Positions 1 through 64,000 of a stretch of 64,000 nt of DNA are shown one piece after another (positions within the stretch are counted from its first letter, which is position 1; each line of letters begins with the position of its first letter). This DNA comes from a virus. Below the pieces are notes generated by a model. It was not told the DNA's origin and did no database searches. It saw only the letters and a list, made by a program, of their open reading frames with translations. The stretch covers positions 1 to 64,000 of the IMG/VR virus record IMGVR_UViG_3300034816_000006; one strand, given 5' to 3'. The translations under genes were made by a program, and so were the position numbers.

Positions 1-7
1 GGCTGAC

Positions 8-2893
8 GTGGCGGCCCTCACCGCGCTCATGCACAAGGGCACACTGACCGCGATCGAATACGAGAACGAGTTCCAGCGGCTCGCGAAACAGTACGGCACG
101 ATGCATGGTCCGGTCGCGCCGGGGCCTGCGCTGCCAAAACCAGAAGCCGAGACCGACGGTGGCGTCGGGGCGCTTGCTGGGGGGCTCGGTCAGGCCGGGG
201 TCGTCCTTGCCGGAGGGGCGCTTGGGGCCGCTGCCATTGGTCTCGGTCAACATGTCTCTGGCCTCATCGACAAATTCCACGAACTTCAGGACACATGGAC
301 AGAGGCAAAGAATACAGCTCTCAAGTTTGCCGACAGCGTCCACTCGACCAACTTGATCATCGATGAGCAGATTCATCTTGCTCACGATCTTCATTCGACC
401 GAGACGGCGACGATCGAGCTGTACGATACGATCCGCGACGGCACCGACGACCTAAACGTCTCGCATCAGGAGCAGATCAACCTGACTCGAGCGCTCGGAG
501 AAGAAGTACAGATCGCAGGGAGATCGCTCGAAAGCGCTGGCAGTATCGCGCAGCGGTTTGCCTATGCGATGGCGCGTGGCTCCATCTCGGTGTTGGAACT
601 CAACCGGATGATGAAGCAAGTCCCGGAACTCGCAACGTTGTGGTCGAAGTCTCTAGGCACTGACGTTCCAGGTGTGCTCGCTAAGGTGCGGGCCGGGTCG
701 GTGAGCGTTGAGGACCTCATGCGTCCGCTGCTCAGCGAGGGCGAGCAGATTCACAAAAACTTCGAACTACGCGAGCGGACGATCAAGCAAAAGGAACAAG
801 AGCACGAACTGAACGAGAAGCTGTACTCGCAGAAGTATGACGTCGCACTCGGTGCAGGCCACGGTGCACAGGCGATCGTCGATGCGCTCAAGGCAAACGA
901 CGCCATGCGCCAAATGTACGCTCAGATGGGCAGCAGCGGGATCGGCGGGGCAACGTCGGATCTCGCCCGAGAGGCAGAGAAGCAACTAGCCGAGGAGCGC
1001 AAGGCGCACATCCAGGAAGCGATCGACGACGTCAAGAACCTGACGGGGTTCCTGCGGCCGCTGGGCGATCGGTATCGTGAATGGATCGGAGATACCGCGG
1101 CAGTTCGCGCTGAGGTCATCAAGATCAACGCCCCGATGGAAGCAGCGCGTGCAGAACTTGGCAAGCTCAACAAGGCATTTGAGATCGGCCAGATCGACGT
1201 CCTCGACTACACGAAGCACTGGGTCTCGCTGCAGACGACGATCGGCCACGGTGTTGGACCGCAGGCGTACAAGATCACCGAACCGATCCGCATCGCCAAG
1301 GAGGAACTGAAGCGGTTCATGAACGAGATCGAGGCGGGCGCCGATGTCACGCAGGCTCAGGCGCGCAAGGCGATCACGGGCTACGAAACCACGATCCTGG
1401 GTCGCGTTCCGGAGCAGGCGAAGCTCAACAACCCGAAGCTGGATGCGAAGGACGCGCTAGCTGATCTCATCAAGCTGCAGAAGGACGGCGTCATTACGGG
1501 CGAGGCGTTCCGTCGCGAGTACGAGTCGCTCGTCACGACGATGAACGACGGCCGCCTGCCCGAGGCCATCAAGATCTGGAACATGGTCCATGACCCGATC
1601 GACCAGGCCTCGCGAGACTTCCGCGCGCTCGAGGCGCTGTTCCGCAGCGGTCGGCTCTCTGCGGTGCAGTACACCGAGCAGCTGAAGATCGTCGCGGACA
1701 CGCACAAGAACGCTAACGCGGCGATCCTGGCCTCGAGCATCTCGGTATTGGATGAGAACGTCGCCAAGGGCGTGCTGCGCTGGCGCGACTACAACGCCGA
1801 GGTGGCGAAGGCCGTGGCCGGCTTCGAGCAGATCCACCGTACCGCGAGCGGGATCCAGTACCAGATCGCAGCGCCTGGGCCGTCGACGTCGGGCGTTCCG
1901 GGCCAGACCGTGGCACAGGCAGGCGCAGCAGCAACGTCGGCTGATTATGGCGACGAGTACAAGGCCCAGGCTGCTCAGCTCGAGCGCGCGCGACTGGTGG
2001 CCAATGAGGGCGCGGCTGCGCTCGTGAAGTACGAGCACGCGCTCAAGGATGTTGAGGTCGCGCAACAGGCTTACGGGCTGAGTGGCGAAGAAGTGACCGC
2101 TCGGCAGCGCAAGCTGCGTGACGAGTACGAAGCGACGGTCGAGTCGCTGACTAAGATCAAGAGCCCGCTGGCCACGTACCAGCTCACACTCAAGCACCTC
2201 GACGAGCAGCTTCACGACAGTGCCATCAGCCAGTCGAAGTACAACGAGGCGGTCGGCAAGGCCAAGCAGCAGCTGCTGACCGATACGGGCGGGGACAAGG
2301 AGTTCCTCGGGGCGATGGAACTGCAGTGGATCAAGCTCAAGGACGAGGCCGAAGCGTTCGGCGCCACTGTCGCGAACCAGGTCGTCGGCGACATCGGCAA
2401 GCTGAGCGACGCGCTGGTCACCGCGGCGAACGGCGGCGAGGTCTCGTGGTCCGGCATGGCCGACGCGATGATCCAGGACCTGGAGCGCGTACTGCTGCGG
2501 GCCCTGGCGATCAAGGCGATCATGGCGGTCGGCGACGCGATTTCCCCGGGCAGCGGGCAGGCGCTGGGCGCCGCGATCGGGCATGCCGCAACCGGCTTCG
2601 ATGCGGTGGTTCGTGGTCCTGGCAGCGTGGACAGCAAGCTGTTCGCGTCGTGGGTGTCTCCCGGCGAGCGCGTGACCATCACCCCGCCGGGCGCGTATCC
2701 GCACGCGGGCGGTGGTTTCTCGACCGGGCCGATGCAGGCCCCGCAGTCCAGGGCGCCGATCAACAAGATCTACAACATCATGGATGGTTCTGTGGTGCGC
2801 GCTGAGATCGGAAGCCGGAGCGGTAACCAGTCCGTGCTCAACGTGCTTCGAGCGAACCCCGGCGCGGTTGGGAACTACAGCGGCAGGCGGTGA
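8..2893 (+). CDS. Tail tape measure protein (5'-truncated by window)
   Basis: Long Ala-rich helical ORF, frame open to window start; tape-measure-like block (QRFAYAMARGSISVLELNRMMKQVP) and C-terminal ATGFDAVVRGPGSVDS...PGERVTITP motif. Confidence 0.85.
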   Translation: MAALTALMHKGTLTAIEYENEFQRLAKQYGTMHGPVAPGPALPKPEAETDGGVGALAGGLGQAGVVLAGGALGAAAIGLGQHVSGLIDKFHELQDTWTEAKNTALKFADSVHSTNLIIDEQIHLAHDLHSTETATIELYDTIRDGTDDLNVSHQEQINLTRALGEEVQIAGRSLESAGSIAQRFAYAMARGSISVLELNRMMKQVPELATLWSKSLGTDVPGVLAKVRAGSVSVEDLMRPLLSEGEQIHKNFELRERTIKQKEQEHELNEKLYSQKYDVALGAGHGAQAIVDALKANDAMRQMYAQMGSSGIGGATSDLAREAEKQLAEERKAHIQEAIDDVKNLTGFLRPLGDRYREWIGDTAAVRAEVIKINAPMEAARAELGKLNKAFEIGQIDVLDYTKHWVSLQTTIGHGVGPQAYKITEPIRIAKEELKRFMNEIEAGADVTQAQARKAITGYETTILGRVPEQAKLNNPKLDAKDALADLIKLQKDGVITGEAFRREYESLVTTMNDGRLPEAIKIWNMVHDPIDQASRDFRALEALFRSGRLSAVQYTEQLKIVADTHKNANAAILASSISVLDENVAKGVLRWRDYNAEVAKAVAGFEQIHRTASGIQYQIAAPGPSTSGVPGQTVAQAGAAATSADYGDEYKAQAAQLERARLVANEGAAALVKYEHALKDVEVAQQAYGLSGEEVTARQRKLRDEYEATVESLTKIKSPLATYQLTLKHLDEQLHDSAISQSKYNEAVGKAKQQLLTDTGGDKEFLGAMELQWIKLKDEAEAFGATVANQVVGDIGKLSDALVTAANGGEVSWSGMADAMIQDLERVLLRALAIKAIMAVGDAISPGSGQALGAAIGHAATGFDAVVRGPGSVDSKLFASWVSPGERVTITPPGAYPHAGGGFSTGPMQAPQSRAPINKIYNIMDGSVVRAEIGSRSGNQSVLNVLRANPGAVGNYSGRR

Positions 2894-2980
2894 ATCGCCC
2901 CACCTTGTCCGACGGCAGATGATGATCTGGCATGCTCGCCGTGATTCGACCCAGAGAAGTTCTGATGCCACCTTCCGGGT

Positions 2981-3217
2981 GTGGCGGCGACGAACTACAC
3001 GACGACGGCATCGGTCACCCTTGCGACGCTGGCGGCGACCTACGACGGCATCGCCTCGATCTTCCATCACCTTGCCGCGGTGAAGCGGCAGCAGAACGTC
3101 AACATCATCATGAGCGCTATCGTGCTCAACGGTGACAACACGATCACATTCACGTTTACCAACGCGTTGCCGGTGAATGCGGAACAGCTCCTCCACCTCG
3201 GGGTCGTGCAGACGTGA
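2981..3217 (+). CDS. Small virion-module hypothetical protein
   Basis: 78 aa ORF; stop overlaps next start. Confidence 0.6.
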   Translation: MAATNYTTTASVTLATLAATYDGIASIFHHLAAVKRQQNVNIIMSAIVLNGDNTITFTFTNALPVNAEQLLHLGVVQT

Positions 3218-4074
3218 GCTACCCCGGGACGCTGCGCTATCCGAATTCGTGGGGTACCACGATCTACTCAACCGCCGATGGGACGAGGCCTGCGACCGGC
3301 TATGGCACAAGCGTCACGCCGGCGCAGAACGCATACGGCTCGTTCGTCACCCTGATCAGTGGCGCAAACCTGACGGTAGATTGTCTAGACTTGACGATCT
3401 GCGTGAACAACGTTGGCATCACGACGGTCGCGCGTGACTGTGTCGTGGCGCTCGGCATCGATCAGGCGGGCGGGACGTCGTTCACGACGATCGCTGACCT
3501 CGTGTGCGGGCCAGCCTGCGGCTACGCGTTCGGTAGTGACGGCATGACCGGTACCGTGTTTCGCTTCCCGCTGTGGCTCAAGTCGGGATGGTCGATCGGT
3601 GTGGCCGGCGCGGTGAATAGTGCGACGCTCACCGCGTTCAACGTGTTCTGCAAGGTCCGCGGTGCGCCCTCGCACCCTGAGTGCCTCTGGGTCGGCACGG
3701 GTATCGAGCAGTACGGCGTCACGCTGGCGTCGAGCTCGGGCACGACCGTCACGCCGGGTACGACGAGCGAGGGCGCCTACGCGCAGATTGGTACCACGAC
3801 GAAGGCGATCTACGCGATCGAGTTCGGCTACGGAATCAACGACTCGACGATGAGCCAGGCCAACCTTGACGTGGACATCGCAGTCGGCGACGCGACCAAC
3901 AAGCTGATCGCGATCCCAAACGCGCCGATCTCGACGAGCGCGCTCGAGTCGATCGCGAAGCTGCCTGCGCTCGAATACGTCACCGCGGCGGCGAGCGTGA
4001 ACGTCTACGCACGGGCACAGAGCAGCGGAACCGTCGATAGCGCCAACTCAGTCGCAGTCTACGGCGTGTTTTAA
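3214..4074 (+). CDS. Putative virion structural protein with two similar beta-rich halves
   Basis: Thr/Ala/Gly-rich; GTSVTPAQNAYG and GTTVTPGTTSEG internal similarity; tail module position. Confidence 0.65.
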   Translation: MSYPGTLRYPNSWGTTIYSTADGTRPATGYGTSVTPAQNAYGSFVTLISGANLTVDCLDLTICVNNVGITTVARDCVVALGIDQAGGTSFTTIADLVCGPACGYAFGSDGMTGTVFRFPLWLKSGWSIGVAGAVNSATLTAFNVFCKVRGAPSHPECLWVGTGIEQYGVTLASSSGTTVTPGTTSEGAYAQIGTTTKAIYAIEFGYGINDSTMSQANLDVDIAVGDATNKLIAIPNAPISTSALESIAKLPALEYVTAAASVNVYARAQSSGTVDSANSVAVYGVF

Positions 4075-4076
4075 CC

Positions 4077-5435
4077 ATGGCAACTCCATTTACAACAAGC
4101 ACCGGAAGTTCGAGCATCAGCGGCACCGAGTTCTCGCTGGTCAATGGCTCGACGTCGCTTGCCGCGTCGACTACCGCAGGAGAACTCGAGGCGCTGATCG
4201 ACCTGAGCGGAATGATCGCTGGCGATCAGTACCAGATTCGCGTCGTTGACAAGGTCAACGGAGGGACGGCGACGAACCTCTGGATCGCGTTCCCGACCGG
4301 CGTGCAGAGCGGCCTGTTCCGCGTGCCGCCAACTCGAGTGAATGAAGGCTGGGACGTGCGCGTCAAGCTGATCACCGGCAGCGCTCGGACCGTCGCGTGG
4401 TCGTTGAAGCAGGACGTTGGTGATGTCAACGCGCTGACCATCGCGAATGCGGCGATCGCAGCAGCGACGTTCGCCAGCGGGGCCATCACGAGCACGGTCA
4501 TCGCGGCGAACGCGATCGGTGCAAGCCAGATCGCCACGGACGCCATCGATGCCGACTCGATCAAGACGGATGCGGTTACCGAGATCCAATCGGGCCTCGC
4601 AACCTCAACCGCGCTGTCCACGGCACAGACCGATCTGACCACGCTCACCGGCCGGCTCACATCGACGCGGGCCGGGCTCCTGGACAACCTCGATGCGGCG
4701 ATTACGAGCCGGGCGCCGAGTTCCACGGCCGTATCGAACGCCGACTACACCTCAGCTCGCGCGACCAAACTCGACAACCTCGACGCGACCGTAAGCAGCC
4801 GTGCTCCGAGCAGTACCGCGCTAACTACGGCGACGTGGACTAATACACGGGCTGGCCTGATCGATCACCTGGACGCCGACATCTCGAGCCGAGCCCCGGC
4901 AAGCACCGCGGTATCGAACGTCGACTACACGAGCGCGCGGGCTGGCAAGATCGACAACCTCGACGCAGCGGTGACGACGCGGGCGCCGGCATCCACGGCG
5001 CTCAGTACTGTCCAGTGGACCAACGCACGTGCCACGAACCTCGACAATTTGGACGCGGCCGTCGCGAGCCGGGCATCGGCTAGCGCGGTCGCCACGGTCC
5101 AGGCCGACACCGACGACATCCAGAGCAGGCTCCCCGCCGCGCTCGACGGCAGCGGGAACATCAAAGCGGGCGTGCAGTCGCTGGTCGCAGGCGCGCTGAC
5201 CTCGATCGCGGATGCCATCTTCGACACGATCCTGGAGTCCGCTCCGACCAACGCGACGACGTTCCGGCAGCGGTTGCGTGTCTGGTGGTCAGTGCTGAGC
5301 GCCAAGGCGACCGGCCTGGCCATCACGACCGCCGGCACCGAGCACTTCCGCGATGCCGCGGACACCAAGGACCGCGCGACCTACACCCTGGCCACGGACG
5401 GCACGCGCACGCCGACCGGATTCGACGGGACCTGA
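4077..5435 (+). CDS. Tail fibre-like protein with internal repeats
   Basis: 452 aa, Ala/Thr/Ser-rich, five ~30-aa RAxxLDNLDA repeats. Confidence 0.7.
   Translation: MATPFTTSTGSSSISGTEFSLVNGSTSLAASTTAGELEALIDLSGMIAGDQYQIRVVDKVNGGTATNLWIAFPTGVQSGLFRVPPTRVNEGWDVRVKLITGSARTVAWSLKQDVGDVNALTIANAAIAAATFASGAITSTVIAANAIGASQIATDAIDADSIKTDAVTEIQSGLATSTALSTAQTDLTTLTGRLTSTRAGLLDNLDAAITSRAPSSTAVSNADYTSARATKLDNLDATVSSRAPSSTALTTATWTNTRAGLIDHLDADISSRAPASTAVSNVDYTSARAGKIDNLDAAVTTRAPASTALSTVQWTNARATNLDNLDAAVASRASASAVATVQADTDDIQSRLPAALDGSGNIKAGVQSLVAGALTSIADAIFDTILESAPTNATTFRQRLRVWWSVLSAKATGLAITTAGTEHFRDAADTKDRATYTLATDGTRTPTGFDGT
4659..5085 (+). repeat. Five ~90-bp coding repeats (TxxRAxxLDNLDAxxxxRAPxSTA)
   Basis: Visible in translation of 4077..5435. 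Confidence 0.85.
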
Positions 5436-5635
5436 TGCATCTCGGCGCGCATCTTGGGCAGCACATCGGCCAGCACTTGGCCTTTCAGGGCGTCGTGCTG
5501 CCGACCGTACCATCGCTGCCCAAGCATGTTCGGCTGGTCAGCCATGCGCCGGTGGCGACCCTGCTCGCCGCGCCGACCGTAGAGATCGTCGACAACGCAA
5601 CGTCCGTGACCATCCTCGAGGTGACGCATGGATGA
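5435..5635 (+). CDS. Small hypothetical protein
   Basis: ATG overlaps upstream TGA; 3' end overlaps next gene. Confidence 0.5.
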   Translation: MHLGAHLGQHIGQHLAFQGVVLPTVPSLPKHVRLVSHAPVATLLAAPTVEIVDNATSVTILEVTHG

Positions 5636-5951
5636 CAGCCGGACCGCCACATTTCGCCAGGGCATGACCCACAATCCGCTGCGTGCCGTCGCATTCACCG
5701 AGGCCGGGCTCGTCGACTTCCCTACCGAATTTCCTGGCGGTCTGACGTTCAAGATGACCAAGGGCGCAACCGTCGTCACGGGGTCAGCGACTGGGGATGC
5801 GAGCGGCAACATGACCTACCAGTGGGCTACGACCGACCTCGACGTAGCCGGCATCTACTCCGCCCGCTTCAAGGCCACGGACGGCAGCGGGAAGACCGAG
5901 TCTTTCCCGCGCGGCTACAACCTCACGATCATCGTGGAGCCGGACATCTGA
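5628..5951 (+). CDS. BppU N-terminal-like baseplate/tail accessory protein
   Basis: GNMTYQWATTDLDVAGIYSARF...ESFP motif resembles BppU-N-like Ig domains. Confidence 0.6.
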   Translation: MDDSRTATFRQGMTHNPLRAVAFTEAGLVDFPTEFPGGLTFKMTKGATVVTGSATGDASGNMTYQWATTDLDVAGIYSARFKATDGSGKTESFPRGYNLTIIVEPDI

Positions 5952-5987
5952 ATCGCCCCGGATCGGGTCGCTCAGCGACGGTGAGGC

Positions 5988-6554
5988 ATGGGCGTACAGA
6001 CCTGGAGCAACCCACTCGTCGTCGCACTCTCCGACGGCCCGACCCTCACCGCCGCAGCAGCAGCGTCCTGCCTCCCCACGCCGGCGGTCTACACGCTGCC
6101 GAACGGATTCTTCTACAACACCGGAAAGATGCTGCGGATCCGGGCGCAGGGCCGCATCAGCTGCGCCGTGACCACGCCCGGAACGGCACGCTTCGATATC
6201 CGGCTCGGTGCCAGCGCGATCATCGCGTTCGACACGGGGGCCATGAATCTCAACGTCGTGGCCAAGACAAACGTCGGATGGGACCTCAATCTGCTCCTGA
6301 CCGCGCGGACAATCGGCAGCAGCACGACCGCGACGATCCTCGGGCAAGGAACGTGGACCTCGGAGGCGGTGGTCGGGTCTCCGCTCCCCACTGCTGGCGG
6401 TAGCGGCGTGTTCACGCTGCCCTACAACACGGCTCCGGTCGTCGGTGCTGGCTTCGATTCGACCTCGGCGCTCAAGGTCGACATGTTCTACACGCAGACC
6501 GTGGCGACCGGATCGTTCACGCTGCATCAGTACCTGCTCGAGGAGATCGGCTAG
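5988..6554 (+). CDS. Putative virion structural protein
   Basis: 188 aa beta-rich ORF in tail module with upstream AATCGCCCC box. Confidence 0.65.
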   Translation: MGVQTWSNPLVVALSDGPTLTAAAAASCLPTPAVYTLPNGFFYNTGKMLRIRAQGRISCAVTTPGTARFDIRLGASAIIAFDTGAMNLNVVAKTNVGWDLNLLLTARTIGSSTTATILGQGTWTSEAVVGSPLPTAGGSGVFTLPYNTAPVVGAGFDSTSALKVDMFYTQTVATGSFTLHQYLLEEIG

Positions 6555-6560
6555 CGCGCC

Positions 6561-8441
6561 ATGGGCTCGGGACCCAGCGGCCCCGGGCGTCGCGGGTTCC
6601 GGGCTCTCGTCCGGCCGCGCGCGTTTGTCCCCGACGTCGTGCCGCCGGTTCAGTCCGGCGCGCACCCATACGTCACGCGCAACGGCAACCGGCACCCGTC
6701 GCGATTCTTTCGCTTTCCCAAGCAACGCAAGGCCTACGAGGTCTACGGCGGCGGCAGTGGCGCGCTGTCGGGATATGGCGCGGCTGGCGCGGCGACGTTC
6801 GTGCTCTCGTTGGAGCCGGGAACCAGCGTCACGTACGCCTGGAGCACCGACGTCTACCGCAGCTATAGCGGCAACGAGCAGCGGTCATCGCCGTTCCCGA
6901 GTCCCAAGCAGCGGTTCGAGGGTGTCGCGTTCCTGGTCGATTCCAGTAGCCGTGACGCTCGAGGGACGCTTCAGCGCGCCGCGGCGGCCGGGTCGACGTT
7001 CCTGCTTGCGGTGCCGTACGAGGAAGTCGCGATCGTCACCGACACGAACAGCGCCACGGTCGCGGTGCTGAACGTCGGAAGCACGGCCGGCCTGGACTGG
7101 GCGCTGCCGACGCAGCGCGTGATCGTGCTCGGCGGTGACGGCACCGTGGCCTACGCGGTGATCCAGAGCGTGGCATCGACGACAATCTCGGTCATCGTCA
7201 CCACGGCGAGCGGCTCGCTGCTGTTCACGCCGATCGGGACGCCAGGCCTCACCGGCGGGCGTGTCATGCCGCTGGTGCAGGTCCTGCTCGATCCGCAACA
7301 GGGCTTCGCGCGGCACCCGGTCACGGTCGACGAGTGGTCGATCCGGTGCGCGGCCAATGTGTTCGGGTGGACCGGGGCCGACAGCATGGGTCTCGGCGCG
7401 CAGCTCTACACGTACACCAACGGCGGTCCGCAGGTGCAGTCGCGCATCACCGATGCCGACCTGCTCGTGTGGGATCGGCCGAACCTGATCGACGGCACGG
7501 CCGAGGACTCCATGCTCAGCGGCGCCGAGACGCTCGACATGGGCGCGCTGCCTGCGGGCTTCGGCGACCAGACTGTGCCCGATTGGTCGCGGCCGATCCG
7601 GTACGTTTCGAGTGATCCGGCCGAATGGCAGTGGCTCAAGGCGATGCTGCGCTTCCTGCGCGGGCGGCAGCGGCCGTTTCTGCTCAGCACGAACCGCCCG
7701 GACCTGGTCTACGTCGGACCGGCGAGTGGCGGAGGTATCAAGGTGCAGAGCTCGAGCGTGGCCGGCGGCGGCGACTACGCGAGCTGGTACACGTCGCTGG
7801 CTCATCGTCGGCTCGCGATTACGGACGGCAACGGTACGATCACCTACGTCACCGTGACCGCAGCGCCGGTCGACAACGGCGACGGGACGCTGACGCTGAT
7901 GCTCGACAATGGGATCAGTGGAACGCCCGCCCTGATCTCGCTCGCCGAGCAGCTGCGGATCGACAATGACGGCAGCGATGACATCACCGTGACATGGGAA
8001 GGCGGCACGTTCACCGTCGAGCTGACCGCGCGGGCCGTGCAGGAGACGATCACGACGCCGCTCGCATACATGTTCGATACGACGACCTCGCTGGTCTACG
8101 CGTACAACCCGCCGCCAGCGCCGCCGACGGATCAGGAGTTCGCCCCCGGCCCGCTTGGGCAGACCACGCTGCTCAACATCACGCTCGATCGCGGCCTGAC
8201 CTTCGGCGGAATCGTCCAGTCAACGGCGCCTGCGGACGGAACGGTGATCTGCATCAGGAACAACACGCCAGCGCCCAACGCGTTCGGCGCGAACCTTAAC
8301 CACGAGGACACGAACTTCTCGGCGCCTGACCGCTTCTGGTTGTTCAACAGGACCGGCCATACCGGCGTCAACGCAGCGATCTGGCTCGTCTACTCGAGTG
8401 TCGACCAGCGCTGGATTCAGATCGGCTGGAACGCCGGATAG
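6561..8441 (+). CDS. Distal tail/tail assembly protein with C-terminal putative receptor-binding domain
   Basis: WSTDVYRSYSGNEQR and FLRGRQRPF motifs; precedes BR0599-like gene. Confidence 0.7.
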   Translation: MGSGPSGPGRRGFRALVRPRAFVPDVVPPVQSGAHPYVTRNGNRHPSRFFRFPKQRKAYEVYGGGSGALSGYGAAGAATFVLSLEPGTSVTYAWSTDVYRSYSGNEQRSSPFPSPKQRFEGVAFLVDSSSRDARGTLQRAAAAGSTFLLAVPYEEVAIVTDTNSATVAVLNVGSTAGLDWALPTQRVIVLGGDGTVAYAVIQSVASTTISVIVTTASGSLLFTPIGTPGLTGGRVMPLVQVLLDPQQGFARHPVTVDEWSIRCAANVFGWTGADSMGLGAQLYTYTNGGPQVQSRITDADLLVWDRPNLIDGTAEDSMLSGAETLDMGALPAGFGDQTVPDWSRPIRYVSSDPAEWQWLKAMLRFLRGRQRPFLLSTNRPDLVYVGPASGGGIKVQSSSVAGGGDYASWYTSLAHRRLAITDGNGTITYVTVTAAPVDNGDGTLTLMLDNGISGTPALISLAEQLRIDNDGSDDITVTWEGGTFTVELTARAVQETITTPLAYMFDTTTSLVYAYNPPPAPPTDQEFAPGPLGQTTLLNITLDRGLTFGGIVQSTAPADGTVICIRNNTPAPNAFGANLNHEDTNFSAPDRFWLFNRTGHTGVNAAIWLVYSSVDQRWIQIGWNAG

Positions 8442-8449
8442 GAGACGCC

Positions 8450-8812
8450 ATGCCGCAGATGTTTCCCACGATCCTTCGGCCGGCCAGCTTCACGAGTAAC
8501 CAGGAGCTGTCGTTGTCCGTTGGTCCCACGAGCACGATTGTGTTCATGACGAGCAACGCGAACCGGACGTTCTTCGGCCTCGCTGCGGTCGGCGGCAACC
8601 AGGACGGCATGGTGGTCTGCTTCGTGAACGTCTCGAACACGGCGAACTGGCAGCACATCTTTGCGCACGACTCGTCGTCGGCCAGCAACGTAATCAACCG
8701 CTTCCTGATGCCAGGCCAAGGCAATCTCAACACGGGAACCGGCATCGGATCGTGCACGGTAGTCTACAACGGAACCATGCAGCGGTGGCTCTGCATCAGC
8801 GACACGGTCTGA
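8450..8812 (+). CDS. Stand-alone paralog of the C-terminal domain of 6561..8441
   Basis: Shared TFxG, DGxVxCxxN, HE/HD, RF and VYxxxxQRW pattern. Confidence 0.65.
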   Translation: MPQMFPTILRPASFTSNQELSLSVGPTSTIVFMTSNANRTFFGLAAVGGNQDGMVVCFVNVSNTANWQHIFAHDSSSASNVINRFLMPGQGNLNTGTGIGSCTVVYNGTMQRWLCISDTV

Positions 8813-8848
8813 ATCGTCCCCGGTGAGGCGCGGCGCGACGATGATGAC

Positions 8849-9685
8849 GTGAGCAGCTTCGACGACAACGAACGCAGCAGGTCGCAGAGTCGACCAGTAG
8901 ACCTGTACACGATTGGGACACCAACGCAAACATACCACGTGACCTCGCATATCCAGAGTGTGGTCTATGGCGGCAACACGTACACCGCGTTGACGATGAG
9001 TCGAGGAAATCTTCAGATCGGCCAGGAGCTGCAGGGCCGCGAGCTGATCGTCTACCTGCCGATCGATCATCCATTGGTCCAGCGGTTCACGGCGAGCGGT
9101 ATCCCGGAGCACGCGGTCACGGTGACCCTGCTCCGCATGCAATCGGTCAGCGGCCAGGCGCTCCAGCAGTGGTCGGGATTCGCACAATCAATCGCGATCG
9201 AAGGGCACACCGCGAGCATTCGTGTCCCATCGGTGACGGAGGATGCGATGAAGCTCCGGTTGCCGGTCATCTCGGCGCAGCGCCTGTGCAACCACACGCT
9301 CTACGATTCGCTGTGCACGCTCGACCGGGCCGGCTTCGCGATCGAGCCGCCGTCGGTATACATCACAGGACAGAGTGGAAACACCATCACGCTATCGATG
9401 GTGGATGGCAGTGCAGACCATCGCTTCCAGTTCGGCGAGGTCTATCACGGCAGCGGGCAGCGTCGTCACATCCTCGAACAAATCGGCACCGTGCTGACGC
9501 TCAATGCGCCGTTCGTGGGAGCCAGCACCGGCGATGGAGTGGTCGTATACTCGGGCTGCGACCACAGCATCCAGACATGCCGAGACAAGTTCGGCAACGT
9601 CGTGAATTTCGGCGGGATGCCTGACCTGAACTCGAGCATCAACCCGTGGGCCCCGAAGGGCCTCGGCATCATCCAGCAGGCATAA
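8849..9685 (+). CDS. Phage BR0599/DUF2163-like baseplate hub protein
   Basis: CNHTLYDSLC and GCDHSIQTCRDKFGNVVNFGGMP signature. Confidence 0.9.
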   Translation: MSSFDDNERSRSQSRPVDLYTIGTPTQTYHVTSHIQSVVYGGNTYTALTMSRGNLQIGQELQGRELIVYLPIDHPLVQRFTASGIPEHAVTVTLLRMQSVSGQALQQWSGFAQSIAIEGHTASIRVPSVTEDAMKLRLPVISAQRLCNHTLYDSLCTLDRAGFAIEPPSVYITGQSGNTITLSMVDGSADHRFQFGEVYHGSGQRRHILEQIGTVLTLNAPFVGASTGDGVVVYSGCDHSIQTCRDKFGNVVNFGGMPDLNSSINPWAPKGLGIIQQA

Positions 9686-9687
9686 CG

Positions 9688-11106
9688 ATGTATCTCGAAA
9701 TTGCAATGGGCCTGTACATACTCGGGTCCTACGCCTACCACCGCTGGCTGGAAGACAAACCGGCACCGCCCAAGCCCGAGGACATCCGTCTGCCACGGAC
9801 CGATGATGGCGCTCCGCTGTCGCTGATCTACGGCAGATGCCGCGTGCGGTCACCGGCGATGGTGTTCGCTGGGAACTACCAGCCGCCCACCATTGACCTC
9901 GATAGGTATTCGATCGACCTGCTTTTTGCGGTTGGCATCCCGTTCTTTGGTGGCGTCGTGTCCTCTGATGCCCTCGGCGTTGCTGTATACGCCGGTGACG
10001 TTAAGATGGGAACGATCGTCACGCCCCCGGTCGGCGATTCCCAGGCAGGCACATTGGTCGCATCTACCGGAGCAACCTCGGGCGATATCAGCGTCGTCGG
10101 CGAGATGTACTTCGGATCGTCGACTCAAAACGTGGGCGCCATTGGAAGCGTCACGCGTAGCGTGATGATCGATGCCGGCATCGACGCCTCTCTGATCCCG
10201 GGCTACCGCAGCCTGGTCTGCGCTGCCTTTGTATCGTTCGCGACTGCCAGCCGTGGGCTTTCGTCCCCAGTGGCCGGGATTCCGTCGTTCTCGTTCGAGG
10301 TCAAGTCGCTGAGCACGGGGACCGCTGCGGATCTGGGCCACTCCCTCGCCGATGATGCCGACCCAGCCGCCGTGATCTACGACCTGCTGACGTCGCCATG
10401 GGGAAAGCTCGCACTATCCACGAGCAAGGTCGACCTACCGAGCTTCCAGACGGCGAGCGCGACGCTGTTCGCCGAGCAGCACGGGTACTCGAGAGCGATC
10501 GAACAACCCGATGACGCGAGCAACCTGATAGACGACGTGCTTCGCCAAATCGACGGCGTGCTTTACGAGGAGCCGACAACCGGGAAGCTCGTGCTCAAAC
10601 TCATCCGCAACGACTACAACGTCAACGTCCTGGATACGATCACACCGGACAACGCGAGGCCAGCAGAGGGCTCGTGGCTCAGCGTATCGGGTTGGTCGGA
10701 GACACTCAACCAGGTGAGAGTCGTCTGGACCAACCGGGGATCTGGATACAACCAGGGCGTCGCGATCGGGCAGAACAACGCCAACGTCACCGACCAGGGG
10801 AAGCTTCGCACGCTCGAGGTGACCTATGTCGGTTGCAACGATCAGGATCTCGCGCACCGGCTCGCATCCCGGGAGCTCGCGGTCGTGTCGAAGCCGATCG
10901 TTAAGGCATCGGTCGTGACCGACCGGACCTTCTACCAGAAGCGCCCCGGAGATGTCGTCAAGCTGACATGGCCGCAGCTTGGCATCTCTGGAATGGTCAT
11001 GCGGATCGCGCGCGTCGACTTGGGCCAGCTTCACAAGGGCGACATCCATCTCGATCTGATCCGAGACGTGTTCGATGTTTCGCTCGGAGCGTTCCCGTAT
11101 GCGTGA
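9688..11106 (+). CDS. Tail tip/host-specificity (TipJ/GTA-like) protein
   Basis: PLSLIYGRCRV, PAAVIYDLLT, KLVLKLIRNDY, PGDVVKLTW motifs. Confidence 0.85.
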   Translation: MYLEIAMGLYILGSYAYHRWLEDKPAPPKPEDIRLPRTDDGAPLSLIYGRCRVRSPAMVFAGNYQPPTIDLDRYSIDLLFAVGIPFFGGVVSSDALGVAVYAGDVKMGTIVTPPVGDSQAGTLVASTGATSGDISVVGEMYFGSSTQNVGAIGSVTRSVMIDAGIDASLIPGYRSLVCAAFVSFATASRGLSSPVAGIPSFSFEVKSLSTGTAADLGHSLADDADPAAVIYDLLTSPWGKLALSTSKVDLPSFQTASATLFAEQHGYSRAIEQPDDASNLIDDVLRQIDGVLYEEPTTGKLVLKLIRNDYNVNVLDTITPDNARPAEGSWLSVSGWSETLNQVRVVWTNRGSGYNQGVAIGQNNANVTDQGKLRTLEVTYVGCNDQDLAHRLASRELAVVSKPIVKASVVTDRTFYQKRPGDVVKLTWPQLGISGMVMRIARVDLGQLHKGDIHLDLIRDVFDVSLGAFPYA

Positions 11107-11475
11107 TCAGCGGGACGCAATCGGATGCTCTAGGGCGTCTGCCTGACCGCATGCTCGTGCGCGCTTGAAGCCGACGTCCGCGCTGGCCAGGTAGATCATC
11201 GACGCAAACGCCGCGCTGCCAGTCGCGAACGTCAACGCGTCGCTGCTGCGTGGATGGTCGAACGTCCCGTTGTTGACGGCGCTCAGTGTGGCAGCGGTGG
11301 TCAACAGCCCGCTCAAGATGCCCATGTCGGTCCACGGCAGCACACGAGAAGCTGAACAATGCGTCGACTCCTTGGCGCTGCGAATCGTTCCGTCGGGCAG
11401 GTGGCCCTGTAGCGCCAACGAGCACCCGCTCATCATAACCACAGCAGCACACATCACCGTCAGCATCAGCTTCAT
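11107..11475 (-). CDS. Antisense lipoprotein/membrane protein (moron-like)
   Basis: MKLMLTVMCAAVVMMSGC lipobox, two hydrophobic segments, own -10 TACGAT 6 nt before ATG. Confidence 0.7.
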   Translation of the reverse strand: MKLMLTVMCAAVVMMSGCSLALQGHLPDGTIRSAKESTHCSASRVLPWTDMGILSGLLTTAATLSAVNNGTFDHPRSSDALTFATGSAAFASMIYLASADVGFKRARACGQADALEHPIASR

Positions 11476-11563
11476 GGCCGAATCGTAGTCATGCACCGGG
11501 CGCCGCGAAAGCCCGGCGGTCTCGAAATCGCCCCGTCTCACGCAGCTGGACGACGCTGGGCAT

Positions 11564-13045
11564 GTGAACAGGCTGCTTCTCGTCCTGGCAACGGCCGTAA
11601 GTTGCGTCACACCAACGGCTTCCACGATTCGCCAGTCGGTAGGCGGCGAGGTGAGCATCACCGACTTCGGCGCCATCCCGGACGACGGCATCGATGACCG
11701 GGCCGCGATCCAGGCCGCGCTGACCGCCACGGTTGGCGGCATCGTGCACGTCCCGGCCGGCCGGTTCACGGTCGGGCGTGCTGGCAATGGGTTCTTGTGC
11801 CTGAGCATCCCGGCCGGGACGACGCTGGTCGGCGACGATCGGAACGCTTCAGCGATCGAGATGGCGCCCGGTACCGCGGCAAGCGTCCGACTCCTGCAGC
11901 CCGGGCCAGGCGGCAGCAACCCACCCGCCGCGGCCGACGTCGTCATTCGCAATCTGACGCTCGACGGCAACAAGGCTGCACAGACGGCTGACGAGCACCG
12001 GGCCGGGGTATTCGCGAGCAACGCACCGGGCCTGCATATCGAGCATGTGACGGCGCGGAACTTCACCGGCGATGGGTTCTACCTCTACAACCACACCGAC
12101 AGCGCGACGGTGCTCGACGTACTCGCGACCGGCAACGATCGCGATGGCATCGTGTTCGGCGGAGGCACGAGCGGCGGAACGGTCAGCGGCTCAACGTTCA
12201 GTGGCAACCGTGTCCAGCAGTTCGATACCGAGGGCGGCAAGGTCGACAACCTGACCGTCACCGGCAACACGATCGACGGTTCGGGCAGCAACGACTATGC
12301 GATGACCGCGACCGGCGGCAGCGCTACGAATCGATCGAGCGGCTGGACCATCAGCAACAACACGATCAACGGCGGCCTCGAGCTGCTTTGGATCGAGAAC
12401 ACGCTGGTCACGCTCAACCACGGTGTCAACGCGACGACAAAGCCAGCCGTCACGTTGTGGCGAACGACGAATAACATCACGCTGACCGGCAACAGCTTCA
12501 CGAACACGAACACGGTCCAGGCCAACAACGCGGTCGTCTACATCGCCGGTACCGGCACCGGATCAGCGACGACTGGTTTCGTCGCGCAAGGCAACGCCTG
12601 GACCGCCAACGGTCACCCTTCGATGTTCGGGTACCGGATTAGCGGTGCCGTTAGCATCGAGATCCGCGACGACGTGATCCAGGGCGGCGGAGTCGCGTAC
12701 CCAGGAGCGGCAGGCATCTGGCTATCAGCTACGAACGGCATCGAGGATTTCCAGCTTGCCAGGATCTGGCACAACACGATCCGCAACTTCGGCGCGTTGG
12801 GCATCACCGTGTCGGGCAATAGTACGGCGCGACTCGACGTGCTCGACATCGCCTATAACACGTTCGACGACGGCTCGATGGTTCCGACAATGCGGACCGC
12901 GATGAACGTCGACACGGACCGAGTTCACGCGGCAAAGGACATCCGCATCGTCGGCAATGCGATCAGCGGCGGCTGCACAACGCTGCTCGCATCGACACCA
13001 GTGGGCACGTGGTCGGCATGGGGAGATCGCTGGATGCTACCGTGA
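11564..13045 (+). CDS. Right-handed beta-helix (pectate lyase-like) depolymerase with lipoprotein-type signal
   Basis: SITDFGAIPDDGIDDRAAIQAAL...VHVPAGRF, IRNLTLDGN, PbH1-like repeats; N-terminus MNRLLLVLATAVSC. Confidence 0.85.
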   Translation: MNRLLLVLATAVSCVTPTASTIRQSVGGEVSITDFGAIPDDGIDDRAAIQAALTATVGGIVHVPAGRFTVGRAGNGFLCLSIPAGTTLVGDDRNASAIEMAPGTAASVRLLQPGPGGSNPPAAADVVIRNLTLDGNKAAQTADEHRAGVFASNAPGLHIEHVTARNFTGDGFYLYNHTDSATVLDVLATGNDRDGIVFGGGTSGGTVSGSTFSGNRVQQFDTEGGKVDNLTVTGNTIDGSGSNDYAMTATGGSATNRSSGWTISNNTINGGLELLWIENTLVTLNHGVNATTKPAVTLWRTTNNITLTGNSFTNTNTVQANNAVVYIAGTGTGSATTGFVAQGNAWTANGHPSMFGYRISGAVSIEIRDDVIQGGGVAYPGAAGIWLSATNGIEDFQLARIWHNTIRNFGALGITVSGNSTARLDVLDIAYNTFDDGSMVPTMRTAMNVDTDRVHAAKDIRIVGNAISGGCTTLLASTPVGTWSAWGDRWMLP

Positions 13046-13199
13046 ACATCGAGTTCTTCGAGCGTTGCGAGGCCGTCGCGCGCAAGCAGGGTCGCAATCA
13101 CCGCGAGGACCACAAGGATCGCGAGCGGGATGGTCGGCCACCATGGGATCGGTCGTCGCGGCAGGGTTCGGCGAAGCACGGCGGCGGATCTAGCACCGT

Positions 13200-13898
13200 A
13201 TGTCGCAATGCGGGATGCCGCGGAACAGGGCACCAGTGAGCAGCAGCGACGATGATGATGACTTCGATCGCCGGCCCACGCCGGACGAGTTCCCGGCGCC
13301 GCGCGTCAGCACGACGGACCGGATCCGGCACAAGAAAACACACCCGCGCGGGACGCCGATCGTCATGAGCGACACGGACCGCGCGCTGGCCGGCCGCGAT
13401 CGGCGCACGCCGGTGACCTATGTCAGCGAGGAGCCGACACTGCCGCGCGCCATGTTCAACTTCGACCACGAGGACTACGCGGCGCGCGTCGCCGAGTTGG
13501 CGGCGCAGCTTCGCCGAGCCGGCCTCGATCCGTTCGTGATCGGAGCTGCGCTCTCCATCAAGGTGCACGACGCCAGGGAGCGACAGGAGACCGGCAAGAA
13601 GGAACTCGAGGAACAACTCGAGGCATTCCTCAGAGTCCAGCCCGGCGGCGAAAAGTTCGACGACCTCGCAAAGATCGTCAGCACGCTCCAGCAGCAACAG
13701 CTCGAGCTCGCCCCGGTGCGTCGTGGCCTGCGCTGGCTCCAGGCCTCGGTTGTGCTCGTCGTCGTCGGTATCGGCGGCTGGCTCTACACCCGCGGCGGCG
13801 ACGAACGCGAGGTCAAGCTCAAGATCCAGATGCTGGAAAAAGACAACGAGCGACTCGGCCGACTGGTCGAGCGGCTGGAGAACAAGGGAACGCCATGA
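13200..13898 (+). CDS. Membrane-anchored coiled-coil protein upstream of lysis cassette
   Basis: C-terminal TM (VVLVVVGIGGWLY) flanked by coiled-coil-like segments. Confidence 0.6.
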   Translation: MSQCGMPRNRAPVSSSDDDDDFDRRPTPDEFPAPRVSTTDRIRHKKTHPRGTPIVMSDTDRALAGRDRRTPVTYVSEEPTLPRAMFNFDHEDYAARVAELAAQLRRAGLDPFVIGAALSIKVHDARERQETGKKELEEQLEAFLRVQPGGEKFDDLAKIVSTLQQQQLELAPVRRGLRWLQASVVLVVVGIGGWLYTRGGDEREVKLKIQMLEKDNERLGRLVERLENKGTP

Positions 13899-14023
13899 AG
13901 AAGCGACTACTGAAGATCGCCATCCTGATCGCGATGCCACTGGGCGCCGCGCTGTTTTGCGAAGCCTGCACCCGCCTGGGCGAGCTGCGCCACAACTCGA
14001 TCGAAAGGACCGTGACCCGATGA
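13895..14023 (+). CDS. Small membrane peptide (lysis accessory candidate)
   Basis: MKKRLLKIAILIAMPLGAALFCEAC...; ATGA overlaps at both ends; absent from ORF track. Confidence 0.55.
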   Translation: MKKRLLKIAILIAMPLGAALFCEACTRLGELRHNSIERTVTR

Positions 14024-14256
14024 AAGCTGTGCTGTACGAGATGCTTACGAGCAAGAAGTTCCTGACCGCGGTGGGCGCCGGAATTGTGTGGGTCGCCGGT
14101 CGCTGGGGGTTCGCTATCGACCCGTCGACCCTGGACCACATCTTCGCCGCGCTGCTGGTCTATGTCGGAGCGCAGGGGGTGGCCGACAACGGCAAGAGTG
14201 CAGCGCTGCTGAACGCGAAGGCTGCCAACGACAACGCGACCAAGGCGGCCGCATGA
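14020..14256 (+). CDS. Putative holin
   Basis: LTSKKFLTAVG...YVGAQGVAD with two TM helices, upstream of endolysin. Confidence 0.75.
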   Translation: MKAVLYEMLTSKKFLTAVGAGIVWVAGRWGFAIDPSTLDHIFAALLVYVGAQGVADNGKSAALLNAKAANDNATKAAA

Positions 14257-14651
14257 CCCGCCCGCTCCTCATGGCCTGCCTCGTCGCTCTGGCCGCGACC
14301 TACGGCTGCGCCACCTCGCAGCGCGAGACCACGATCAAGGCGACCTTCCTCGGCCTCGATGCGGCACGCGATAGTTTTTTGGCCTACGACCGCTCGCACG
14401 AGATGTCGCTGACCGCGCACTGCGACCCGGCCGTGGAGTCGCGTGATGCCTGCGTGGCCAAGGTGACCACCTCGACCGCGAAGCTGGCCGAGTATCAGGC
14501 CTCGCGCGCCAAGATCGATCAGCTGTTCACCGCGGCATTCCGGTCGCTGACCGCTGCGCAGATCCTCGATACTGACCAGAGCATCGCGAGCGCGATCGCC
14601 GCCGCGTCGCAACTGTTCGCGGCCGTCAAGCCGTTCCTTGGAGGCAAGTGA
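14253..14651 (+). CDS. Lipoprotein, spanin-like candidate
   Basis: MTRPLLMACLVALAATYGC lipobox in lysis cassette. Confidence 0.6.
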   Translation: MTRPLLMACLVALAATYGCATSQRETTIKATFLGLDAARDSFLAYDRSHEMSLTAHCDPAVESRDACVAKVTTSTAKLAEYQASRAKIDQLFTAAFRSLTAAQILDTDQSIASAIAAASQLFAAVKPFLGGK

Positions 14652-14941
14652 TGAGCGCCCTGAAAACGATCCGAACCGACATCGCGAAGTATGCCGACCC
14701 GGTGATGCGCGTGCTCGAACTCGTGCAGTCGCTGACCGGCGTTGGCGGCCCGAAGACTGCCGCTGCGCTCGAGGTGGTCGCCGCGGCGATGAAGACGCTG
14801 GAGCAGGGCGTCGTCGACAAGCTGACACCCGCGATGATCCTCGCCAACCTCGACGCGCTGACCGCGGGCGAGGCAGCGGACGATGCGGCTGCGGCGGCGG
14901 CGAATGCGGCGGAGCTGGCGAAGTATCCAGGGGGTGCGTGA
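14648..14941 (+). CDS. Helical lysis-cassette protein
   Basis: Translationally coupled Ala-rich ORF. Confidence 0.55.
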   Translation: MMSALKTIRTDIAKYADPVMRVLELVQSLTGVGGPKTAAALEVVAAAMKTLEQGVVDKLTPAMILANLDALTAGEAADDAAAAAANAAELAKYPGGA

Positions 14942-15250
14942 TGGACGGGACGACGAATCCGGGTCCGGGCGTGTTCGATGTCAGCTTCGTCACTGGCGGC
15001 GTCTCGGCCACCGTGTGCAACTGCTGCAAGCCGTGGGCGACGTTCGGTCCACCGATGACGATCGCATGCGCGCCGATGCCGACGTTTCAGACGATTACCA
15101 CGATGCTCGGTGCCGCGCCGCCGGAGGCCAGGATCTCCGACGCCGATGTTGACCGCATCGCGCGCCGCCTCGCCGAGATCTTGAGCGAGAGCAAGCCGTG
15201 ATCTGCACCTGCAGACCTAACGATCTCTGCGCGGCATGCAGGGCGCGGCT

Positions 15251-15970
15251 GTGAGCGACGATCGCCCAGCCCAAGGCCCGCGTTGGGTCGAAGGCTGGTG
15301 GTCGCTCGCACACCGCCGCCCCGCGCACCCCGGTCGCGTCGGCGGTCCCATCAAGCCGTTCGGCGCCGTTATCCACACCACCGACATGCTACCCGACGAA
15401 TGGGACGCGCTCGTGGCCAGCTGGACCGGCAAGGTAGCTGACGGGGCCTGCGCCAACTTCCTGATCGGTCGCACACCGGAGCATGGTGTCCTGCAACTGA
15501 TCCCGATCACGCGAAACGGGAACCACGCAGGTGGCCCCTGGCATGGCGTGTACCGCGCGCCGGGGCTGCCGGACATGCACCCGAACTCGGTCGCGGTTGG
15601 CATCGAGGTGCACTGCGCCGGCGGGGTGCGGCTGATCAACGGCCAGTGGCGACTCGTCGAGGACGGAATACCGCGCGGTGCGGCGCTGCCACCAGAGGAC
15701 GTCACGCTCGATCCGCAGCGCCCGGGGCGCGGCTGGCACCATGCGACCGACTACCAGCGCGAGCGACTCGGCGCGCTGCTGGATGACCTCGAGCCGTGCC
15801 TGGCACCGGTCCCGCCCGGTACGGTCAAGGTCGCGTTCGGCGAGACGCCACCAGCGTACGCGGTGATTCCGGGCGCGCGGTGGGCCACACATGCCGAACT
15901 GGATCCTCGGCGGAGAGCCGATCCTTGGCCGGAGTTGAGCGGGTGGCTGCGGGCCCGGGCGACGCGGTAG
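15251..15970 (+). CDS. N-acetylmuramoyl-L-alanine amidase endolysin (Amidase_2-like)
   Basis: AVIHTT, ANFLIG, NHAGG, NSVAVGIE, THAELDPRRRADP motifs. Confidence 0.85.
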   Translation: MSDDRPAQGPRWVEGWWSLAHRRPAHPGRVGGPIKPFGAVIHTTDMLPDEWDALVASWTGKVADGACANFLIGRTPEHGVLQLIPITRNGNHAGGPWHGVYRAPGLPDMHPNSVAVGIEVHCAGGVRLINGQWRLVEDGIPRGAALPPEDVTLDPQRPGRGWHHATDYQRERLGALLDDLEPCLAPVPPGTVKVAFGETPPAYAVIPGARWATHAELDPRRRADPWPELSGWLRARATR

Positions 15971-15979
15971 ACGTCACAG

Positions 15980-16204
15980 TTAATCGCCGTACTCCGGGAA
16001 CACCCGCCGCGCCTCGGCCTCCGCCAGATCGCGCAGCCACGCCGAGACCGGGTACGTGCTGGCCCTAAACGCGCATCCTTCCCACGCCGTCAGCTGGCGC
16101 TCGGTCACCCGGACGTGGACGATGCGATTGCGCGTCGGCAGCCCAGTCGGCTTGCGACCTGCACCCTTGCGCTTGCCCCCGACCTTGGAGCGGCGGCGGG
16201 TCAC
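15980..16204 (-). CDS. Ribbon-helix-helix-like regulator with GGKRKGAGRKP arm
   Basis: GGxRxGAGRKP then VHVRVT...VSAWLRDLA. Confidence 0.7.
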   Translation of the reverse strand: MTRRRSKVGGKRKGAGRKPTGLPTRNRIVHVRVTERQLTAWEGCAFRASTYPVSAWLRDLAEAEARRVFPEYGD

Positions 16205-16449
16205 GATGCCTCGCAGAACGCCGACCACCAGTCCGAGCCGATCTCCTGTGCGAGGTCCTGGTTCGGCTCGCCGTCGACGAACATACGGGTCGAGCCCTGG
16301 GCCGTCGATATCTCGACGTGTGCGTTCGGATGCTGGCGGTGCAACTCGGCGAGGACGTAGTTCTCGAACAGGTCGTCGGCATTCGGGAAATCGTCGCCTT
16401 CGTAGGCGGAGAGCGTCACGTGGATTTTGCGGGGAGAGTTCGTCGTCAT
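16201..16449 (-). CDS. Small acidic hypothetical protein (leaderless)
   Basis: ATG 6 nt after -10 box; coupled to RHH gene. Confidence 0.65.
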   Translation of the reverse strand: MTTNSPRKIHVTLSAYEGDDFPNADDLFENYVLAELHRQHPNAHVEISTAQGSTRMFVDGEPNQDLAQEIGSDWWSAFCEAS

Positions 16450-16483
16450 GTGATTACTGTATACGATAATCACAGGAACGCAA
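16449..16483 (-). promoter_or_regulatory. Sigma70-like promoter with overlapping inverted-repeat operator
   Basis: TTGCGT-16-TACAGT-6-ATG; TGTGATTA-N10-TAATCACA at 16449-16474. Confidence 0.7.
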
Positions 16484-16514
16484 GCCCGTCTATTCGGAGA
16501 CGGGACTTACGGTG

Positions 16515-16817
16515 CTAACTATCTAGTACCCGCTCGCTCTCCCCGATCATCTCCAGGCCAGCCCAGCGGGTCTCACCCTCGGTGACCAGGATCCTTGCGC
16601 CCATGACATGCACGCTCGTCACCGCCTCGATCGCAGCGTCCAGTAGGTCCTCTGCCCGCGTCGGCTCGGCCATCCAGTAGCTGCCTCTGGGCAAGGCGTA
16701 GAGCTGCTCCACGCGCTCGTCCCTGCGCGGGATGTGGCGCATGAAGCCCCGCGCTGACATCGCCTCGTCGAGGTCCGTGTAGTCGTCGACCGGCAGCACC
16801 ACCCGCACGAGGCCCAT
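16515..16817 (-). CDS. GhoS/DUF2622-like (Cas2-fold) endoribonuclease candidate
   Basis: VRVVL...DYTDLDEAMSARGFMRHI...YALPRGSY resembles GhoS/DUF2622 pattern. Confidence 0.55.
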   Translation of the reverse strand: MGLVRVVLPVDDYTDLDEAMSARGFMRHIPRRDERVEQLYALPRGSYWMAEPTRAEDLLDAAIEAVTSVHVMGARILVTEGETRWAGLEMIGESERVLDS

Positions 16818-19800
16818 GCGGCGAGGGTTGTCCGGATGGGGCGCTGGTGGTGTAGCGTTGCGGCGGTGGAATTGCTGACAGGTGTTGACAGGGCAGGAGT
16901 TGCCGGGGCTAGGTGCGGACCGCCGACCACCAGCGCGCAATCCTGGCCCACACGGTGGGGCGCTCGATGGTGGCGACCGGCAGCGGCGCGGTCAGCGGGT
17001 CACCGTTGCAGTCGACCTCGACACCGACCAGCTTGCCGTCGATGTGCACGACATCGCCGCGCTGGTTGACGCTATGCCGACCGCGGTAGATCACGTCGCC
17101 GAACTGGACCATGACCCTGCGATCGTCGTCGCTCATCGCCTCACCTTCCCCGCCGGCGCCAGCATCGCGGCCTTGAGCGCGTCGATGCGAGACTGCGAGA
17201 AGCCGTCGGGGCGGGGCGTGCCGTACTCGGCGCGCAGTCGGTCGTATGTGGCCTGACCTTCGGCGCTGAGCCCGCGCACTGGCTCCGTGGCCGCCCGCTG
17301 ATCGGCCTTGAAACGCTCAACCTCGCGCACGGCCAAGCGGATGGCGAGGCTCTCAGGCTTGACGTCGCAGTGGGCGATGGGCGGGATGCGGCGGAGGATC
17401 GCTCCGAATAGACCGAAGATAATGCCACGACCAACACGAGTTCCAAGGCCGCACCGAGCGACGTTGATCTCCGCGTGGATTTCATCGAGAGATACCAGCC
17501 TGCCCTCGACCCAGTTCTCTGGTTTGTCATGCGGCCCGACACCATACTCCCACCGGACCAGATCGCCCGGAACGAAGCATCTCGCCTCATGCTCTCGCGC
17601 CGCCGCGTCCAGATCCTCGCCCTCGAACGGGACGTTGCAGCGGGCGCAGGTGGTGCGGGTGACTGCGTCATCTTCGTCGTCGCCGTTCAGGTCAAGTCGA
17701 TACTCGTCGCTCATTCTGTCTCCTTGCCGGATTGTACACCGTCGGCGAGGGCACGGAGACGGTAGAGCGGAACCTCGTGCTCCTCCACGTCTACCAATTC
17801 CTCGATCAGGTCGCACGCCTCGCGCAATCCGCTCTCGAGCGCGGAGATGCGATTTTCCATCATGTCGTAATCATGCACAGCCTCGGCAGCACCGGAGCGC
17901 GCGAGGTTCGCTGCAGATCGCAGCCGCTCCAAGTCCAGGTCCTGCTGCTCGAGCACGAGCTGCGTCTCGGCGAGATCACGCTCGTTGTTCGCGAGGCGGT
18001 CGACGACGGACTGAAGGCGCGAGACTTCGTTCAGCAGGTCGGCCATCGCTTGCTTGTGGTAGCCGATGGCGGCGTCGCGCAGCTTCGCAATATCGGCCAG
18101 GCGCGCGGGCGAGAGCGGAGCTGCGGTCATGGCTTGGGCTCCAGAATCATGTCGATGCGATCGATGTGGGCGAGATGGTTCCAGTCTTCGTTGAGGCGAT
18201 CGTCGAGCTCTCCTCGCCACTTGGTGAGCCCTGACGGCAGCCGCTCGTTCTCCGCCAGCGCCGCCTCGAGCTGGTCGGCGAGGTCCAGATTGTTCTTGCG
18301 GCACCGGATGGTCGCCAGTGCTATGTCGCGACGTGACTGTTTGTCGTCAGCGAGGCATACGTCATGCGGACCGGCAAAGTGCGCCTCGATGCGCGCGATC
18401 GTGGCCGCATCCTCCCTCGCCTTGCTCACCAACCTGGCGCAGAGCGCGGGGTCGAGGGTGGTCATGGGGCCACCTTGGTGAGCGCGCGGTCCAGTGCCTC
18501 GCCGCGTCCGGTCTCGATCTCGTCGCGCGTCATTCCGGCTCGATATCGCAGCGCAGCAGCCGCGATCTCCAGGAGCACGGGCGCGGCGTTGCGGAGGGCG
18601 ACAACGCTGGAGATGTTGTCTAGCCAGCCAACATCTGGCAGTGCTTGCTCGATGCGCTGCAGCTCCGCGATGCTGGGGCGGGTCATGGTTTGGCCGTCCC
18701 CGCCACGATCTCGTCTGCGAGCTCCTTGGTCGTGTCGTAGCCGTCTACCTTGTACTTCAGGTAGTCCAGCGCGGCACGAAGACGCTCCACCTCGTCATCG
18801 GCGTCGCACCTCGTGTCGAAGTGGTCCGAGATGACGTGCAGCAAGCGCTGGAGGCAGTCGCTGGCCTTGTCAAGGCGGAACGTGATGCTCGGCGGGTTGC
18901 CGCCATACGAACACGACGCGAATGGGACCTCGAACGTGAACGAGGCCAGCCCGCTCGACTTGAAATCGCCGGTGCCATCGCCGTCCCTGAGCCGGCGGTA
19001 TAGCGCGGCGTTGCGTTGGCGCTGCTTGATGGTCGCGTCGCCGCCGATCGCGATGGCCGGGGCGTAGTGCATGTTGTCGGTCTCGTCGCTCATCTCGGTC
19101 CTTTCGTTCGTGCGGTCAGTCGCATCGCGGCTTGCTATCGGTGTACATGTGGCCTCCGATCCCGCAGTCGACCAACGGCCTGCCGGGCGAAGGGTTTGGA
19201 CACTGGCGCCATGTCCGGAACGTCCGGACGAATACCGGATCGTCAGCCGGCGGCATGTCGTACGGGTCGCCGCAGTTGGCGCAATACGCGTCGACTATGG
19301 CGCCGCGATCCTCGTCGCCCGGGTCATGGTTGAGTCGGTCCTTCACGGCACAACCCTCAGCGGATTCTCACACGTCCCATCACCCGCGATCCGCACCTGT
19401 TCCGCGCGGTCCATGGCGATCTGAACCTCGAGCGCGAGCGGGCATACTCGGCGCTCGCGTAGCTGCTGCAGGCGCGACTCGGCGGCGGTGTCCTGCGCCT
19501 GGATCAGGTAGCCCGCGTAGAGCAGCGCCGGGGACAGGAAGATCGCGAGGTACAGCGCCATCGCGACGATGTCGACGAGGCGAGACGGTGGGCTCGGTGC
19601 CTCTGGCGGCGGGGTGATGACGGAACGGTGGAGGGTCATGGGCGCCTCGTGGTCATGAGAAGTTCGGCGGTTTCTGACGGAGATAGCGTGCCCATCATCG
19701 AGTGCGGACACATCGCCTCGCGGCAGCTACATACCGGCGGATGCTTCGCCTGGGCACGCGCGATCCGATGCAGATCGCGCGCGAGGTCGGGATCTCCGGC

Positions 19801-20439
19801 CGATCGGCTGCAATGGCCTTCGGCTTGCTGTACTTCGCCAAGATGCGTTCCTCAGCCTCTCGAAGTTCGGCGAGGCATGCGACGAGATCGCGGGCCTCCT
19901 CGGGCTTGTCACACAGGACCGCGACGCCTCGTATCATAATGGTGAACGCCATCTCATCGGTCTCCTTGCTGGTGAATACGAGGGGAAGGCGGACGCCGAC
20001 AACCCTCGCAACTTTCGTGATCGTTTCGCTTCTGGTGTGGGGTGCGCGATGTCGCGCATCGCGGATCAAGACTTCCTTCGCTTGAGGATCCCGCGTTGCT
20101 CGCGGAGTTCATCGGCGGCCTCGGCGTACCGCTTGGCCTGCTCCTCGATCGCGCGCGTGTGCTCGCGCAGGCACCACGCCTCGTTGTCCTTCCCATCGGC
20201 GAACAGCTTGCCGACGGCCGCCTTGAGGGAGAGGACGGCCGCGCCGGCGCCGTCATGCCGGCCGATCGCCGAGGCCAGCGCGTGCGTCTCGCCTAGACAC
20301 GTTTCGCAGTGCAGGTAGAAGCCGTGCCGGCATTTCTCGGGCGGGCCTCCTTCGCCGACCTCGGCTACGATCTCGTCGAAGAAGCTAGGGGCGGGATGCT
20401 TCGCCTTGGTCACGAAGGCACCGCTCCACGCGAGGTGCC

Positions 20440-20640
20440 CCGGGAGACAGCCGGGAGACAGCGGCCATCAGCGTCTGCAACCGGCCGCGACTGTTCAGAT
20501 CCTGGGTCGGCTACGCGATGTTCTTGTTCGTCTTGCTGTGTCATGTTCTCGACATCCCTTGATGTACGCATCGTCTGCAACGTTGGCAACGGCATATCAC
20601 CCTCGACGGGGCCCTGAATTCGGGAGACGGACGGGAGACG
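20440..20640. promoter_or_regulatory. Putative attP with integrase arm-type sites
   Basis: CGGGAGAC at 20441, 20452, 20621, 20632 (two pairs, 11-bp period); CGTCTGCAAC at 20472 and 20572; next to integrase 3' end. Confidence 0.6.
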
Positions 20641-21706
20641 CTGCCATATCGCTCGGCATCCGGAACTTCACCCGGCCGTAGTCCTTCTCGAAGGTGTCCG
20701 GCCTGAGGTGCGCGTAGGTCCGCTCGGTGATGGTCACGCTCGAGTGCCCAAGGATACGCGAAAGGTCGAAGATATCGCCACCGTCGATCAGCCACAGCGA
20801 CGCGAAGCTGTGGCGCAGGTCGTGGACCCGCATGCGCTCGTCGAGTTCCGCATGCTCGACCGCGCGCTTGAACGGCTTCCATACCGACGGCTGCGACAGC
20901 GGCCTACCCGGTCGCCCGCCGGGCCACAGCAGCACGTTGCGGCCGCGCTGCAGACGCATCTCGCGAAGCACTGGAAGCAGAGCATCGAGGATCGGGACCC
21001 ACCGGAGCTTGCCGGACTTCGTCATTCCGCGGCGCCCTCGGTGTACCGCGATCAGCCGGTGCTCGAGATCGATGTCGTCCCAGTGCAGGTGGAGCGCCTC
21101 GTCGAGGCGCATGCCAGTGCCGACCAGCACGGCGACGATTGTGCGGATGTTCGGCGTGCATTCGGAGAGCAGCCGCGTCACCTGCTCCAGCGACTGCAGC
21201 CATGGAAACACCTTGGCTGGTCGCACGAGCATCTTCACGCGGTGGCACGGGTTGCCGGCGATCCACTGCTGATCGACGAACCATGTGAACGCGCTGGACA
21301 GCGTGCCGACAAGGGCGTTAACGAACGATGCAGACACGGTTGCGCTGATCCTGTCGCGCCAGCGGACCACCTCGAGCTTGCGGATCTTGACGATCGGCAC
21401 CGAGCCGAATTCAACCGCGAGATGGTTTCGCACGCGGCTCTCGTACTCGTCCCATGATCGGGATCCGGCTTCGCGTAGCGCCTTGATCCATGCCTCGGCA
21501 GCGACCGAGAACGTGCGCTCGATGTCGACGTCAGACGGCAGTTCGCCGCTCACGATCTTCCGCTGCGTCGTGCGGAAGTCCTCGTCTATCGCGATGGCCT
21601 CGCGCTTCGATGCGTACGAGCCGACGTAGACCTTCTTGTCGCGACCAGCGCGACGACCATAGACCTGGTAGCGGACGCCTTCGACCCTGCGAACCGTCTT
21701 GATCAT
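20597..21706 (-). CDS. int: Tyrosine integrase
   Basis: TGMRLDEA, TKSGK, HDLRHSFAS, ILGHSSVTITERTYAH catalytic motifs. Confidence 0.95.
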   Translation of the reverse strand: MIKTVRRVEGVRYQVYGRRAGRDKKVYVGSYASKREAIAIDEDFRTTQRKIVSGELPSDVDIERTFSVAAEAWIKALREAGSRSWDEYESRVRNHLAVEFGSVPIVKIRKLEVVRWRDRISATVSASFVNALVGTLSSAFTWFVDQQWIAGNPCHRVKMLVRPAKVFPWLQSLEQVTRLLSECTPNIRTIVAVLVGTGMRLDEALHLHWDDIDLEHRLIAVHRGRRGMTKSGKLRWVPILDALLPVLREMRLQRGRNVLLWPGGRPGRPLSQPSVWKPFKRAVEHAELDERMRVHDLRHSFASLWLIDGGDIFDLSRILGHSSVTITERTYAHLRPDTFEKDYGRVKFRMPSDMAASPVRLPNSGPRRG

Positions 21707-21876
21707 GGCGAGAACCTACACGACTCGATCCAGCGATCGAGCTCGGCTTCGTCAAACTTCACCACGCGCGGGCCCAATCGGATGTGCGGTACCCGCTTGC
21801 GGCTCACCATGGCGCGCAGCGTGCCGACCGGAACGGCCAACTTCGCCGCGGCCTGTGTGTAGCTGAGAAGGGTCAC
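21703..21876 (-). CDS. xis: Excisionase-like HTH protein
   Basis: LLSYTQAAAKLAVPVGTLRAMVSRKRVPHIRLG; coupled to integrase. Confidence 0.8.
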   Translation of the reverse strand: MTLLSYTQAAAKLAVPVGTLRAMVSRKRVPHIRLGPRVVKFDEAELDRWIESCRFSP

Positions 21877-22323
21877 GGCTTCCCCTCCAGCGCCGCGTCG
21901 CAATCCTTCGCGCTCCGGCACTCCCACTCGTCGCCGTATACGTCGCGCTGCATAAGCGTCCGTGCGCGCCGCCGGTTGCAAATGCGGCAGACGGCGGTCC
22001 TGTGCGACCTGGGCTTCATGGTGGACCTTGACGGCTTCACTTCGGCCACCTCAACGCCTCCTTCCCCTTCGCCCATTTCGCGCCGCGCCAACGCCCGAGT
22101 CCAAGCGCCTTGCACGTGTCACACAGCGGGCAGATGTCGCCGAACTCGCACGTGCACTCGCCACCATCCGAGATTGATATCCACAACAAGCGGACCAGGG
22201 CGCGACGCAGCGCAGCGATCTGCTCGGCGGTTGACATCACGCGCCGGGCGATCGCGGCTCGCCGCTTGTTGTGCACGCGCGACTTGGGCGTGATGCCGAA
22301 TGCGAGGGTCGGGTCGGAGGGCT

Positions 22324-22581
22324 TCACCTGCGCGGCCTCCGGTTCGTGGCGCGTGACCCGGCCGGCAGCACGGTGCGGACCGCGCCATCCAGCGACACCA
22401 CGAGCAAGCGTCCGCTCTGCGTGCGGTAGATCGGATCCTCGCCGGGCGGTTGCTCGTACAGTACGGCACCGCGCATCTCTCGGAACAGGTCACTGCGCGC
22501 GGCCTCCCATGACCAGCCCTGGCGGTGGCGCTCGATGTACCGCTCGATCGCGTGGTTCGTCAGCGAGGTCGGCTTGCTCAC
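22324..22581 (-). CDS. HAxxRY-motif small protein (DUF4258/BrnT-like fold candidate)
   Basis: LTNHAIERYIER...LLVV...VRTVL. Confidence 0.5.
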   Translation of the reverse strand: MSKPTSLTNHAIERYIERHRQGWSWEAARSDLFREMRGAVLYEQPPGEDPIYRTQSGRLLVVSLDGAVRTVLPAGSRATNRRPRR

Positions 22582-22977
22582 GCCATCCCCCAGCCTTCGC
22601 TATCCGCGCCCACTAGCTCCAGCAGAAACCCGTCCGCGACGTGACCACGACCATGCGCCATGTGGAACTCGGCGATCCAGCAGACGATCGCCCAGCGTGG
22701 AGTGGGCGGTCGGCGCGGTGGTTCGATGCGGATGGCTGCCATGGTCACGACTCTCCTCGCGGTCCGACCGGGTCCGTAGCGAGGCCAGACTCCACGCGAA
22801 TGATCCACTCCTTGACCACTCCGACCATGTCGCCCTGGTTGCAGTTCGAGATGTACGCGCAGTTGCCGCGATCGCCGAACTCGAACACGAAAACGGTCAG
22901 GCCGACACGCGGGCCGAGCTTGTGAATCGCATAACCGATCAGTTCGCGTGACAGCCGTTCCAGTACTCGTCGAGAGA

Positions 22978-23451
22978 TCATGTCGACCACTCCTCGTGCT
23001 CCAGCAGTTGCCCCTCGCGTCCCACCACGTACAGCGCGCGCAACTTCCCGGCCCGCAGCGCATTGAGTGCCATGCGGATCGTGGCCCACGTCCCGCCGCG
23101 CGGCTGTGGCTCGTTCTCGAACGGTGCCGCGATCATGATGTGCGAGATGGCGACGATGGCGGCGTTGCGCTTCATGTGGGACGCGCGGTCGTGCCGGAAG
23201 TCGCCGAAGCATCCAGCGGACAGATCACCAAGCGGTCCAGGATGAATCGCGATGTCAGCCGCATCCCGCAGGGCGACACGCACGATGCGGTGGAATTCTG
23301 CATCTGCCCCGACGCAGTCACCGTGATGCGCCAGGACGCGACGCAGATCGCTCGGCTTGTTGGTCATCACCAGGAAGGAGACCATATTTGACTGGTCGGC
23401 CGACATGCCATGTCGAGTTCCCGTGAATCCCATATGGAACGGTTCGGCCAT
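22978..23451 (-). CDS. SLOG-superfamily protein
   Basis: GFTGTR, HGDCVGAD, RNAAIV, GGTWATIR motifs. Confidence 0.7.
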   Translation of the reverse strand: MAEPFHMGFTGTRHGMSADQSNMVSFLVMTNKPSDLRRVLAHHGDCVGADAEFHRIVRVALRDAADIAIHPGPLGDLSAGCFGDFRHDRASHMKRNAAIVAISHIMIAAPFENEPQPRGGTWATIRMALNALRAGKLRALYVVGREGQLLEHEEWST

Positions 23452-23615
23452 CTACGCTCTCCACGGCGACTTGTATTTTGCGAAAAGTTCGTGCATCTCG
23501 AGCTCTGACATCACGAGCACAGGAGAGTGGCCAACGAGAATTTCTAGCGACCTCAGCCACAACAAGCAGAGATGAAAATCGAACCTCGACGGCACGATGG
23601 GATGCGTTCTCGTGT

Positions 23616-23978
23616 TCACGTCTTCCTCCTGTACTTCGCTTGCTCGCCCTTCGCCCTCGTCCGCTCGACGCGCCCCGTCTCGATCAGTCGCCGCAACGCG
23701 CGGTGCAGCGTGCGCTCGCGGATCCCAGGAACCAATGCCCTGACCTCGGCGCCGGTCATCGGCTCGGTTAGCCGCTCGCACGCGGCATCGCAGACTCGCG
23801 CGAACAGCTTCGCCTTGTGGCTGCCCATGCCGCGCGGAACGGTTCCCGGTCGCAGGCGACGCCAATGCCTGTAGATGACTGGCATCGACACGTCGAAGCG
23901 GTGCGCGACGTCAGCAACGGACAGGTTCGGGTCGGCATCGAGCATGGCGATCGCGGAAGCGGCGAGCTGGTCGGTCAT
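23616..23978 (-). CDS. Two-HTH DNA-binding protein
   Basis: SVADVAHRFDVSMPVIYRH and ERTLHRALRRLIETGRV. Confidence 0.65.
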   Translation of the reverse strand: MTDQLAASAIAMLDADPNLSVADVAHRFDVSMPVIYRHWRRLRPGTVPRGMGSHKAKLFARVCDAACERLTEPMTGAEVRALVPGIRERTLHRALRRLIETGRVERTRAKGEQAKYRRKT

Positions 23979-24683
23979 CGCTTAGCCTTCCCTCGCTTCG
24001 CTGGCTTCTGGTCCGCCAACCATGCCGCTGCATCGAACAGCGCTTGCCCGATGCGCTCGGCGTCGGACGAGGTGAGCGGATTTCCGGTAGCGTTCGCGAG
24101 ATCCTCGGGCAAGACGAGCCAGGCGCCGTCGAGGTCGACGACGATCTTCATCTTGCGGCCATCTTGCAACTCGACGGACCAGGAGCGATCGCGTGAGTCG
24201 CTCATCGCTTCAGCTCCGACAGCCGCGCCGCGACCATCATCGTCTCGGGCAATGCGGTTGCGCATGTCCCACAGGACTGCAGGTGCTCGCGGAACGCCTC
24301 GGCGCGGTCTGTGGGTAGTTCGCCGTCAGCGAAGGCGACGAGGTCGGAACAAGTGGTGGATGCCGGTCGCGCGTAGGACCGTACCGCATCGACCGCAGAT
24401 TCCAGGCAGTCGTTCCAGCCCTCGCAATACGCGCTCGAGATGCCCTGCTGCTTGTAGCCTTCGACTGTCCACTCGCGTTCTCCGACGTCCGCGACCTTGC
24501 CCGCGATTGACTCGCGCGTCTTCGTCTCCATCGCCTCGAGCGCGGTGGCCATCTTGGATGCGAACCCGGCGCTCAGGTCCGCGATGGTGGACTCGAGCGA
24601 GGCGATGCGCTCCTCGAGACCGGCGGAGCGGAGGCGCTCGGCGCGGAGTTGATCGGCGAACTTGTCGCACACGTCCTGGTAGC

Positions 24684-25277
24684 TCATGGCGCACTCCACG
24701 GCTGCGGCTGCATGTCGGCGGGGATGCGGTGCTTGCCGCGCGCAAGCGGGTGCTTCGGGTGTCCGGCCTTCGTCGTGCCGAGGTTGTGCGTCTTGATGCC
24801 AGCGGTCCGCAGCATGCCGAGCACGGCGCGATCGCGGCTGTCCAGCGCACCATCGTTGCCCCACGCCGTTACGACCACCGTCGCCATCGAGCACGCGAGC
24901 ATGATCGCCTGATTGTTGATGACGTCGTCGCCGCGCTCGCCGACCGCGCGCTTCTTGAGATCGGTCGGGTACGGCGACCGGAACGCGTGCTCGTTCACGA
25001 CCCACGTGATGTCGTGGCCCCAGCGACGCGTGAACTTCACGCATTCGGTGACCGTCGGGTCTGGTTTGAATGCGTCTGCGTCGCTGGGGTTCAACATCAG
25101 AAAGCAGGCGATCTCGAGTGTTGGCGGCGACCATGGCGGGCCGAGCATCTGGAAGATGACGTCGCCTCCGATCTCGCGGGCGCGGTCGCTGACCAGGCGC
25201 AGCAGATGATAGCGCATCGTCATGTCATCGCTGAACTGCGCGAATCCTGCACGATCGTCGCTCCACTGATCAATCAT
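24684..25277 (-). CDS. DUF1643 family protein
   Basis: MLNPSDADAFKPDPT, VTAWGN, TKAGHPKHPL. Confidence 0.85.
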   Translation of the reverse strand: MIDQWSDDRAGFAQFSDDMTMRYHLLRLVSDRAREIGGDVIFQMLGPPWSPPTLEIACFLMLNPSDADAFKPDPTVTECVKFTRRWGHDITWVVNEHAFRSPYPTDLKKRAVGERGDDVINNQAIMLACSMATVVVTAWGNDGALDSRDRAVLGMLRTAGIKTHNLGTTKAGHPKHPLARGKHRIPADMQPQPWSAP

Positions 25278-25293
25278 GTCTTGCTCCTCATCG

Positions 25294-25432
25294 TGGAGTC
25301 CGCCCGGCTCGAACGGGCATCACGCCTCGCGGCGTACGTTCTAGCAGCCGTCGCCACGCGTGCGGTGCTGTTGTCTCGAACCGTCGGAGCTGCAGGCATC
25401 CGACGAGCACTGTCCAATTGTGCTAGGACCCC
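25294..25432 (-). ncRNA. Non-canonical tRNA-like RNA with alanine identity elements (139 nt)
   Basis: Acceptor GGGGUCC/GGACUCC+A73, D-arm GCAC-AAUUGGACA-GUGC, T-arm GCCCG-UUCGAGC-CGGGC; expanded middle; no encoded CCA. Confidence 0.75.
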
Positions 25433-25438
25433 GGACAT

Positions 25439-26608
25439 CTAGAACGGACTACTCTCCGCCGACCCGTTGGTCAGCTGCTTGGGTTCATCGGTCTCGGGTG
25501 CCACCACGTGCAATGTCGGCTCGTATTCCTCGATCGTCACGGTCTCCTTGCGAGCCATCTTGCCGAGCCGCTCGACCTCACCGAACACCGCTTTCTTGGT
25601 CGCTGCGAACTGGCCTCGCTTCACGAGCGGCTTAACGACGCGCTCGAACTGCGCCTGTGACGCAACCATCTCCACGACCTTGTCCGCTACGTCGCGGCCG
25701 AGTTCCGGCATCGCAGCGACGACGGCATGCACCGTTGGGCCGTCGTACTCGCGGTCGCCCAGTTTCGCATGTGGGCCGAACATGCGGCCGTTGCGAAGGG
25801 GAATTGGGCGCTCGGCCGCTCGAGCGTACAGCGCGGCGCTCAGTCGCGTCTGCACCGTCTTGATCCGCTGCAACAGGTCGTAGGCGTCGGCTGCATCCTC
25901 GTCGTTACCGAACGGGATCATTGACTCGACGCGCATCGCGATCGCGCCACCGCCGGCCTCCTCGGCGAGACGCCTCTGCTCGGGACACGAGATGAACGCG
26001 TGGCAATACTTGCAGTGCTTGCCCGTGACCAGTTCGCGCGAGGTCGATGTCATCATCTCGCGTAACCGCGCCGCGTGGACATCGAGGTCGAACACACACA
26101 ACGTCGCCACGTCGGCCGGTTTCCACGACGCGCCGAGGTAGACGATTGCAACGGTGACCTCGTCACGACCCGAGGCGCGGGCAACCGCAAGTGCTCCGGT
26201 GGCAAGCTGCGGATTCAGCGCGGCCGACGTCACGTCTTCAAAACCCTTGTAGTCGACGACCAGCACGCGGTTCTCGCCGTATACGATGAGGTCGATCGTC
26301 ATCGGGATCTCGAACGGCCGCAGCCCGGAGTAGTCACGCCAGGCGATGTGGCCCAACGCGCGGGCCGTGTCGTCGCTGACGTCGTAGGCCATTGCGCATT
26401 CCGCGGCCATGACATCGCCCGGCTCCAGAAGCTTGCGAACCTGCCACGGCAGATCCTCGTGCGCACCAAGAACCGCGGCTGCCTCCGCATCCCCGTGTCG
26501 GTCGTTGCCAGCTTCGGCGTAGTCCGATCGGTAGTCGTGCTGCTCAAGGTGCGCCGAACCTGGGCAGGCGAGCACGCGCTCGACGGAGGATGCGGAGGGG
26601 CGGTTCAT
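25439..26608 (-). CDS. PD-(D/E)XK exonuclease (DUF2800/Cas4-like)
   Basis: SASS...ACPGS, TIDL...VVDYKG, NPQL, GKHCKYC...CP. Confidence 0.85.
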   Translation of the reverse strand: MNRPSASSVERVLACPGSAHLEQHDYRSDYAEAGNDRHGDAEAAAVLGAHEDLPWQVRKLLEPGDVMAAECAMAYDVSDDTARALGHIAWRDYSGLRPFEIPMTIDLIVYGENRVLVVDYKGFEDVTSAALNPQLATGALAVARASGRDEVTVAIVYLGASWKPADVATLCVFDLDVHAARLREMMTSTSRELVTGKHCKYCHAFISCPEQRRLAEEAGGGAIAMRVESMIPFGNDEDAADAYDLLQRIKTVQTRLSAALYARAAERPIPLRNGRMFGPHAKLGDREYDGPTVHAVVAAMPELGRDVADKVVEMVASQAQFERVVKPLVKRGQFAATKKAVFGEVERLGKMARKETVTIEEYEPTLHVVAPETDEPKQLTNGSAESSPF

Positions 26609-27028
26609 GGCTCAAACACCTGGAGTTCGTAGTCGTCATCGACGACACGAAAGAACTCCGACGCACGCGACCCGCTCAGCTTCTTGTTGAGCGCCTCGCA
26701 CATGATGTCGGCCCAGCGCTGGCTGGTAATCTCGCTCGCCACCAGTGTGTCGTCGTGGCCTGGACCCTCACGGTTGAAGTTGTCAACGCACACGATCTTC
26801 ACGGTCTTAGTTCCGTTTCCTCGATGCGCGCCTTGGGGCCATCGTCGTGCGAGTCAACGTAGCGAACCCAGCCGACCGAGCGACCGTAGTCGCGCTCCGT
26901 CCAGACGTAGCCATAGTCGGCGTAGAGCGCCTTGAATTCCTCGACTTGCCGATCGGCACCTTCGCGTGTCGAGTGCACGGTGATCATGTCGTTGACATGA
27001 CGGTCGTGGCAGATGACGACGTAGACCT

Positions 27029-27886
27029 TCACGCTGTCTCACCCGTGCCTGTGTCGGACGAGTCGACGGAGCTCGTTGGCGTCGTCGCTGCGACCGACGA
27101 CGAATCGCCTGATGTAGGGCGTTTCTTGATCTCCGCGACCCGTGCCTTGTACTTGGCATTGATCGCCTCGTAGGCCGGGTGACCAGGGCGCAGGCCGCGC
27201 TTCGCGAAGCGACCGGCGATCTCCCTGCATGACTCGATCGTCTGAGCGTTTTCGAGCTGACCGATTTCCTCGTAGTCGGACGCGCTGAACGGCGGCGGCG
27301 TCGGCTGGGCATCGACAAACTCGGCGTCGATGGCGTCGACATGAACAGGACGCGGAGAATCGTCGCGCTCGCCGACCTCGTCGGCTGTGAACACCCCCGC
27401 AAGGATGTCCGAGTACACGTCGCGAGCGAGCTCCGACTTCGCGCGAGACGCCAGCATCGCCCGCGGGAACGTGCGCCAGTTGTCCTTCTGGTGCAGCGCG
27501 GCGACCTTGGCCATCTCGATGGTCCAGGTACACTTCTGCTCGGGTTCGCCGCGTCGCTTCGTCACATAGGTGACGCTCTTGTCTGTTCCCTCGCCGAGTC
27601 GACGGAAGTACTCGGCCTTGCCGCTGCCGAGTACAACCGCAACCATCGCATCCGCGCTCATCACGGGTTTGCCGTTGATGACCGAGAACGAGCGCAGCGA
27701 AGCCATCGGCGCGAGGCCCAGCTCCTGGCCCGCCATGATCTGCATCATGACCTCGGGAACCTTGTTGCGGAGCGCCTCGGGGAGCAACCCGGACTTGGCG
27801 ATGCGCTCGGACAGTGTCACGACCTCATCGAGCGTACGGGGGGCGATGATCGCGGGCTGGCGAACCAGTGCGGTCTCGTCGCTCAT
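27029..27886 (-). CDS. RecT-family single-strand annealing recombinase
   Basis: GQELGLAPMASLRSFSVINGKP, WRTFPRAML...ARDVYSDILAG. Confidence 0.85.
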   Translation of the reverse strand: MSDETALVRQPAIIAPRTLDEVVTLSERIAKSGLLPEALRNKVPEVMMQIMAGQELGLAPMASLRSFSVINGKPVMSADAMVAVVLGSGKAEYFRRLGEGTDKSVTYVTKRRGEPEQKCTWTIEMAKVAALHQKDNWRTFPRAMLASRAKSELARDVYSDILAGVFTADEVGERDDSPRPVHVDAIDAEFVDAQPTPPPFSASDYEEIGQLENAQTIESCREIAGRFAKRGLRPGHPAYEAINAKYKARVAEIKKRPTSGDSSSVAATTPTSSVDSSDTGTGETA

Positions 27887-28434
27887 CGCAGCACCTTCGC
27901 GATCGGCGTCAGGTCACGCGCGTTCGTGATGAACGGGATGTCATCTTCGCCCGGCGGCGGGATGTCATCCTGCGGCGGAGTTCCGCTGTCATCGTACCCG
28001 GCGCCTTCGGCGAGCGCGGCACGCATGGCCTCGTCGGCCTCGTCGGCGCTCTGGCGGCTCGGCGCCTTGAGCGGCTTCGGTCCGCGACCGATGGAGTTCG
28101 CCTTGCCCCAGATCTGACCGGCCTTCTTGCCGGTCTTGATCTCGAGATGACGGATCTCGACGGTAGACTCGCCGCCAGTCGCCTTGATCCAGCCATCGAC
28201 GTCGCTGCGGAACGTTTCGAGACGCGTGCCTTTCCAGCCGACTGCGCGCGCAGACTGGGCGATGTACTTCGCGCTCTTGTTGTTGACGCGGTCCTCGTAC
28301 GTGACCTTACGTCCGGTGTCGGGACCTTCGATGATCTGCACGTTGACACGTACGGTCATGATGTCCTTGTCGTCCGCTGCGGCCTCGCCGCCAAGCACCT
28401 TACACTTCCAGATTCCTTCTACGGGTTCACTCAT
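27883..28434 (-). CDS. Single-stranded DNA-binding protein (DUF669-like)
   Basis: IIEGPDTGRKV fold motif, acidic tail with DDIPF; adjacent to RecT. Confidence 0.7.
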   Translation of the reverse strand: MSEPVEGIWKCKVLGGEAAADDKDIMTVRVNVQIIEGPDTGRKVTYEDRVNNKSAKYIAQSARAVGWKGTRLETFRSDVDGWIKATGGESTVEIRHLEIKTGKKAGQIWGKANSIGRGPKPLKAPSRQSADEADEAMRAALAEGAGYDDSGTPPQDDIPPPGEDDIPFITNARDLTPIAKVLR

Positions 28435-28467
28435 TGATAGTTCTCTCGTTGTGGGTTGAACGTTGCG

Positions 28468-28506
28468 TGCGCTGTCGCCGAGTCGAACGGCGGTTACCCT
28501 CAGCGC
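28468..28506 (-). ncRNA. tRNA minihelix-like element (acceptor-like stem plus T-arm)
   Basis: GCGCUG-AGGGUAAC-CGCCG-UUCGACU-CGGCG-A-CAGCGC-A. Confidence 0.55.
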
Positions 28507-30448
28507 TGGATCGTCAGTCGCCTGGTCTTGCGGTCTCGCCGCAGCTGCCTCGCCGTCGCTGGCACCACCGGCTCCCACGCCGCAAGGTCGCAGATGATGG
28601 CCGCAAGGACACAGGCCATGATGATCATGTCGGGCGAGATCACGGCTCGCCCCCACGAGAAGTCGTCCCGGCTGCCGGTCTGGAGTCCGGCATAGGTGAT
28701 CCACCCGTCGCGCTAGTCAGAGGGTAACGCGACGGCACAACCGGGACGGAAAACCGCTTGGGGCGCCGCCGCTCACGCACCTCGTCGACGATCATCTCAA
28801 TGGCGAGCTCGATCAGCTTCATGGCCAGAGCGCCAATCGCCATCAGGCCGATGACGACGAACGTCACTTGGTGGCCCCCAGCACCGCGTTGCAGCGCGCG
28901 ATCTGCGCGGCGATGAACTGTGCACGCTCGACGCTTAGGCCGTTGATGCCGAGGCTGGCGAGCTCGTCGCGATACGCCGCGACCAGCGACAGCGCCTCGG
29001 CTGAGTGCGACGCAGCCAGAAACCGCTCGACCATGATGTCCGCGATCTCGTGCACGACTGCCGCGGTCGTGGTCTCCCCGGGACCGTTGGCCTCGATGGC
29101 CCGGCGTGCTGCTGACTCGAGGCGAGCGGCATCGCTGGCAGCCTTCGATGCCCGTAGCTGCTGCAGCTCCAGCAACGCGCTCCGCACCGGAGGTGGCACG
29201 TCGGTCAGCCAGGCCTTGAGGTCGTCGTCGGACAGTCGCTCGTTCATGCCTCACCTCGATCCTTCGACATCTCGGCGCGCTCGGCCTCGAAGTCATCGGC
29301 AATCCTGCGCTGCGCATCGGCAAGCTCCGCGTAGTACGAAGCGGTGAGCATGGCCGCCGCGAGTGTTGACACGGCGCGGACATCCGGTCCGATGGTGCCG
29401 AATTCGTCGCTATAGAGCTTGCGGGCCTCGGCGAGCGCAGCGGCCGCGCGATGAATGATCTCGTTGTTCATGGCTTCCTCGTGGGCTTCGTATCGGCCAT
29501 CGACGACGGAGACGGGATGTCGAGCACTTCCGCCAGTGGCACACCGTCGATGCTCGGCACAGGCTCGAGCACGGCGAGCATGGCGCCCGTGGCCTCGTGG
29601 AGCCAGCGCAAGGACGCTTGGTCCAGGTCGACTAGGTCGTGCGTGACATAATGGTGCGCCTCCGGATCGAGCACTTGATCGGCATGCACCGTCTCCCAAG
29701 CCAACAGCATTCCCACGCTCGGTGAACTCTCCAGGCGCAGGCGTTCACCTGGCGCTCCGGTCGGAAAGATCCTGACGAAGCGCCTCACGACTCGACCTCG
29801 GGATCGAAGCGCGAGTCATGCGGCGTGCCGTGGTCGGCGCTGCGCGTGACGGCGCACGTCGTCTCGTGGTCATCCTCGTCGCGAATGTCGGGTTCGGCGG
29901 CTCGCTGGGCCTCGTAGGCAGCCGCGGAGATGTCGGTTTGGTCAAGGTCGACAACTATGCCGTCCCCGAACATCTCCTGTGCCGCGACCTGCGTGGGCTC
30001 CTGACCGCAGCACGGCTGATTCGCCATCTGCGCCAGCAGCGCCTCGGCCGCGGCGTCGTTCTCGGCCGTCTCGGCGAGTTGCTCAGCGACCGGGCGCGAG
30101 ATGTCCCAGTCCCAGCCGTCGCTGTGGTCGTTGGCGATCTCGGCCGCTAGCCAGCCCCCGTGCCAGGCGGCGAGGTCGACGAATGGCGAGGCCTCGTCGC
30201 CATCGAAGCCAGCGTCTTCCGCGTTGGTCATCCGCGCGAATCCGTCGGCCAGCAGTTCGGCGGCGATCGCCGCGGCCGCGATCTCGTGCTCGACCGCGAG
30301 CAAGGCGTCATTGGCGGGGCCGAGCGACAGCGTCTCGCCGCACGCCTGGCACTTCGCGTGCCTGACCGCTGGATGATGCCAGGCAGCTGTCTCGTGCTGG
30401 CATTGAGTCTTGCGCTTCGTCATTGTCTATCCTGTAGTCACTCTCTAG

Positions 30449-30479
30449 TGCGCCCACCAGATGTCACTCGGGTGAGCGC
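30449..30479 (-). other. ~12-bp hairpin with 3' A (minihelix-like or processing stem)
   Basis: GCGCUCACC...GGUGGGCGC-A just downstream of precursor gene. Confidence 0.4.
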
Positions 30480-30490
30480 TGGTTCACGAC

Positions 30491-30673
30491 TCAGCAGATC
30501 AGTTGTGATGTGTCGCAGTCGCGACACGTGCAGGTACCGAATACACAAGTGATGCAGGTCAGCGGTTCGGCGACCGACGGCTTGGCGCCGCCGACGACGA
30601 CGCGGAACTCGGGTCCGTCGAGCATGCGGATGGTCTCGGCGTTGAGCCAGAGCTTGGTCTTGTGGCGCTTCAT
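30491..30673 (-). CDS. RiPP/lanthipeptide-like precursor peptide 1
   Basis: AGGAG RBS; leader MKRHKTKLWLNAETIRML...VVVGG; core AKPSVAEPLTCITCVFGTCTCRDCDTSQLIC. Confidence 0.75.
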   Translation of the reverse strand: MKRHKTKLWLNAETIRMLDGPEFRVVVGGAKPSVAEPLTCITCVFGTCTCRDCDTSQLIC

Positions 30674-30683
30674 CTGGAGACTC

Positions 30684-31022
30684 CTAGGTAGACCCGCAGT
30701 GAACTTCGTCAACCACCACGCTGCCATCATCGGCCGTGTGATAGCGGACGTGGCAGTACAACGTCGCGTGGTGCGATCCGAATGAGACCGACACCTCGCA
30801 CAGCATGCCGCCTGCCGCGTCGCCGCACGCGACGCGATCTACGGAATCAGGATGGTACTCCGCGCGCACATCGGCGACCGACGCGTTGCTCGAGGCCGCA
30901 ATCGGGTCGCCATCGCCGCCGCATGATGGAAAGCACGTCTCGGCTTGTGCAGTCGAGTCGACCTTGGGCTCCGTCACGCCGCATGCAGTCATCAGAACAA
31001 TCATCGCAACAATCTTCTTCAT
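30684..31022 (-). CDS. Cys-containing lipoprotein
   Basis: MKKIVAMIVLMTAC lipobox; several Cys. Confidence 0.75.
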   Translation of the reverse strand: MKKIVAMIVLMTACGVTEPKVDSTAQAETCFPSCGGDGDPIAASSNASVADVRAEYHPDSVDRVACGDAAGGMLCEVSVSFGSHHATLYCHVRYHTADDGSVVVDEVHCGST

Positions 31023-34000
31023 CTCTCCGCTCTCCTTGAGGCGTCGATGCCTCGGTCACCGCGCAGCCACCACCTGCAACGCCGCCACCGAGAAACCGAT
31101 CACTGCCGCTGCTTCTCTCCGAAGTGGCATACGTTCTTGTAGACTGCGTTGTAGTTCTCGATGATGCCGCCGCGCTCGTCGTAGTCACATGAGAGCGGCC
31201 TGAATCCGTCGTCGTAGCAACAGTTGACGGGCGGCGGCGTCGGGTTCAGGCGACCAGAGATGCCGAAGACCCGAGCTCCGATCGCGACGACAGCCGCGGC
31301 CACCAGCACGAAGATCGCCTCCTTGGTCACAGGCCTCATGCCGCACGCTCCGGCACCACCGCGCGCAGGTCTTTCTCCGCGGCATGGACTTCCTCGTGCC
31401 TGATGTCGCAGTCGCGCCAGCCGTTGAGCGCTGAGAAGAACGCGTCGACGAGGTCGGCGAGCGAGGACAGGGCGCGAACGTACGGGTCGACCACGGCCGG
31501 ATCGCCCGTGGCCGAGCGTGCACGCTGGATCCGATCGCGGAGTTCGGCGCCGTGCATCATCGGCGGGCTCCGAACCACTCGCGGCGAAGGGTCGCTGAGG
31601 TCTCGATGAGGCGATAGGCAGCCTCGACTGCCTCTTCCTCGTAGGTCCACGACTCGAAGTTCACCTTCGAGTGCTTCTCGGTCGCCATACCGGCAATGTT
31701 CCAGCCGTATAACTGTATGCCAGCGATTGAGACCAGGCTGTCCTTGCTGGCAGCACACAGCAGCACCTCGATCACCTTACGCTTCTCCTCGATCTTCATC
31801 GCCTCGTCTCCATCAGCTCAAACATCGGCAGCGTCACATCTCGCCCCGTGGCCGGCTCGCTCTCGAAATCCATCGGATCAATCACATCCTTGTCGACCGG
31901 CCCACTTCCATCCGGCCAGCCCTCGAGCGCCGGTGGCACCTGCAGCTGCTTGACCAGTTGCGCCGCGGTACAGCCGTGCAGCGCCATCGCCGCGCGGTCG
32001 AACGCCTCGATCAGTGCGTCGCGTTCGTCCAATTGTGCCATGGTCTCTCCTAGTCGTTCGATGGACTGCTTCCACGCCTTCCGTAACCCGTTGTGCTTGG
32101 CCTCGGAATCCTTGAGCGCGACGCGGGCCGTGTGAGCATCGGCCGAGCGCTCCACGTTGAGAACGCGCATGCGGGTCGCTTCGGCAACGGCGTCTCGTGC
32201 CGTGCGCTGATACTGCACGCTAGTAGCTCGCTCGCTGGCCAGCTGCTTGTTCAGGGCCTGCAGTCGGTCCGCGAGTTCATCGTTGGCGCGGTCCAGTACC
32301 TCCATCCGTCGCATGACCTGGACCAGGTGATCCGGGCTCGATATCAGGACCGCGAAGTCGCCGGCGTCATGCGCGCAGTTGACGGCGAGATCGACGAGAT
32401 AGTCGTGGTCCAACGCGTCTAGCGGGCGCAGCTGCAGCGCTGGACGAGCCGGGATGCAGGATGGCATGATGCCGGAGAGCGTTCGCTCGGGGATGTAGGG
32501 GCCGTCGACGATGGCGTCGGAGTCGTCGTCCAAGGCGGTCACGGGTCGCTCGCCTCGTAGGCAATGCAGTCGCACTCCGAGCAAGACGTCGATCCCGGGT
32601 ACTCCGGGTCGTGGCCATGTTCCTCGATGGAGTGACCGCACGTACAGGCGGTTCCGACGCTCCTGGCATTCCCGGGGACGCGCATTGCAACGACGGCCTC
32701 CGCTACTACCTTGCCCAGCTTCGCAATCGTGGCTAACTGAGCGTTCATCGCGTCTGCCACGCGCTTGCGTGCCTCGAGCTTTCCGCCTCGATGCGGTGAG
32801 CGACGGCAGCCGACCGCGACGAGACAGTCATGCCTCAGTCGCCACTCGCTGTCGGGTAGCTTCCACCGGAACTTGCCGATCTGCTCGTCTGTCAGGTCGT
32901 TGACCGTGTACATCTAGTACTCCTCGACTGTCACGTTGTCCGCCCGCCCGTCGCCCATGCTTCGCCTCGCTCGCCGCATCTCCACGGCCGCGTCCTCGCG
33001 GCTCGCGAACTCCAGCGCGTCGGCGCCGCGACCAGACCAGTCCTCGCCGGTCCACCAGAGTTGCGCGGCGTGGCCGTCGTCGTGGGTGATGCGGAAGGTT
33101 GGGGCGAGGAAGTCGGCGAGTTCGTCCATGCCCGGATCGTCGCTGCACGTGCAGTCGTCGGCGCACAGATCCGGTTCTCTCGTCTTCCACGCGTCGTAGC
33201 TGGCGGCCGGGAAGTCGAGGGCGGTCACGGATTGGCTCCGGTGGCGCGCTTGGCGTTTTCAACGCGCAGTCGGTGCGGCTTCATCACGCGGCGTCTTGCT
33301 GTGTCAGGCAGGATCACCCCGCCCATCGCCTTGCAGTTGAAGTCGCGTTCGGCACCGCATGTCGGGCACTTCACCCGACGCCAGTCAACGTGCTTGCTCT
33401 TGGCCACCGCGTAGACTGCAACCAACTGCTCGCCGATCCAGCAGACCGCGTTCAGCGCTCCGATCTTCGACGGGTCGCGACCGTCACCCCATGACGTCGA
33501 GACGTAGTTCTCGAGAGCGTCGACGATGTGACTCGGAAGCGTGACCCTGAGCGGCTGGCGCTTGCTCACGACGCACCCTCCATCGCCCGCCCGCACGCCT
33601 CGATGCCGCGCTCGATCTGCCACTTGCTTGCAGTGGACCAGCCGGAACGGGCGTCGATTCCGAGCGCGTGCCAGCACGAATGCCAGAGCGCGAAGTCGCG
33701 GTCCGCGTAGGCGCGGGCCTGGACTGAGAGGATGGCGGAGCGGGTCACTTGCCCGCCTCCGGCGTCGAGATGAGAAGCGCGGCAGCGATCGCGTTGAGAT
33801 CGCCGGCGACGGCGTGCAGCTGCGCTCGAATGAAGCCAAGGTCCTCGGGCGCGGTGAAGCCTGCCGAGTCGCAGCGCTTGATGATGCGCTGAGCGGCCTC
33901 GCGGGCGGCTGACCAGTTGAGATGGCGCGCGTCGGTCAGGACTGGTCGGATCACGGCGATACCACCTTGTCTCGCTCGATCAGGATCTTCGCGGCCTCGA

Positions 34001-34139
34001 CGCCATCATCGCCGCCCGGCGGCCTGTACCGCTCGTCGCGGTCGTGCATCCACCAGAGCCAGCCGCGCCACTCGACATCAGTGACCTGCGTGTGCCGCGT
34101 AGCATGGGACATCGCGGCGATCTCTTCCGCGCGCGACAT

Positions 34140-34409
34140 CTACAGCCTCACCTGCTGGCTGGCGATCAGGTCAACGCACCTCTGCGCGTACGCACTTGCC
34201 TCCCACGGCAGCGACGGCGAGACCTGCCAGCGCTCGAAGATCCAGGGTCCGCGACCCAGGATCTTGTCGTGCTGCGTGATGTGGACCTCGGTGAGCGTGG
34301 ACCACTCGACGGTGCCAACGCTCTCGTCGGGGAGCGTGACGATCGCGCCGAGCGGCAGCGCGGGGAGGAGTTCGGGGGTGATGGGGACGGAGGAGAGCGA
34401 GGCGTCCAT
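34140..34409 (-). CDS. First gene of leftward early operon, hypothetical
   Basis: ATG 6 nt after -10 of PL-like promoter. Confidence 0.6.
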   Translation of the reverse strand: MDASLSSVPITPELLPALPLGAIVTLPDESVGTVEWSTLTEVHITQHDKILGRGPWIFERWQVSPSLPWEASAYAQRCVDLIASQQVRL

Positions 34410-34468
34410 GTCTCCACGATAAGTGGAGAGCGGTCTGCGCGCAAGCGCTTTCCTCTACTTTTCGTGAA
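34410..34468 (-). promoter_or_regulatory. PL-like promoter with two repressor operators
   Basis: TTGCGC-17-TATCGT-6-ATG; operators TCCACGATAAGTGGA (34413-34427) and TCTACTTTTCGTGAA (34454-34468). Confidence 0.75.
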
Positions 34469-34619
34469 GTAGGTGAATCAACAGGCAGATCAGGATCTCG
34501 TATGCGAGCGGCCGCTCGACGCGGAGCTGCTCAAGCAACGAGAGAATCTTGCTGTCCTTCGAGGGGGCGCCACGACGTCTCGCCCGAGCACCACCAGTTG
34601 CTCGCATCCCTCCTCAGTA

Positions 34620-35051
34620 TCACAGGTCGGACCGAGACTTCGTCGATCGCGAGAGTATTTCTATCACAGCATCCTTCAGGGTGTCCGGAGCCTCCAACAA
34701 TAACTCACGTATCCGAGCATCGCGAGGTTCGGGTAAGGGTGGGGTCCCAACCAGCGGCGGAGGAAGGTCGAGCAATGCGCAGATATGGGGCACCTCGGCG
34801 GAACCTGTCTGCATCATCGATCCGTCGGGGCGAACTGCGAACAACTTGTACCCGGCGCTCGATGATAACCCGATCTCGTCGGCGAGCCACTGGATCCCCT
34901 TCCCCTTGCGGCGGAGGGCAAGCAAGACGAGCTCCTTCCATTCGGGCGTCATTTCCTTGACGGGCCCCTTGCCCTTGGCTCTACGACGACGCTTCGCTGA
35001 CACGGAAGTCCTCGTTACCACAGCTCTCGGCGCACTTTTCGTGGAACGCAT
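34620..35051 (-). CDS. CI-like repressor (HTH, no peptidase domain; start uncertain)
   Basis: IQWLADEIGLSSSAGYKLF HTH; divergent from Cro-like gene; flanked by operators. Confidence 0.7.
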   Translation of the reverse strand: MRSTKSAPRAVVTRTSVSAKRRRRAKGKGPVKEMTPEWKELVLLALRRKGKGIQWLADEIGLSSSAGYKLFAVRPDGSMMQTGSAEVPHICALLDLPPPLVGTPPLPEPRDARIRELLLEAPDTLKDAVIEILSRSTKSRSDL

Positions 35052-35085
35052 TGACTTGTCGGTCCACGATTAGTAGAGTGGTTGC
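35031..35085 (+). promoter_or_regulatory. PR-like promoter with two operators
   Basis: TTGACT-17-TAGAGT-6-ATG; operators CGCACTTTTCGTGGA (35031-35045) and TCCACGATTAGTAGA (35063-35077). Confidence 0.75.
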
Positions 35086-35349
35086 ATGCCAGCACACAGG
35101 GCGACGAAGCGCCGTCGCAAGAAGTTGACAGAGCGCCGCGACGCCGAGCGGAGGGCCCTCGGACTCCGACTCCGGAGCGCGCGAATCGCCGCCGGTCTCA
35201 CCGCAGAGACGATCGCCAAGAAAATGGACGTTGCGCTCAGCACATACTACTCGTGGGAGGCAGGAGAGCGCAGTCCTCGCGGACTGGCCGAACTCGCCAC
35301 CGTGGTCCGATGTTCCGTCGGCGCCCTGTACGGCGAGCGTGCCGCGTGA
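35086..35349 (+). CDS. Cro-like XRE HTH protein
   Basis: LRSARIAAGLTAETIAKKMDVALSTYYSWEAGER. Confidence 0.85.
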   Translation: MPAHRATKRRRKKLTERRDAERRALGLRLRSARIAAGLTAETIAKKMDVALSTYYSWEAGERSPRGLAELATVVRCSVGALYGERAA

Positions 35350-35969
35350 CGCCGCTCGAGATCCTTTCGCGGACCTTCCGTGAACTGCCCCTGCCGGTCC
35401 GGCAGCCGCAAACGTGCGACCACTGCAATCCGCCCCGCTCCGGTGTGTATCTGCTCGCCGACTCCGGCATGATCGTCTACGTCGGATCGAGCACCGACAT
35501 CGTCGGCAGGATTCGCTGGCACCGCAGCAGCTCCGACAAGCGATTCAATCTGGCGATGTGGATGGCCCTGCCCGCGAGGGTCCTCGAACACTACGAGGGT
35601 GCGCTCATCCGCGCCCTGTCCCCGGTGCACAACCGCAAGGCCCCCAGACACGTCGGCTATGACAACGAGATCCTGTCCGGCCTTGGACTCGCGGCCCACG
35701 ACGACGAGTACGCCAATGTGGCGACGTGGGCGCCGACGTGCGCGGCGAGAATCCCCAGCAAGCTCGGACTGCAAATCAAGGAGGCGAGACTGGGTGTCGG
35801 TATTACCCAGGATCAACTTGGCGCTGTCGTTGGGTGCTCCGGTGCAGCCGTAGCGCAGTGGGAATCCGGCGTCAGCACACCGACCTCCGATCGTCTCATC
35901 CAGATCGCGACAGTCCTCGGCGTCAACGTCGGCATTGTTGCGACTGCAACCGGGGCGGACCAGCCATGA
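35346..35969 (+). CDS. GIY-YIG domain fused to XRE HTH
   Basis: SGVYLL...VYVGSS...RIRWH...E; C-terminal ITQDQLGAVVGCSGAAVAQWESG. Confidence 0.75.
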   Translation: MTPLEILSRTFRELPLPVRQPQTCDHCNPPRSGVYLLADSGMIVYVGSSTDIVGRIRWHRSSSDKRFNLAMWMALPARVLEHYEGALIRALSPVHNRKAPRHVGYDNEILSGLGLAAHDDEYANVATWAPTCAARIPSKLGLQIKEARLGVGITQDQLGAVVGCSGAAVAQWESGVSTPTSDRLIQIATVLGVNVGIVATATGADQP

Positions 35970-36688
35970 CTCCGAATTCATCTGACGTCACTGATACGCA
36001 CTCACAGAGTGATGCACAACCCAAACACTTGTCCAGCGGGCCAAAGCGCAACAGAGATTTTCCTATCCGCCAAGTTGGTATGTCGAATGCCGACTACCTG
36101 CGCGCGCTCCGACAAATCGCAGTTGCGGAGGGCAAGTGCTACCAGTGCCGATTCCGCCCACAGAAGCCAGGGCGCCGCTCCTGTCAATCGTGCATCGATC
36201 GCAGCAAGGAGTTCGAGCGCTCGATCCGCTACAAGCGCTGCACTCACTGCTGCTGCAATCTGCCTCGCGGTTGGGAGATCCAGCTGTGCCCGGGCTGCCG
36301 CGACGACTCGAACGCCAAAGGGCGAGCGAAGACACAGGCACGGCTCGCGGCCAACCGGTGCAGCACGTGCGGCGCTCCCAAGCCGAAGAAGCGACGCCAG
36401 TGCCTGACCTGCGCTGAGCACCATCGCGTTCGTCAACTCGAGTGGCAGCGCCTCCATGGCCGCGGCGTCAAGCTCGGTTCCTGTTCGACTTGCACGGCGC
36501 TCGGACTCGTCGGCATCAACCACGACCGACGCACTCACGACCGCTACATGGCCCGCGCCCAGGCCTGGGCTCCCACTCTTCCAGCGACCACGTCTAACGG
36601 TACAGGCCTACACCCTGGGCTGCGCACTCCTCATCCTCCGGCGCGCCGGGACGTGGTCGCTGGTCTTTCGCGAGGTAACCGTGGCTAA
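35966..36688 (+). CDS. Multi-CxxC zinc-finger protein
   Basis: About seven CxxC pairs in Arg-rich context. Confidence 0.65.
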   Translation: MTPNSSDVTDTHSQSDAQPKHLSSGPKRNRDFPIRQVGMSNADYLRALRQIAVAEGKCYQCRFRPQKPGRRSCQSCIDRSKEFERSIRYKRCTHCCCNLPRGWEIQLCPGCRDDSNAKGRAKTQARLAANRCSTCGAPKPKKRRQCLTCAEHHRVRQLEWQRLHGRGVKLGSCSTCTALGLVGINHDRRTHDRYMARAQAWAPTLPATTSNGTGLHPGLRTPHPPARRDVVAGLSRGNRG

Positions 36689-37733
36689 GAAGCAGACCAG
36701 ACGCACTGTCTCACTCGGCGTCGGCTACTACACGCGCCTCGTCGACTACGCGCGCGCGAACAACGCCTCGGCCGCACAGGTCACCGAGTACGCGCTCGAT
36801 GCTCGGTTCGCGACGCCGCTCGACCAGGACGCGTTCCGCCTGTGGCGCGCCGATCGCGCGCGGCAGGCCGCGTTGCAGGGCATCGACACCGCGTCGGCCA
36901 TGGCCGAGCCCTCTGTGCCCGCGCCGTACCTTGGCGTCCTCGGCGAGCGCGTCAGGCGCCGCGAAGATCGCCTCAAGCGGAAGCAGGAGCGGCAGGCGGA
37001 ACTCGAGGCTGCTCGCGCCGAACGTCTCGTCCGCAAGGAACGCCGACTAAAACGCGCGCAGACCAGACTCGAGACCGGACGCACGCGACTCTGCAACCAC
37101 TGCGACGGCCCGCACATGACCAGGTTCTGTCCGGACAAACCGTACGTTCCGCTCGAGACCGGGTCGCGCGGCGAGCGGGCCGCGAAGGCAGCGCACGATG
37201 AGGGCTCGACGTTCCTAGAGGCCGCCGAGCGGTTCGGTGTGACACGACAGTGCGTACAGCAAACCTTCGCCAGGCTCTATCCTGGCGTCAAGCGCCCCCG
37301 CGGCGGCCAGCCAGACACGATCGCGAATGGCGTGGTCGTCGAGATGGCGCGCGCTGGCAAGACCGCCACCGAGATTCGCGAAGAGACCGGACTCAACTCC
37401 GGGCATATCTACAGCCTGTGTCTGGGCGCCGGTGTTCAGATCGGCACCGCAAGCGCCAGGCGCGCCGCCATGGATGCCGCGGTTGCTGCCGTGATGGCCG
37501 GGTCGACGCTCGGCGAGGCAGCCGCCGACCACGGCGTCTCATGGGGCCATCTCGGCGCTGTGTGTCGCCAGCGCGGAGTGGCCACTCAGTCGAAGGCTGG
37601 ACCGCGCGACGGGCGCAGTGCCAGGGGCGCCGAACTCGTCGAGCAAGAGCGCATCTCGATCGGCGAAGCCGCTCGCAGGATGCGGTGCTCACCCATGGCA
37701 GTCCGCACCGCTCTCGCCCGGAGGTCCGCATGA
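36681..37733 (+). CDS. Multi-HTH DNA-binding protein
   Basis: EAAERFGVTRQ, TEIREETGL, EAAADHGVS, EAARRMRCS. Confidence 0.65.
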   Translation: MAKKQTRRTVSLGVGYYTRLVDYARANNASAAQVTEYALDARFATPLDQDAFRLWRADRARQAALQGIDTASAMAEPSVPAPYLGVLGERVRRREDRLKRKQERQAELEAARAERLVRKERRLKRAQTRLETGRTRLCNHCDGPHMTRFCPDKPYVPLETGSRGERAAKAAHDEGSTFLEAAERFGVTRQCVQQTFARLYPGVKRPRGGQPDTIANGVVVEMARAGKTATEIREETGLNSGHIYSLCLGAGVQIGTASARRAAMDAAVAAVMAGSTLGEAAADHGVSWGHLGAVCRQRGVATQSKAGPRDGRSARGAELVEQERISIGEAARRMRCSPMAVRTALARRSA

Positions 37734-38688
37734 CCAACCCAACCCCAGCCGGCCTACGCGCCATCACGCCTGCGCCGATGACCCCCGACGAGATCGCCGA
37801 CCTCATCCAGCGCTCGAGCTACACGCGCCGGCGCTGGGGCCGCGAGCCTGGCGCTACGACACGAGCGGCGATGCGCGTGATCCATGAGGGCATGACGCCG
37901 AAGGAGGCCGCGTTCGCCGAAGGCATGCCGACGAACAGCACCAGCGGCATCCGCTCGAAGGTGAGCGTGCTCAGGAAGCGGGGTCGCTAGTGAGGATTCG
38001 CGTCCACCTCGTCACCGACCGCCTGGTCACCGTCCATGTTGCCCGCTCCTGGTTCGAGCGCCACGTCACCCTGCTCGACGACGAGGACTACGAGGCCACC
38101 CGCTACACCGCGGTCGGCGGCAAGCATCAGTGGTGCCGCTGGACCAACCGTGACGTCGAGCCTGACGTGCACGACGCGATCGAGGCAGAACTGACGCGCG
38201 CATGCGTCGGCAACAGACTGGCCGCGTTGATGCGGATAGGAGAAGAAGCGTGAGCAGGATTATCCACTCTGGCCGCTGCGCCTTCATCGCCTACTACATC
38301 GGCGGTTCGATCAGCGGCAAGTTTCTCTATTCGTCCGACGGCAAGAGCATCGGCGAGGACCGCGATCAGGCGTTCAACTTCATGTGGTACCCGGAGGATC
38401 TCGACGAGGAGATCGCGAAGCTCAAGGACCGCGTCAAGTGGGACGTCCGCGCTGCGAGGGCCCGATGAGGCGTCGCAAGCACACGGACCGGCGCAGGCCG
38501 GACCACATCGAGCAGCTCTGCGCGCTGGTCAAGGAAGCAGCCGGCACGATGCGGCTGTACGGTAAGCCGGTCGACGCGGCTCAGTTGCGAGAGCACTGCG
38601 AGCGGTCGGCGACGGAGCGGGTGATTGCGGCGGTGGACCGCGCGACCGAGGAGCGGCAGTGGCGTGCGGTGTGGTCCACGGAGGCGAC

Positions 38689-39255
38689 ATGACCGCCTAT
38701 AGCTGCATCGTAGCCGACCCGCCATGGGCGCCGCGCGACAAGCTGCCCGGCAAGACTCGCGGCGCGGCCAAGCAGTACGACGTGATGCGGACCAGCGACA
38801 TCATGTGCTTTCTCGTCGACCGCAAGATCAGCGTCGCCGACAACGCGATCTTGTTCCTCTGGCGCCTTGCCTCCATGCAGCAAGACGCGCTCGACGTCGT
38901 CAATGCGTGGGGGTTCGAGGTCAAGAGCGAGGTCGTGTGGCGCAAGCTGACCAAGCATGGCCGGCCGCACTTCGGCATGGGCCGCTATGTCCGCAACGGG
39001 CACGAGGTCTGCCTGATCGCAGCCCGCGGCCGCGCGACCTCGCTGATCACGAGCCACTCGGTGCGGTCGGTGTTCGATGCCGTGGCGCCGAGCAACTCCA
39101 AGGGGCGGGCGATCCATAGCCAGAAGCCAGAGGAGTTCTGGACCGAGATCGTCGAGCCGCTGACCACCGGATACGGGATCGAACTGTTCGCACGGCGTCG
39201 CCGGTTTGGCTGGGATGCCATCGGCGACCAACTGCCAGCGCTCGAGGCCGCATGA
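38689..39255 (+). CDS. MT-A70 family adenine methyltransferase
   Basis: IVADPPW, LFLW, WGF, GMGRYVRNGHE, HSQKP, ELFAR. Confidence 0.9.
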   Translation: MTAYSCIVADPPWAPRDKLPGKTRGAAKQYDVMRTSDIMCFLVDRKISVADNAILFLWRLASMQQDALDVVNAWGFEVKSEVVWRKLTKHGRPHFGMGRYVRNGHEVCLIAARGRATSLITSHSVRSVFDAVAPSNSKGRAIHSQKPEEFWTEIVEPLTTGYGIELFARRRRFGWDAIGDQLPALEAA

Positions 39256-39409
39256 GTACCCTCGATCGCACACACGCCAGCATCCTGCTCAACCCGGACA
39301 CCGCGTCGCTCAAGCGCATCGCGTGGGCATTCGGCTGCGCCAAGAAGGGCAGCGACGAGGAGCGACAACTCGAGGCATTGCTGCGCGAGAAGCTGGCCAA
39401 GGAGGCCGC

Positions 39410-40591
39410 ATGACCCACACATCAATCGTCGTCATCACGATCGTCCTGGCGATTTCCGCACTGCTGCTGTTCGGCCCGACTCCACCCCCGAAAGGACTGA
39501 CCTTGGACATCCGAATCCCACGCGCCGACCTGGCCCGCGGCCTGCGCCTCGCCTCGTCGGTGGCCGCGAAGAAACCGACGCTGCCAATCCTGGCCGACGT
39601 GCTGCTGCGCGCGAGCAAGGAACTCAGCATTGCAGCGACCGACCTTGCCGTCTCGTTGACCGCCGAGATGGCATGCGTCGTCACCAAACCAGGATCGATC
39701 GCGCTCAACGCCGACGATCTGCGCCGGTTCGTGGCGTCAGCGAGCGGCGACGAGGTCACGATCAAGGCGGATGGCGCGTGGGCCGACGTCCGCTGCGGCA
39801 AGGCGAAGTACCGGATCGCCGGGCACCAGGCACAGGACTTCCCGAAGATCCCGGAACCGGCGAAGGGCTGCGAGTGGGTCGAGACCGACGCGGACGAGCT
39901 CTGCGATTTGCTCTCGCGTGCCAGCTACGCGGTATCGCAAGACGAGTCACGGCAGGCGCTGTGCGGCGTGATGCTGGACTACGACGGCGAGACGCTCACC
40001 GTGCTGAGCGCTGACAGCCCGCGCGCGGTCCTGATCTCGCGGAAAATCCCGTTCCCGGCGCTGCCGCGGCGCATCTCGCTATGCGTCCGTGGCGCGACCG
40101 AGATCTCCAGGCTTCTCGAGGACGCGGGCAAGTGCCGCGTCGCGGTCGACGGCAAGCGCATGCACACAACCGTCGATGGTGAGACGATCAGCGCCGGGCT
40201 GCTCGACTTCGAGTGCCCAGCATGGGAGCGGCACTTGCCGAAGACAGGACTCGCGAGCGCGACCATGGACCGCGATCGCCTGCTCGAAGCGTTGAAGCGC
40301 GTTGCCTCGTTGGCCAGCGATTATCACGGCGTCGGCATGCGTTCGACGCCGACCGGGCTGTCGCTCACCGTCAAGGACAAGGACGGCGAAGAGATGAGCG
40401 ACGAGATCGAGTGCGAGATCAAGGGCGAGATCCTGATCGGTGCGCACCCGAAGCACCTGATCGACACGCTGACTCGGATGGTCGGCGAGCCGATCACGAT
40501 GCGCACGATCGGCGCGACTGACCCGATCGTTTTCGTAGACCACGGCGACGCTGGATACACCGGCGTCGTCATGCCGATGAGGATGGACTGA
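39410..40591 (+). CDS. dnaN: DNA polymerase III beta-clamp homolog (alternative TTG start at 39503)
   Basis: KPTLPILADVLL, ATDL, DFPKIP, YAVSQDESRQALCGV, VVMPMR. Confidence 0.9.
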   Translation: MTHTSIVVITIVLAISALLLFGPTPPPKGLTLDIRIPRADLARGLRLASSVAAKKPTLPILADVLLRASKELSIAATDLAVSLTAEMACVVTKPGSIALNADDLRRFVASASGDEVTIKADGAWADVRCGKAKYRIAGHQAQDFPKIPEPAKGCEWVETDADELCDLLSRASYAVSQDESRQALCGVMLDYDGETLTVLSADSPRAVLISRKIPFPALPRRISLCVRGATEISRLLEDAGKCRVAVDGKRMHTTVDGETISAGLLDFECPAWERHLPKTGLASATMDRDRLLEALKRVASLASDYHGVGMRSTPTGLSLTVKDKDGEEMSDEIECEIKGEILIGAHPKHLIDTLTRMVGEPITMRTIGATDPIVFVDHGDAGYTGVVMPMRMD

Positions 40592-41306
40592 GATGGCGAA
40601 AGCGACCAAGGCCAAGGAAGCGATCAACGACCTCGAGACCGAACTCGAGGAGGCGCACGACAAGATCTCTAGACTGGAAGATCAGGTCGAAGGACTCGAG
40701 ACCGAACTCATGGAGAGGTCCGACGAGGCTAGCTCCGACGTAGACGCTATGCGCCACCAACTCGACTCGCTCGCCGTCGCCATCGAGAGCGGCCGGCCGT
40801 CGATCCCGCAGACACCGGCGCAGTGGATGCGTTGCCTGCAGGAGATCGGCCGCGGCGGTGAATGGGAGCACGGGACATGGCGCTAGTCACCTACGCCTTT
40901 GCCGCCGTGGCGGTGCTCGCCGCTGCGCACTGGGCGGGCTGGCCGCTCGTAGCGCTGTGCCTGCTCGGTGCGTGCGTGGATGCGGTGGTTGATGTGGCGC
41001 GGTCGGGCCTACGGTACATGCCATGATCACCTCCGCCGTCTTCGCCCGGCCGTCCGGCTACTCGCACTGGTGCCAGCTCAAGACGATCGGCGCGGAGCGG
41101 CACACGTTCTGCTGCGGCGCGACGATGGACGCGACGTGGGAACTGCGCCTGTCGCCAATCGAGCCGGACGCGGCGGTGTTCTGCAGCGCGTGCCGACGCA
41201 ATCTGGAGACGAGGCGACAGCGCGCGGTGACCGTGGATATGCGGCCGGCGGTGCGGGATGCGAGGGTGAGGGCAGATGTGGAAGTTGACGAGATTTTGGA
41301 GGAGAT

Positions 41307-42164
41307 ATGAACAGGACGCTACGCATAGCCAATTACGGGATGGGCACAAATAGCAGCGCCATGCTTATCGAGGCCACCAGGCGGGAGATCATCCTCGATC
41401 TCATCGTCGAGTCGGATACTGGCGATGAGTTCAAGAGATCCTATGACTATTCCAGAATGCTCGAGGAATGGCTGGTTGCTCGCGGTCAGCCGAATTTTAC
41501 TCGCACGCGATGGGAGCGCGAAAAACCAGTTCCTGGACTCGAACAATACGGCACCTTCGTTCCGATCAGCGTTCTCGCCCTCCACCGCAAGGAACTTCCC
41601 AGTAAGGCGTATGGGCTTAGCGGGTGCACGTCGAAGTGGAAACAACAGCCCATCGACAAAGAGATCCGGCGCAACCCCAGTGTCCTAGCGGCCTGGACTC
41701 GTGGTGACATCGTAGAGCGCTGGGTGGGATACGACGCCGGAGAGCCGGAGCGCTCCGATCGCATGCTTGCGAAGAATCCTCAGCCACCACCCCACAAAGG
41801 GATTCAGTTTCGTTGGCACTGGAGGACGCCGCTCGTCGAGTGGGGCATGGACCGAGACGCTTGCATCAAGACGATCATGGCAGCCGGACTCGCCTTGCCC
41901 GGAAAGTCCGCGTGCTTCGACTGTCCCTCCACAACGAAGGCCGAACTCGATCGTATGGCAGAGGAGGAGCCAGACTGGCGCACGGGGAACGGTTACCTCG
42001 CTCGCGCGATTCAGATCGAGGACGCCGCCCGCGGGTCCGGCAATCTGAGCATGGTTAAGGGTCTCGGACGGCGATTCGCGTGGCGCGACTACCTGGAGGG
42101 CAAGGAGACCTATGGCGACGCGCCGGACATGGAGTGTGGCTGCTTCGACGGGGAAGCCGCATGA
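41307..42164 (+). CDS. PAPS reductase-like / adenine nucleotide alpha-hydrolase
   Basis: YGMGTNS PP-loop variant, DTGDE, CTSKWK, GYDAGE, KSACFDCP. Confidence 0.75.
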   Translation: MNRTLRIANYGMGTNSSAMLIEATRREIILDLIVESDTGDEFKRSYDYSRMLEEWLVARGQPNFTRTRWEREKPVPGLEQYGTFVPISVLALHRKELPSKAYGLSGCTSKWKQQPIDKEIRRNPSVLAAWTRGDIVERWVGYDAGEPERSDRMLAKNPQPPPHKGIQFRWHWRTPLVEWGMDRDACIKTIMAAGLALPGKSACFDCPSTTKAELDRMAEEEPDWRTGNGYLARAIQIEDAARGSGNLSMVKGLGRRFAWRDYLEGKETYGDAPDMECGCFDGEAA

Positions 42165-42834
42165 ATGTCACCATCAAGCGCGCCGGCGGTTACGACCCGC
42201 GACTCGGCCGCGACCACCCGCAGAACCAGGACCCGACGCTTGAGGCGCATGCGCACGTCGTCGACACGCTGACGATCCCGGCCGGCGAAGGGCACAGCGA
42301 CTACAGGTTCCGGTGGCGCTGTACGTGCGGTCGCGCTGGAAAGTGGCACGCGGCGCGCGTCAGCTCCGCCCGCAACGGCGGCGCTCGGCACGTGGCCGCG
42401 ATGGAGCGGGGACGATGAGCGACGATACCTGCGACAGCGAGATCGAGCGCCGCGTCGCGGCCGACGGACGACTCGAGTACCGCGTCACTTGCAGCTGTGG
42501 CTTCGTAGGTCCATGGCGGCTCGCGCGCAGTTCTGCCCGTCGTGACCGCGACAACCACGAGGACCGGCGCGCGTGCGGTGAAGCATGACCTGCACCCTCT
42601 GCTCTCGCCTCCCCGCGCTGCGGAACAGCGACTGGTGCCGCGCGTGCTGGCAGTTGTGGTGGGAGTTCAAACACGCATGACTACCTGCCCGAACTGCAAG
42701 CGCACCGTCGCAGTGCTGGTCGTCGTGGTGTCTCGCGGCGGAGAGAGCGGGCTGTGTGTTGGATGCTACGGCAGGGATGGCGAGCCTCTCCGCGCCATGC
42801 CGACGACAATCCCGCCACCGCGAGGTCCACGACG

Positions 42835-44163
42835 GTGATTCAGCTCCGTCCGTACCAGGAGCGGGCCGTCACCGCTCTCCGCGCCGCGTACCAGCGCGGG
42901 CGGCGCGCGCCGTTGCTCGTGGCCCCGACCGGAGCCGGAAAGACGATCATCGCAGCGTATGTGATCCAGTCCGCGGCAGCGCTCGGCAACCGTTCCCTGT
43001 TCGTCGCGCCTCGACGCGAGCTGATCGGCCAGACCGTGCGCAAGCTAGCCGATGCCGGAATCTGGGATGTGCGCGTGATCCAGGCCGCGAACGATACAGG
43101 CAGGCCAGACGCTCCGGTCATCGTCGGCAGCATCCAGACGCTGATCCTTCCGAGGTGGCTCGGACGACTACCAAACGCCGACCTCGTCATCGCCGACGAG
43201 GCGCATCACATGGCTGCCACGAACTGGTCCAAGCTTGCCGGTGCGTATCCCACTGCGCGTTGGCTTGGCCTCAGTGCCACGCCTGAGCGAGCTGATGGCA
43301 AAGCGCTTGGTGACATCTTCGATGATCTGGTCGTCGCGGCAAGCGTTCGTGAACTGACCGAGTTCGGCAACTTGGTCCCATGCCGCGTCTTCGCGCCGCC
43401 GATCGAACTCGACGTTGCCGAGTTGGCGCTCGACCCGGTCTCCGCATACCAGCAGCACGGCGCAGGCAGTCTTGCCGTTGTATTCTGCGTGACCGTCGAG
43501 CATGCGACGCGCGTCGCTGCAGACTTCAACGCGGCTGGTGTCCCGGCCGACATCGTCACCGGAACCACGCGCGCAGCGATCCGCGAGCAGACGCTCCAGC
43601 GCTGGCGCAGTGGCGACATCAGAGTTGTCACCAACTGCGGCGTGCTAACCGAAGGCTTCGATCTGCCAGCACTTCAGACCTGCATCCTGGCTCGCCGCTT
43701 CGGACATCCCGGGCTGTTCCTGCAGTGCGTCGGCCGCGCGCTGCGGCCCGCGCCGGATAAGACCCGGGCCACCGTCATCGACCTCTGCGGCAGCGTGCAC
43801 AAGCACGGCCTGCCTGACATGGACCGCGAGTACAGCCTCGAGGGCAAGCCGATCAGCAGCGTGACGCGCGACGCGATCCGGCAGTGCCCGAGCTGCGGCG
43901 CGGTGTTCCTCGCAGGTGCGACCGCGTGTCCACAGTGCGGAGCAGAGCTGCCGCGACGGCCAGCAGAACTGCCGCGATCCACGGGCGTCGGCGTCGTTGA
44001 CGTCACCGCGATCCCTAGCCCGCCGCAGCGCAGCTACACGCTCAGCATCACGGCGAAGTATTATGGTCAGTGCAGGAAGTGCACGGGATCTATCTCGCCA
44101 GGTGAGCAAATCTACTGGTCCAAAGGCGAGAAACCTCGACATGTTGAGTGTCGCACGGAGTAG
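42835..44163 (+). CDS. SF2 DEAH helicase with C-terminal Zn ribbon
   Basis: LRPYQ, PTGAGKT, DEAHH, SATP, TEGFD, QCVGRALR. Confidence 0.95.
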   Translation: MIQLRPYQERAVTALRAAYQRGRRAPLLVAPTGAGKTIIAAYVIQSAAALGNRSLFVAPRRELIGQTVRKLADAGIWDVRVIQAANDTGRPDAPVIVGSIQTLILPRWLGRLPNADLVIADEAHHMAATNWSKLAGAYPTARWLGLSATPERADGKALGDIFDDLVVAASVRELTEFGNLVPCRVFAPPIELDVAELALDPVSAYQQHGAGSLAVVFCVTVEHATRVAADFNAAGVPADIVTGTTRAAIREQTLQRWRSGDIRVVTNCGVLTEGFDLPALQTCILARRFGHPGLFLQCVGRALRPAPDKTRATVIDLCGSVHKHGLPDMDREYSLEGKPISSVTRDAIRQCPSCGAVFLAGATACPQCGAELPRRPAELPRSTGVGVVDVTAIPSPPQRSYTLSITAKYYGQCRKCTGSISPGEQIYWSKGEKPRHVECRTE

Positions 44164-44165
44164 TA

Positions 44166-44507
44166 ATGCCACGCTCGCAACAAGAATCTGTACTTCAAGA
44201 CGCAATACGCCTCGCGCTCGGACGTGATCCTGGGGTCTTATTATTCCGTAACAACATCGGCCACGCCGTAATGGCTTACGGCGGACGCGTCACGTTCGGT
44301 GTCGGCGGACCAGGCGGTGCTGACCTGATCGGCATCCTAGACGGCAGGCCGTTGGCCATGGAGGTGAAGACTCCAACGGGCAGGCAGTCCAAGGAGCAGC
44401 GCATGTTCCAGCAGCTGTGGGAGACGCGTGGCGGCGTCTACCTGATGCCGAGGAGCGTGGACGAAGCGGTGGCGATGATCTCCGCGGCACGTGAGGCCAA
44501 GCAGTGA
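44166..44507 (+). CDS. VRR-NUC domain nuclease
   Basis: FRNN, GGADLIG, EVKTPTGRQSKEQ. Confidence 0.9.
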   Translation: MPRSQQESVLQDAIRLALGRDPGVLLFRNNIGHAVMAYGGRVTFGVGGPGGADLIGILDGRPLAMEVKTPTGRQSKEQRMFQQLWETRGGVYLMPRSVDEAVAMISAAREAKQ

Positions 44508-44522
44508 TCGATCGCGACAACT

Positions 44523-44984
44523 TCACGATGCTAGGTAGCGAGCGGCAGCTACCAGCAAATCCGGCGCGTCCCGAAACAGACCAAGCCCTCGATTGCACGG
44601 CCCGCACAGCAAACCGCGAATTCGGTTCGTCTTGTGACAGTGGTCTATGTCAAACTTCGATGTACGCTGCGGTGGACCCTTGCAGATTGCACACTTGCCT
44701 TCCTGGGCCTTCAACATCTCCCCGTAACGCTCAACGCTTATCCCATATCTCGACAAGCGCGCGACGTCGCCGGGAGTCAGACCGGCCTGAGCGCGTCTCT
44801 CCCTTAGGTTCTTCATGCGCCTGCGGATGGCCTCCCTCGCGGCAATCGGGTTTCTCTCTCTCCACTCTCTATTGTACTGCACGCGACATGTTCTACAGTA
44901 CGGGTATAGGCCGTCAAGCCACTTCTTCGCCTTGCCAAACTGGTCCGTCGATTTCTGTTGTCCGCATCTTGTGCACTTCTTCAC
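44523..44984 (-). CDS. Endonuclease VII-type HNH (homing-like) endonuclease
   Basis: YGIS...QEGKCAIC...DHCHKTNRIRGLLCGPCNRGLG; own TG-TATGAT extended -10. Confidence 0.9.
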   Translation of the reverse strand: MKKCTRCGQQKSTDQFGKAKKWLDGLYPYCRTCRVQYNREWRERNPIAAREAIRRRMKNLRERRAQAGLTPGDVARLSRYGISVERYGEMLKAQEGKCAICKGPPQRTSKFDIDHCHKTNRIRGLLCGPCNRGLGLFRDAPDLLVAAARYLAS

Positions 44985-45042
44985 CCATTCATCATAGCAC
45001 GTATGCAATAGTAGAGTGCAACACCAAAGACGGAGACCCTGC

Positions 45043-47148
45043 ATGATGTCAGTGCTAGACTCCGCATCACTCTGCGCCGAGCGCGGCCTCCACACGATTC
45101 CGGTGTGGACCGCGACCAACGGCGTCTGCAACTGCACGCGCGGAGCCGAGTGCATCAGTCCCGGCAAGCACCCCGCGATCGACGCGTGGCAGACCTCGGC
45201 GACGACCGATTTGCACGTGATCCGCGACTGGTTCGCGGGCGGGCGCTATAACATTGGCGTGGTTTGCGGCGCGTCGAATGTCGTCGTCATCGACATCGAC
45301 CCGCGCAACGGCGGCGACGTGACGTTTGCGGCACTCGTCAACGATCTTGGACCGCTGCCGGACACGCTGACGGCAGACTCCGGCGGCGGCGGGACGCATT
45401 TCGTGTTCCGCAGGCCCCAAGGCGAACTCGTCAGCAAACTTGGCCAAGGTGTCGATCTACTGCGCGACTCGCGCCAGTTCCTCGTCGAGCCGTCGCTGCA
45501 TCCCTCAGGCAAGCGCTATCAGTGGCGGACCGGCCACGCGCCGGACGAGATCGCGATCGCGGAACTCCCTTCAGCCTGGCAGCAACGCCTACATCCGCGC
45601 ATCGCGCCGCGACCCACCGCGCCACCGCGCCACCGCGCCGACGACAGCGACCGCGTCAAGCGCGCACGCGCCTATCTTGCCAAGATCCCTGGCGCGGTGT
45701 CAGGCGATGCGGGCCACACTGCGACGTTCAACGCGGTAGCCGCGGTGATGATCGGATTCGACCTCTCCGAACAAGACGCGCTCAACATCATCGCAGCTGA
45801 CTACAACCCACGGTGCGACCCGCCGTGGTCCGAGCGCGAGCTCGAGCACAAGATCAGGTCCGTGGCCCAGCGCTGCGAGCGCGAACGCGGCTACTTGCTC
45901 GTGGACCGACCGCGATCAGGCACATCCCAACCTGCAGCCCCAGCGTCTCCACCCTCAGCGCCCCCGTCCAGCGACTGGCAGTCCCGCCTCCTGTTCAACG
46001 CCGAGCAACGCCCACGACGCGCCTACCACAACACCGCGGTGTTCGTGCGCGATCACCCCGAGTTCGCGAACAGATGGAGCTACGACGAGATGACCGGAGC
46101 GCCCTACGTCGACGGCAAGCCGATGGATCCGGAGATGGTCCACTACATCCGGGCCCAGGCAGATTGCAGACTCGGCTATACGCCGTCCGCCGCTGACGTC
46201 GAGGCTGCGATCGTCGCCGCGGCGAAGGAGCAGTCGTTCCACCCGATTCGGCAGTACCTGCGCTCGCTGGACTGGGACGGAACGCCGCGCCTGCACGCGA
46301 TGGCCAACGACTACCTGTCCTCGGACTCGCCGCTCCACGCCTCGATGGTGCACAAGTTCATGATCGGCGCCGCGGCCCGCGTGCTCTGGCCCGGCTGCAA
46401 GCTCGACACCGCGCTGATGCTAGTCGGGCCTCAAGGTCTCAAGAAGTCTACGTTTTTCTCGATTTTAGGCGGCCGCTGGCACTCCGATACCTACATCGAT
46501 ATCACGAACAAGGACGCGGCGCTGCAGTTGCACGGCAGCTGGATCTACGAACTGTCCGAGCTCGAAAACGTCGTTACCGGTGCGCGCGAGTCCAGGCTCA
46601 AGGCGTGGATTACCAGCACACACGACACGTACCGGCCACCATATGGCAAGGCCGCGGAGCGTCGAGCGCGTAGTGCAGCGATCTGCGGAACCACGAACCG
46701 CAAGCAGTTCCTGACCGACGACAGCGGCAGCCGGCGCTTCTGGATCGTTCCAGTCGGCTGTGAGGTTCCAGTAGAACTCCTTGCCGAACTCCGTGATCAG
46801 CTGTGGGCCGAGGCAGTCTGCGCGGCCGAGAGCGGCGAGACTTGGTGGTTCGGCAACACAGTCGACGAGTCGGCCAGAGAGGTGGCGAACCGGGACTTCG
46901 CAGACGATGACGACCCATGGACCGGAGCTGTCGCCGCCTGGGTGGAGCGTCCCTCGGTAGCCATGAGTGCGACATCGGTGACCGAGATTCTAACGCTCGC
47001 CCTGGACGTCAAGCTCGAGCGCCAGGACCGCGGGTCACAGATGCGGGTCGCCAGGATCCTGCAGCGCCTGGGCTGGGAGCGGTACCGCAGCAGTACTGTG
47101 GGTAGGCCATGGGGGTATCGGCGACGCTCACTGCCCGGAGTTGAGTAG
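45043..47148 (+). CDS. Bifunctional primase-polymerase fused to VirE/VapE helicase
   Basis: PGKHP, NIG, IDIDPRNGG, SGGGGTH; GPQGLKKST, GTTN, DDSGSRRF. Confidence 0.9.
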   Translation: MMSVLDSASLCAERGLHTIPVWTATNGVCNCTRGAECISPGKHPAIDAWQTSATTDLHVIRDWFAGGRYNIGVVCGASNVVVIDIDPRNGGDVTFAALVNDLGPLPDTLTADSGGGGTHFVFRRPQGELVSKLGQGVDLLRDSRQFLVEPSLHPSGKRYQWRTGHAPDEIAIAELPSAWQQRLHPRIAPRPTAPPRHRADDSDRVKRARAYLAKIPGAVSGDAGHTATFNAVAAVMIGFDLSEQDALNIIAADYNPRCDPPWSERELEHKIRSVAQRCERERGYLLVDRPRSGTSQPAAPASPPSAPPSSDWQSRLLFNAEQRPRRAYHNTAVFVRDHPEFANRWSYDEMTGAPYVDGKPMDPEMVHYIRAQADCRLGYTPSAADVEAAIVAAAKEQSFHPIRQYLRSLDWDGTPRLHAMANDYLSSDSPLHASMVHKFMIGAAARVLWPGCKLDTALMLVGPQGLKKSTFFSILGGRWHSDTYIDITNKDAALQLHGSWIYELSELENVVTGARESRLKAWITSTHDTYRPPYGKAAERRARSAAICGTTNRKQFLTDDSGSRRFWIVPVGCEVPVELLAELRDQLWAEAVCAAESGETWWFGNTVDESAREVANRDFADDDDPWTGAVAAWVERPSVAMSATSVTEILTLALDVKLERQDRGSQMRVARILQRLGWERYRSSTVGRPWGYRRRSLPGVE

Positions 47149-47169
47149 TGCATCTGTCATACCAGGATC

Positions 47170-47365
47170 GTCCCGTCTGCCGATTGGGACGCGTCTCTTG
47201 TGGCCTATCCCAATGGGACGCGGCTAAGTGCTCATTGATGTCTTGCTTATTCCCTCTTTGTCCTAACTGTCCCATTCTAAAGAAGGAAGAAAGATATAAA
47301 TATAGTACCTCGAGTTATAGGAAGGAGGGAAATGGGGGGACGAGACGGGACGGACGGGACGGCCT
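47170..47365. other. Putative replication origin
   Basis: GTCCC/GGGAC repeats around AT-rich core, directly after Prim-Pol/VirE. Confidence 0.55.
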
Positions 47366-48525
47366 CCAGATTCCGATAGCGCACCGCGGTGTTGCGCAAT
47401 CGATCCAAAAAGTCCTAAGCCTTTTATGGCGTTGGGCGTCCCAAGCTATAGTGAGCGCCATTCTGCCAACCTGTCACACCAACGACCGTGACCATATGTG
47501 ACCATACATGCAACCTACTGAAATCAGACAAACAGCGAATCTTGGAACTGCCGCCACCGCCTTGCATCTATCGGAGATCACATGAAAGCCCACTGTATCG
47601 AATTCACCGGCGATCGTGCCACCGTGGTGCTGACACCCGGATGGCTGCGGCGTCTGTTCGGGGTGAGGGAGGTTGCCGTGGACCTGGAGTGGCTTGGTAC
47701 CAAGAACGCCAAGGACTGGTACGCGCAGGGCACCGGCCGCTCCGTCCTTGAACTTACCCACGGTGACCTCATCAGGGACGCCCTCGACTTCCGCGAGGTC
47801 GGCACCGAGCGCCGCGGTGCCCATGCCAAACCACGGCTGTCGCTGGTCGGCGACGAGGCGGTGATGCCGTGAGAGCGCTGGAAGCGAACCTCGACGGCCA
47901 ACTACACGTCACCGGAGCGTGCTGCATGGACCGCGTGTGCCGACGATGCGGCGCCCGTGAGCACTGGCAGCCGGTGCATGGCGGCATCGCCGAGCTCTGC
48001 GAGGAGTGCGTCGAGGATGCCGTCGAGTGGAAGGCTCGCGGCACGTACCTGACCGACGTGATGGACGAGAGCGGTCACGGCGTCGTCGGATCGACGCTGG
48101 TGCTCGCATGACCTGGCTCGACCACTTCGCCTGCGCCCTCGTCGACCAGGCCGCGATCCAGTCGGAGCCGGTAGCGGCAGTCAAGTGCCAGCGCTTGGCC
48201 GAAGCTGACGACGCACTGCGTAGGTCAGTCGAGCCACCGCCGCCCAACCCGCTCGCGCCCCACCTGACCGCCGTGCTGGCCATCGTACGCCGTACCGGCG
48301 GCTACATGGACCCGGAGGACCAGGCGGTACTGCGTGCAGCTACGGCAGCGGTGGCCGGTATACGAGAATGCGGAAATCCGTGAATCGCGGTGAGAGGCGA
48401 ACCGCTGGCGTGGCCGTTTTGGCTGCTAGAATCGCGCAGGCGGCGCTTTCGACTCCGGATCGGTCGACGCGGCACCTGCAGTGTGTGAATTCGATACAGG
48501 CCACACAGGCAGCGGAGGCTGGTTC

Positions 48526-49197
48526 ATGATCTTCACCCGCCACGCCGTGCAGCGGTACCGCCAGTTCCACATGCTGGACCAGCCCACCGCTACGGACGAT
48601 GACGCATACGACGTGCTGATGCGGCATGGCCCGGCTGCCGTGCTGAGTCGCACCAGGACGCATCGCGGTGACCCGGTGTGGATGCTCGAGGCGCTGGGCG
48701 CTGAGCTCGTGTGCAAACACGAGAACGGTACCGTCACATGTGTCACCGTGCTTCCTCCTCCGCGGTTTCGCGGCCTGACGCCGCTGCAAGCGGAGCGCGT
48801 TGCGGACTCGCATCGTGAGGCGCGTGAGCGGGCCGAAGCTGCGCAACGTGTGGTCGCTGAGACGAGCGCTGCCATGGCTCGGGCCATCGTGGCCCGGAGG
48901 GTCGCGGCCGCGCCGGCTGCGATCGCGGTCCGCAAGACCGAGCTGGCCATGCTGCAGGCCGACCTGTCTGCGGCCAAGCGCGCCGCGACGTTCGCCGTGG
49001 CCGAGCGCGACAGCCTCGGGGCTGCGCTCAAGACCATGCGACACCAGCTGACCAGCGACGAGACGGTAAGCAAGCTGAAGGCCGCGCTCAAGGTCGCCGT
49101 GCGTCGCCTGATGGAGGTCGGCGACGAGGACGGGCTGGCGGCGATCGCCGCGGTCGACCCGGGCCTAGCGTCGGTGGAATTCGTGGAGATCCGATGA
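48526..49197 (+). CDS. HAxxRY-motif domain plus coiled coil
   Basis: MIFTRHAVQRY...CVTVLP resembles 22324..22581. Confidence 0.55.
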   Translation: MIFTRHAVQRYRQFHMLDQPTATDDDAYDVLMRHGPAAVLSRTRTHRGDPVWMLEALGAELVCKHENGTVTCVTVLPPPRFRGLTPLQAERVADSHREARERAEAAQRVVAETSAAMARAIVARRVAAAPAAIAVRKTELAMLQADLSAAKRAATFAVAERDSLGAALKTMRHQLTSDETVSKLKAALKVAVRRLMEVGDEDGLAAIAAVDPGLASVEFVEIR

Positions 49198-49389
49198 ACG
49201 CCTACCACCGCCGCATCGGCCATGTCACCGCGCCCGCCGAGGTCGTCGACCCGGAGATGCGCATGTCGCGACTGCGCCAAATCTGCAGGACCTGGCGATC
49301 GTGCTTGGACATGGAGATTGGCAATTTCACTGACCACGATCCGGTCCGCGATCGCTGGACTCCGTCACGTCACACCGTTACGACGACTG

Positions 49390-49426
49390 AATCGACCTCC
49401 CACCCCTCCCCGCGCACCATGACCAG
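49390..49426 (+). promoter_or_regulatory. AATCG-type promoter of precursor 2
   Basis: AATCGACCT 37 nt before ATG. Confidence 0.5.
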
Positions 49427-49588
49427 ATGCAACGCCGCAAGATCGCGCTTCGCCCCGAGACCATCCGCCACCTGACCGACCTCGGCGCTGTCGTCGGTGG
49501 GCGGCCCACGAGTTGGCCGTACTGCCTGGGCGCGGAAGCGGTTCAGACCACGCAGACGATCAAGTGCCCGACGGCGGCGTGCGGGTGA
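49427..49588 (+). CDS. RiPP/lanthipeptide-like precursor peptide 2 (absent from ORF track)
   Basis: MQRRKIALRPETIRHLTDLGAVVGG + RPTSWPYCLGAEAVQTTQTIKCPTAACG. Confidence 0.72.
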   Translation: MQRRKIALRPETIRHLTDLGAVVGGRPTSWPYCLGAEAVQTTQTIKCPTAACG

Positions 49589-49733
49589 CTGTTCGCGAGC
49601 TTGGCACCGATGGCCACCTACACGAGACGCCGGTTGCGCCGGCGCTGCAGCTGGTCAGCGTCCCGGTCGTCGTCGATCTACCGCGTCCGTGGCTGCTCGC
49701 ACGAGCGGTTCGCTGGATCAAGCGCTGGTGGTT

Positions 49734-50015
49734 ATGCGCCTGATCTCCCTGCTCCTGCTCGCGCTCTCCTGCCTCGTCCGCCCGCATGCCGCGCGATGCC
49801 CAGCCGGTCGCGACCTCCGCACCGGGATCCGCCGCGATGGCAGGTTCGAGTGCTGGTCAGCGCCGCGCGGATCAGTGGTCTACGACGGCACGTTCGGTCA
49901 CCCAGATCGCAGCGTGCAGCGGGACGATGCCGTGGAGGCGAGGATCGTGTGCACGGGTGGGAGCGTGCCGATCGTGGTGGATGCGGTGACGGTGGGCTGT
50001 CAGATGAGGCACTAG
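49734..50015 (+). CDS. Cys-containing secreted protein/lipoprotein
   Basis: MRLISLLLLALSC lipobox-like; four further Cys. Confidence 0.65.
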   Translation: MRLISLLLLALSCLVRPHAARCPAGRDLRTGIRRDGRFECWSAPRGSVVYDGTFGHPDRSVQRDDAVEARIVCTGGSVPIVVDAVTVGCQMRH

Positions 50016-50021
50016 CAGGCG

Positions 50022-50756
50022 TCAGCTGCTGGGAAGTCCTGCAGCGACTGCGCGGCCGATCGCTTCCCACTTCTCGTACCAGTCCTCAGGTATCGGGTGG
50101 TGCTCACGAAGACGAGGTGACAAGTGCAACGACATCGCCATGGACATCAGGTCACGTCCGCTGGTGTTCGGTAGACCGTATTCCGCGTGATGACGGAGAT
50201 CTCCGTCGACGAGCGTCACGGCGCCTTCGCGCACCAGGATAGTGCACACCGGCCTGCGGTGGTCCTCGCATGACTCACCAGACATCAGGGTTGCGGCCAA
50301 GTGCAGGAACGGGAACTCCGTGGCCAGGGTGCGCCAGTCGCTCTCCACGCTCTCAGCGCTCGGCCACTTCCCGACGTTGTCTGAGTATTCGATGCGACCA
50401 TCGGGCCGACACCAGCCGTGCGGTCCGCCGATGAATGCCGTACTCAGCCAGTTGTTGTGTACGTATTCGGTCTCGATGCAGCCCCATGCGCGCTGCCACG
50501 CCTCAAGACGTCCCCACGCCGCGTGGAACTGCTTCGGAGTCGAATTTTCTGCGGTCATGCGGTCGGTATCTGGCATGCCCAGGCGATGCTTCATCCTTGC
50601 ATTCCAGTCGTGATCGTTTCCGCCGTATCCGTTGCACAGGAAGCTATCGGTTCGGCGGATGATTTCCATGGCCTGGTCTGCCGTGACCGGCCTGCCGCTG
50701 ACCACCATCTGCGGCCACTTCGGAAGCCCGTAATCCTTGGTCTCTTTCTCGCTCAT
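50022..50756 (-). CDS. Phage hypothetical protein
   Basis: 244 aa globular ORF, LPKWPQ...GGPHGWC...NVGKWP. Confidence 0.65.
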   Translation of the reverse strand: MSEKETKDYGLPKWPQMVVSGRPVTADQAMEIIRRTDSFLCNGYGGNDHDWNARMKHRLGMPDTDRMTAENSTPKQFHAAWGRLEAWQRAWGCIETEYVHNNWLSTAFIGGPHGWCRPDGRIEYSDNVGKWPSAESVESDWRTLATEFPFLHLAATLMSGESCEDHRRPVCTILVREGAVTLVDGDLRHHAEYGLPNTSGRDLMSMAMSLHLSPRLREHHPIPEDWYEKWEAIGRAVAAGLPSS

Positions 50757-51933
50757 CCTCTTACCTTTCGCACCGCACCAGCAGTGTTGCAAGCATCAAC
50801 TCGTCGATCCTCGGCGTCGTCACGCGCCCCATCGGGACCAGCGAGAACTCGAGCTCGGGCAACTCGCCGGTCGCCGACGGCACGGTGCAGTCGCTGACGT
50901 CGATCTCCCACTGGTACTCGTCGCCGAAGTGGTCCACCCAGACCTGTTGCGTGCGACCGTCGGGCCGGGTGATCCAGACGGCGCGGGGGAGGCGGGTCAT
51001 GAGCGCTCGGGTGGCTTCGTCTCGAACCACGCGGCCAGCGCCTCGAGTTCACGAGCCGCTTCGCGCATCTCAGCCGGTGTGCGCAGGAGGCCGTGCATGA
51101 CGACGCCCGTGTGGCTGCCGATCGAGAACGCGCCGGGCGTCTTCACTGCGAGCTTCTTGGTCTGCGGCTCGCGTCTCTGCCATTCAGCGAATGCCACGGC
51201 CCGGGCCCTCGCCGCTACGTCGTCCGGCGTCTCGGCGCGTAGGTCATCGCTGTTCGCTCGCTCGTCTGCGTCTTCACCGTCGAAGCGCACCAGGGGAAAC
51301 TTGGGCGCCGGCTTGACGACGATTCCGCCCTTGCCGCGCTTGAAGCAGTCGAGGCCGATCACGCGGTCTCCCTTGGAGAACTTGGTTGGCTTGGCCACAG
51401 CTACTTCCCCTCCTCGCGGGCGTTGATGGCGGCGTCGATGCGGGCACGTAGTGCGGTCAGTCCGTCCGAGTCAACGCGGGGATCGCCGACCGGATACCGC
51501 ATACAGGCGTTGCAGCGATCGAGCAACAGTTCCAGCGCGCGAATCTCTTCGACGACCTGAGTGCGCAGCTTCACCACCATGTCTGGCGTCAGCGTCTCGA
51601 CGGTTACCATCAGCGCACCGCCTGGGCGACAACCTGCCACTGCCGATCCGTGAGATCACGCAGCGCACGCGAGAGTGGGCTGTCGGCGGACGTGATCCGA
51701 TTCTGCAGTTCAGCCGAGTAGATGCAGCTCAGCCTGCTATCATCGACGAGCACCTGGTCCAGTTCGAGCGCGTAGATGCGTCGCTCGCCATCTTGGGTCG
51801 TCAGCGTGACGCGGCCGGTCTTGGCGACCGTAGCGGTGGCGCCGAGTGACCTGATCTGGCGAAGCATGTACGCGGTGCCAGCGGTGAACTGGCCATCCTG
51901 CAGGCCGAACACAGTGACGGTCTTGGTTGCCAT

Positions 51934-52081
51934 GTTGCTCCTATAGTACGTCCATTTTCATAGAACGCAAGCCTCCCGCTGCGTAGATGCGGTTCACGCA
52001 GTCCGGATGCGGCGCGTCAAGGCGTTGAGTCTCACGCAGAGAGGGCTGGACATCGGCGCGGAGTGGTCGTACTATATCAAT
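51934..52081. promoter_or_regulatory. Divergent sigma70-like promoters
   Basis: Minus: TTGCGT-16-TACTAT before ATG 51933; plus: TGGACA-17-TACTAT-6-GTG 52082. Confidence 0.65.
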
Positions 52082-52493
52082 GTGAAGACGCTGAATGATC
52101 CTAGGCTCTCCCTCGCGACCGCAGCCATCCGGGCTGCGTATGCCCACAACGTGCTCGACGAGGCAGATCGGCTGGAGTTTATCGCATCGATTGGGTCGGA
52201 TGACCTATCCGACGCAGAGGCGTGGTCACGTCTTGTGATCCACGATCTATCGGCGCGCTGCCGATCGTTCACGCCCGCCGTGCTCGCGAACCTTATCGCC
52301 CTCTGCGCGGCATGTGATGCGGTCCGGTCATGACAAAGGACAGGACCCTTTCCGAAGTTCTGCACAGCCTTGGGTATGACCACGTTGCCGGCCGCATACA
52401 TGGCAAGAAGTCGATTCGGCGGGGCGGCCTTGAGGTAGCCCACCTAACCGCCGACGAGGCGTGGATATGGCTGCGTCAGACTGGGCAGGTGCC

Positions 52494-52682
52494 ATGACCC
52501 GCGGTGGCCCTCGCCCCGGCGCCGGCAAGCCGCCCAAGTACGGGATGACGATGCGCGAGCGCTGGGAACTGAAGCTCACCGAGGCAGACGCAGCGGAGAT
52601 CCAGGCGGCGATCCCGGACGGCTACCCGCGCGGCAGGTGGGTGGTAGAGGCCGCCCTGGCGAGGGCAAGGAGGGGAGGGTGA
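52494..52682 (+). CDS. RHH-like regulator with GGPRPGAGKPP arm
   Basis: Same motif class as 15980..16204. Confidence 0.6.
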   Translation: MTRGGPRPGAGKPPKYGMTMRERWELKLTEADAAEIQAAIPDGYPRGRWVVEAALARARRGG

Positions 52683-53130
52683 GCGGGATGCTGACACCCG
52701 AGGAAATCGCCGCGCTTCGCTGCTGTCGTCTTGCCGGTCCGCGGCACGAACTGGCGATTGCCCGAGCGGCCATCGATCGGCTGTGCAGAGAAGCACATGC
52801 CGCCATTACCACGACGGTGCCGCAGTCCGTTCGCGCTCGGCGCAGCGACGAGACCTGGTTAGGATGGGCGATCCATGTTGCCCACGAACGCGGGTTCGCC
52901 GACGAGGACGCGGTGCGCGACGTGTACACGACAAACCTGCTAGCTGGTGCGACCGAGCGTGACAGTGCGCATCGGGCGCTGATCGCGACCGCTGTTGTCT
53001 CTGGTCTGTCGTTGGGTCGCGCCACCTGACCGCACCTGCGACACCTATGCACCTGCACTAGGTATGCAAGTGTGCGTCCGGACCTCGTATCGCCCATGTC
53101 ATGGCGGCGTGGCAGAGTCTGCTGCACCAC

Positions 53131-53481
53131 ATGAGCATCAGCGTGCCCAAGGGCTTCTCCGTCTCGCTCCCCGTGAACATCACTGACGGTCCGGTTCCGA
53201 ACCCCGACACGTCGACGCCGCTGACGAACGTCAAGAGCGATGACCCGTGGATCCGGGTGGTCTACCCCGATCCGACGCCAGGCGTGACGAATCCTGCTCG
53301 TTCGATCCGGGTCGACGCGCTCGGCAATCCGGGTCAGGGCACCAACGTGCATGCGACGTTCGTGTCGCCGCTCGACGGCGCGATCCGCAACATGTCGGAC
53401 ACCGCGACCATCACGGCGCCGCCGAACAACGGGACGGCGAGCTTCGGCACGCCGAGCGCACCGTTTCTCACCCCACCGTGA
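53131..53481 (+). CDS. Ig-like beta-rich hypothetical protein
   Basis: Pro/Thr/Val-rich ORF. Confidence 0.5.
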   Translation: MSISVPKGFSVSLPVNITDGPVPNPDTSTPLTNVKSDDPWIRVVYPDPTPGVTNPARSIRVDALGNPGQGTNVHATFVSPLDGAIRNMSDTATITAPPNNGTASFGTPSAPFLTPP

Positions 53482-53485
53482 CGCG

Positions 53486-53836
53486 ATGGCCGCAACGATC
53501 GACCCATCGGCTTCGAGGCGCGAGTTGCTGGTGCAACTCCTGCTGACCGTCGACGCCAATCACGCAACCATCCTCGAAAGGCTACAGACCATGGACCAGA
53601 GAATTCAGACCGTTATCGACGGCGAGGCAGCCGAACGCGCCCAGATCGAGCTCCTGATCGCCGCGTTCCAGGCGCAGGCTCCGTTACTCGCGTCGCTGCA
53701 GCAGCAGATCGCCGACCTCCGCGCCAATGGCTTCCTGACGGACGAGCAGGCCGGCGCACTGGCTGCGACCGCCGCGAACATGGCGGCCGAAGCGTCGAAG
53801 GTGTCGACTGTGCTGACCCCACCGCCCGCGCCGTGA
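53486..53836 (+). CDS. Coiled-coil hypothetical protein
   Basis: Ala/Gln-rich helical ORF. Confidence 0.5.
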   Translation: MAATIDPSASRRELLVQLLLTVDANHATILERLQTMDQRIQTVIDGEAAERAQIELLIAAFQAQAPLLASLQQQIADLRANGFLTDEQAGALAATAANMAAEASKVSTVLTPPPAP

Positions 53837-54533
53837 AGCGCCAAGACGTCGCCGTCGGCATGCTGGTCCTGCTCGCGATCGGCGCTGCGGTGATGTTGGT
53901 GGTCGCGCAGATCTGGGTTGCGATCGGCGGGTGAGGCTGCGAGACTGGCCGACGATGAGCCGGTCCGTCACCCCGCGTCAACTACGAGAGCGCATCGCCC
54001 GTGCCGTTGATGAGCGGCAAGTCGATCCGTGTCTGGACGAGTTCTATGACGACGGCAGGACGTGCGACGGTCAGAACTGCGACCTGTGCAACCCGGGCTT
54101 CTACGAGGAGCAGGCGATCCAACGACGGATGGCAGTCGAGGTGCCGAAGTTCTCGGTCGCTGATCGCGTGCTGGCACAGGCCGGCATTCTGATCGTTCTC
54201 GCTGCTTAGCGCTTCGGCGCTGCGATCCGCAGCTCCTCGAGCACGTGAGCGATCCGCCACGGCCTTAGTTCGCGCGTCGGCCGCTCGAGCAGCTCGCAGT
54301 CCACGGCGGCGATCGCCGGCCCGCGGCAGGTCACGATGACGCAGACGGCCGCCCTCACGGAATCACCGGCAGCTTCGTCGTAACCGCCATGCTCGCGGTG
54401 TTGCGCGGGTAGCGGCGCCTGGGCTCGGGCATCGACGGGGCAACGGTCCAGGTCCAGTTGGTCGGCAGGGGCTGCGTCGTGGTCATGCCTATAGGTTCGG
54501 TCGCGGCGTGGCGGTTGACAGGTAGCGATCGGG

Positions 54534-54610
54534 TTGCAGGTGCGGGTGTGGCACTGGTGCGGTACTGTTGCAGGTGTGGTTCGACCGCATGCGCAATCAG
54601 CTTGCAGGTG
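54534..54610 (+). repeat. Three TTGCAGGTG direct repeats with 34-bp period
   Basis: Starts at 54534, 54568, 54602 in non-coding divergent gap. Confidence 0.7.
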
Positions 54611-54684
54611 CCCTACTACAGTGCGACACCTTCATCGGTGTTGCGACACCCGGTCCGGATTGGTAGGGTCGTCTTGCACTGGCA

Positions 54685-55359
54685 GTGAGTACCGAAGCTG
54701 TAGCCGTCGCAACGACAGCGCCTGATCCGGCGCGGATGAGCTACGAGGAGAAGAAGTCGCAGGGCTGGTGCACACGGCGCTGGTGCCGCACGCCCGCATC
54801 GCTGGCGGATGACTCTCAGTTGTGCCAGCGCCATCTCAAGCGCAAGCGTGAGCAGGATGCCGCGTCCGCTGCCCGGCGCCGTGCTGCACGAGAGGCGGAT
54901 GGCCTGTGTGTGTGGTGCCCTGCCGCCAAGCCGAGGCCCGCAACGCAGGGCTCCACGGCGTGCCTGCCGTGCCGCATCAAGCGGAACCGCCTCAAGATTG
55001 AGGATGGTGTCGGCACCCGACTAGGGCACCAGGACCGCGCCGCTGCGATCGCTGCAGCTACCCGCAAAGATCCGGACGGCCGGACTCGCTACCACGGCCA
55101 GGGTCGTCGTGGCCAGCAGACCTACGCGACGCTTAACGCGCAGGACCTCCGCCTAGCGAAGACACGATGGGAGCCGTTCAGCGCGGGCGTAACGATCATG
55201 GACACCGAGGAATTCAAGGCGCTACATCGCGGAGAGCGCGAGGAGGTCAAGAAGGCCATCTGCCGCGTCGGCAATCTGCTCTCCGGCCACATCGACGACA
55301 TCCTGGAGCGACTCGGGCACTTTCAGACGCGGCACGGCCGCAGAGACGAGGACAAGTGA
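54685..55359 (+). CDS. Multi-CxxC zinc-finger protein
   Basis: GWCTRRWC, LCQRH, GLCVWC, ACLPC; TTGCGA-17-TAGGGT promoter upstream. Confidence 0.65.
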   Translation: MSTEAVAVATTAPDPARMSYEEKKSQGWCTRRWCRTPASLADDSQLCQRHLKRKREQDAASAARRRAAREADGLCVWCPAAKPRPATQGSTACLPCRIKRNRLKIEDGVGTRLGHQDRAAAIAAATRKDPDGRTRYHGQGRRGQQTYATLNAQDLRLAKTRWEPFSAGVTIMDTEEFKALHRGEREEVKKAICRVGNLLSGHIDDILERLGHFQTRHGRRDEDK

Positions 55360-56171
55360 GCGAAGACAAACGCACGTGGACCAAGCTGCGGATCGCCACC
55401 GACGGCTACCCGGGCGGTAAGACGAAGATCGAAGCCGTGGATCCGGACGGCGCAACGATGATGCTCGACCTCGTCGATGACATCGAGTTCAGGTTCCTCG
55501 CCGACCGACCGGCCAAGTTCCGGCTTGGATTCTGCTTTGGCAACGATCTCGAGATCGAGGTCCCGGCGAAGGGCAATGCCCTCGCACGCATCATCGATCG
55601 CAGCAGTGCATGGGAGAGGCTGCATCGTGCTGTTCGGAACGTCCCCGACGACGGGATCGTCGGTGGTGCACCGGACTGGCTGGTCGAGCTGTATCGCGCC
55701 GCATCTGCCGCATCCATCCCGGAGGTGGATAAGTGACGCACTGGTATGGATGGCTGGGGCTTGGCTTCTTCGCCGGGTCGGCCATGGTCGACGGCGCTCG
55801 GCTCGTTCGGGCGGCCTGGCGGGATCCGCCGACCGGGGCCTACTCGAGGGAGAACTGGGGTCCGCTCTGGGTCGCAGCCTGGGTGACGCTCGCGGTCGCG
55901 ATGGTGCTGGCGTGAGCGTCGACTATCGCCGCCTCGCCTCATCGCTGGCCTGGACCGCACTGTTGTGGTGCGTGTACTTCGCCGTGATCTACGGCGTCTT
56001 CTTCGGCGCGCGGTGGATCGACATGACTGCCTACAACCGTGGATTCACGGTCGGCATCGCGTGCTCGTTCATCGGATCAATCGCTTGGGACCTGACCAAG
56101 CGCGCGTTCCGCCCGTACCGGCGGTCGACGATGATGTGTCGGCAGCGGCTCGGCAACGAGGACTGCGACTG

Positions 56172-56458
56172 ATGGCCCGCGTCGGCTCCAAGCCCAAGCA
56201 CCCTGCGTCTGGTGTCCGCGCTGGGCCGTCAAGGACCACACCCTGTGCAGGCGGTGCCGCGATCGCAGTGTCGAGTATCAGCGTGCACTGCTCGCCCGAC
56301 GTCGCGCGGTTCGCCTCTGCCGCGAGTGCGGCCTTAACCTCGACACGGACGGCTCGCGGTGCAAGGAGTGCAGGCGCCTGCGGAAGCTGCGGCCGTCGAG
56401 ACAGAATGTGTATCGGCGCAGGAACGAGCGCGGGTACGCGGATAGGAGTACGAGATGA
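56172..56458 (+). pseudogene. Frameshifted CxxC zinc-finger gene
   Basis: ATG 56172 gives MARVGSKPKHP; Cys-rich continuation (CVWC, CRRC, CREC, CKEC) is in the -1 frame, has no own start and ends in ATGA overlap with next gene. Confidence 0.6.
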
Positions 56459-57420
56459 GCGACGTCAGTGTACTCAGGAAGTTAGGCATCCTCGCCGGCA
56501 GGGATGTTGCGTGCGAAGCATCTCGCGCTGTCCTGGCCAAGGCCCTCAAGGATCCAGCACACGCCCCAACCAGCGTGCTGATCGCATACCTGAATCCGGT
56601 AGTGCTCGCCGCCGCGATCCCGCTCGATGCGGATGACGACTTCGAGGACAGGGCGATCGGCGTGCTGGCCACAGAGATTGACCGGAGGATCCCGGCCCAG
56701 CCGGAGGTAATGCGATGAGTGAGATCTGCATCTGTGGGCCAGACAACGAGCCGCATATGCTGCGCTGTCCAGTGCGGCAGCGTGAACTCGCGGCAGACAA
56801 GCAGCGCGCCAGGACCGGCTATGCCGTCGACATGGGCCACTCGCACGTCGTGTACACGGACTCGCCGCAGCGCGCAGCCATCCTCTCCGCGCTCACCTCG
56901 CCCGAAGGCCGCGCCGCGATCCTCGCCGTGCTCGAGACCAAGGAGGCGCAGGAGAAGATCGTCGAGGCGGTCAAGCGGCACGAGGGCAGGGGGAAGCGAT
57001 GAGCTTTACGCAGGACGAATGCCGGACACTGGTCGCCGGGTTCGCGGCGGCCTACAACGCAAGCCAGATCACGAACGGCCAGTACAGAGAACTGGTCGAG
57101 TTGATCAGGCGCGAGACGGTGTTCCGGGACGCTGAGCCACGACCCCGTGCCGGCCCGGTGACCGCAGCCTTCCTGCACACAATCGAGCAGGAATTCGGCT
57201 GGCCGTTCATCGTCTCGCACTGGACGCGACACACGACAGCCGAGGCCAAGGCAGCGGACCGCGAGGAATGGCTGATCGATGTCGCACGCAAGTTGCATCA
57301 GCGTTCGTTGCCGACGGAATCAACGCCTGCTGTCGATCTGGCGCTGCCCGAGCGTCTAGCCAAGCTCGAGCAACGCATGCGCGATCTGGAGTGCTCCAGC
57401 ACGTCCAAGGACGAACGCTG

Positions 57421-57951
57421 ATGAGCGCCGACGGCCGCGGCAAGAAGGCCGCCATCCGCCCGCGCCGCGCCAACGGAACGCTCGCCCCGGACGATGCTTC
57501 ACCCGAGGAACTCGCCGCACCTGACGATCGACCGTGGCAGTTCAAGAAGGGCGTGAGCGGCAACCCGGGGGGAAAGCCTAAGCTGCCCAAGATCCTGCGC
57601 GACCTGATCGGCGAGCTCACGAACAGCGGCGCCGACCTCGTGACCTGGATGAACAACGTCCGCACTGGCGTCGAGGACGGCATGAAAGACGACGCGCGCG
57701 TGCGCCTGGCCGCCGGCGAGTGGATGTGCGACCACTTCTTCGGCAAGGCCAAGCATACTGTTGCGCTGACCGATGGCGTGCCGGTCGAACCCTCGCCGCC
57801 TGTTCCGCTCGATGCGCTACTGCAGGTTCTCGACGACAAGGACCGCTCTGACCTCGAACGAATCCTGGTCAACTTCGAGATGGCGAAGCGCGACGGGCGT
57901 CTTGCGCTACCCGAGCCCGCACCGGACGTCGAGGACGCCGAAGTGCAGTGA
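57421..57951 (+). CDS. Terminase small subunit (DUF5681-like)
   Basis: PWQFKKGVSGNPGGKPK directly before TerL. Confidence 0.8.
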   Translation: MSADGRGKKAAIRPRRANGTLAPDDASPEELAAPDDRPWQFKKGVSGNPGGKPKLPKILRDLIGELTNSGADLVTWMNNVRTGVEDGMKDDARVRLAAGEWMCDHFFGKAKHTVALTDGVPVEPSPPVPLDALLQVLDDKDRSDLERILVNFEMAKRDGRLALPEPAPDVEDAEVQ

Positions 57952-59738
57952 TGCTCCCCGCCGCGCGCATGCTCCTGACCGTCGTGCTGTGGCTACTGGC
58001 CGCCGCGGCTCGCGTTCCACTCGATCCGCTGCCGGCTGCTCAGGCTGCGATCGCCGGCGCGACTGTGCCGCAGGAGCTTCTGATCCTGCTCGGTCACAGC
58101 CGCGAGGCGCGCATGCGGCTGGTCAAACAGCGGTGCGAGGCGTGCTTCCTGGACTTCGTCGAGTTGATGTGGCCGGTCGTGGACCCAGGCCAGCCGTTCG
58201 TGCGTGGCAAGGTGCAGGAAGCGATCGCACTCCATCTCGAGGCAGTGCACTATGGCAAGATCAAGAATCTGCTGGCGCTGGTGCCGCCCGGCAGCACGAA
58301 GACGTACCTGACGAATGTTTTCCTTCCAGCCTGGGAATGGGGGCCGCGGAGCCGCCCTGACCTGCGCTACATGTCGTGGTCCTACTCGCCGGACCTGACC
58401 CAGAAGGCGAATGAGGACTGTCGCAAAATCATCAAGCATCACCTGTACCAACGCTTCTGGGGCGATCGCTTCCAGCTGGAGAAAGATGCCGACGCCAAGT
58501 CCTACTACGCCAACAGCAAGGGCGGATGGCGTCGCTCGAGTTCGGTGCGCGGTGCGGCGACTGGGTTCCGCGCGGACCGCCTGATCTGGGATGACCCGCA
58601 CAACGTCAAGGAGGCCGATCGCGAGGCCGAGTTGATCGAGGCGACGCGCTGGTTCGCGCGCACGCTGCCGACTCGCGTTCGGAACATGAGCGGCGAGGTC
58701 AAGGTGCGCGTCCCGTTCTGGGTCCGCGATTGCCACGGCGACCTGCCCGACGATCCCGACGACCCGCGCCCGGTGACGGCATCGGCGACGATCGGCATCA
58801 TGCAGCGCGTGCACCTGCACGACTGCGCTGGTCTCGTGCTGCGGAACCCCGCGCTCGGTTACGAGATCCTGCTCATCGAGATGCGCTACAAGGGTGACGC
58901 ACACCCGGCTCGCAAGCTGCCGACGTGGCCCGGTTCGTCGATCGGCTACCACGACTGGCGCACGATAGTCGGCGATCTCGCTGACCCGGTTCGCTTCCCC
59001 GAGGCTGAGGTCTCCAAGCTCGAGGCGCAGCTCTCGCTCACTGGCGGCACCGACGCGATCGCGGCCCAGCTCGACCAATGGCCCATGCAGGAGGGCGGCG
59101 CATTGTTCAGTGGCGAGCAGATGCTTGTTGACGGCCTTCCCGTCGAGCCTGCCATGGTTCCGTCCGGCCCCGATCGCCGTGGCTGGGACTTCGCTGGCAG
59201 CACGGCGAAGAAGGCTGACCAGACCGCAGACGCGCGCGTGCGCCGCGGTGGCGACAAGGTGTTCTACCTGATGGACCACGACGCGATCCGGGGCGGGCCC
59301 GGCGCAGTGGACGACCATGTCCGCGCTAAGCACGTCAACGATCCGCGCGACGTGCACTGGTCGATCCCGCGCGACCCCGGCAGCGCTGGCATCCACTTCG
59401 CGGCCTACGTGATCCGAGAGCTTACGCCCGGTCGGTACGTGGCCGACACGCCAGAGACCGGCAGCAAGGTCACACGCGCCAAGCCGGTCGCCGGTCAGTG
59501 CGCGATCAACAACTTCAAGATCGTGCGTCACCCGAACTGGGAACGCGCCCGTGATCAGCTCGTGGACTTCCCGTATGGCGACCACGACGACATCGTTGAC
59601 GCGATCAGCCGGGCGTTCAGCGCGCATGTCGATCTGCCCGCGGTGGCCGAAGATCACGGCGGCTACTCCGGTACCGCTGACGAGCCGCAACCCGTGGTCT
59701 CGACGAGCGAATCGCCCCTAAATGATTGGTGCGCGTAG
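57948..59738 (+). CDS. Terminase large subunit
   Basis: PPGSTKT, LIWDDPH, IMQRVH, RGWDFA, FPYGDHDDIVDA. Confidence 0.95.
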   Translation: MMLPAARMLLTVVLWLLAAAARVPLDPLPAAQAAIAGATVPQELLILLGHSREARMRLVKQRCEACFLDFVELMWPVVDPGQPFVRGKVQEAIALHLEAVHYGKIKNLLALVPPGSTKTYLTNVFLPAWEWGPRSRPDLRYMSWSYSPDLTQKANEDCRKIIKHHLYQRFWGDRFQLEKDADAKSYYANSKGGWRRSSSVRGAATGFRADRLIWDDPHNVKEADREAELIEATRWFARTLPTRVRNMSGEVKVRVPFWVRDCHGDLPDDPDDPRPVTASATIGIMQRVHLHDCAGLVLRNPALGYEILLIEMRYKGDAHPARKLPTWPGSSIGYHDWRTIVGDLADPVRFPEAEVSKLEAQLSLTGGTDAIAAQLDQWPMQEGGALFSGEQMLVDGLPVEPAMVPSGPDRRGWDFAGSTAKKADQTADARVRRGGDKVFYLMDHDAIRGGPGAVDDHVRAKHVNDPRDVHWSIPRDPGSAGIHFAAYVIRELTPGRYVADTPETGSKVTRAKPVAGQCAINNFKIVRHPNWERARDQLVDFPYGDHDDIVDAISRAFSAHVDLPAVAEDHGGYSGTADEPQPVVSTSESPLNDWCA

Positions 59739-59747
59739 CGTCAACTC

Positions 59748-61208
59748 GTGGGCTTCTTCGGTAGCATCGGCAAGGCGTTCGCTAATGCGTTCGGCTTCGG
59801 CCCGCAGCCCAACGTTCCGCTCGACCAGTTCCACGGCGGCGACGGCGTCCAGGCCTACGGCGGGTTTCTGCCCACGGACGAGCATCGCCCGGAGCTGATC
59901 GGCCAGAAGAAGTGGGTCACGTACGCGAACGCGTACAACACCGCGGTCATCGCGACTGGCCTTCGCTACCGGGCCGGCCTGCTCGGTGGCGCGAAGTGGC
60001 ACGCCGAACCGAATCCCCGTGGCGGCCCCGATGCGATGCGTGGCGTAGACATCATCCAGCAGGGCCTCATCGACGCGCAGATGCCGCGCTCGTGGCAGGC
60101 CACGGTGCGCAAGGCGTCGCTGTACACGTTCAGCGGATTCTCGCTGCATGAGTGGGCCATCAAGCGTCGCGTCGACGACGGCATGATCGTGTTCGCCGAG
60201 CTCGCGCACCGGCCACAGCACACGATCGACCGCTGGAACAAGCCGAGCGAGCAGGCCCCGTGGGACGCGGTGCACCAGCTGACACGCATGGGGAACAGCT
60301 TCGTCATCCCGCGCGAGCGCCTGTTCTACTGCTGGGATGACCTACTCACGGACATGCCCGACGGCATGGGTCTCATGCGCCACGTCATCGAACTGGTGCG
60401 GCGGCTCAACGTGCTTGAGGGCCTCGAGGGATTGGGCTTCGAGACAGATCTGCGTGGCATGCCGATCGGGCGCGCGCCGATCCGGGCGCTCATGGCCGAG
60501 GCAGAGCAGAAGTTTCCGAACGACGCGGCCAAGATCAACGCGTACGTTTCCGAGAAGACGCAGACGCTGCGGACCGCGCTCACCAACATCGTCAAGAGCC
60601 CCGAGAAGCTACAATATCTGCTCCTCGACAGCGGCACGTACCAAGGCGTCGATCCGAACACGATCACCAGCGTCCAGCGCTGGGCGCTCGAGCTCCTGCG
60701 CGGTGAGACCGGGGCACTGCCCGAGATCAACGCTGCGATCGGCAGGCTCCAGCTCGAGATCGCCCGGGTGCTCGGGATCGAGTTCGCGATGATGGGCGCC
60801 GGTACTTCGGGCAGCAGGGCCATGCACGGCGACAAGACCTCGATGCTCGCGATGTCGTTGCAGACGACCCTCGTCGAGATCGGCAAGTTCGGGACCAACG
60901 ACTTGTGCAGGCCGCTGATCGCGCTCAACGGCCTGGACCCCGATACGTGCACGCCGACGCTTGTTGCTGAGCCGATCGCGACCGACGACATCCAGGTGGT
61001 GGCCGCGGCGCTGCAGTCCCTTGGCGCGAGCGGCCTGCCGCCGGATCACCCGGCATGGCCGGTGCTGTTCGACCGGATGAGCCTGCCATGGGCGCCGCCG
61101 GGCGCTGGGCTGCTCGGGCCACTTCCGCGTCAGGGTCCACCGGATCCGGCAGCGGGTGAGCAGGACGTGCCGGTGGATGACCTCCAGCAACAGGACAAGG
61201 CGGCATGA
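59748..61208 (+). CDS. Portal protein (DUF935-like)
   Basis: Follows TerL; GFSLHE, HRPQHTI, PDGMGLMR, GSRA. Confidence 0.85.
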   Translation: MGFFGSIGKAFANAFGFGPQPNVPLDQFHGGDGVQAYGGFLPTDEHRPELIGQKKWVTYANAYNTAVIATGLRYRAGLLGGAKWHAEPNPRGGPDAMRGVDIIQQGLIDAQMPRSWQATVRKASLYTFSGFSLHEWAIKRRVDDGMIVFAELAHRPQHTIDRWNKPSEQAPWDAVHQLTRMGNSFVIPRERLFYCWDDLLTDMPDGMGLMRHVIELVRRLNVLEGLEGLGFETDLRGMPIGRAPIRALMAEAEQKFPNDAAKINAYVSEKTQTLRTALTNIVKSPEKLQYLLLDSGTYQGVDPNTITSVQRWALELLRGETGALPEINAAIGRLQLEIARVLGIEFAMMGAGTSGSRAMHGDKTSMLAMSLQTTLVEIGKFGTNDLCRPLIALNGLDPDTCTPTLVAEPIATDDIQVVAAALQSLGASGLPPDHPAWPVLFDRMSLPWAPPGAGLLGPLPRQGPPDPAAGEQDVPVDDLQQQDKAA

Positions 61209-61792
61209 GCCTGTTCACCGTCACCATCGGCGCGAACACCTACGAGGTCTACAGCGACGTCGCAGCGGCCACCGTGTACATCGCGGCCATCTTCGGCCCG
61301 CAGTCAGCGGCGTGGCTTGCGTTGAGCGCCGATTCCCAGGCCCAGACGCTGGTCAGCGCGACGCGCTATCTTGACGAGCAGCCGTGGGACGGGACGCGAA
61401 ACGGTACGGGCGGCACGACGCTCCAGTGGCCGCGGGATAACGTGACGGTCGACGGGACAGCTGTCGACGCGACCACCGTGCCGCCAGAGTTCCCGAAGGC
61501 GCTGGCAGAGCTCGCCGTGCTCATCGCCGCGGACCCGACGCTGCCGGGCAAGGCGGACCAGGGCTCGAACATCCAGGCCGCGAACGCGGGCGGCGGGACG
61601 GGCGTCACGTTCTTCTCGCCCTCGAGCGCCAGGACCGGGACGGCCACCGTGATGCCGGTCGTGGTGCAGCGGCTCGTGGGCAAGTACCTGGCCACCGCGG
61701 TCGCCAACGAGGGCGGCTACGCGGGCATCGGCAAGCCGTGCTCGTCGTTCGCCGCGGCGAACCAGTTCACGCTCGTGCACGGGGAGGAGTGA
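61205..61792 (+). CDS. Head-tail adaptor (DnaT-like phage family)
   Basis: YSDVAAA...LVSATRYLD...WDG...LQWPR. Confidence 0.75.
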   Translation: MSLFTVTIGANTYEVYSDVAAATVYIAAIFGPQSAAWLALSADSQAQTLVSATRYLDEQPWDGTRNGTGGTTLQWPRDNVTVDGTAVDATTVPPEFPKALAELAVLIAADPTLPGKADQGSNIQAANAGGGTGVTFFSPSSARTGTATVMPVVVQRLVGKYLATAVANEGGYAGIGKPCSSFAAANQFTLVHGEE

Positions 61793-61795
61793 CGC

Positions 61796-62188
61796 ATGGG
61801 ATTCCTCGACGGCGACATCGCGAACCTGGTCGGTAACGCGCTGATCGGCGCAGGCATGAGCAAGCCCGCGACTCTAATCAAGATTTCTCCCGGCACGCGT
61901 GCGCCCGGTGCGATCAGCGCGGGTACCAATCCGATCGCGACTAGTTACGAGGTCCAGGCGATCCCGGCGAGCGTCACGCAGCTACGCGTCGACGGCTCAC
62001 TGATCGCTGGCGTGAACCGCGTGATCAAGATCTTCGGCTCGACGTTGCCGGCCGGCATCACGCCGCGACCAGGCGACAAGATCACGTTGGACGGCGTGAC
62101 GTCGGTGATCGTCGGCGACGCGGGTGGCAGTAGCGCGGTGACGGTGGACGCAGCTGGTGCCATGTTCACGACTCAGTGCAGGACCTGA
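61796..62188 (+). CDS. Putative head closure protein
   Basis: Position after adaptor; PRPGDKITLDG. Confidence 0.6.
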   Translation: MGFLDGDIANLVGNALIGAGMSKPATLIKISPGTRAPGAISAGTNPIATSYEVQAIPASVTQLRVDGSLIAGVNRVIKIFGSTLPAGITPRPGDKITLDGVTSVIVGDAGGSSAVTVDAAGAMFTTQCRT

Positions 62189-62191
62189 CCC

Positions 62192-63160
62192 ATGGACGCC
62201 GCGGGCATGGAGCGCGCGCAGAACGCCGCTGCGGCAGTAATCAAGCGCGCCTGGGTCGCAGCGCTACAGCACCTGCGCGCCGAGAACCCCGTCGAGTCGA
62301 TCGCGATTCGCATGCACAGCGGCGAGCCGATCGTGGGCCTGGACGCCGCGATCGCCAGCTTCGCTGCAGCGGAGCGTCACGCCTACGCGACCGTCGGCGC
62401 GCAGACCGCGATGCACGCCAATGCACAGCTTCACACGACGGCGATCCGCAAGAAGGTGATCTACTTCGACGACGAGGATCGCTCGGTGATGTCCTGGGCC
62501 GAGCGCAATCGCTATGACCTGATCCGCGGGCTGACGCAGGAGCAGCGCGTGATGGTCCGGTTCGCGATGAGCGTGGCCCAGGAGACCGGCGAGAATCCGC
62601 TGGTCACGGCGACGAGGATCCGCGACGAGATCGGGCTCACCGAGGCGCAAGCGCGCGCCGTCGAGAGCTACCGACAGTCGCTGGTCAAGGGGCGCTACGC
62701 CGATGCGCTGCAGCGCAAGCTGAGCGATGGTCGAAGTGACCGGACGATTCGAAGGGTCCGGGACCAGGACCTCGAGCTGACCGATGCACAGCTCGAGGGC
62801 GCGGTGTCGCGGTACCGGCAGAACATGCTGGTGCTCAGGTCAGAAACGATCGCCAGGACCGAGTCGCAACGGATCGCACATCAGGCCAGCGGCGAACTGT
62901 ACAGGCAGGCGATCGCACGCGGCGACATCCAGGCGGAGCAGATCGAGCAGGAGTGGCTGCACCACCCGAGCAAGAAAAGCGAGTTCGACCGCGAGTTTCA
63001 CATCTCGATGCACGGCCAGAAGCGACCGTGGGGCGAGCCGTTCGAGAGCGGGCTCGGCAACCTGCTCATGTTTCCGGGCGATCCTGACGCGCCACCCAAG
63101 GAGACGATCAGGTGCGCGTGTACGAGGACCGTAAGGATCGTGCCGTCACGCGCCGCGTAG
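62192..63160 (+). CDS. MuF-like head morphogenesis protein
   Basis: RSETIARTE, H..MHGQ, LMFPGDP...ETIRCAC. Confidence 0.85.
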   Translation: MDAAGMERAQNAAAAVIKRAWVAALQHLRAENPVESIAIRMHSGEPIVGLDAAIASFAAAERHAYATVGAQTAMHANAQLHTTAIRKKVIYFDDEDRSVMSWAERNRYDLIRGLTQEQRVMVRFAMSVAQETGENPLVTATRIRDEIGLTEAQARAVESYRQSLVKGRYADALQRKLSDGRSDRTIRRVRDQDLELTDAQLEGAVSRYRQNMLVLRSETIARTESQRIAHQASGELYRQAIARGDIQAEQIEQEWLHHPSKKSEFDREFHISMHGQKRPWGEPFESGLGNLLMFPGDPDAPPKETIRCACTRTVRIVPSRAA

Positions 63161-63331
63161 GCGTTCGAGTCCGAGGTTGCGGAGCCATGCGCTCACGCTG
63201 CGCTTCCCATCCTGCCTCGCAGCGGCCTTGAACTCGCGGCGCTCATCGCGGGTGACGCGAACGGTCACAACAACCTCGCGTGCCGTACCAGCGGCAGGCT
63301 TCGGGCCTGTGCGTGCGCCGCGGGAGTTCAT
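63146..63331 (-). CDS. RHH-like regulator
   Basis: RTGPKP...VTVRVT...SVSAWLRNL, similar to 15980..16204. Confidence 0.65.
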   Translation of the reverse strand: MNSRGARTGPKPAAGTAREVVVTVRVTRDERREFKAAARQDGKRSVSAWLRNLGLERLRGA

Positions 63332-63756
63332 CGCCAGCCCTTGACGCCGTGGGCGCGCAACCTGTCGAGCATGCGTTGGTAGAATCGCTCGCGCATGAAG
63401 TCCTTGAGTGCTGGGTTCGTGCCACACGCGACATCTACCAGTTCGTCGAGGATCACAAGCAGGACTGCTGCTGGGTTTGCAGCCGCAGCGGATGCGATCT
63501 CATCGCGGGTGGTCACGCCTTCACCCAGTACACCGGCTGCCCGGTGCTCGTGCACACGCCAAGGAACTCGTACGTCGGTCGCTTCGGCTCTGCCGGACGA
63601 TCCGTGCCTGTGACCACGACCGCTGCTTTCCCACGCCTCGTATTCGTCATGCCGAGCAACATAATACGTATTCGGTGATCCGCAAGGCCAGCGTCTGTGA
63701 GATTCGCCATGTGCCCGTAATCGCCCCGTTACCGACGAGCGGCGAGCCTACAGGAG

Positions 63757-64000
63757 ATGCGACGGTTCTACACGCTGCGTACTGCGCTCACCAAGGCCTT
63801 CAACGAGTTCGACGAGAGCAAGCATCCGCGCGACCACGGCAAGTTCAGCAGCGGGGGCGCGAGCAGCGGCGCAGCCTTCGGCGGCGTGACCGACGCGCAT
63901 CGGCAGCGAGCCACGGAATCCTTGAAGGACAAGACCTTCCTTGGCCAGCATCGTGATCGCCTGATCGCTGCCTCCAACGAAGCGGAGGCGAAGTTCCCGG
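63757..64000 (+). CDS. Head-associated protein, 3'-truncated
   Basis: MRRFYTLRTALTKAFNEFDESKHPRDHGKF; AATCGCCCC 38 nt upstream. Confidence 0.6.
   Translation, partial: MRRFYTLRTALTKAFNEFDESKHPRDHGKFSSGGASSGAAFGGVTDAHRQRATESLKDKTFLGQHRDRLIAASNEAEAKFP

Follow-up and report, generated by a model that had tools for sequence, protein, structure and literature searches.

The early (recombination) operon region of a temperate soil phage carries, on its minus strand, a real, statistically secure and non-canonical tRNA-like gene with alanine identity, which is probably functional. We judge it somewhat better than an even chance that this element is a non-decoding tRNA-like RNA that derives from tRNA-Ala(UGC), is excised from the early operon transcript and can probably be charged with an amino acid. 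Descent from tRNA-Ala(UGC) is proposed because the alanine identity set of the acceptor stem occurs together with UGCA in the loop of an anticodon-like arm.

Results

The element lies in a non-coding gap of the early operon

The phage is represented by a 76,195-bp IMG/VR virus record (65% G+C, rated 97% complete), and the window, the whole stretch of DNA to which all positions below refer, is its first 64 kb. The local order of genes is integrase, small regulators, DUF1643, the element, exonuclease, two small genes and RecT-like protein, with the following features.

25294-25432, minus strand: tRNA-like element, 139 nt, in a 160-nt non-coding gap between the exonuclease and DUF1643 genes
25439-26608, minus strand: upstream gene, PD-(D/E)XK / DUF2800 exonuclease, whose stop codon lies 6 nt before the element
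24684-25277, minus strand: downstream gene, DUF1643 protein, with a GAGGAG ribosome-binding site at 25284-25289, 5 nt past the element
20597-21706: integrase, 3.6 kb from the element
27029-27886: RecT-like annealing protein, with two small genes between it and the exonuclease

The gap could be read as a gene for a 54-residue protein (25274-25438, minus strand), the tRNA shape being incidental. Such an ORF would start directly past the upstream stop, and its TGA overlaps the downstream ATG in the manner of coupled phage genes. We consider this reading highly improbable: the G+C content by codon position is 0.56/0.71/0.64 compared to about 0.65/0.47/0.82 in the neighbouring genes, the codon log-odds score is -0.33 compared to a mean of +0.47 in real-gene windows of equal length, no Shine-Dalgarno sequence precedes the ATG, no homologue or called protein was found among 5.8 billion predicted proteins, and the tRNA frame never arose by chance in shuffled sequences. 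The gap is treated as non-coding. Elsewhere in the window, the ORF at 28640-29383 (minus strand) also shows a non-coding codon pattern (G+C by position 0.72/0.67/0.61, score -0.17) and is probably not a real gene at that place; a shorter ORF in another frame, 28864-29247, scores as coding.

No promoter-like site was found near the element, and terminator-like sites showed neither enrichment nor a convincing candidate. None of the 28 annotated neighbouring and replication genes has an RNA function, and genes for Ro/TROVE, SmpB, a CCA-adding enzyme or RtcB, any of which might have hinted at a decoy or processing role, were not found in the phage genome, although all positive controls were detected. 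Since no gene of this set has an RNA function, any partner of the element must be a host protein. The downstream neighbour belongs to a family that is widespread in phages (407 relatives in one search); a search by sequence gave no solved relative, and no function for DUF1643 was found in the literature. Its AF2 model (pLDDT 82) is a generic alpha/beta sandwich with repeated weak matches to uracil-DNA-glycosylase-like folds (Z about 5).

Two pairs of direct GTCTCCCG repeats are located at 20440-20640 (minus strand), immediately downstream of the integrase and 4.7 kb from the element. These repeats resemble the arm-type integrase binding sites that flank attP, and attP is thus likely not at the element. 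The insert of the element was not found as a repeat elsewhere in the phage genome.

The outer tRNA frame is intact and statistically secure

The original prediction described an outer frame made of an acceptor stem with G3:U70 and A73, U8A9, a D-arm with GG and a T-arm with the loop UUCGAGC, with no encoded CCA. Feature by feature, this frame was found again.

25426-25432, minus strand: 5' strand of the acceptor stem, GGGGUCC (element positions 1-7), 7/7 pairs with 25295-25301, G3:U70 included
25294-25301, minus strand: 3' strand of the acceptor stem, GGACUCC, and discriminator A73, read from the sequence
25424-25425, minus strand: U8 and A9, read from the sequence
25407-25423, minus strand: D-arm (positions 10-26), 4-bp stem GCAC/GUGC and 9-nt loop AAUUGGACA, pair probability 0.98-1.0
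25302-25318, minus strand: T-arm GCCCG-UUCGAGC-CGGGC (positions 115-131), 1 of 2 T-arm-like hairpins in the genome

Alanyl-tRNA synthetase (AlaRS) recognizes the G3:U70 wobble together with A73, G2:C71 and G4:C69. The acceptor stem of the element reads G1:C72, G2:C71, G3:U70, G4:C69 and A73, so that the predicted alanine identity is borne out by a complete acceptor-stem set. The D-loop carries A14, A15, G18, G19 and A21 in the expected places, and the 5-bp T-arm has G53:C61, U54, U55, C56 and A58, which completes the elbow nucleotides of a canonical tRNA (A14, G18, G19, A21, G53:C61, U54, U55, C56, A58). All 16 base pairs of the frame and every nucleotide of the tertiary core are intact. The bases after A73 are CGA. 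The other T-arm-like hairpin of the genome (28468-28492, minus strand; CGCCG-TTCGACT-CGGCG) lies inside an ORF, has no acceptor partner and is probably due to chance.

To compare the frame against chance, we employed our own detector, which requires a 7-bp acceptor stem, U8, a 4-bp D stem with an A..GG loop and a 5-bp T stem with UUCRANY, and accepts any frame span of 66-200 nt. It gave 1 match in the 76-kb genome, the element itself, compared to 0 in 300 shuffled genomes with preserved dinucleotide content. Run on 779 kb of fetched loci as a positive control, it reported 41 frames, 39 of normal tRNA size; frames longer than 95 nt numbered two, the element and an unrelated case on phage contig L157 that is described below.

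Standard detectors with default settings do not recognize the element

It had been expected that a weak canonical call or none would be obtained, and both standard tools gave none: ARAGORN with default settings made 0 calls, tRNA or tmRNA, and Rfam returned no match over 800 nt, whether gathering thresholds or a limit of E up to 10 applied (RF00005, tmRNA, Y RNA, introns and ribozymes). By these models the element is outside the canonical tRNA family, in its anticodon arm and in its variable region.

When introns were allowed, ARAGORN made a single call in the 76 kb, which was the element, as a tRNA-Val(GAC) with a 45-nt intron. This call is what would favour a true decoding tRNA spliced to about 75 nt, a reading that we regard as very unlikely. 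The intron model is forced: the intron would interrupt the anticodon, the anticodon stem would contain a mismatch, and the variable arm would still measure 24 nt. A brute-force deletion scan produced 269 different ARAGORN "tRNAs" from 2325 deletions, with no unique sensible product; the frame alone makes ARAGORN accept nearly any middle, and the intron call therefore says nothing about the middle. In addition, a group I intron would need far more sequence than the insert offers, Rfam gave no intron or ribozyme match at E up to 10, and the phage encodes no RtcB splicing ligase. A group I or other self-splicing intron within a tRNA was rejected as an identity of the element, with no Rfam core at E up to 10 and no sensible spliced product.

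The middle of the element is incompatible with decoding

Between the D-arm and the T-arm, the rebuilt middle consists of an anticodon-like arm and two proposed extra arms.

25382-25405, minus strand: hairpin 1 (anticodon-like arm), positions 28-51, pair probability 0.89-0.99
25338-25381, minus strand: P2, first extra arm, positions 52-95, probability 0.05 in the reference copy and 0.96-1.0 in the variants
25321-25336, minus strand: P3, second extra arm, positions 97-112, 6-bp stem with a GCGA (GNRA) tetraloop, probability 0.07 in the reference copy and 0.93-0.96 in the variants

Hairpin 1, CGUCGGA(U)G-CCUGCAG-C-UCCGACG, forms 7 bp, a bulged U35 and then G36:C44, which makes the 8-bp bulged stem closing CCUGCAG that had been predicted. 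Its loop (25390-25396) places UGC followed by A at the anticodon and 37 positions, with C at position 33 and not U33. Where a canonical tRNA has a 5-bp anticodon stem and U33, the element has 8 bp, a bulged U and C33, and where the canonical variable region measures 4 to about 24 nt, 62 nt separate hairpin 1 from the T-arm. An anticodon stem that is three pairs too long, bulged and without U33 is, by established tRNA geometry, not that of a decoder. The 8-bp bulged arm, the missing U33 and the 62-nt variable region thus support the claim that the element does not decode.

The base helix of P2 pairs positions 52-58 with 89-95 (GUUCGAG / CU(A or C)GA(A or G)C); its interior is irregular, and it ends in an apical hairpin, CCGC-ACGC-GUGG. 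In the reference sequence the model with two extra hairpins reaches -51.4 compared to -63.3 kcal/mol for the unconstrained optimum, and folding constrained to the frame gives -58 to -61.5 kcal/mol through one long irregular hairpin. The reference optimum breaks the T-arm (probability 0.27), as an inner GGUUCGAG pairs with the T-loop over 8 bp, and the middle alone folds no better than its shuffles (z -0.9). The two extra hairpins of the original prediction therefore hold in part: they are the unconstrained optimum when the bases of natural variants are introduced and not the predicted optimum in the reference copy.

Related copies are conserved and their substitutions favour the proposed arms

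To compare natural copies, public sequencing-run contigs were aligned to the region, including a second strain in X1, the probable source run, and contigs from X2 and X3, which are other soil or rhizosphere studies. Record 14 of X2 covers 25265-25423 with 6 differences in 159 nt, record 17 of X3 covers 25265-25389 with 5 differences in 125 nt, record 18 of X3 covers 25384-25432 with 2 differences in 49 nt, and record 5 of X1 covers 25327-25486 with 10 differences and 4 gaps. About four near-identical copies were found in this way, and between metagenomes the identity is about 96% over the element with its insert. Records 14, 17 and 18 define an island of conservation.

25265-25432, minus strand: conservation island, consisting of the element and 29 nt downstream

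The flanks differ from this island. Pieces of the DUF1643 coding region from X2 differ at 13 of 87 positions (about 85% identical where aligned), and the X3 flanks gave no alignment at 80%. On the assumption that the pieces within one run stem from one genome, changes as few as those in the element would occur at the X2 flank rate with a probability of about 5e-6 for X2 and 3e-6 for X3. The alignment of record 18 ends exactly at 25432, which is frame position 1, and leaves 102 further contig bases unmatched; it is probable that the upstream context differs there and that similarity starts at G1, the orientation of the unmatched part not being stated.

Away from contig ends, three variant positions are reported, 25349 C>T, 25342 T>G and 25339 T>C on the plus strand, corresponding to G84A, A91C and A94G of the element. 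All three fall inside the insert; G84A and A91C are present in all three relatives and A94G in X3. With the three substitutions introduced, the unconstrained minimum becomes a six-helix fold of -67.4 kcal/mol, in which the acceptor stem, D-arm, hairpin 1, P2, P3 and T-arm each have a mean pair probability of at least 0.93 and the alternative that breaks the T-arm drops to at most 0.03. A91C turns a G.A mismatch of P2 into G-C, A94G keeps a P2 pair (U-A to U.G), and G84A removes one pair of the competing long hairpin. In these folding models, the substitutions lend thin support to the two-arm architecture, through two informative changes that may be a single event, and suggest that the reference copy represents a minority, less well-folding state.

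These observations bear on the possibility that the element is a decaying tRNA-Ala pseudogene, a formerly functional phage tRNA whose anticodon loop and variable region acquired inserted sequence and which now drifts neutrally. Such decay would account for the silence of default ARAGORN and Rfam, the loss of U33 with an abnormal anticodon stem, and the absence of the element from most related loci (see below), as well as for a reference copy in which the mismatch at A91 frustrates its own fold and the middle is no better than shuffled sequence. It fits poorly with a frame in which all 16 pairs and the tertiary-core nucleotides have survived, with about 96% identity across metagenomes next to a gene that is about 85% identical or unalignable, and with substitutions that improve the structure and do not erode it. 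A dead 160-nt spacer would also be unusual in a tightly packed operon with overlapping stops and starts. On balance we find a pseudogene rather unlikely.

The same island of identity could be read at the DNA level, as a conserved recombination joint or module boundary, or as an integration-related tRNA-like site, that is kept by exchange. Genes for tRNAs are classical targets of recombination and integration, the island is sharp with unlike sequence on at least one side, and the gene order around DUF1643 differs between relatives. A joint, however, needs no complete 5' and 3' tRNA frame with its tertiary nucleotides, the integrase is 3.6 kb away with its own adjoining repeat-flanked region, and the substitutions respect RNA pairing, which leaves this reading with a low probability. 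High conservation as such could reflect recent spread or recombination and not selection. Returning to the non-decoding RNA that we favour, the element appears to be maintained, being better conserved than its flanks and carrying natural substitutions that favour the proposed arms, and its conservation extends over a narrow clade of soil phages.

Searches for further homologues

Using a DUF1643 alignment, we fetched 155 loci from viral, genome and metagenome collections. None of them contained the element by nhmmer, blastn, ARAGORN or R1, a covariance model of the element, and no homologue was found across 176 other loci in all. At the three nearest of these loci, whose DUF1643 proteins are 81%, 69% and 65% identical, no copy of the element precedes the DUF1643 gene; its start adjoins a small cysteine-rich ORF, and the surrounding gene order differs between relatives. 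Five complete related phage records also lacked the element. Model R1 gives genuine phage tRNAs scores of 24-29 bits, through the frame alone.

Exact and degenerate scans of IMG/VR with the 5' half, a gapped architecture pattern, the 3' 40-mer and the hairpin-1 38-mer returned ordinary tRNAs or nothing, the only matches in GenBank phages and PLSDB plasmids were 27 nt long and due to chance, and a search for related loci with single flanking proteins gave nothing. The T-arm/acceptor pattern matched no tRNA in four cellular genomes, and the number of hits there was equal to that of the control. Among the sequencing runs listed for the region none is of RNA, and nothing specific on similar phage tRNA-like elements was found in the literature. 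The closest DUF1643 relatives on Logan contigs show 74-82% identity, and these contigs most likely carry further copies of the element.

Several other tRNA-like sequences were encountered in the fetched loci. Locus L006 (identical to L104), from a related phage, contains at 444-516 (plus strand) a canonical tRNA of 73 nt whose anticodon is UGC; the DUF1643 gene of this phage, 45% identical, lies about 2 kb downstream. The alanine identity of this tRNA is doubtful, as its acceptor stem has U3:A70 and not G3:U70. It was rejected as an ancestor of the element, with which it has only the T-loop in common. On the 38% GC phage contig L157, positions 8207-8312 (plus strand) hold a second, unrelated oversized tRNA frame of 106 nt, with a perfect 7-bp acceptor stem, U8, a D-arm, a T-arm with the loop UUCUAGC and an irregular hairpin of ~43 nt in place of the anticodon arm; ARAGORN made no call on it, whether or not introns were allowed. 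Large phage contigs of low GC that carry tRNA arrays (L159:541-618 and L164:2070-2147, both plus strand) encode a CUA-anticodon tRNA that ARAGORN labels Pyl, a candidate amber suppressor.

Discussion

A possible route from operon transcript to charged RNA

If the element is a non-decoding tRNA-like RNA, it would be transcribed as part of a polycistronic RNA, as its position in an operon gap suggests. Host RNase P would cut at G1, and a 3' endonuclease or exonuclease would trim after A73, following the established substrate rules of these enzymes. CCA is not encoded and the phage has no CCA-adding enzyme of its own, so that a host enzyme would have to complete the end by the same kind of rules. 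The product of these steps would be a stable RNA of about 139-142 nt. As the element lies within a polycistronic unit, with neither a promoter-like nor a convincing terminator-like site close by, its excision would cut the message too and sever the exonuclease/RecT part from the DUF1643 part.

The freed RNA would retain the "top half" and elbow of a tRNA, that is, the 12-bp acceptor/T stack, the D-loop/T-loop elbow nucleotides and the alanine identity set, and would be expected to serve as a substrate of AlaRS; the geometry of its middle almost certainly precludes a role as a ribosomal adaptor. Judged by its sequence, the enzymes whose tRNA features stay intact would be RNase P, the 3' processing nucleases, the CCA-adding enzyme, AlaRS and probably EF-Tu, and a charged mimic could act off the ribosome. 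Among the roles listed in the original prediction (a decoy for anticodon nucleases or stalled ribosomes, or an RNase P/Z processing signal), only the processing signal would follow directly from the anatomy and the position in the operon, and such a "punctuation" effect would be the minimal function.

The usual explanation for phage tRNAs is codon supply and, more recently, escape from tRNA-cleaving defences. Codon supply cannot explain an RNA in which only the enzyme-recognition half of a tRNA is retained, with the full alanine identity set; the element points to a tRNA shape used outside decoding, either as RNase P operon punctuation or as a charged mimic. It is invisible to standard annotation, and as less than 1 Mb of phage DNA yielded a second, unrelated oversized frame by accident, elements of this kind may be under-counted. 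As a bolder conjecture, which we put forward with considerable doubt, the element would be the first to be recognised from a class of unannotated phage RNAs, "expanded tRNA mimics", in which the enzyme-facing frame is kept, the decoding half is replaced by new arms, and the RNA is processed and aminoacylated by the host and acts off the ribosome, with the T4 rnaC RNA and the L157 frame as independent examples. Members of such a class could be bait or a sponge for readers of the tRNA top (a tRNA-targeting defence nuclease, AlaRS or EF-Tu) or, alternatively, tRNA-scaffolded regulatory RNAs.

Comparison with known RNAs

Compared to a canonical tRNA-Ala(UGC), the element has the same 7-bp acceptor stem, full identity set, U8, A14, G18, G19, A21, G53:C61 and UUCGA T-loop, and its 7-nt loop likewise presents UGC and then A. 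It differs in its 8-bp bulged stem compared to a 5-bp anticodon stem, in C compared to the universal U33, in 62 nt with two hairpins compared to a 5-nt variable loop, and in an atypical D-loop, AAUUGGACA. Class II tRNAs (Leu, Ser, Tyr, Sec) also have extra helices between the anticodon arm and the T-arm, but these amount to one hairpin of up to about 20 nt beside a normal anticodon arm, whereas the element has two, about 60 nt, beside an abnormal arm.

The tRNA-like domain of tmRNA shares with the element an acceptor stem of alanine identity with G3:U70, a T-arm and the lack of anticodon decoding. The element, in contrast, measures 139 nt compared to 260-400 nt, keeps a full D-arm and has no pseudoknots. 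A single UAG occurs in the insert, at positions 90-92; all three relatives have lost it through A91C, and the frame before it bears no resemblance to a degradation tag. A tmRNA identity was rejected on the lack of a tag frame with a conserved stop, the wrong size, the lack of pseudoknots and the lack of an ARAGORN or Rfam tmRNA call.

YrlA and other bacterial Y RNAs, the tRNA-mimicking partners of Ro, occur in some phages too. They are likewise non-coding and have a tRNA-like module with T-arm and D-arm mimicry. The ends of YrlA form the Ro-binding stem with the tRNA-like part internal, whereas the ends of the element form the acceptor stem. This identity was rejected as well, with no Rfam match and no TROVE/Ro gene in the phage, the positive controls having been detected.

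The nearest precedent in kind is T4 species 1 RNA (rnaC, NC_000866 70908-71046), which is annotated as a small stable RNA within a tRNA cluster. Like the element, it is phage-encoded and 139 nt long (a coincidence), and in our reading and folding of it a canonical T-arm stands beside a terminal acceptor-like stem, with large arms in between. Unlike the element, it has no D-arm, a mismatched terminal stem and no G3:U70, and it belongs to the tRNA cluster of a lytic phage and not to a protein-coding operon of a temperate one. The resemblance is architectural only; there is no sequence similarity, and model R1 did not match the rnaC locus at E up to 10. To our knowledge the function of rnaC was never established. 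A frame-first search could show how common such elements are and give this 50-year-old puzzle relatives for comparison.

What the first reader, a model, noticed from the sequence alone, without database searches (positions are those of the whole stretch)
30491..49588. Two orphan RiPP/lanthipeptide-like precursors that may use or jam host machinery
Seen: two unlinked small ORFs (30491..30673 minus; 49427..49588 plus) share the leader K[LI]xLxxETIRxL...VVGG and have unrelated Cys- and Ser/Thr-rich cores. No LanB/C, LanM, LanKC, YcaO, radical SAM or peptidase-ABC exporter is recognisable in 64 kb. Each lies near a Cys-containing lipoprotein gene. Established: LxLxKx5L-type leaders and double-glycine cleavage sites mark lanthipeptide precursors; promiscuous synthetases such as ProcM process dispersed precursors; LanI immunity proteins are lipoproteins. 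Inference: the phage feeds its peptides into a host synthetase/exporter as signal, toxin or decoy, one in the early operon and one under a late-type promoter.
Basis: partly seen in the sequence, partly recalled or inferred. Interest (0 to 1): 0.88.

Follow-up and report, generated by a model that had tools for sequence, protein, structure and literature searches.

The report
Orphan lanthipeptide precursor genes in phage
A temperate soil phage carries two real genes for small cysteine-rich peptides whose front ends match the recognition leaders of bacterial ring-forming (class I lanthipeptide) peptides, but it has no enzyme or exporter to mature them, so they most likely use, or interfere with, the host's machinery.

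Summary
Both ORFs exist as described and share a leader that occurs nowhere else in the 76-kb phage. The window is the first 64 kb of a 97%-complete temperate siphovirus from a rhizosphere metagenome.

A profile made from the two peptides finds a large family of 40-90-aa soil peptides: MKK..KLxLxxET[ILV]RxL..[VA]VGG followed by a Cys/Ser/Thr-rich variable core. Several members pass NCBIfam NF038153 (lant_leader_L1a, class I lanthipeptide). The phage peptides themselves do not.

In metagenome contigs with enough flank, 14 of 22 family members sit directly upstream of lanC. Two long loci read lanA-lanC-lanB-C39/ABC exporter. In 401 Planctomycetota genomes, LanB occurs in 6, and these include all 3 with strong leader hits.

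The whole phage has no LanB, LanC, C39 or other recognisable RiPP enzyme. Five further IMG/VR records from about four unrelated lineages, four of them complete, carry one to three such orphan peptides and no enzymes.

So these are orphan LanA-type precursors. Dependence on the host is inferred, because the host is unknown. The LanI-like lipoprotein idea is not supported.

This scan's notes record the same phenomenon in other phage genomes. I found no paper describing it.

The parts
30491..30673 (-). Peptide 1 gene (P0001, 60 aa), a LanA-type orphan precursor. Leader codons are 30587-30673 (29 aa, ending VVGG), core codons 30494-30586 (31 aa, 6 Cys, 7 Ser/Thr), stop 30491-30493.
   Evidence: Translation. 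Coding score. Leader HMM 29.7 bits, E 1e-7. A 93%-identical homologue, P0003, lies on an unrelated 1.5-kb contig. tblastn gives 41% identity, E 4e-6, to a LanA next to lanC-lanB in L084. Leu(-12), Glu(-8), Phe(-7) and Val(-4) before GG fit the C39 recognition consensus quoted in PMC6363468.
30681..30685 (-). AGGAG ribosome-binding site, 7 nt before the ATG of peptide 1. It overlaps the stop codon of the upstream lipoprotein gene.
   Evidence: Read directly from the sequence.
30450..30479 (-). Hairpin (9+2 bp) just after the stop of peptide 1, with no U tract.
   Evidence: Fold of the 71-nt intergenic stretch: -25.5 kcal/mol, z -1.9, with 8 of 200 shuffles folding as well. No canonical terminator was found. 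This is weak evidence.
30684..31022 (-). 112-aa predicted lipoprotein (signal peptide ending LMTAC) directly upstream of peptide 1. Function unknown. It is a neighbour, not a demonstrated part of the system.
   Evidence: Sequence. No Pfam or PHROGs family. A lipoprotein in the same position in phage G406 is not significantly similar.
49427..49588 (+). Peptide 2 gene (P0002, 53 aa), a LanA-type orphan precursor. Leader codons are 49427-49501 (25 aa, ending VVGG), core codons 49502-49585 (28 aa, 3 Cys, 6 Ser/Thr), stop 49586-49588.
   Evidence: Translation. Coding score. Leader HMM 21.2 bits, E 5e-5. Profile search E 1e-8. There is no in-frame start upstream of the ATG.
49390..49397 (+). AATCGACC box 37 nt upstream of the ATG of peptide 2. 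The same box at the same spacing (37-38 nt) precedes the structural-gene starts 5988, 8849, 11564, 59748, 63757 and 66431. The start at 74592 has the variant GGATCGCCCC at the same position.
   Evidence: Pattern count and distances. Upstream sequences lined up.
49734..50015 (+). 93-aa secreted Cys-containing protein ('lp2': signal-like N-terminus, four conserved Cys), 146 nt downstream of peptide 2. It belongs to a separate phage gene family and is not a demonstrated part of the system.
   Evidence: Homologues in G788 (64% identity) and G404 (52%). Nine IMG/VR loci carry the family, and only one has a leader peptide within 4 kb. None of seven further records has a leader match.

Best explanation
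Both ORFs are genuine precursor genes of the class I lanthipeptide type (LanA-like). Each has an N-terminal recognition leader (K-L-x-L-x-x-ETIRxL, the LxLxKx5L type), a double-glycine cleavage site, and a hypervariable Cys/Thr/Ser-rich core. A temperate soil siphovirus carries them as orphan cargo, with no maturation genes of its own.

Most likely mechanism, inferred rather than shown: in a host that owns a LanB dehydratase, a LanC cyclase and a C39-peptidase ABC exporter for peptides with this leader, the phage peptides are bound through their leader. Their Ser/Thr are then dehydrated and cross-linked to Cys, the leader is cut after GG, and the product is exported. The infected or lysogenic cell therefore makes new phage-specified lanthipeptides.

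Peptide 1 would be expressed with the leftward non-structural gene block. Peptide 2 would be expressed with the structural genes.
For: Shown:

1. Family membership by sequence.
- A profile made only from the phage peptides and P0003 retrieves small peptides with the same leader from 1.84e9 representatives.
- Five of these pass the curated cut-off of NCBIfam NF038153, lant_leader_L1a: P0004, P0005, P0007, P0010 and P0011.
- NCBI names family members in Phycisphaerae and Thermoanaerobaculia 'class I lanthipeptide'.

2. Link to enzymes.
- 80 metagenome loci were fetched with a leader-only DNA pattern. About 80 of the 84 hits are short MKK...VVGG peptides with Cys-rich cores.
- lanC lies about 60-700 bp downstream in 14 of the 22 loci that have at least 1.5 kb of downstream sequence, and lanB is present in 11.
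- Loci L109 and L111 read lanA-lanC-lanB-(x)-Peptidase_C39/ABC.
- G216:C4 reads lanA-lanC-lanB.

3. Genome-level association.
- LanB occurs in 6 of 401 sampled Planctomycetota genomes. All 3 genomes with strong leader hits are among those 6.
- By my arithmetic, the hypergeometric p is about 2e-6.

4. Orphan copies far from the enzymes also exist in bacteria that own LanBC, at G216:C130.

5. The phage cores have the composition of LanBC-linked cores, whose medians are 37 aa, 5 Cys and 6 Ser/Thr.

6. Peptide 1 carries Leu-12/Glu-8/Phe-7/Val-4 before GG. This matches the C39 recognition consensus (PMC6363468).

7. The phage has no LanB, LanC, C39 or other RiPP enzyme.

8. Recurrence in phages.
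- Five other IMG/VR records carry 1-3 leader peptides and have no LanB, LanC or C39. Four of them have terminal repeats and are rated complete.
- They share few genes with this phage.

9. Selection.
- Between the related phages G404 and G407, the leader shows pN/pS of about 0.13 and the core about 1.1.
- The counts behind these ratios are small.

Background: PMC7268733 describes LxLxKx5L + GG leaders of class I LanAs with C39 proteases.
Against: - The phage peptides do not reach NF038153 themselves. There was no hit at E<=10. The Lys of LxLxKx5L is Ala in peptide 1 and Pro in peptide 2. Peptide 2 has a 2-residue shorter leader, which shifts the -12 position.
- The host is unknown, so no cognate LanBC or exporter can be pointed to. 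The only lead is a TerL relative at 70% identity in a Kofleriaceae (Myxococcota) MAG. No close TerL was found in 401 Planctomycetota or 381 Actinomycetota genomes.
- There is no expression, mass-spectrometry or phenotype evidence.
- Part of the HMM evidence is circular. The training leaders were fetched with a pattern derived from the phage motif. The enzyme linkage of those loci, and NF038153, are the independent parts.
Confidence: 0.6

Rival explanations
1. Decoy or jammer. The peptides are made during infection to occupy the leader-binding sites of the host's LanB/LanC or C39 exporter. This would block synthesis or export of a host lanthipeptide, for example one with anti-phage activity. 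The product itself would not matter.
For: - Class I lanthipeptide clusters with anti-phage function ('lanthiphages') are reported in Actinobacteria (bioRxiv 10.1101/2024.06.26.600839; review PMC12360287).
- Peptide 2 sits behind the same box as the structural genes, which suggests expression during lytic growth.
- Orphan leader peptides recur in unrelated phages, sometimes in 2-3 copies.
- The leader is under stronger constraint than the core in the G404/G407 pair.
Against: - A pure decoy needs only a leader, yet every phage copy keeps a Cys/Ser/Thr-rich core of normal LanA length and composition.
- The core of peptide 1 is 100% conserved in P0003, while its leader differs at 3 residues.
- Lanthiphages are known only from Actinobacteria, and nothing here ties the L1a leader family to them.
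- No defence context is known for the L1a-type clusters.
Confidence: 0.15
2. Unmodified double-glycine peptides. The leader serves only for cleavage and export by a host C39-ABC transporter. The Cys-rich cores form disulfides, as in class II bacteriocin-like toxins or signals, without lanthionine rings.
For: - Peptide 1 has a complete C39 recognition pattern: Leu-12, Glu-8, Phe-7, Val-4, GG.
- About a third of bacterial family members with enough flank have no lanC or lanB next to them.
- C39 exporters are far commoner than LanB. G216 has 8 C39 matches but one LanB.
Against: - At genome level, strong leader hits were found only in LanB-positive genomes: 3 of 3, against 6 of 401 overall.
- The N-terminal KLxLxxETxRxL block lies upstream of the part a C39 domain reads, and it is the most conserved part of the family. 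This fits a second reader such as LanB.
- The cores hold as many Ser/Thr as Cys.
Confidence: 0.15
3. Passenger remnants. These are fragments of bacterial lanthipeptide clusters picked up by recombination and not used by the phage.
For: - No function has been shown.
- The genes are small and lie among genes of unknown function.
- One further phage copy (G405 10191-10328) looks truncated before the GG.
Against: - Both ORFs are intact and have start signals.
- Peptide 1 is conserved at 93% identity on another contig.
- Intact copies recur in at least four unrelated phage lineages without any flanking lanB/lanC debris.
- The leader is under purifying selection in the G404/G407 pair.
Confidence: 0.07

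Closest known systems
Class I lanthipeptide precursors (LanA) with LxLxKx5L...GG leaders: NCBIfam NF038153 lant_leader_L1a; the pinensin-type family described for Bacteroidetes in PMC7268733
   Same: Short peptide. The leader has the L-x-L-x-x-x5-L spacing and an ETxRxL block, and ends in Gly-Gly. The core is variable and rich in Cys and Ser/Thr. Bacterial relatives sit in lanA-lanC-lanB-C39/ABC clusters.
   Different: The phage peptides score below NF038153 and lack the motif's Lys. They are encoded in a phage without any LanB, LanC or exporter. The relatives found here come from high-GC soil bacteria (Planctomycetota, Acidobacteriota MAGs), not Bacteroidetes.
Prochlorosins and ProcM (class II): many dispersed precursors matured in trans by one promiscuous synthetase
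   Same: One conserved leader with many unrelated cores, and precursor genes far from the enzyme genes. The same arrangement is seen here in bacterium G216, where an orphan copy lies on contig C130 and LanBC on C4.
   Different: The enzymes are class I (separate LanB and LanC), the leader family is different, and here the dispersed precursors lie on a virus rather than on the producer's chromosome. The ProcM facts come from the literature (abstracts listed) and my own knowledge.
Prophage-borne bacteriocin clusters, e.g. sublancin on SPbeta (bioRxiv 10.1101/2020.10.01.322628)
   Same: A temperate phage carries a gene for a ribosomal peptide that would change its lysogen's secreted peptide repertoire.
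   Different: SPbeta carries the whole cluster: precursor, modifying enzymes, immunity and transporter. This phage carries only precursors.
Double-glycine leader peptides of C39 peptidase-ABC exporters (class II bacteriocins, competence pheromones; LahT study PMC6363468)
   Same: A GG cleavage site preceded by Leu-12, Glu-8, a hydrophobic residue at -7 and Val-4 in peptide 1.
   Different: There is an additional conserved N-terminal KLxLxxET block, and relatives are linked to LanB/LanC rather than to exporters alone.
Lanthiphages: class I lanthipeptide clusters with anti-phage function (bioRxiv 10.1101/2024.06.26.600839)
   Same: Class I lanthipeptide machinery that interacts with phage infection. 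This gives the decoy reading a concrete target.
   Different: Those systems are host-encoded, actinobacterial and complete clusters. No sequence link to the peptides here was tested or found.

Membership tests
Class I lanthipeptide precursor, L1a leader type (NCBIfam NF038153) | Score at or above the curated cut-off (22 bits) of the NF038153 leader model | tested here: not met
   P0001, P0002 and P0003 gave no hit at E<=10. A six-frame search of the whole phage also gave none. Relatives retrieved by the phage-peptide profile do pass: P0004 50.1, P0011 31.5, P0005 27.9, P0010 24.7 and P0007 22.8 bits.
Class I lanthipeptide precursor, L1a leader type (NCBIfam NF038153) | Leader with LxLxKx5L spacing | tested here: inconclusive
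   The spacing is kept: L8-x-L10-x-A12-x5-L18 in peptide 1 and I6-x-L8-x-P10-x5-L16 in peptide 2. The Lys is replaced in both. The motif is as defined in PMC7268733.
Class I lanthipeptide precursor, L1a leader type (NCBIfam NF038153) | Leader ends in a double glycine, followed by a core containing both Cys and Ser/Thr | tested here: met
   VVGG at residues 26-29 and 22-25. The cores hold 6 Cys with 7 Ser/Thr and 3 Cys with 6 Ser/Thr, within the range of LanBC-linked cores.
Class I lanthipeptide precursor, L1a leader type (NCBIfam NF038153) | Significant match to leaders of peptides that are physically linked to lanC/lanB | tested here: met
   An HMM of 24 LanBC-linked leaders gives 29.7 bits (E 1e-7) and 21.2 bits (E 5e-5), with the next ORF of this phage at E 0.5. 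tblastn of P0001 against the LanA of L084 gives 41% identity, E 4e-6. Caveat: the training set was fetched with a pattern derived from the phage motif.
Class I lanthipeptide precursor, L1a leader type (NCBIfam NF038153) | LanB dehydratase and LanC cyclase encoded in the same replicon or cell | tested here: not met
   Not met for the replicon: none was found in the 76-kb phage. For the host cell this cannot be tested with these tools, because the host is unknown.
Class I lanthipeptide precursor, L1a leader type (NCBIfam NF038153) | Dehydrated Ser/Thr and (methyl)lanthionine rings in the product | not testable with these tools
   Needs mass spectrometry of the peptide made in a LanBC-positive cell.
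Double-glycine leader substrates of C39 peptidase-ABC exporters | Gly-Gly at -2/-1 with Leu(-12)-x3-Glu(-8)-Leu(-7) and a hydrophobic residue at -4 | tested here: met
   Met for peptide 1: L18(-12), E22(-8), F23(-7), V26(-4), G28-G29. Only partly met for peptide 2: D18(-8), L19(-7), V22(-4), but R14 at -12. The consensus is as quoted in PMC6363468.
Double-glycine leader substrates of C39 peptidase-ABC exporters | Cognate C39-ABC transporter gene nearby | tested here: not met
   No Peptidase_C39 match in the phage. No ABC transporter family among the 82 of its proteins scanned, and no tblastn match to two PCATs. Bacterial relatives do have one.
   The lp2 family (49734-50015) occurs in nine other IMG/VR loci, and only one has a leader peptide within 4 kb. 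None of seven further records has a leader match. The lipoprotein at 30684-31022 has no family, and its positional counterpart in G406 is not significantly similar.

The most novel reading that the evidence does not exclude
Soil phages of several unrelated lineages carry orphan lanthipeptide-leader peptides as a tool aimed at the host's RiPP machinery. One option is a counter-defence decoy that saturates LanB/LanC or the C39 exporter of an anti-phage or kin-killing lanthipeptide system. The other is reprogramming of that machinery so that the infected cell or lysogen releases phage-specified lanthipeptides that act on neighbouring cells as toxin or signal. Either would be a new class of phage-host interaction, in which a virus supplies only the substrate of a host natural-product pathway.
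Probability: 0.2. Interest if true: 0.9.

Novelty: new variant of a known kind. Interest (0 to 1): 0.62.

Why it matters
Phages are known to carry whole bacteriocin clusters, such as sublancin on SPbeta. A virus that carries only the substrate peptides of a host lanthipeptide pathway is a different arrangement. I found no paper describing it in four literature searches.

If host LanBC enzymes mature the peptides, phages would be a mobile source of new cores for lanthipeptide machineries. That offers a route to rapid diversification of these compounds in soil.

If the peptides block the machinery, they would be a new kind of counter-defence against chemical anti-phage systems.

Either way the hypothesis can be tested directly with two short genes and a LanBC-exporter cluster from a same-leader locus.

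Practically, phage genomes become a place to mine natural core sequences that same-leader class I enzymes may accept.

Tried and rejected
- **Direct family scans.** Pfam and NCBIfam gave no hit for the two peptides. PF28317, precomputed on some relatives, is not in the local Pfam copy, so I do not know what it is.
- The contigs of P0003-P0012 and of the Kofleriaceae TerL relative could not be read.
- **My error.** The single genome-contig scan used a pattern with one N too many, which put it out of frame. Its 3 hits are chance, so named bacterial genomes could not be scanned for the leader. The corrected pattern was used on viral and metagenome contigs. The chance hits did give handles for sampling two phyla.
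- **Close relatives of P0001 in IMG/VR.** None found.
- **Host search.** No megablast match among cultured phages, and TerL is at most 35.5% identical to theirs. No close TerL in 401 Planctomycetota (best 37%) or 381 Actinomycetota (best 32%) genomes. The sequencing-run search returned only rhizosphere metagenomes, one of which is probably the source sample.
- **Hidden enzyme next to the peptides.** The 212-aa and 238-aa neighbours have no family, are not related to each other, and have no conserved counterpart in the other phages.
- **Lipoprotein cassette idea.** The G000 and G406 upstream lipoproteins align with similar Cys spacing, but the score is not significant: z 1.4, with 205 of 2000 shuffles as good.
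- **lp2 linkage.** Tested and rejected.
- **Regulatory scans.** The sigma-70 promoter and intrinsic terminator scan around peptide 1 found nothing.
- **Leader spacing variants in IMG/VR.** A 5-residue spacing gave 0 hits and a 6-residue spacing gave 1 genuine hit.

Full report
**What the window is.** The window is the first 64 kb of a 76,195-bp IMG/VR virus record rated 97% complete. It has about 65% G+C. The record was assembled from, or at least is held almost whole by, a rhizosphere metagenome.

It is a temperate tailed phage. The genes found are:
- tape-measure protein, tail proteins and a beta-helix fibre
- tyrosine integrase at 20597-21706 (-), a PD-(D/E)XK nuclease and a DnaN-like clamp
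- primase-helicase
- large terminase at 57948-59738
- portal, tail tube and tail assembly chaperone

It has no close cultured relative: no megablast match, and TerL is at most 35.5% identical.

**Checking the observation.** Both small ORFs translate cleanly.
- Without gaps the leaders read K-L-W-L-N-A-ETIR-M-L and K-I-A-L-R-P-ETIR-H-L, followed by VVGG after 7 and 5 residues.
- The ET[ILVM]Rx[LIM] motif occurs only at these two places in all six frames of the whole genome.
- Both ORFs have coding-type codon bias.
- Peptide 1 has an AGGAG 7 nt before its ATG.
- The ATG of peptide 2 is the first possible start in its frame.
- That ATG lies 37 nt after an AATCGACC box. AATCGNCC occurs 13 times in the genome. 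Six further copies sit 37-38 nt before called starts of structural genes (5988, 8849, 11564, 59748, 63757, 66431). The start at 74592 has the variant GGATCGCCCC at the same position.

Peptide 1 lies in the long leftward block of small non-structural genes that also holds the nuclease and the integrase.

**What the peptides are.** Neither peptide hits Pfam or NCBIfam directly. A word-based search found only one near-identical homologue. This is P0003, 93% identical, with an identical core and three changes in the leader, on a 1.5-kb contig.

A profile of the two phage leaders plus P0003 was run against 1.84 billion representative proteins. It retrieved nine further small proteins (35-132 aa) with the same layout, MKR..KKLxLNxET[IVL]RxL..EL..VVGG, eight of them followed by a Cys-rich tail (the ninth, P0007, has none). 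A second search with the 11-sequence alignment gave 76 proteins at E<=10.

Two pieces of evidence here are independent of my own patterns:
- Five of these relatives pass the curated cut-off of NCBIfam NF038153, 'lant_leader_L1a, class I lanthipeptide'.
- NCBI's pipeline names members from Phycisphaerae and Thermoanaerobaculia MAGs 'class I lanthipeptide'.

The motif is the LxLxKx5L + Gly-Gly leader reported for class I LanAs, often with a C39 protease in the cluster (PMC7268733).

My first attempt, on the genome collection, had one N too many.

- About 80 of the 84 pattern hits are short ORFs starting MKK... and ending in a Cys/Ser/Thr-rich tail, some in tandem sets of two or three. Chance hits would not look like this.
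- tblastn with a LanC and a LanB found lanC in 24 of the 80 loci and lanB in 12, although the median contig is only 2.1 kb. Counted over the 75 loci with a cleanly called peptide, these are 23 and 11.
- Among the 22 loci with at least 1.5 kb downstream of the peptide, 14 have lanC starting about 60-700 bp after it and 11 have lanB.
- Pfam confirmed that L109 and L111 read lanA, LANC_like, Lant_dehydr_N+C, then a Peptidase_C39/ABC_membrane/ABC_tran exporter.

The chance hits of the failed scan supplied handles for a phylum sample.
- In 401 Planctomycetota genomes, the leader profile gave strong hits (E<=1e-4) in three: G216, G119 and G339.
- Lant_dehydr_N occurs in only six of the 401, and these include all three. 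By my arithmetic the hypergeometric p is about 2e-6.
- In G216, one family member lies directly before lanC-lanB on contig C4.
- The best-scoring member in that genome is an orphan on contig C130, among unrelated genes.

So bacteria that own LanBC also keep dispersed precursors.

**Do the phage peptides belong?**
- An HMM built from the 24 distinct leaders of LanBC-linked metagenome peptides scores peptide 1 at 29.7 bits (E 1e-7) and peptide 2 at 21.2 bits (E 5e-5) among 5,444 six-frame ORFs of five phages. The next ORF of this phage scores E 0.5.
- This test is partly circular, because the training loci were found with a pattern derived from the phage motif. It also picked up phage copies that do not fit the pattern, including peptide 2.
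- P0001 aligns by tblastn with the LanA of L084, which lies next to lanC-lanB (41% identity, E 4e-6).
- The phage cores match LanBC-linked cores in length and composition.
- Peptide 1 also shows Leu-12, Glu-8, Phe-7 and Val-4 before GG. This is the recognition pattern of C39 peptidase domains (PMC6363468).
- Peptide 2 has a leader two residues shorter and fits that pattern only partly.

Against strict membership, both peptides fall below NF038153, and the motif's Lys is Ala or Pro.

**Orphan status.** Six-frame searches of the whole phage found no LANC_like, Lant_dehydr_N or Peptidase_C39. Pfam scans of 82 of its proteins, covering every called gene of 95 aa or more, found no radical SAM, YcaO, ABC transporter or other RiPP enzyme. 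tblastn with three LanB, two LanC and two exporter sequences found nothing. The immediate neighbours of unknown function are not related to each other, have no family, and are not shared by the other peptide-carrying phages.

**Recurrence in phages.** The corrected pattern hit four IMG/VR records, and a variant with one residue less spacing hit a fifth. All are genuine short leader peptides.
- Four of the five records have terminal repeats and are rated complete: G404 (89.9 kb), G405 (64.7 kb), G406 (58.4 kb) and G788 (47.5 kb).
- The fifth, G407, is a fragment related to G404.
- None has LanB, LanC or C39.
- G406 has three unlinked copies. G405 has two, one of them apparently truncated.
- These phages share only a handful of genes with the present one (TerL 24% identical), so several lineages are involved.
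- Between G404 and G407, the leader shows far fewer non-synonymous than synonymous changes (pN 0.03, pS 0.22). The core shows pN about equal to pS. This is the usual RiPP pattern, though the counts are small.

This scan's own notebook lists follow-up reports of the same phenomenon in other phage genomes. Those are unchecked AI notes. My IMG/VR scans are the evidence I rely on.

**The lipoproteins.** Both neighbours exist, but the immunity reading does not hold up.
- The 93-aa secreted protein after peptide 2 has clear homologues in G788 (64% identity, about 1.2 kb downstream of that phage's peptide) and in G404 (52%, 31 kb away from its peptide).
- A search of IMG/VR found nine loci with this family. 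Only the G788 locus has a leader peptide within 4 kb.
- Seven further records, all incomplete, have no leader match at all.
- The lipoprotein before peptide 1 has no family. A lipoprotein of the same size in the same position in G406 is not significantly similar.

**Host.** The host remains unknown. The best lead is a TerL at 70% identity in a Kofleriaceae (Myxococcota) MAG. Unnamed contigs reach 79% identity. Samples of Planctomycetota and Actinomycetota hold no close TerL. A class I cluster in a myxobacterium is on record (PMC11876861), but its leader type is not given there.

**Verdict.** The peptides are best read as orphan class I lanthipeptide-type precursors with an L1a-like double-glycine leader.

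It is inferred, not shown, that they are matured by host LanB, LanC and a C39 exporter. The inference rests on the tight enzyme linkage of the family in bacteria and on the complete lack of such genes in the phage.

Three alternatives remain open: a decoy for host machinery, which is made concrete by the reported anti-phage class I lanthipeptides; unmodified exported peptides; and unused passenger genes.

I found no paper describing phage-borne orphan lanthipeptide precursors. Known cases are whole clusters on prophages.

Noticed in passing
window 5951, 8812, 11526, 49390, 59710, 63719; genome 66393 and 74555: An AATCG(C/T/A)CC box lies at a fixed 37-38 nt before the start codons of six structural genes and of peptide 2, and the start at 74592 has the variant GGATCGCCCC at the same position. 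Most of these genes have no clear Shine-Dalgarno, and several have a CGTC/CGAC about 10-15 nt before the start. This looks like a phage-specific, possibly ECF-sigma-type, promoter giving leaderless or very short-leader mRNAs.
   Followed up: partly
phage genome, gene not located (one of the 63 proteins of alignment A5): One protein matches zf-HC2, the zinc finger typical of anti-sigma factors (E 2e-7). Others match MT-A70 methyltransferase, DUF1643 and DnaT_2. An anti-sigma-like protein could relate to the late-promoter box.
   Followed up: no
window 49734-50015 (+); L163:7175-7456 (-); L025:11980-12279 (-); L168-L174: An undescribed family of about 93-aa secreted phage proteins with four invariant Cys (CPAG...EC...CTGG..PI...TVGCQ). 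It is present in at least ten high-GC IMG/VR records and has no Pfam or PHROGs family.
   Followed up: partly
G406 (L032:2988-3335 +, then the peptide at G406 23350 +): In the unrelated complete phage G406, a 115-aa lipoprotein gene lies directly upstream of a leader peptide, as in this window. The two lipoproteins have similar length and Cys spacing, but the alignment score is not significant.
   Followed up: yes
L035:5928-8207 (G216:C4, upstream of lanA-lanC-lanB): A sigma-54 activator (GAF + Sigma54_activat + HTH_8) lies directly upstream of the planctomycete class I cluster. A sigma-54 regulator is also listed in a myxobacterial class I cluster (PMC11876861).
   Followed up: no
P0004 (132 aa, read-derived protein): One family member holds two tandem copies of the leader (KKLRLNKETVRELKDSELKT...GG), each followed by a short Cys core. 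It is either a fused double precursor or tandem genes read through.
   Followed up: no
L052, L056, L069 (metagenome loci): Two or three leader-family precursor genes lie in tandem with different cores, as in multi-precursor lanthipeptide clusters.
   Followed up: no
P0005, P0019, P0035, P0044 and others: The precomputed Pfam annotation PF28317.1 is attached to some family members, but the local Pfam copy does not contain it. It may be a recent leader-family model.
   Followed up: partly
window 39410-40591 (+): The phage encodes a complete three-domain DNA polymerase III beta clamp.
   Followed up: no
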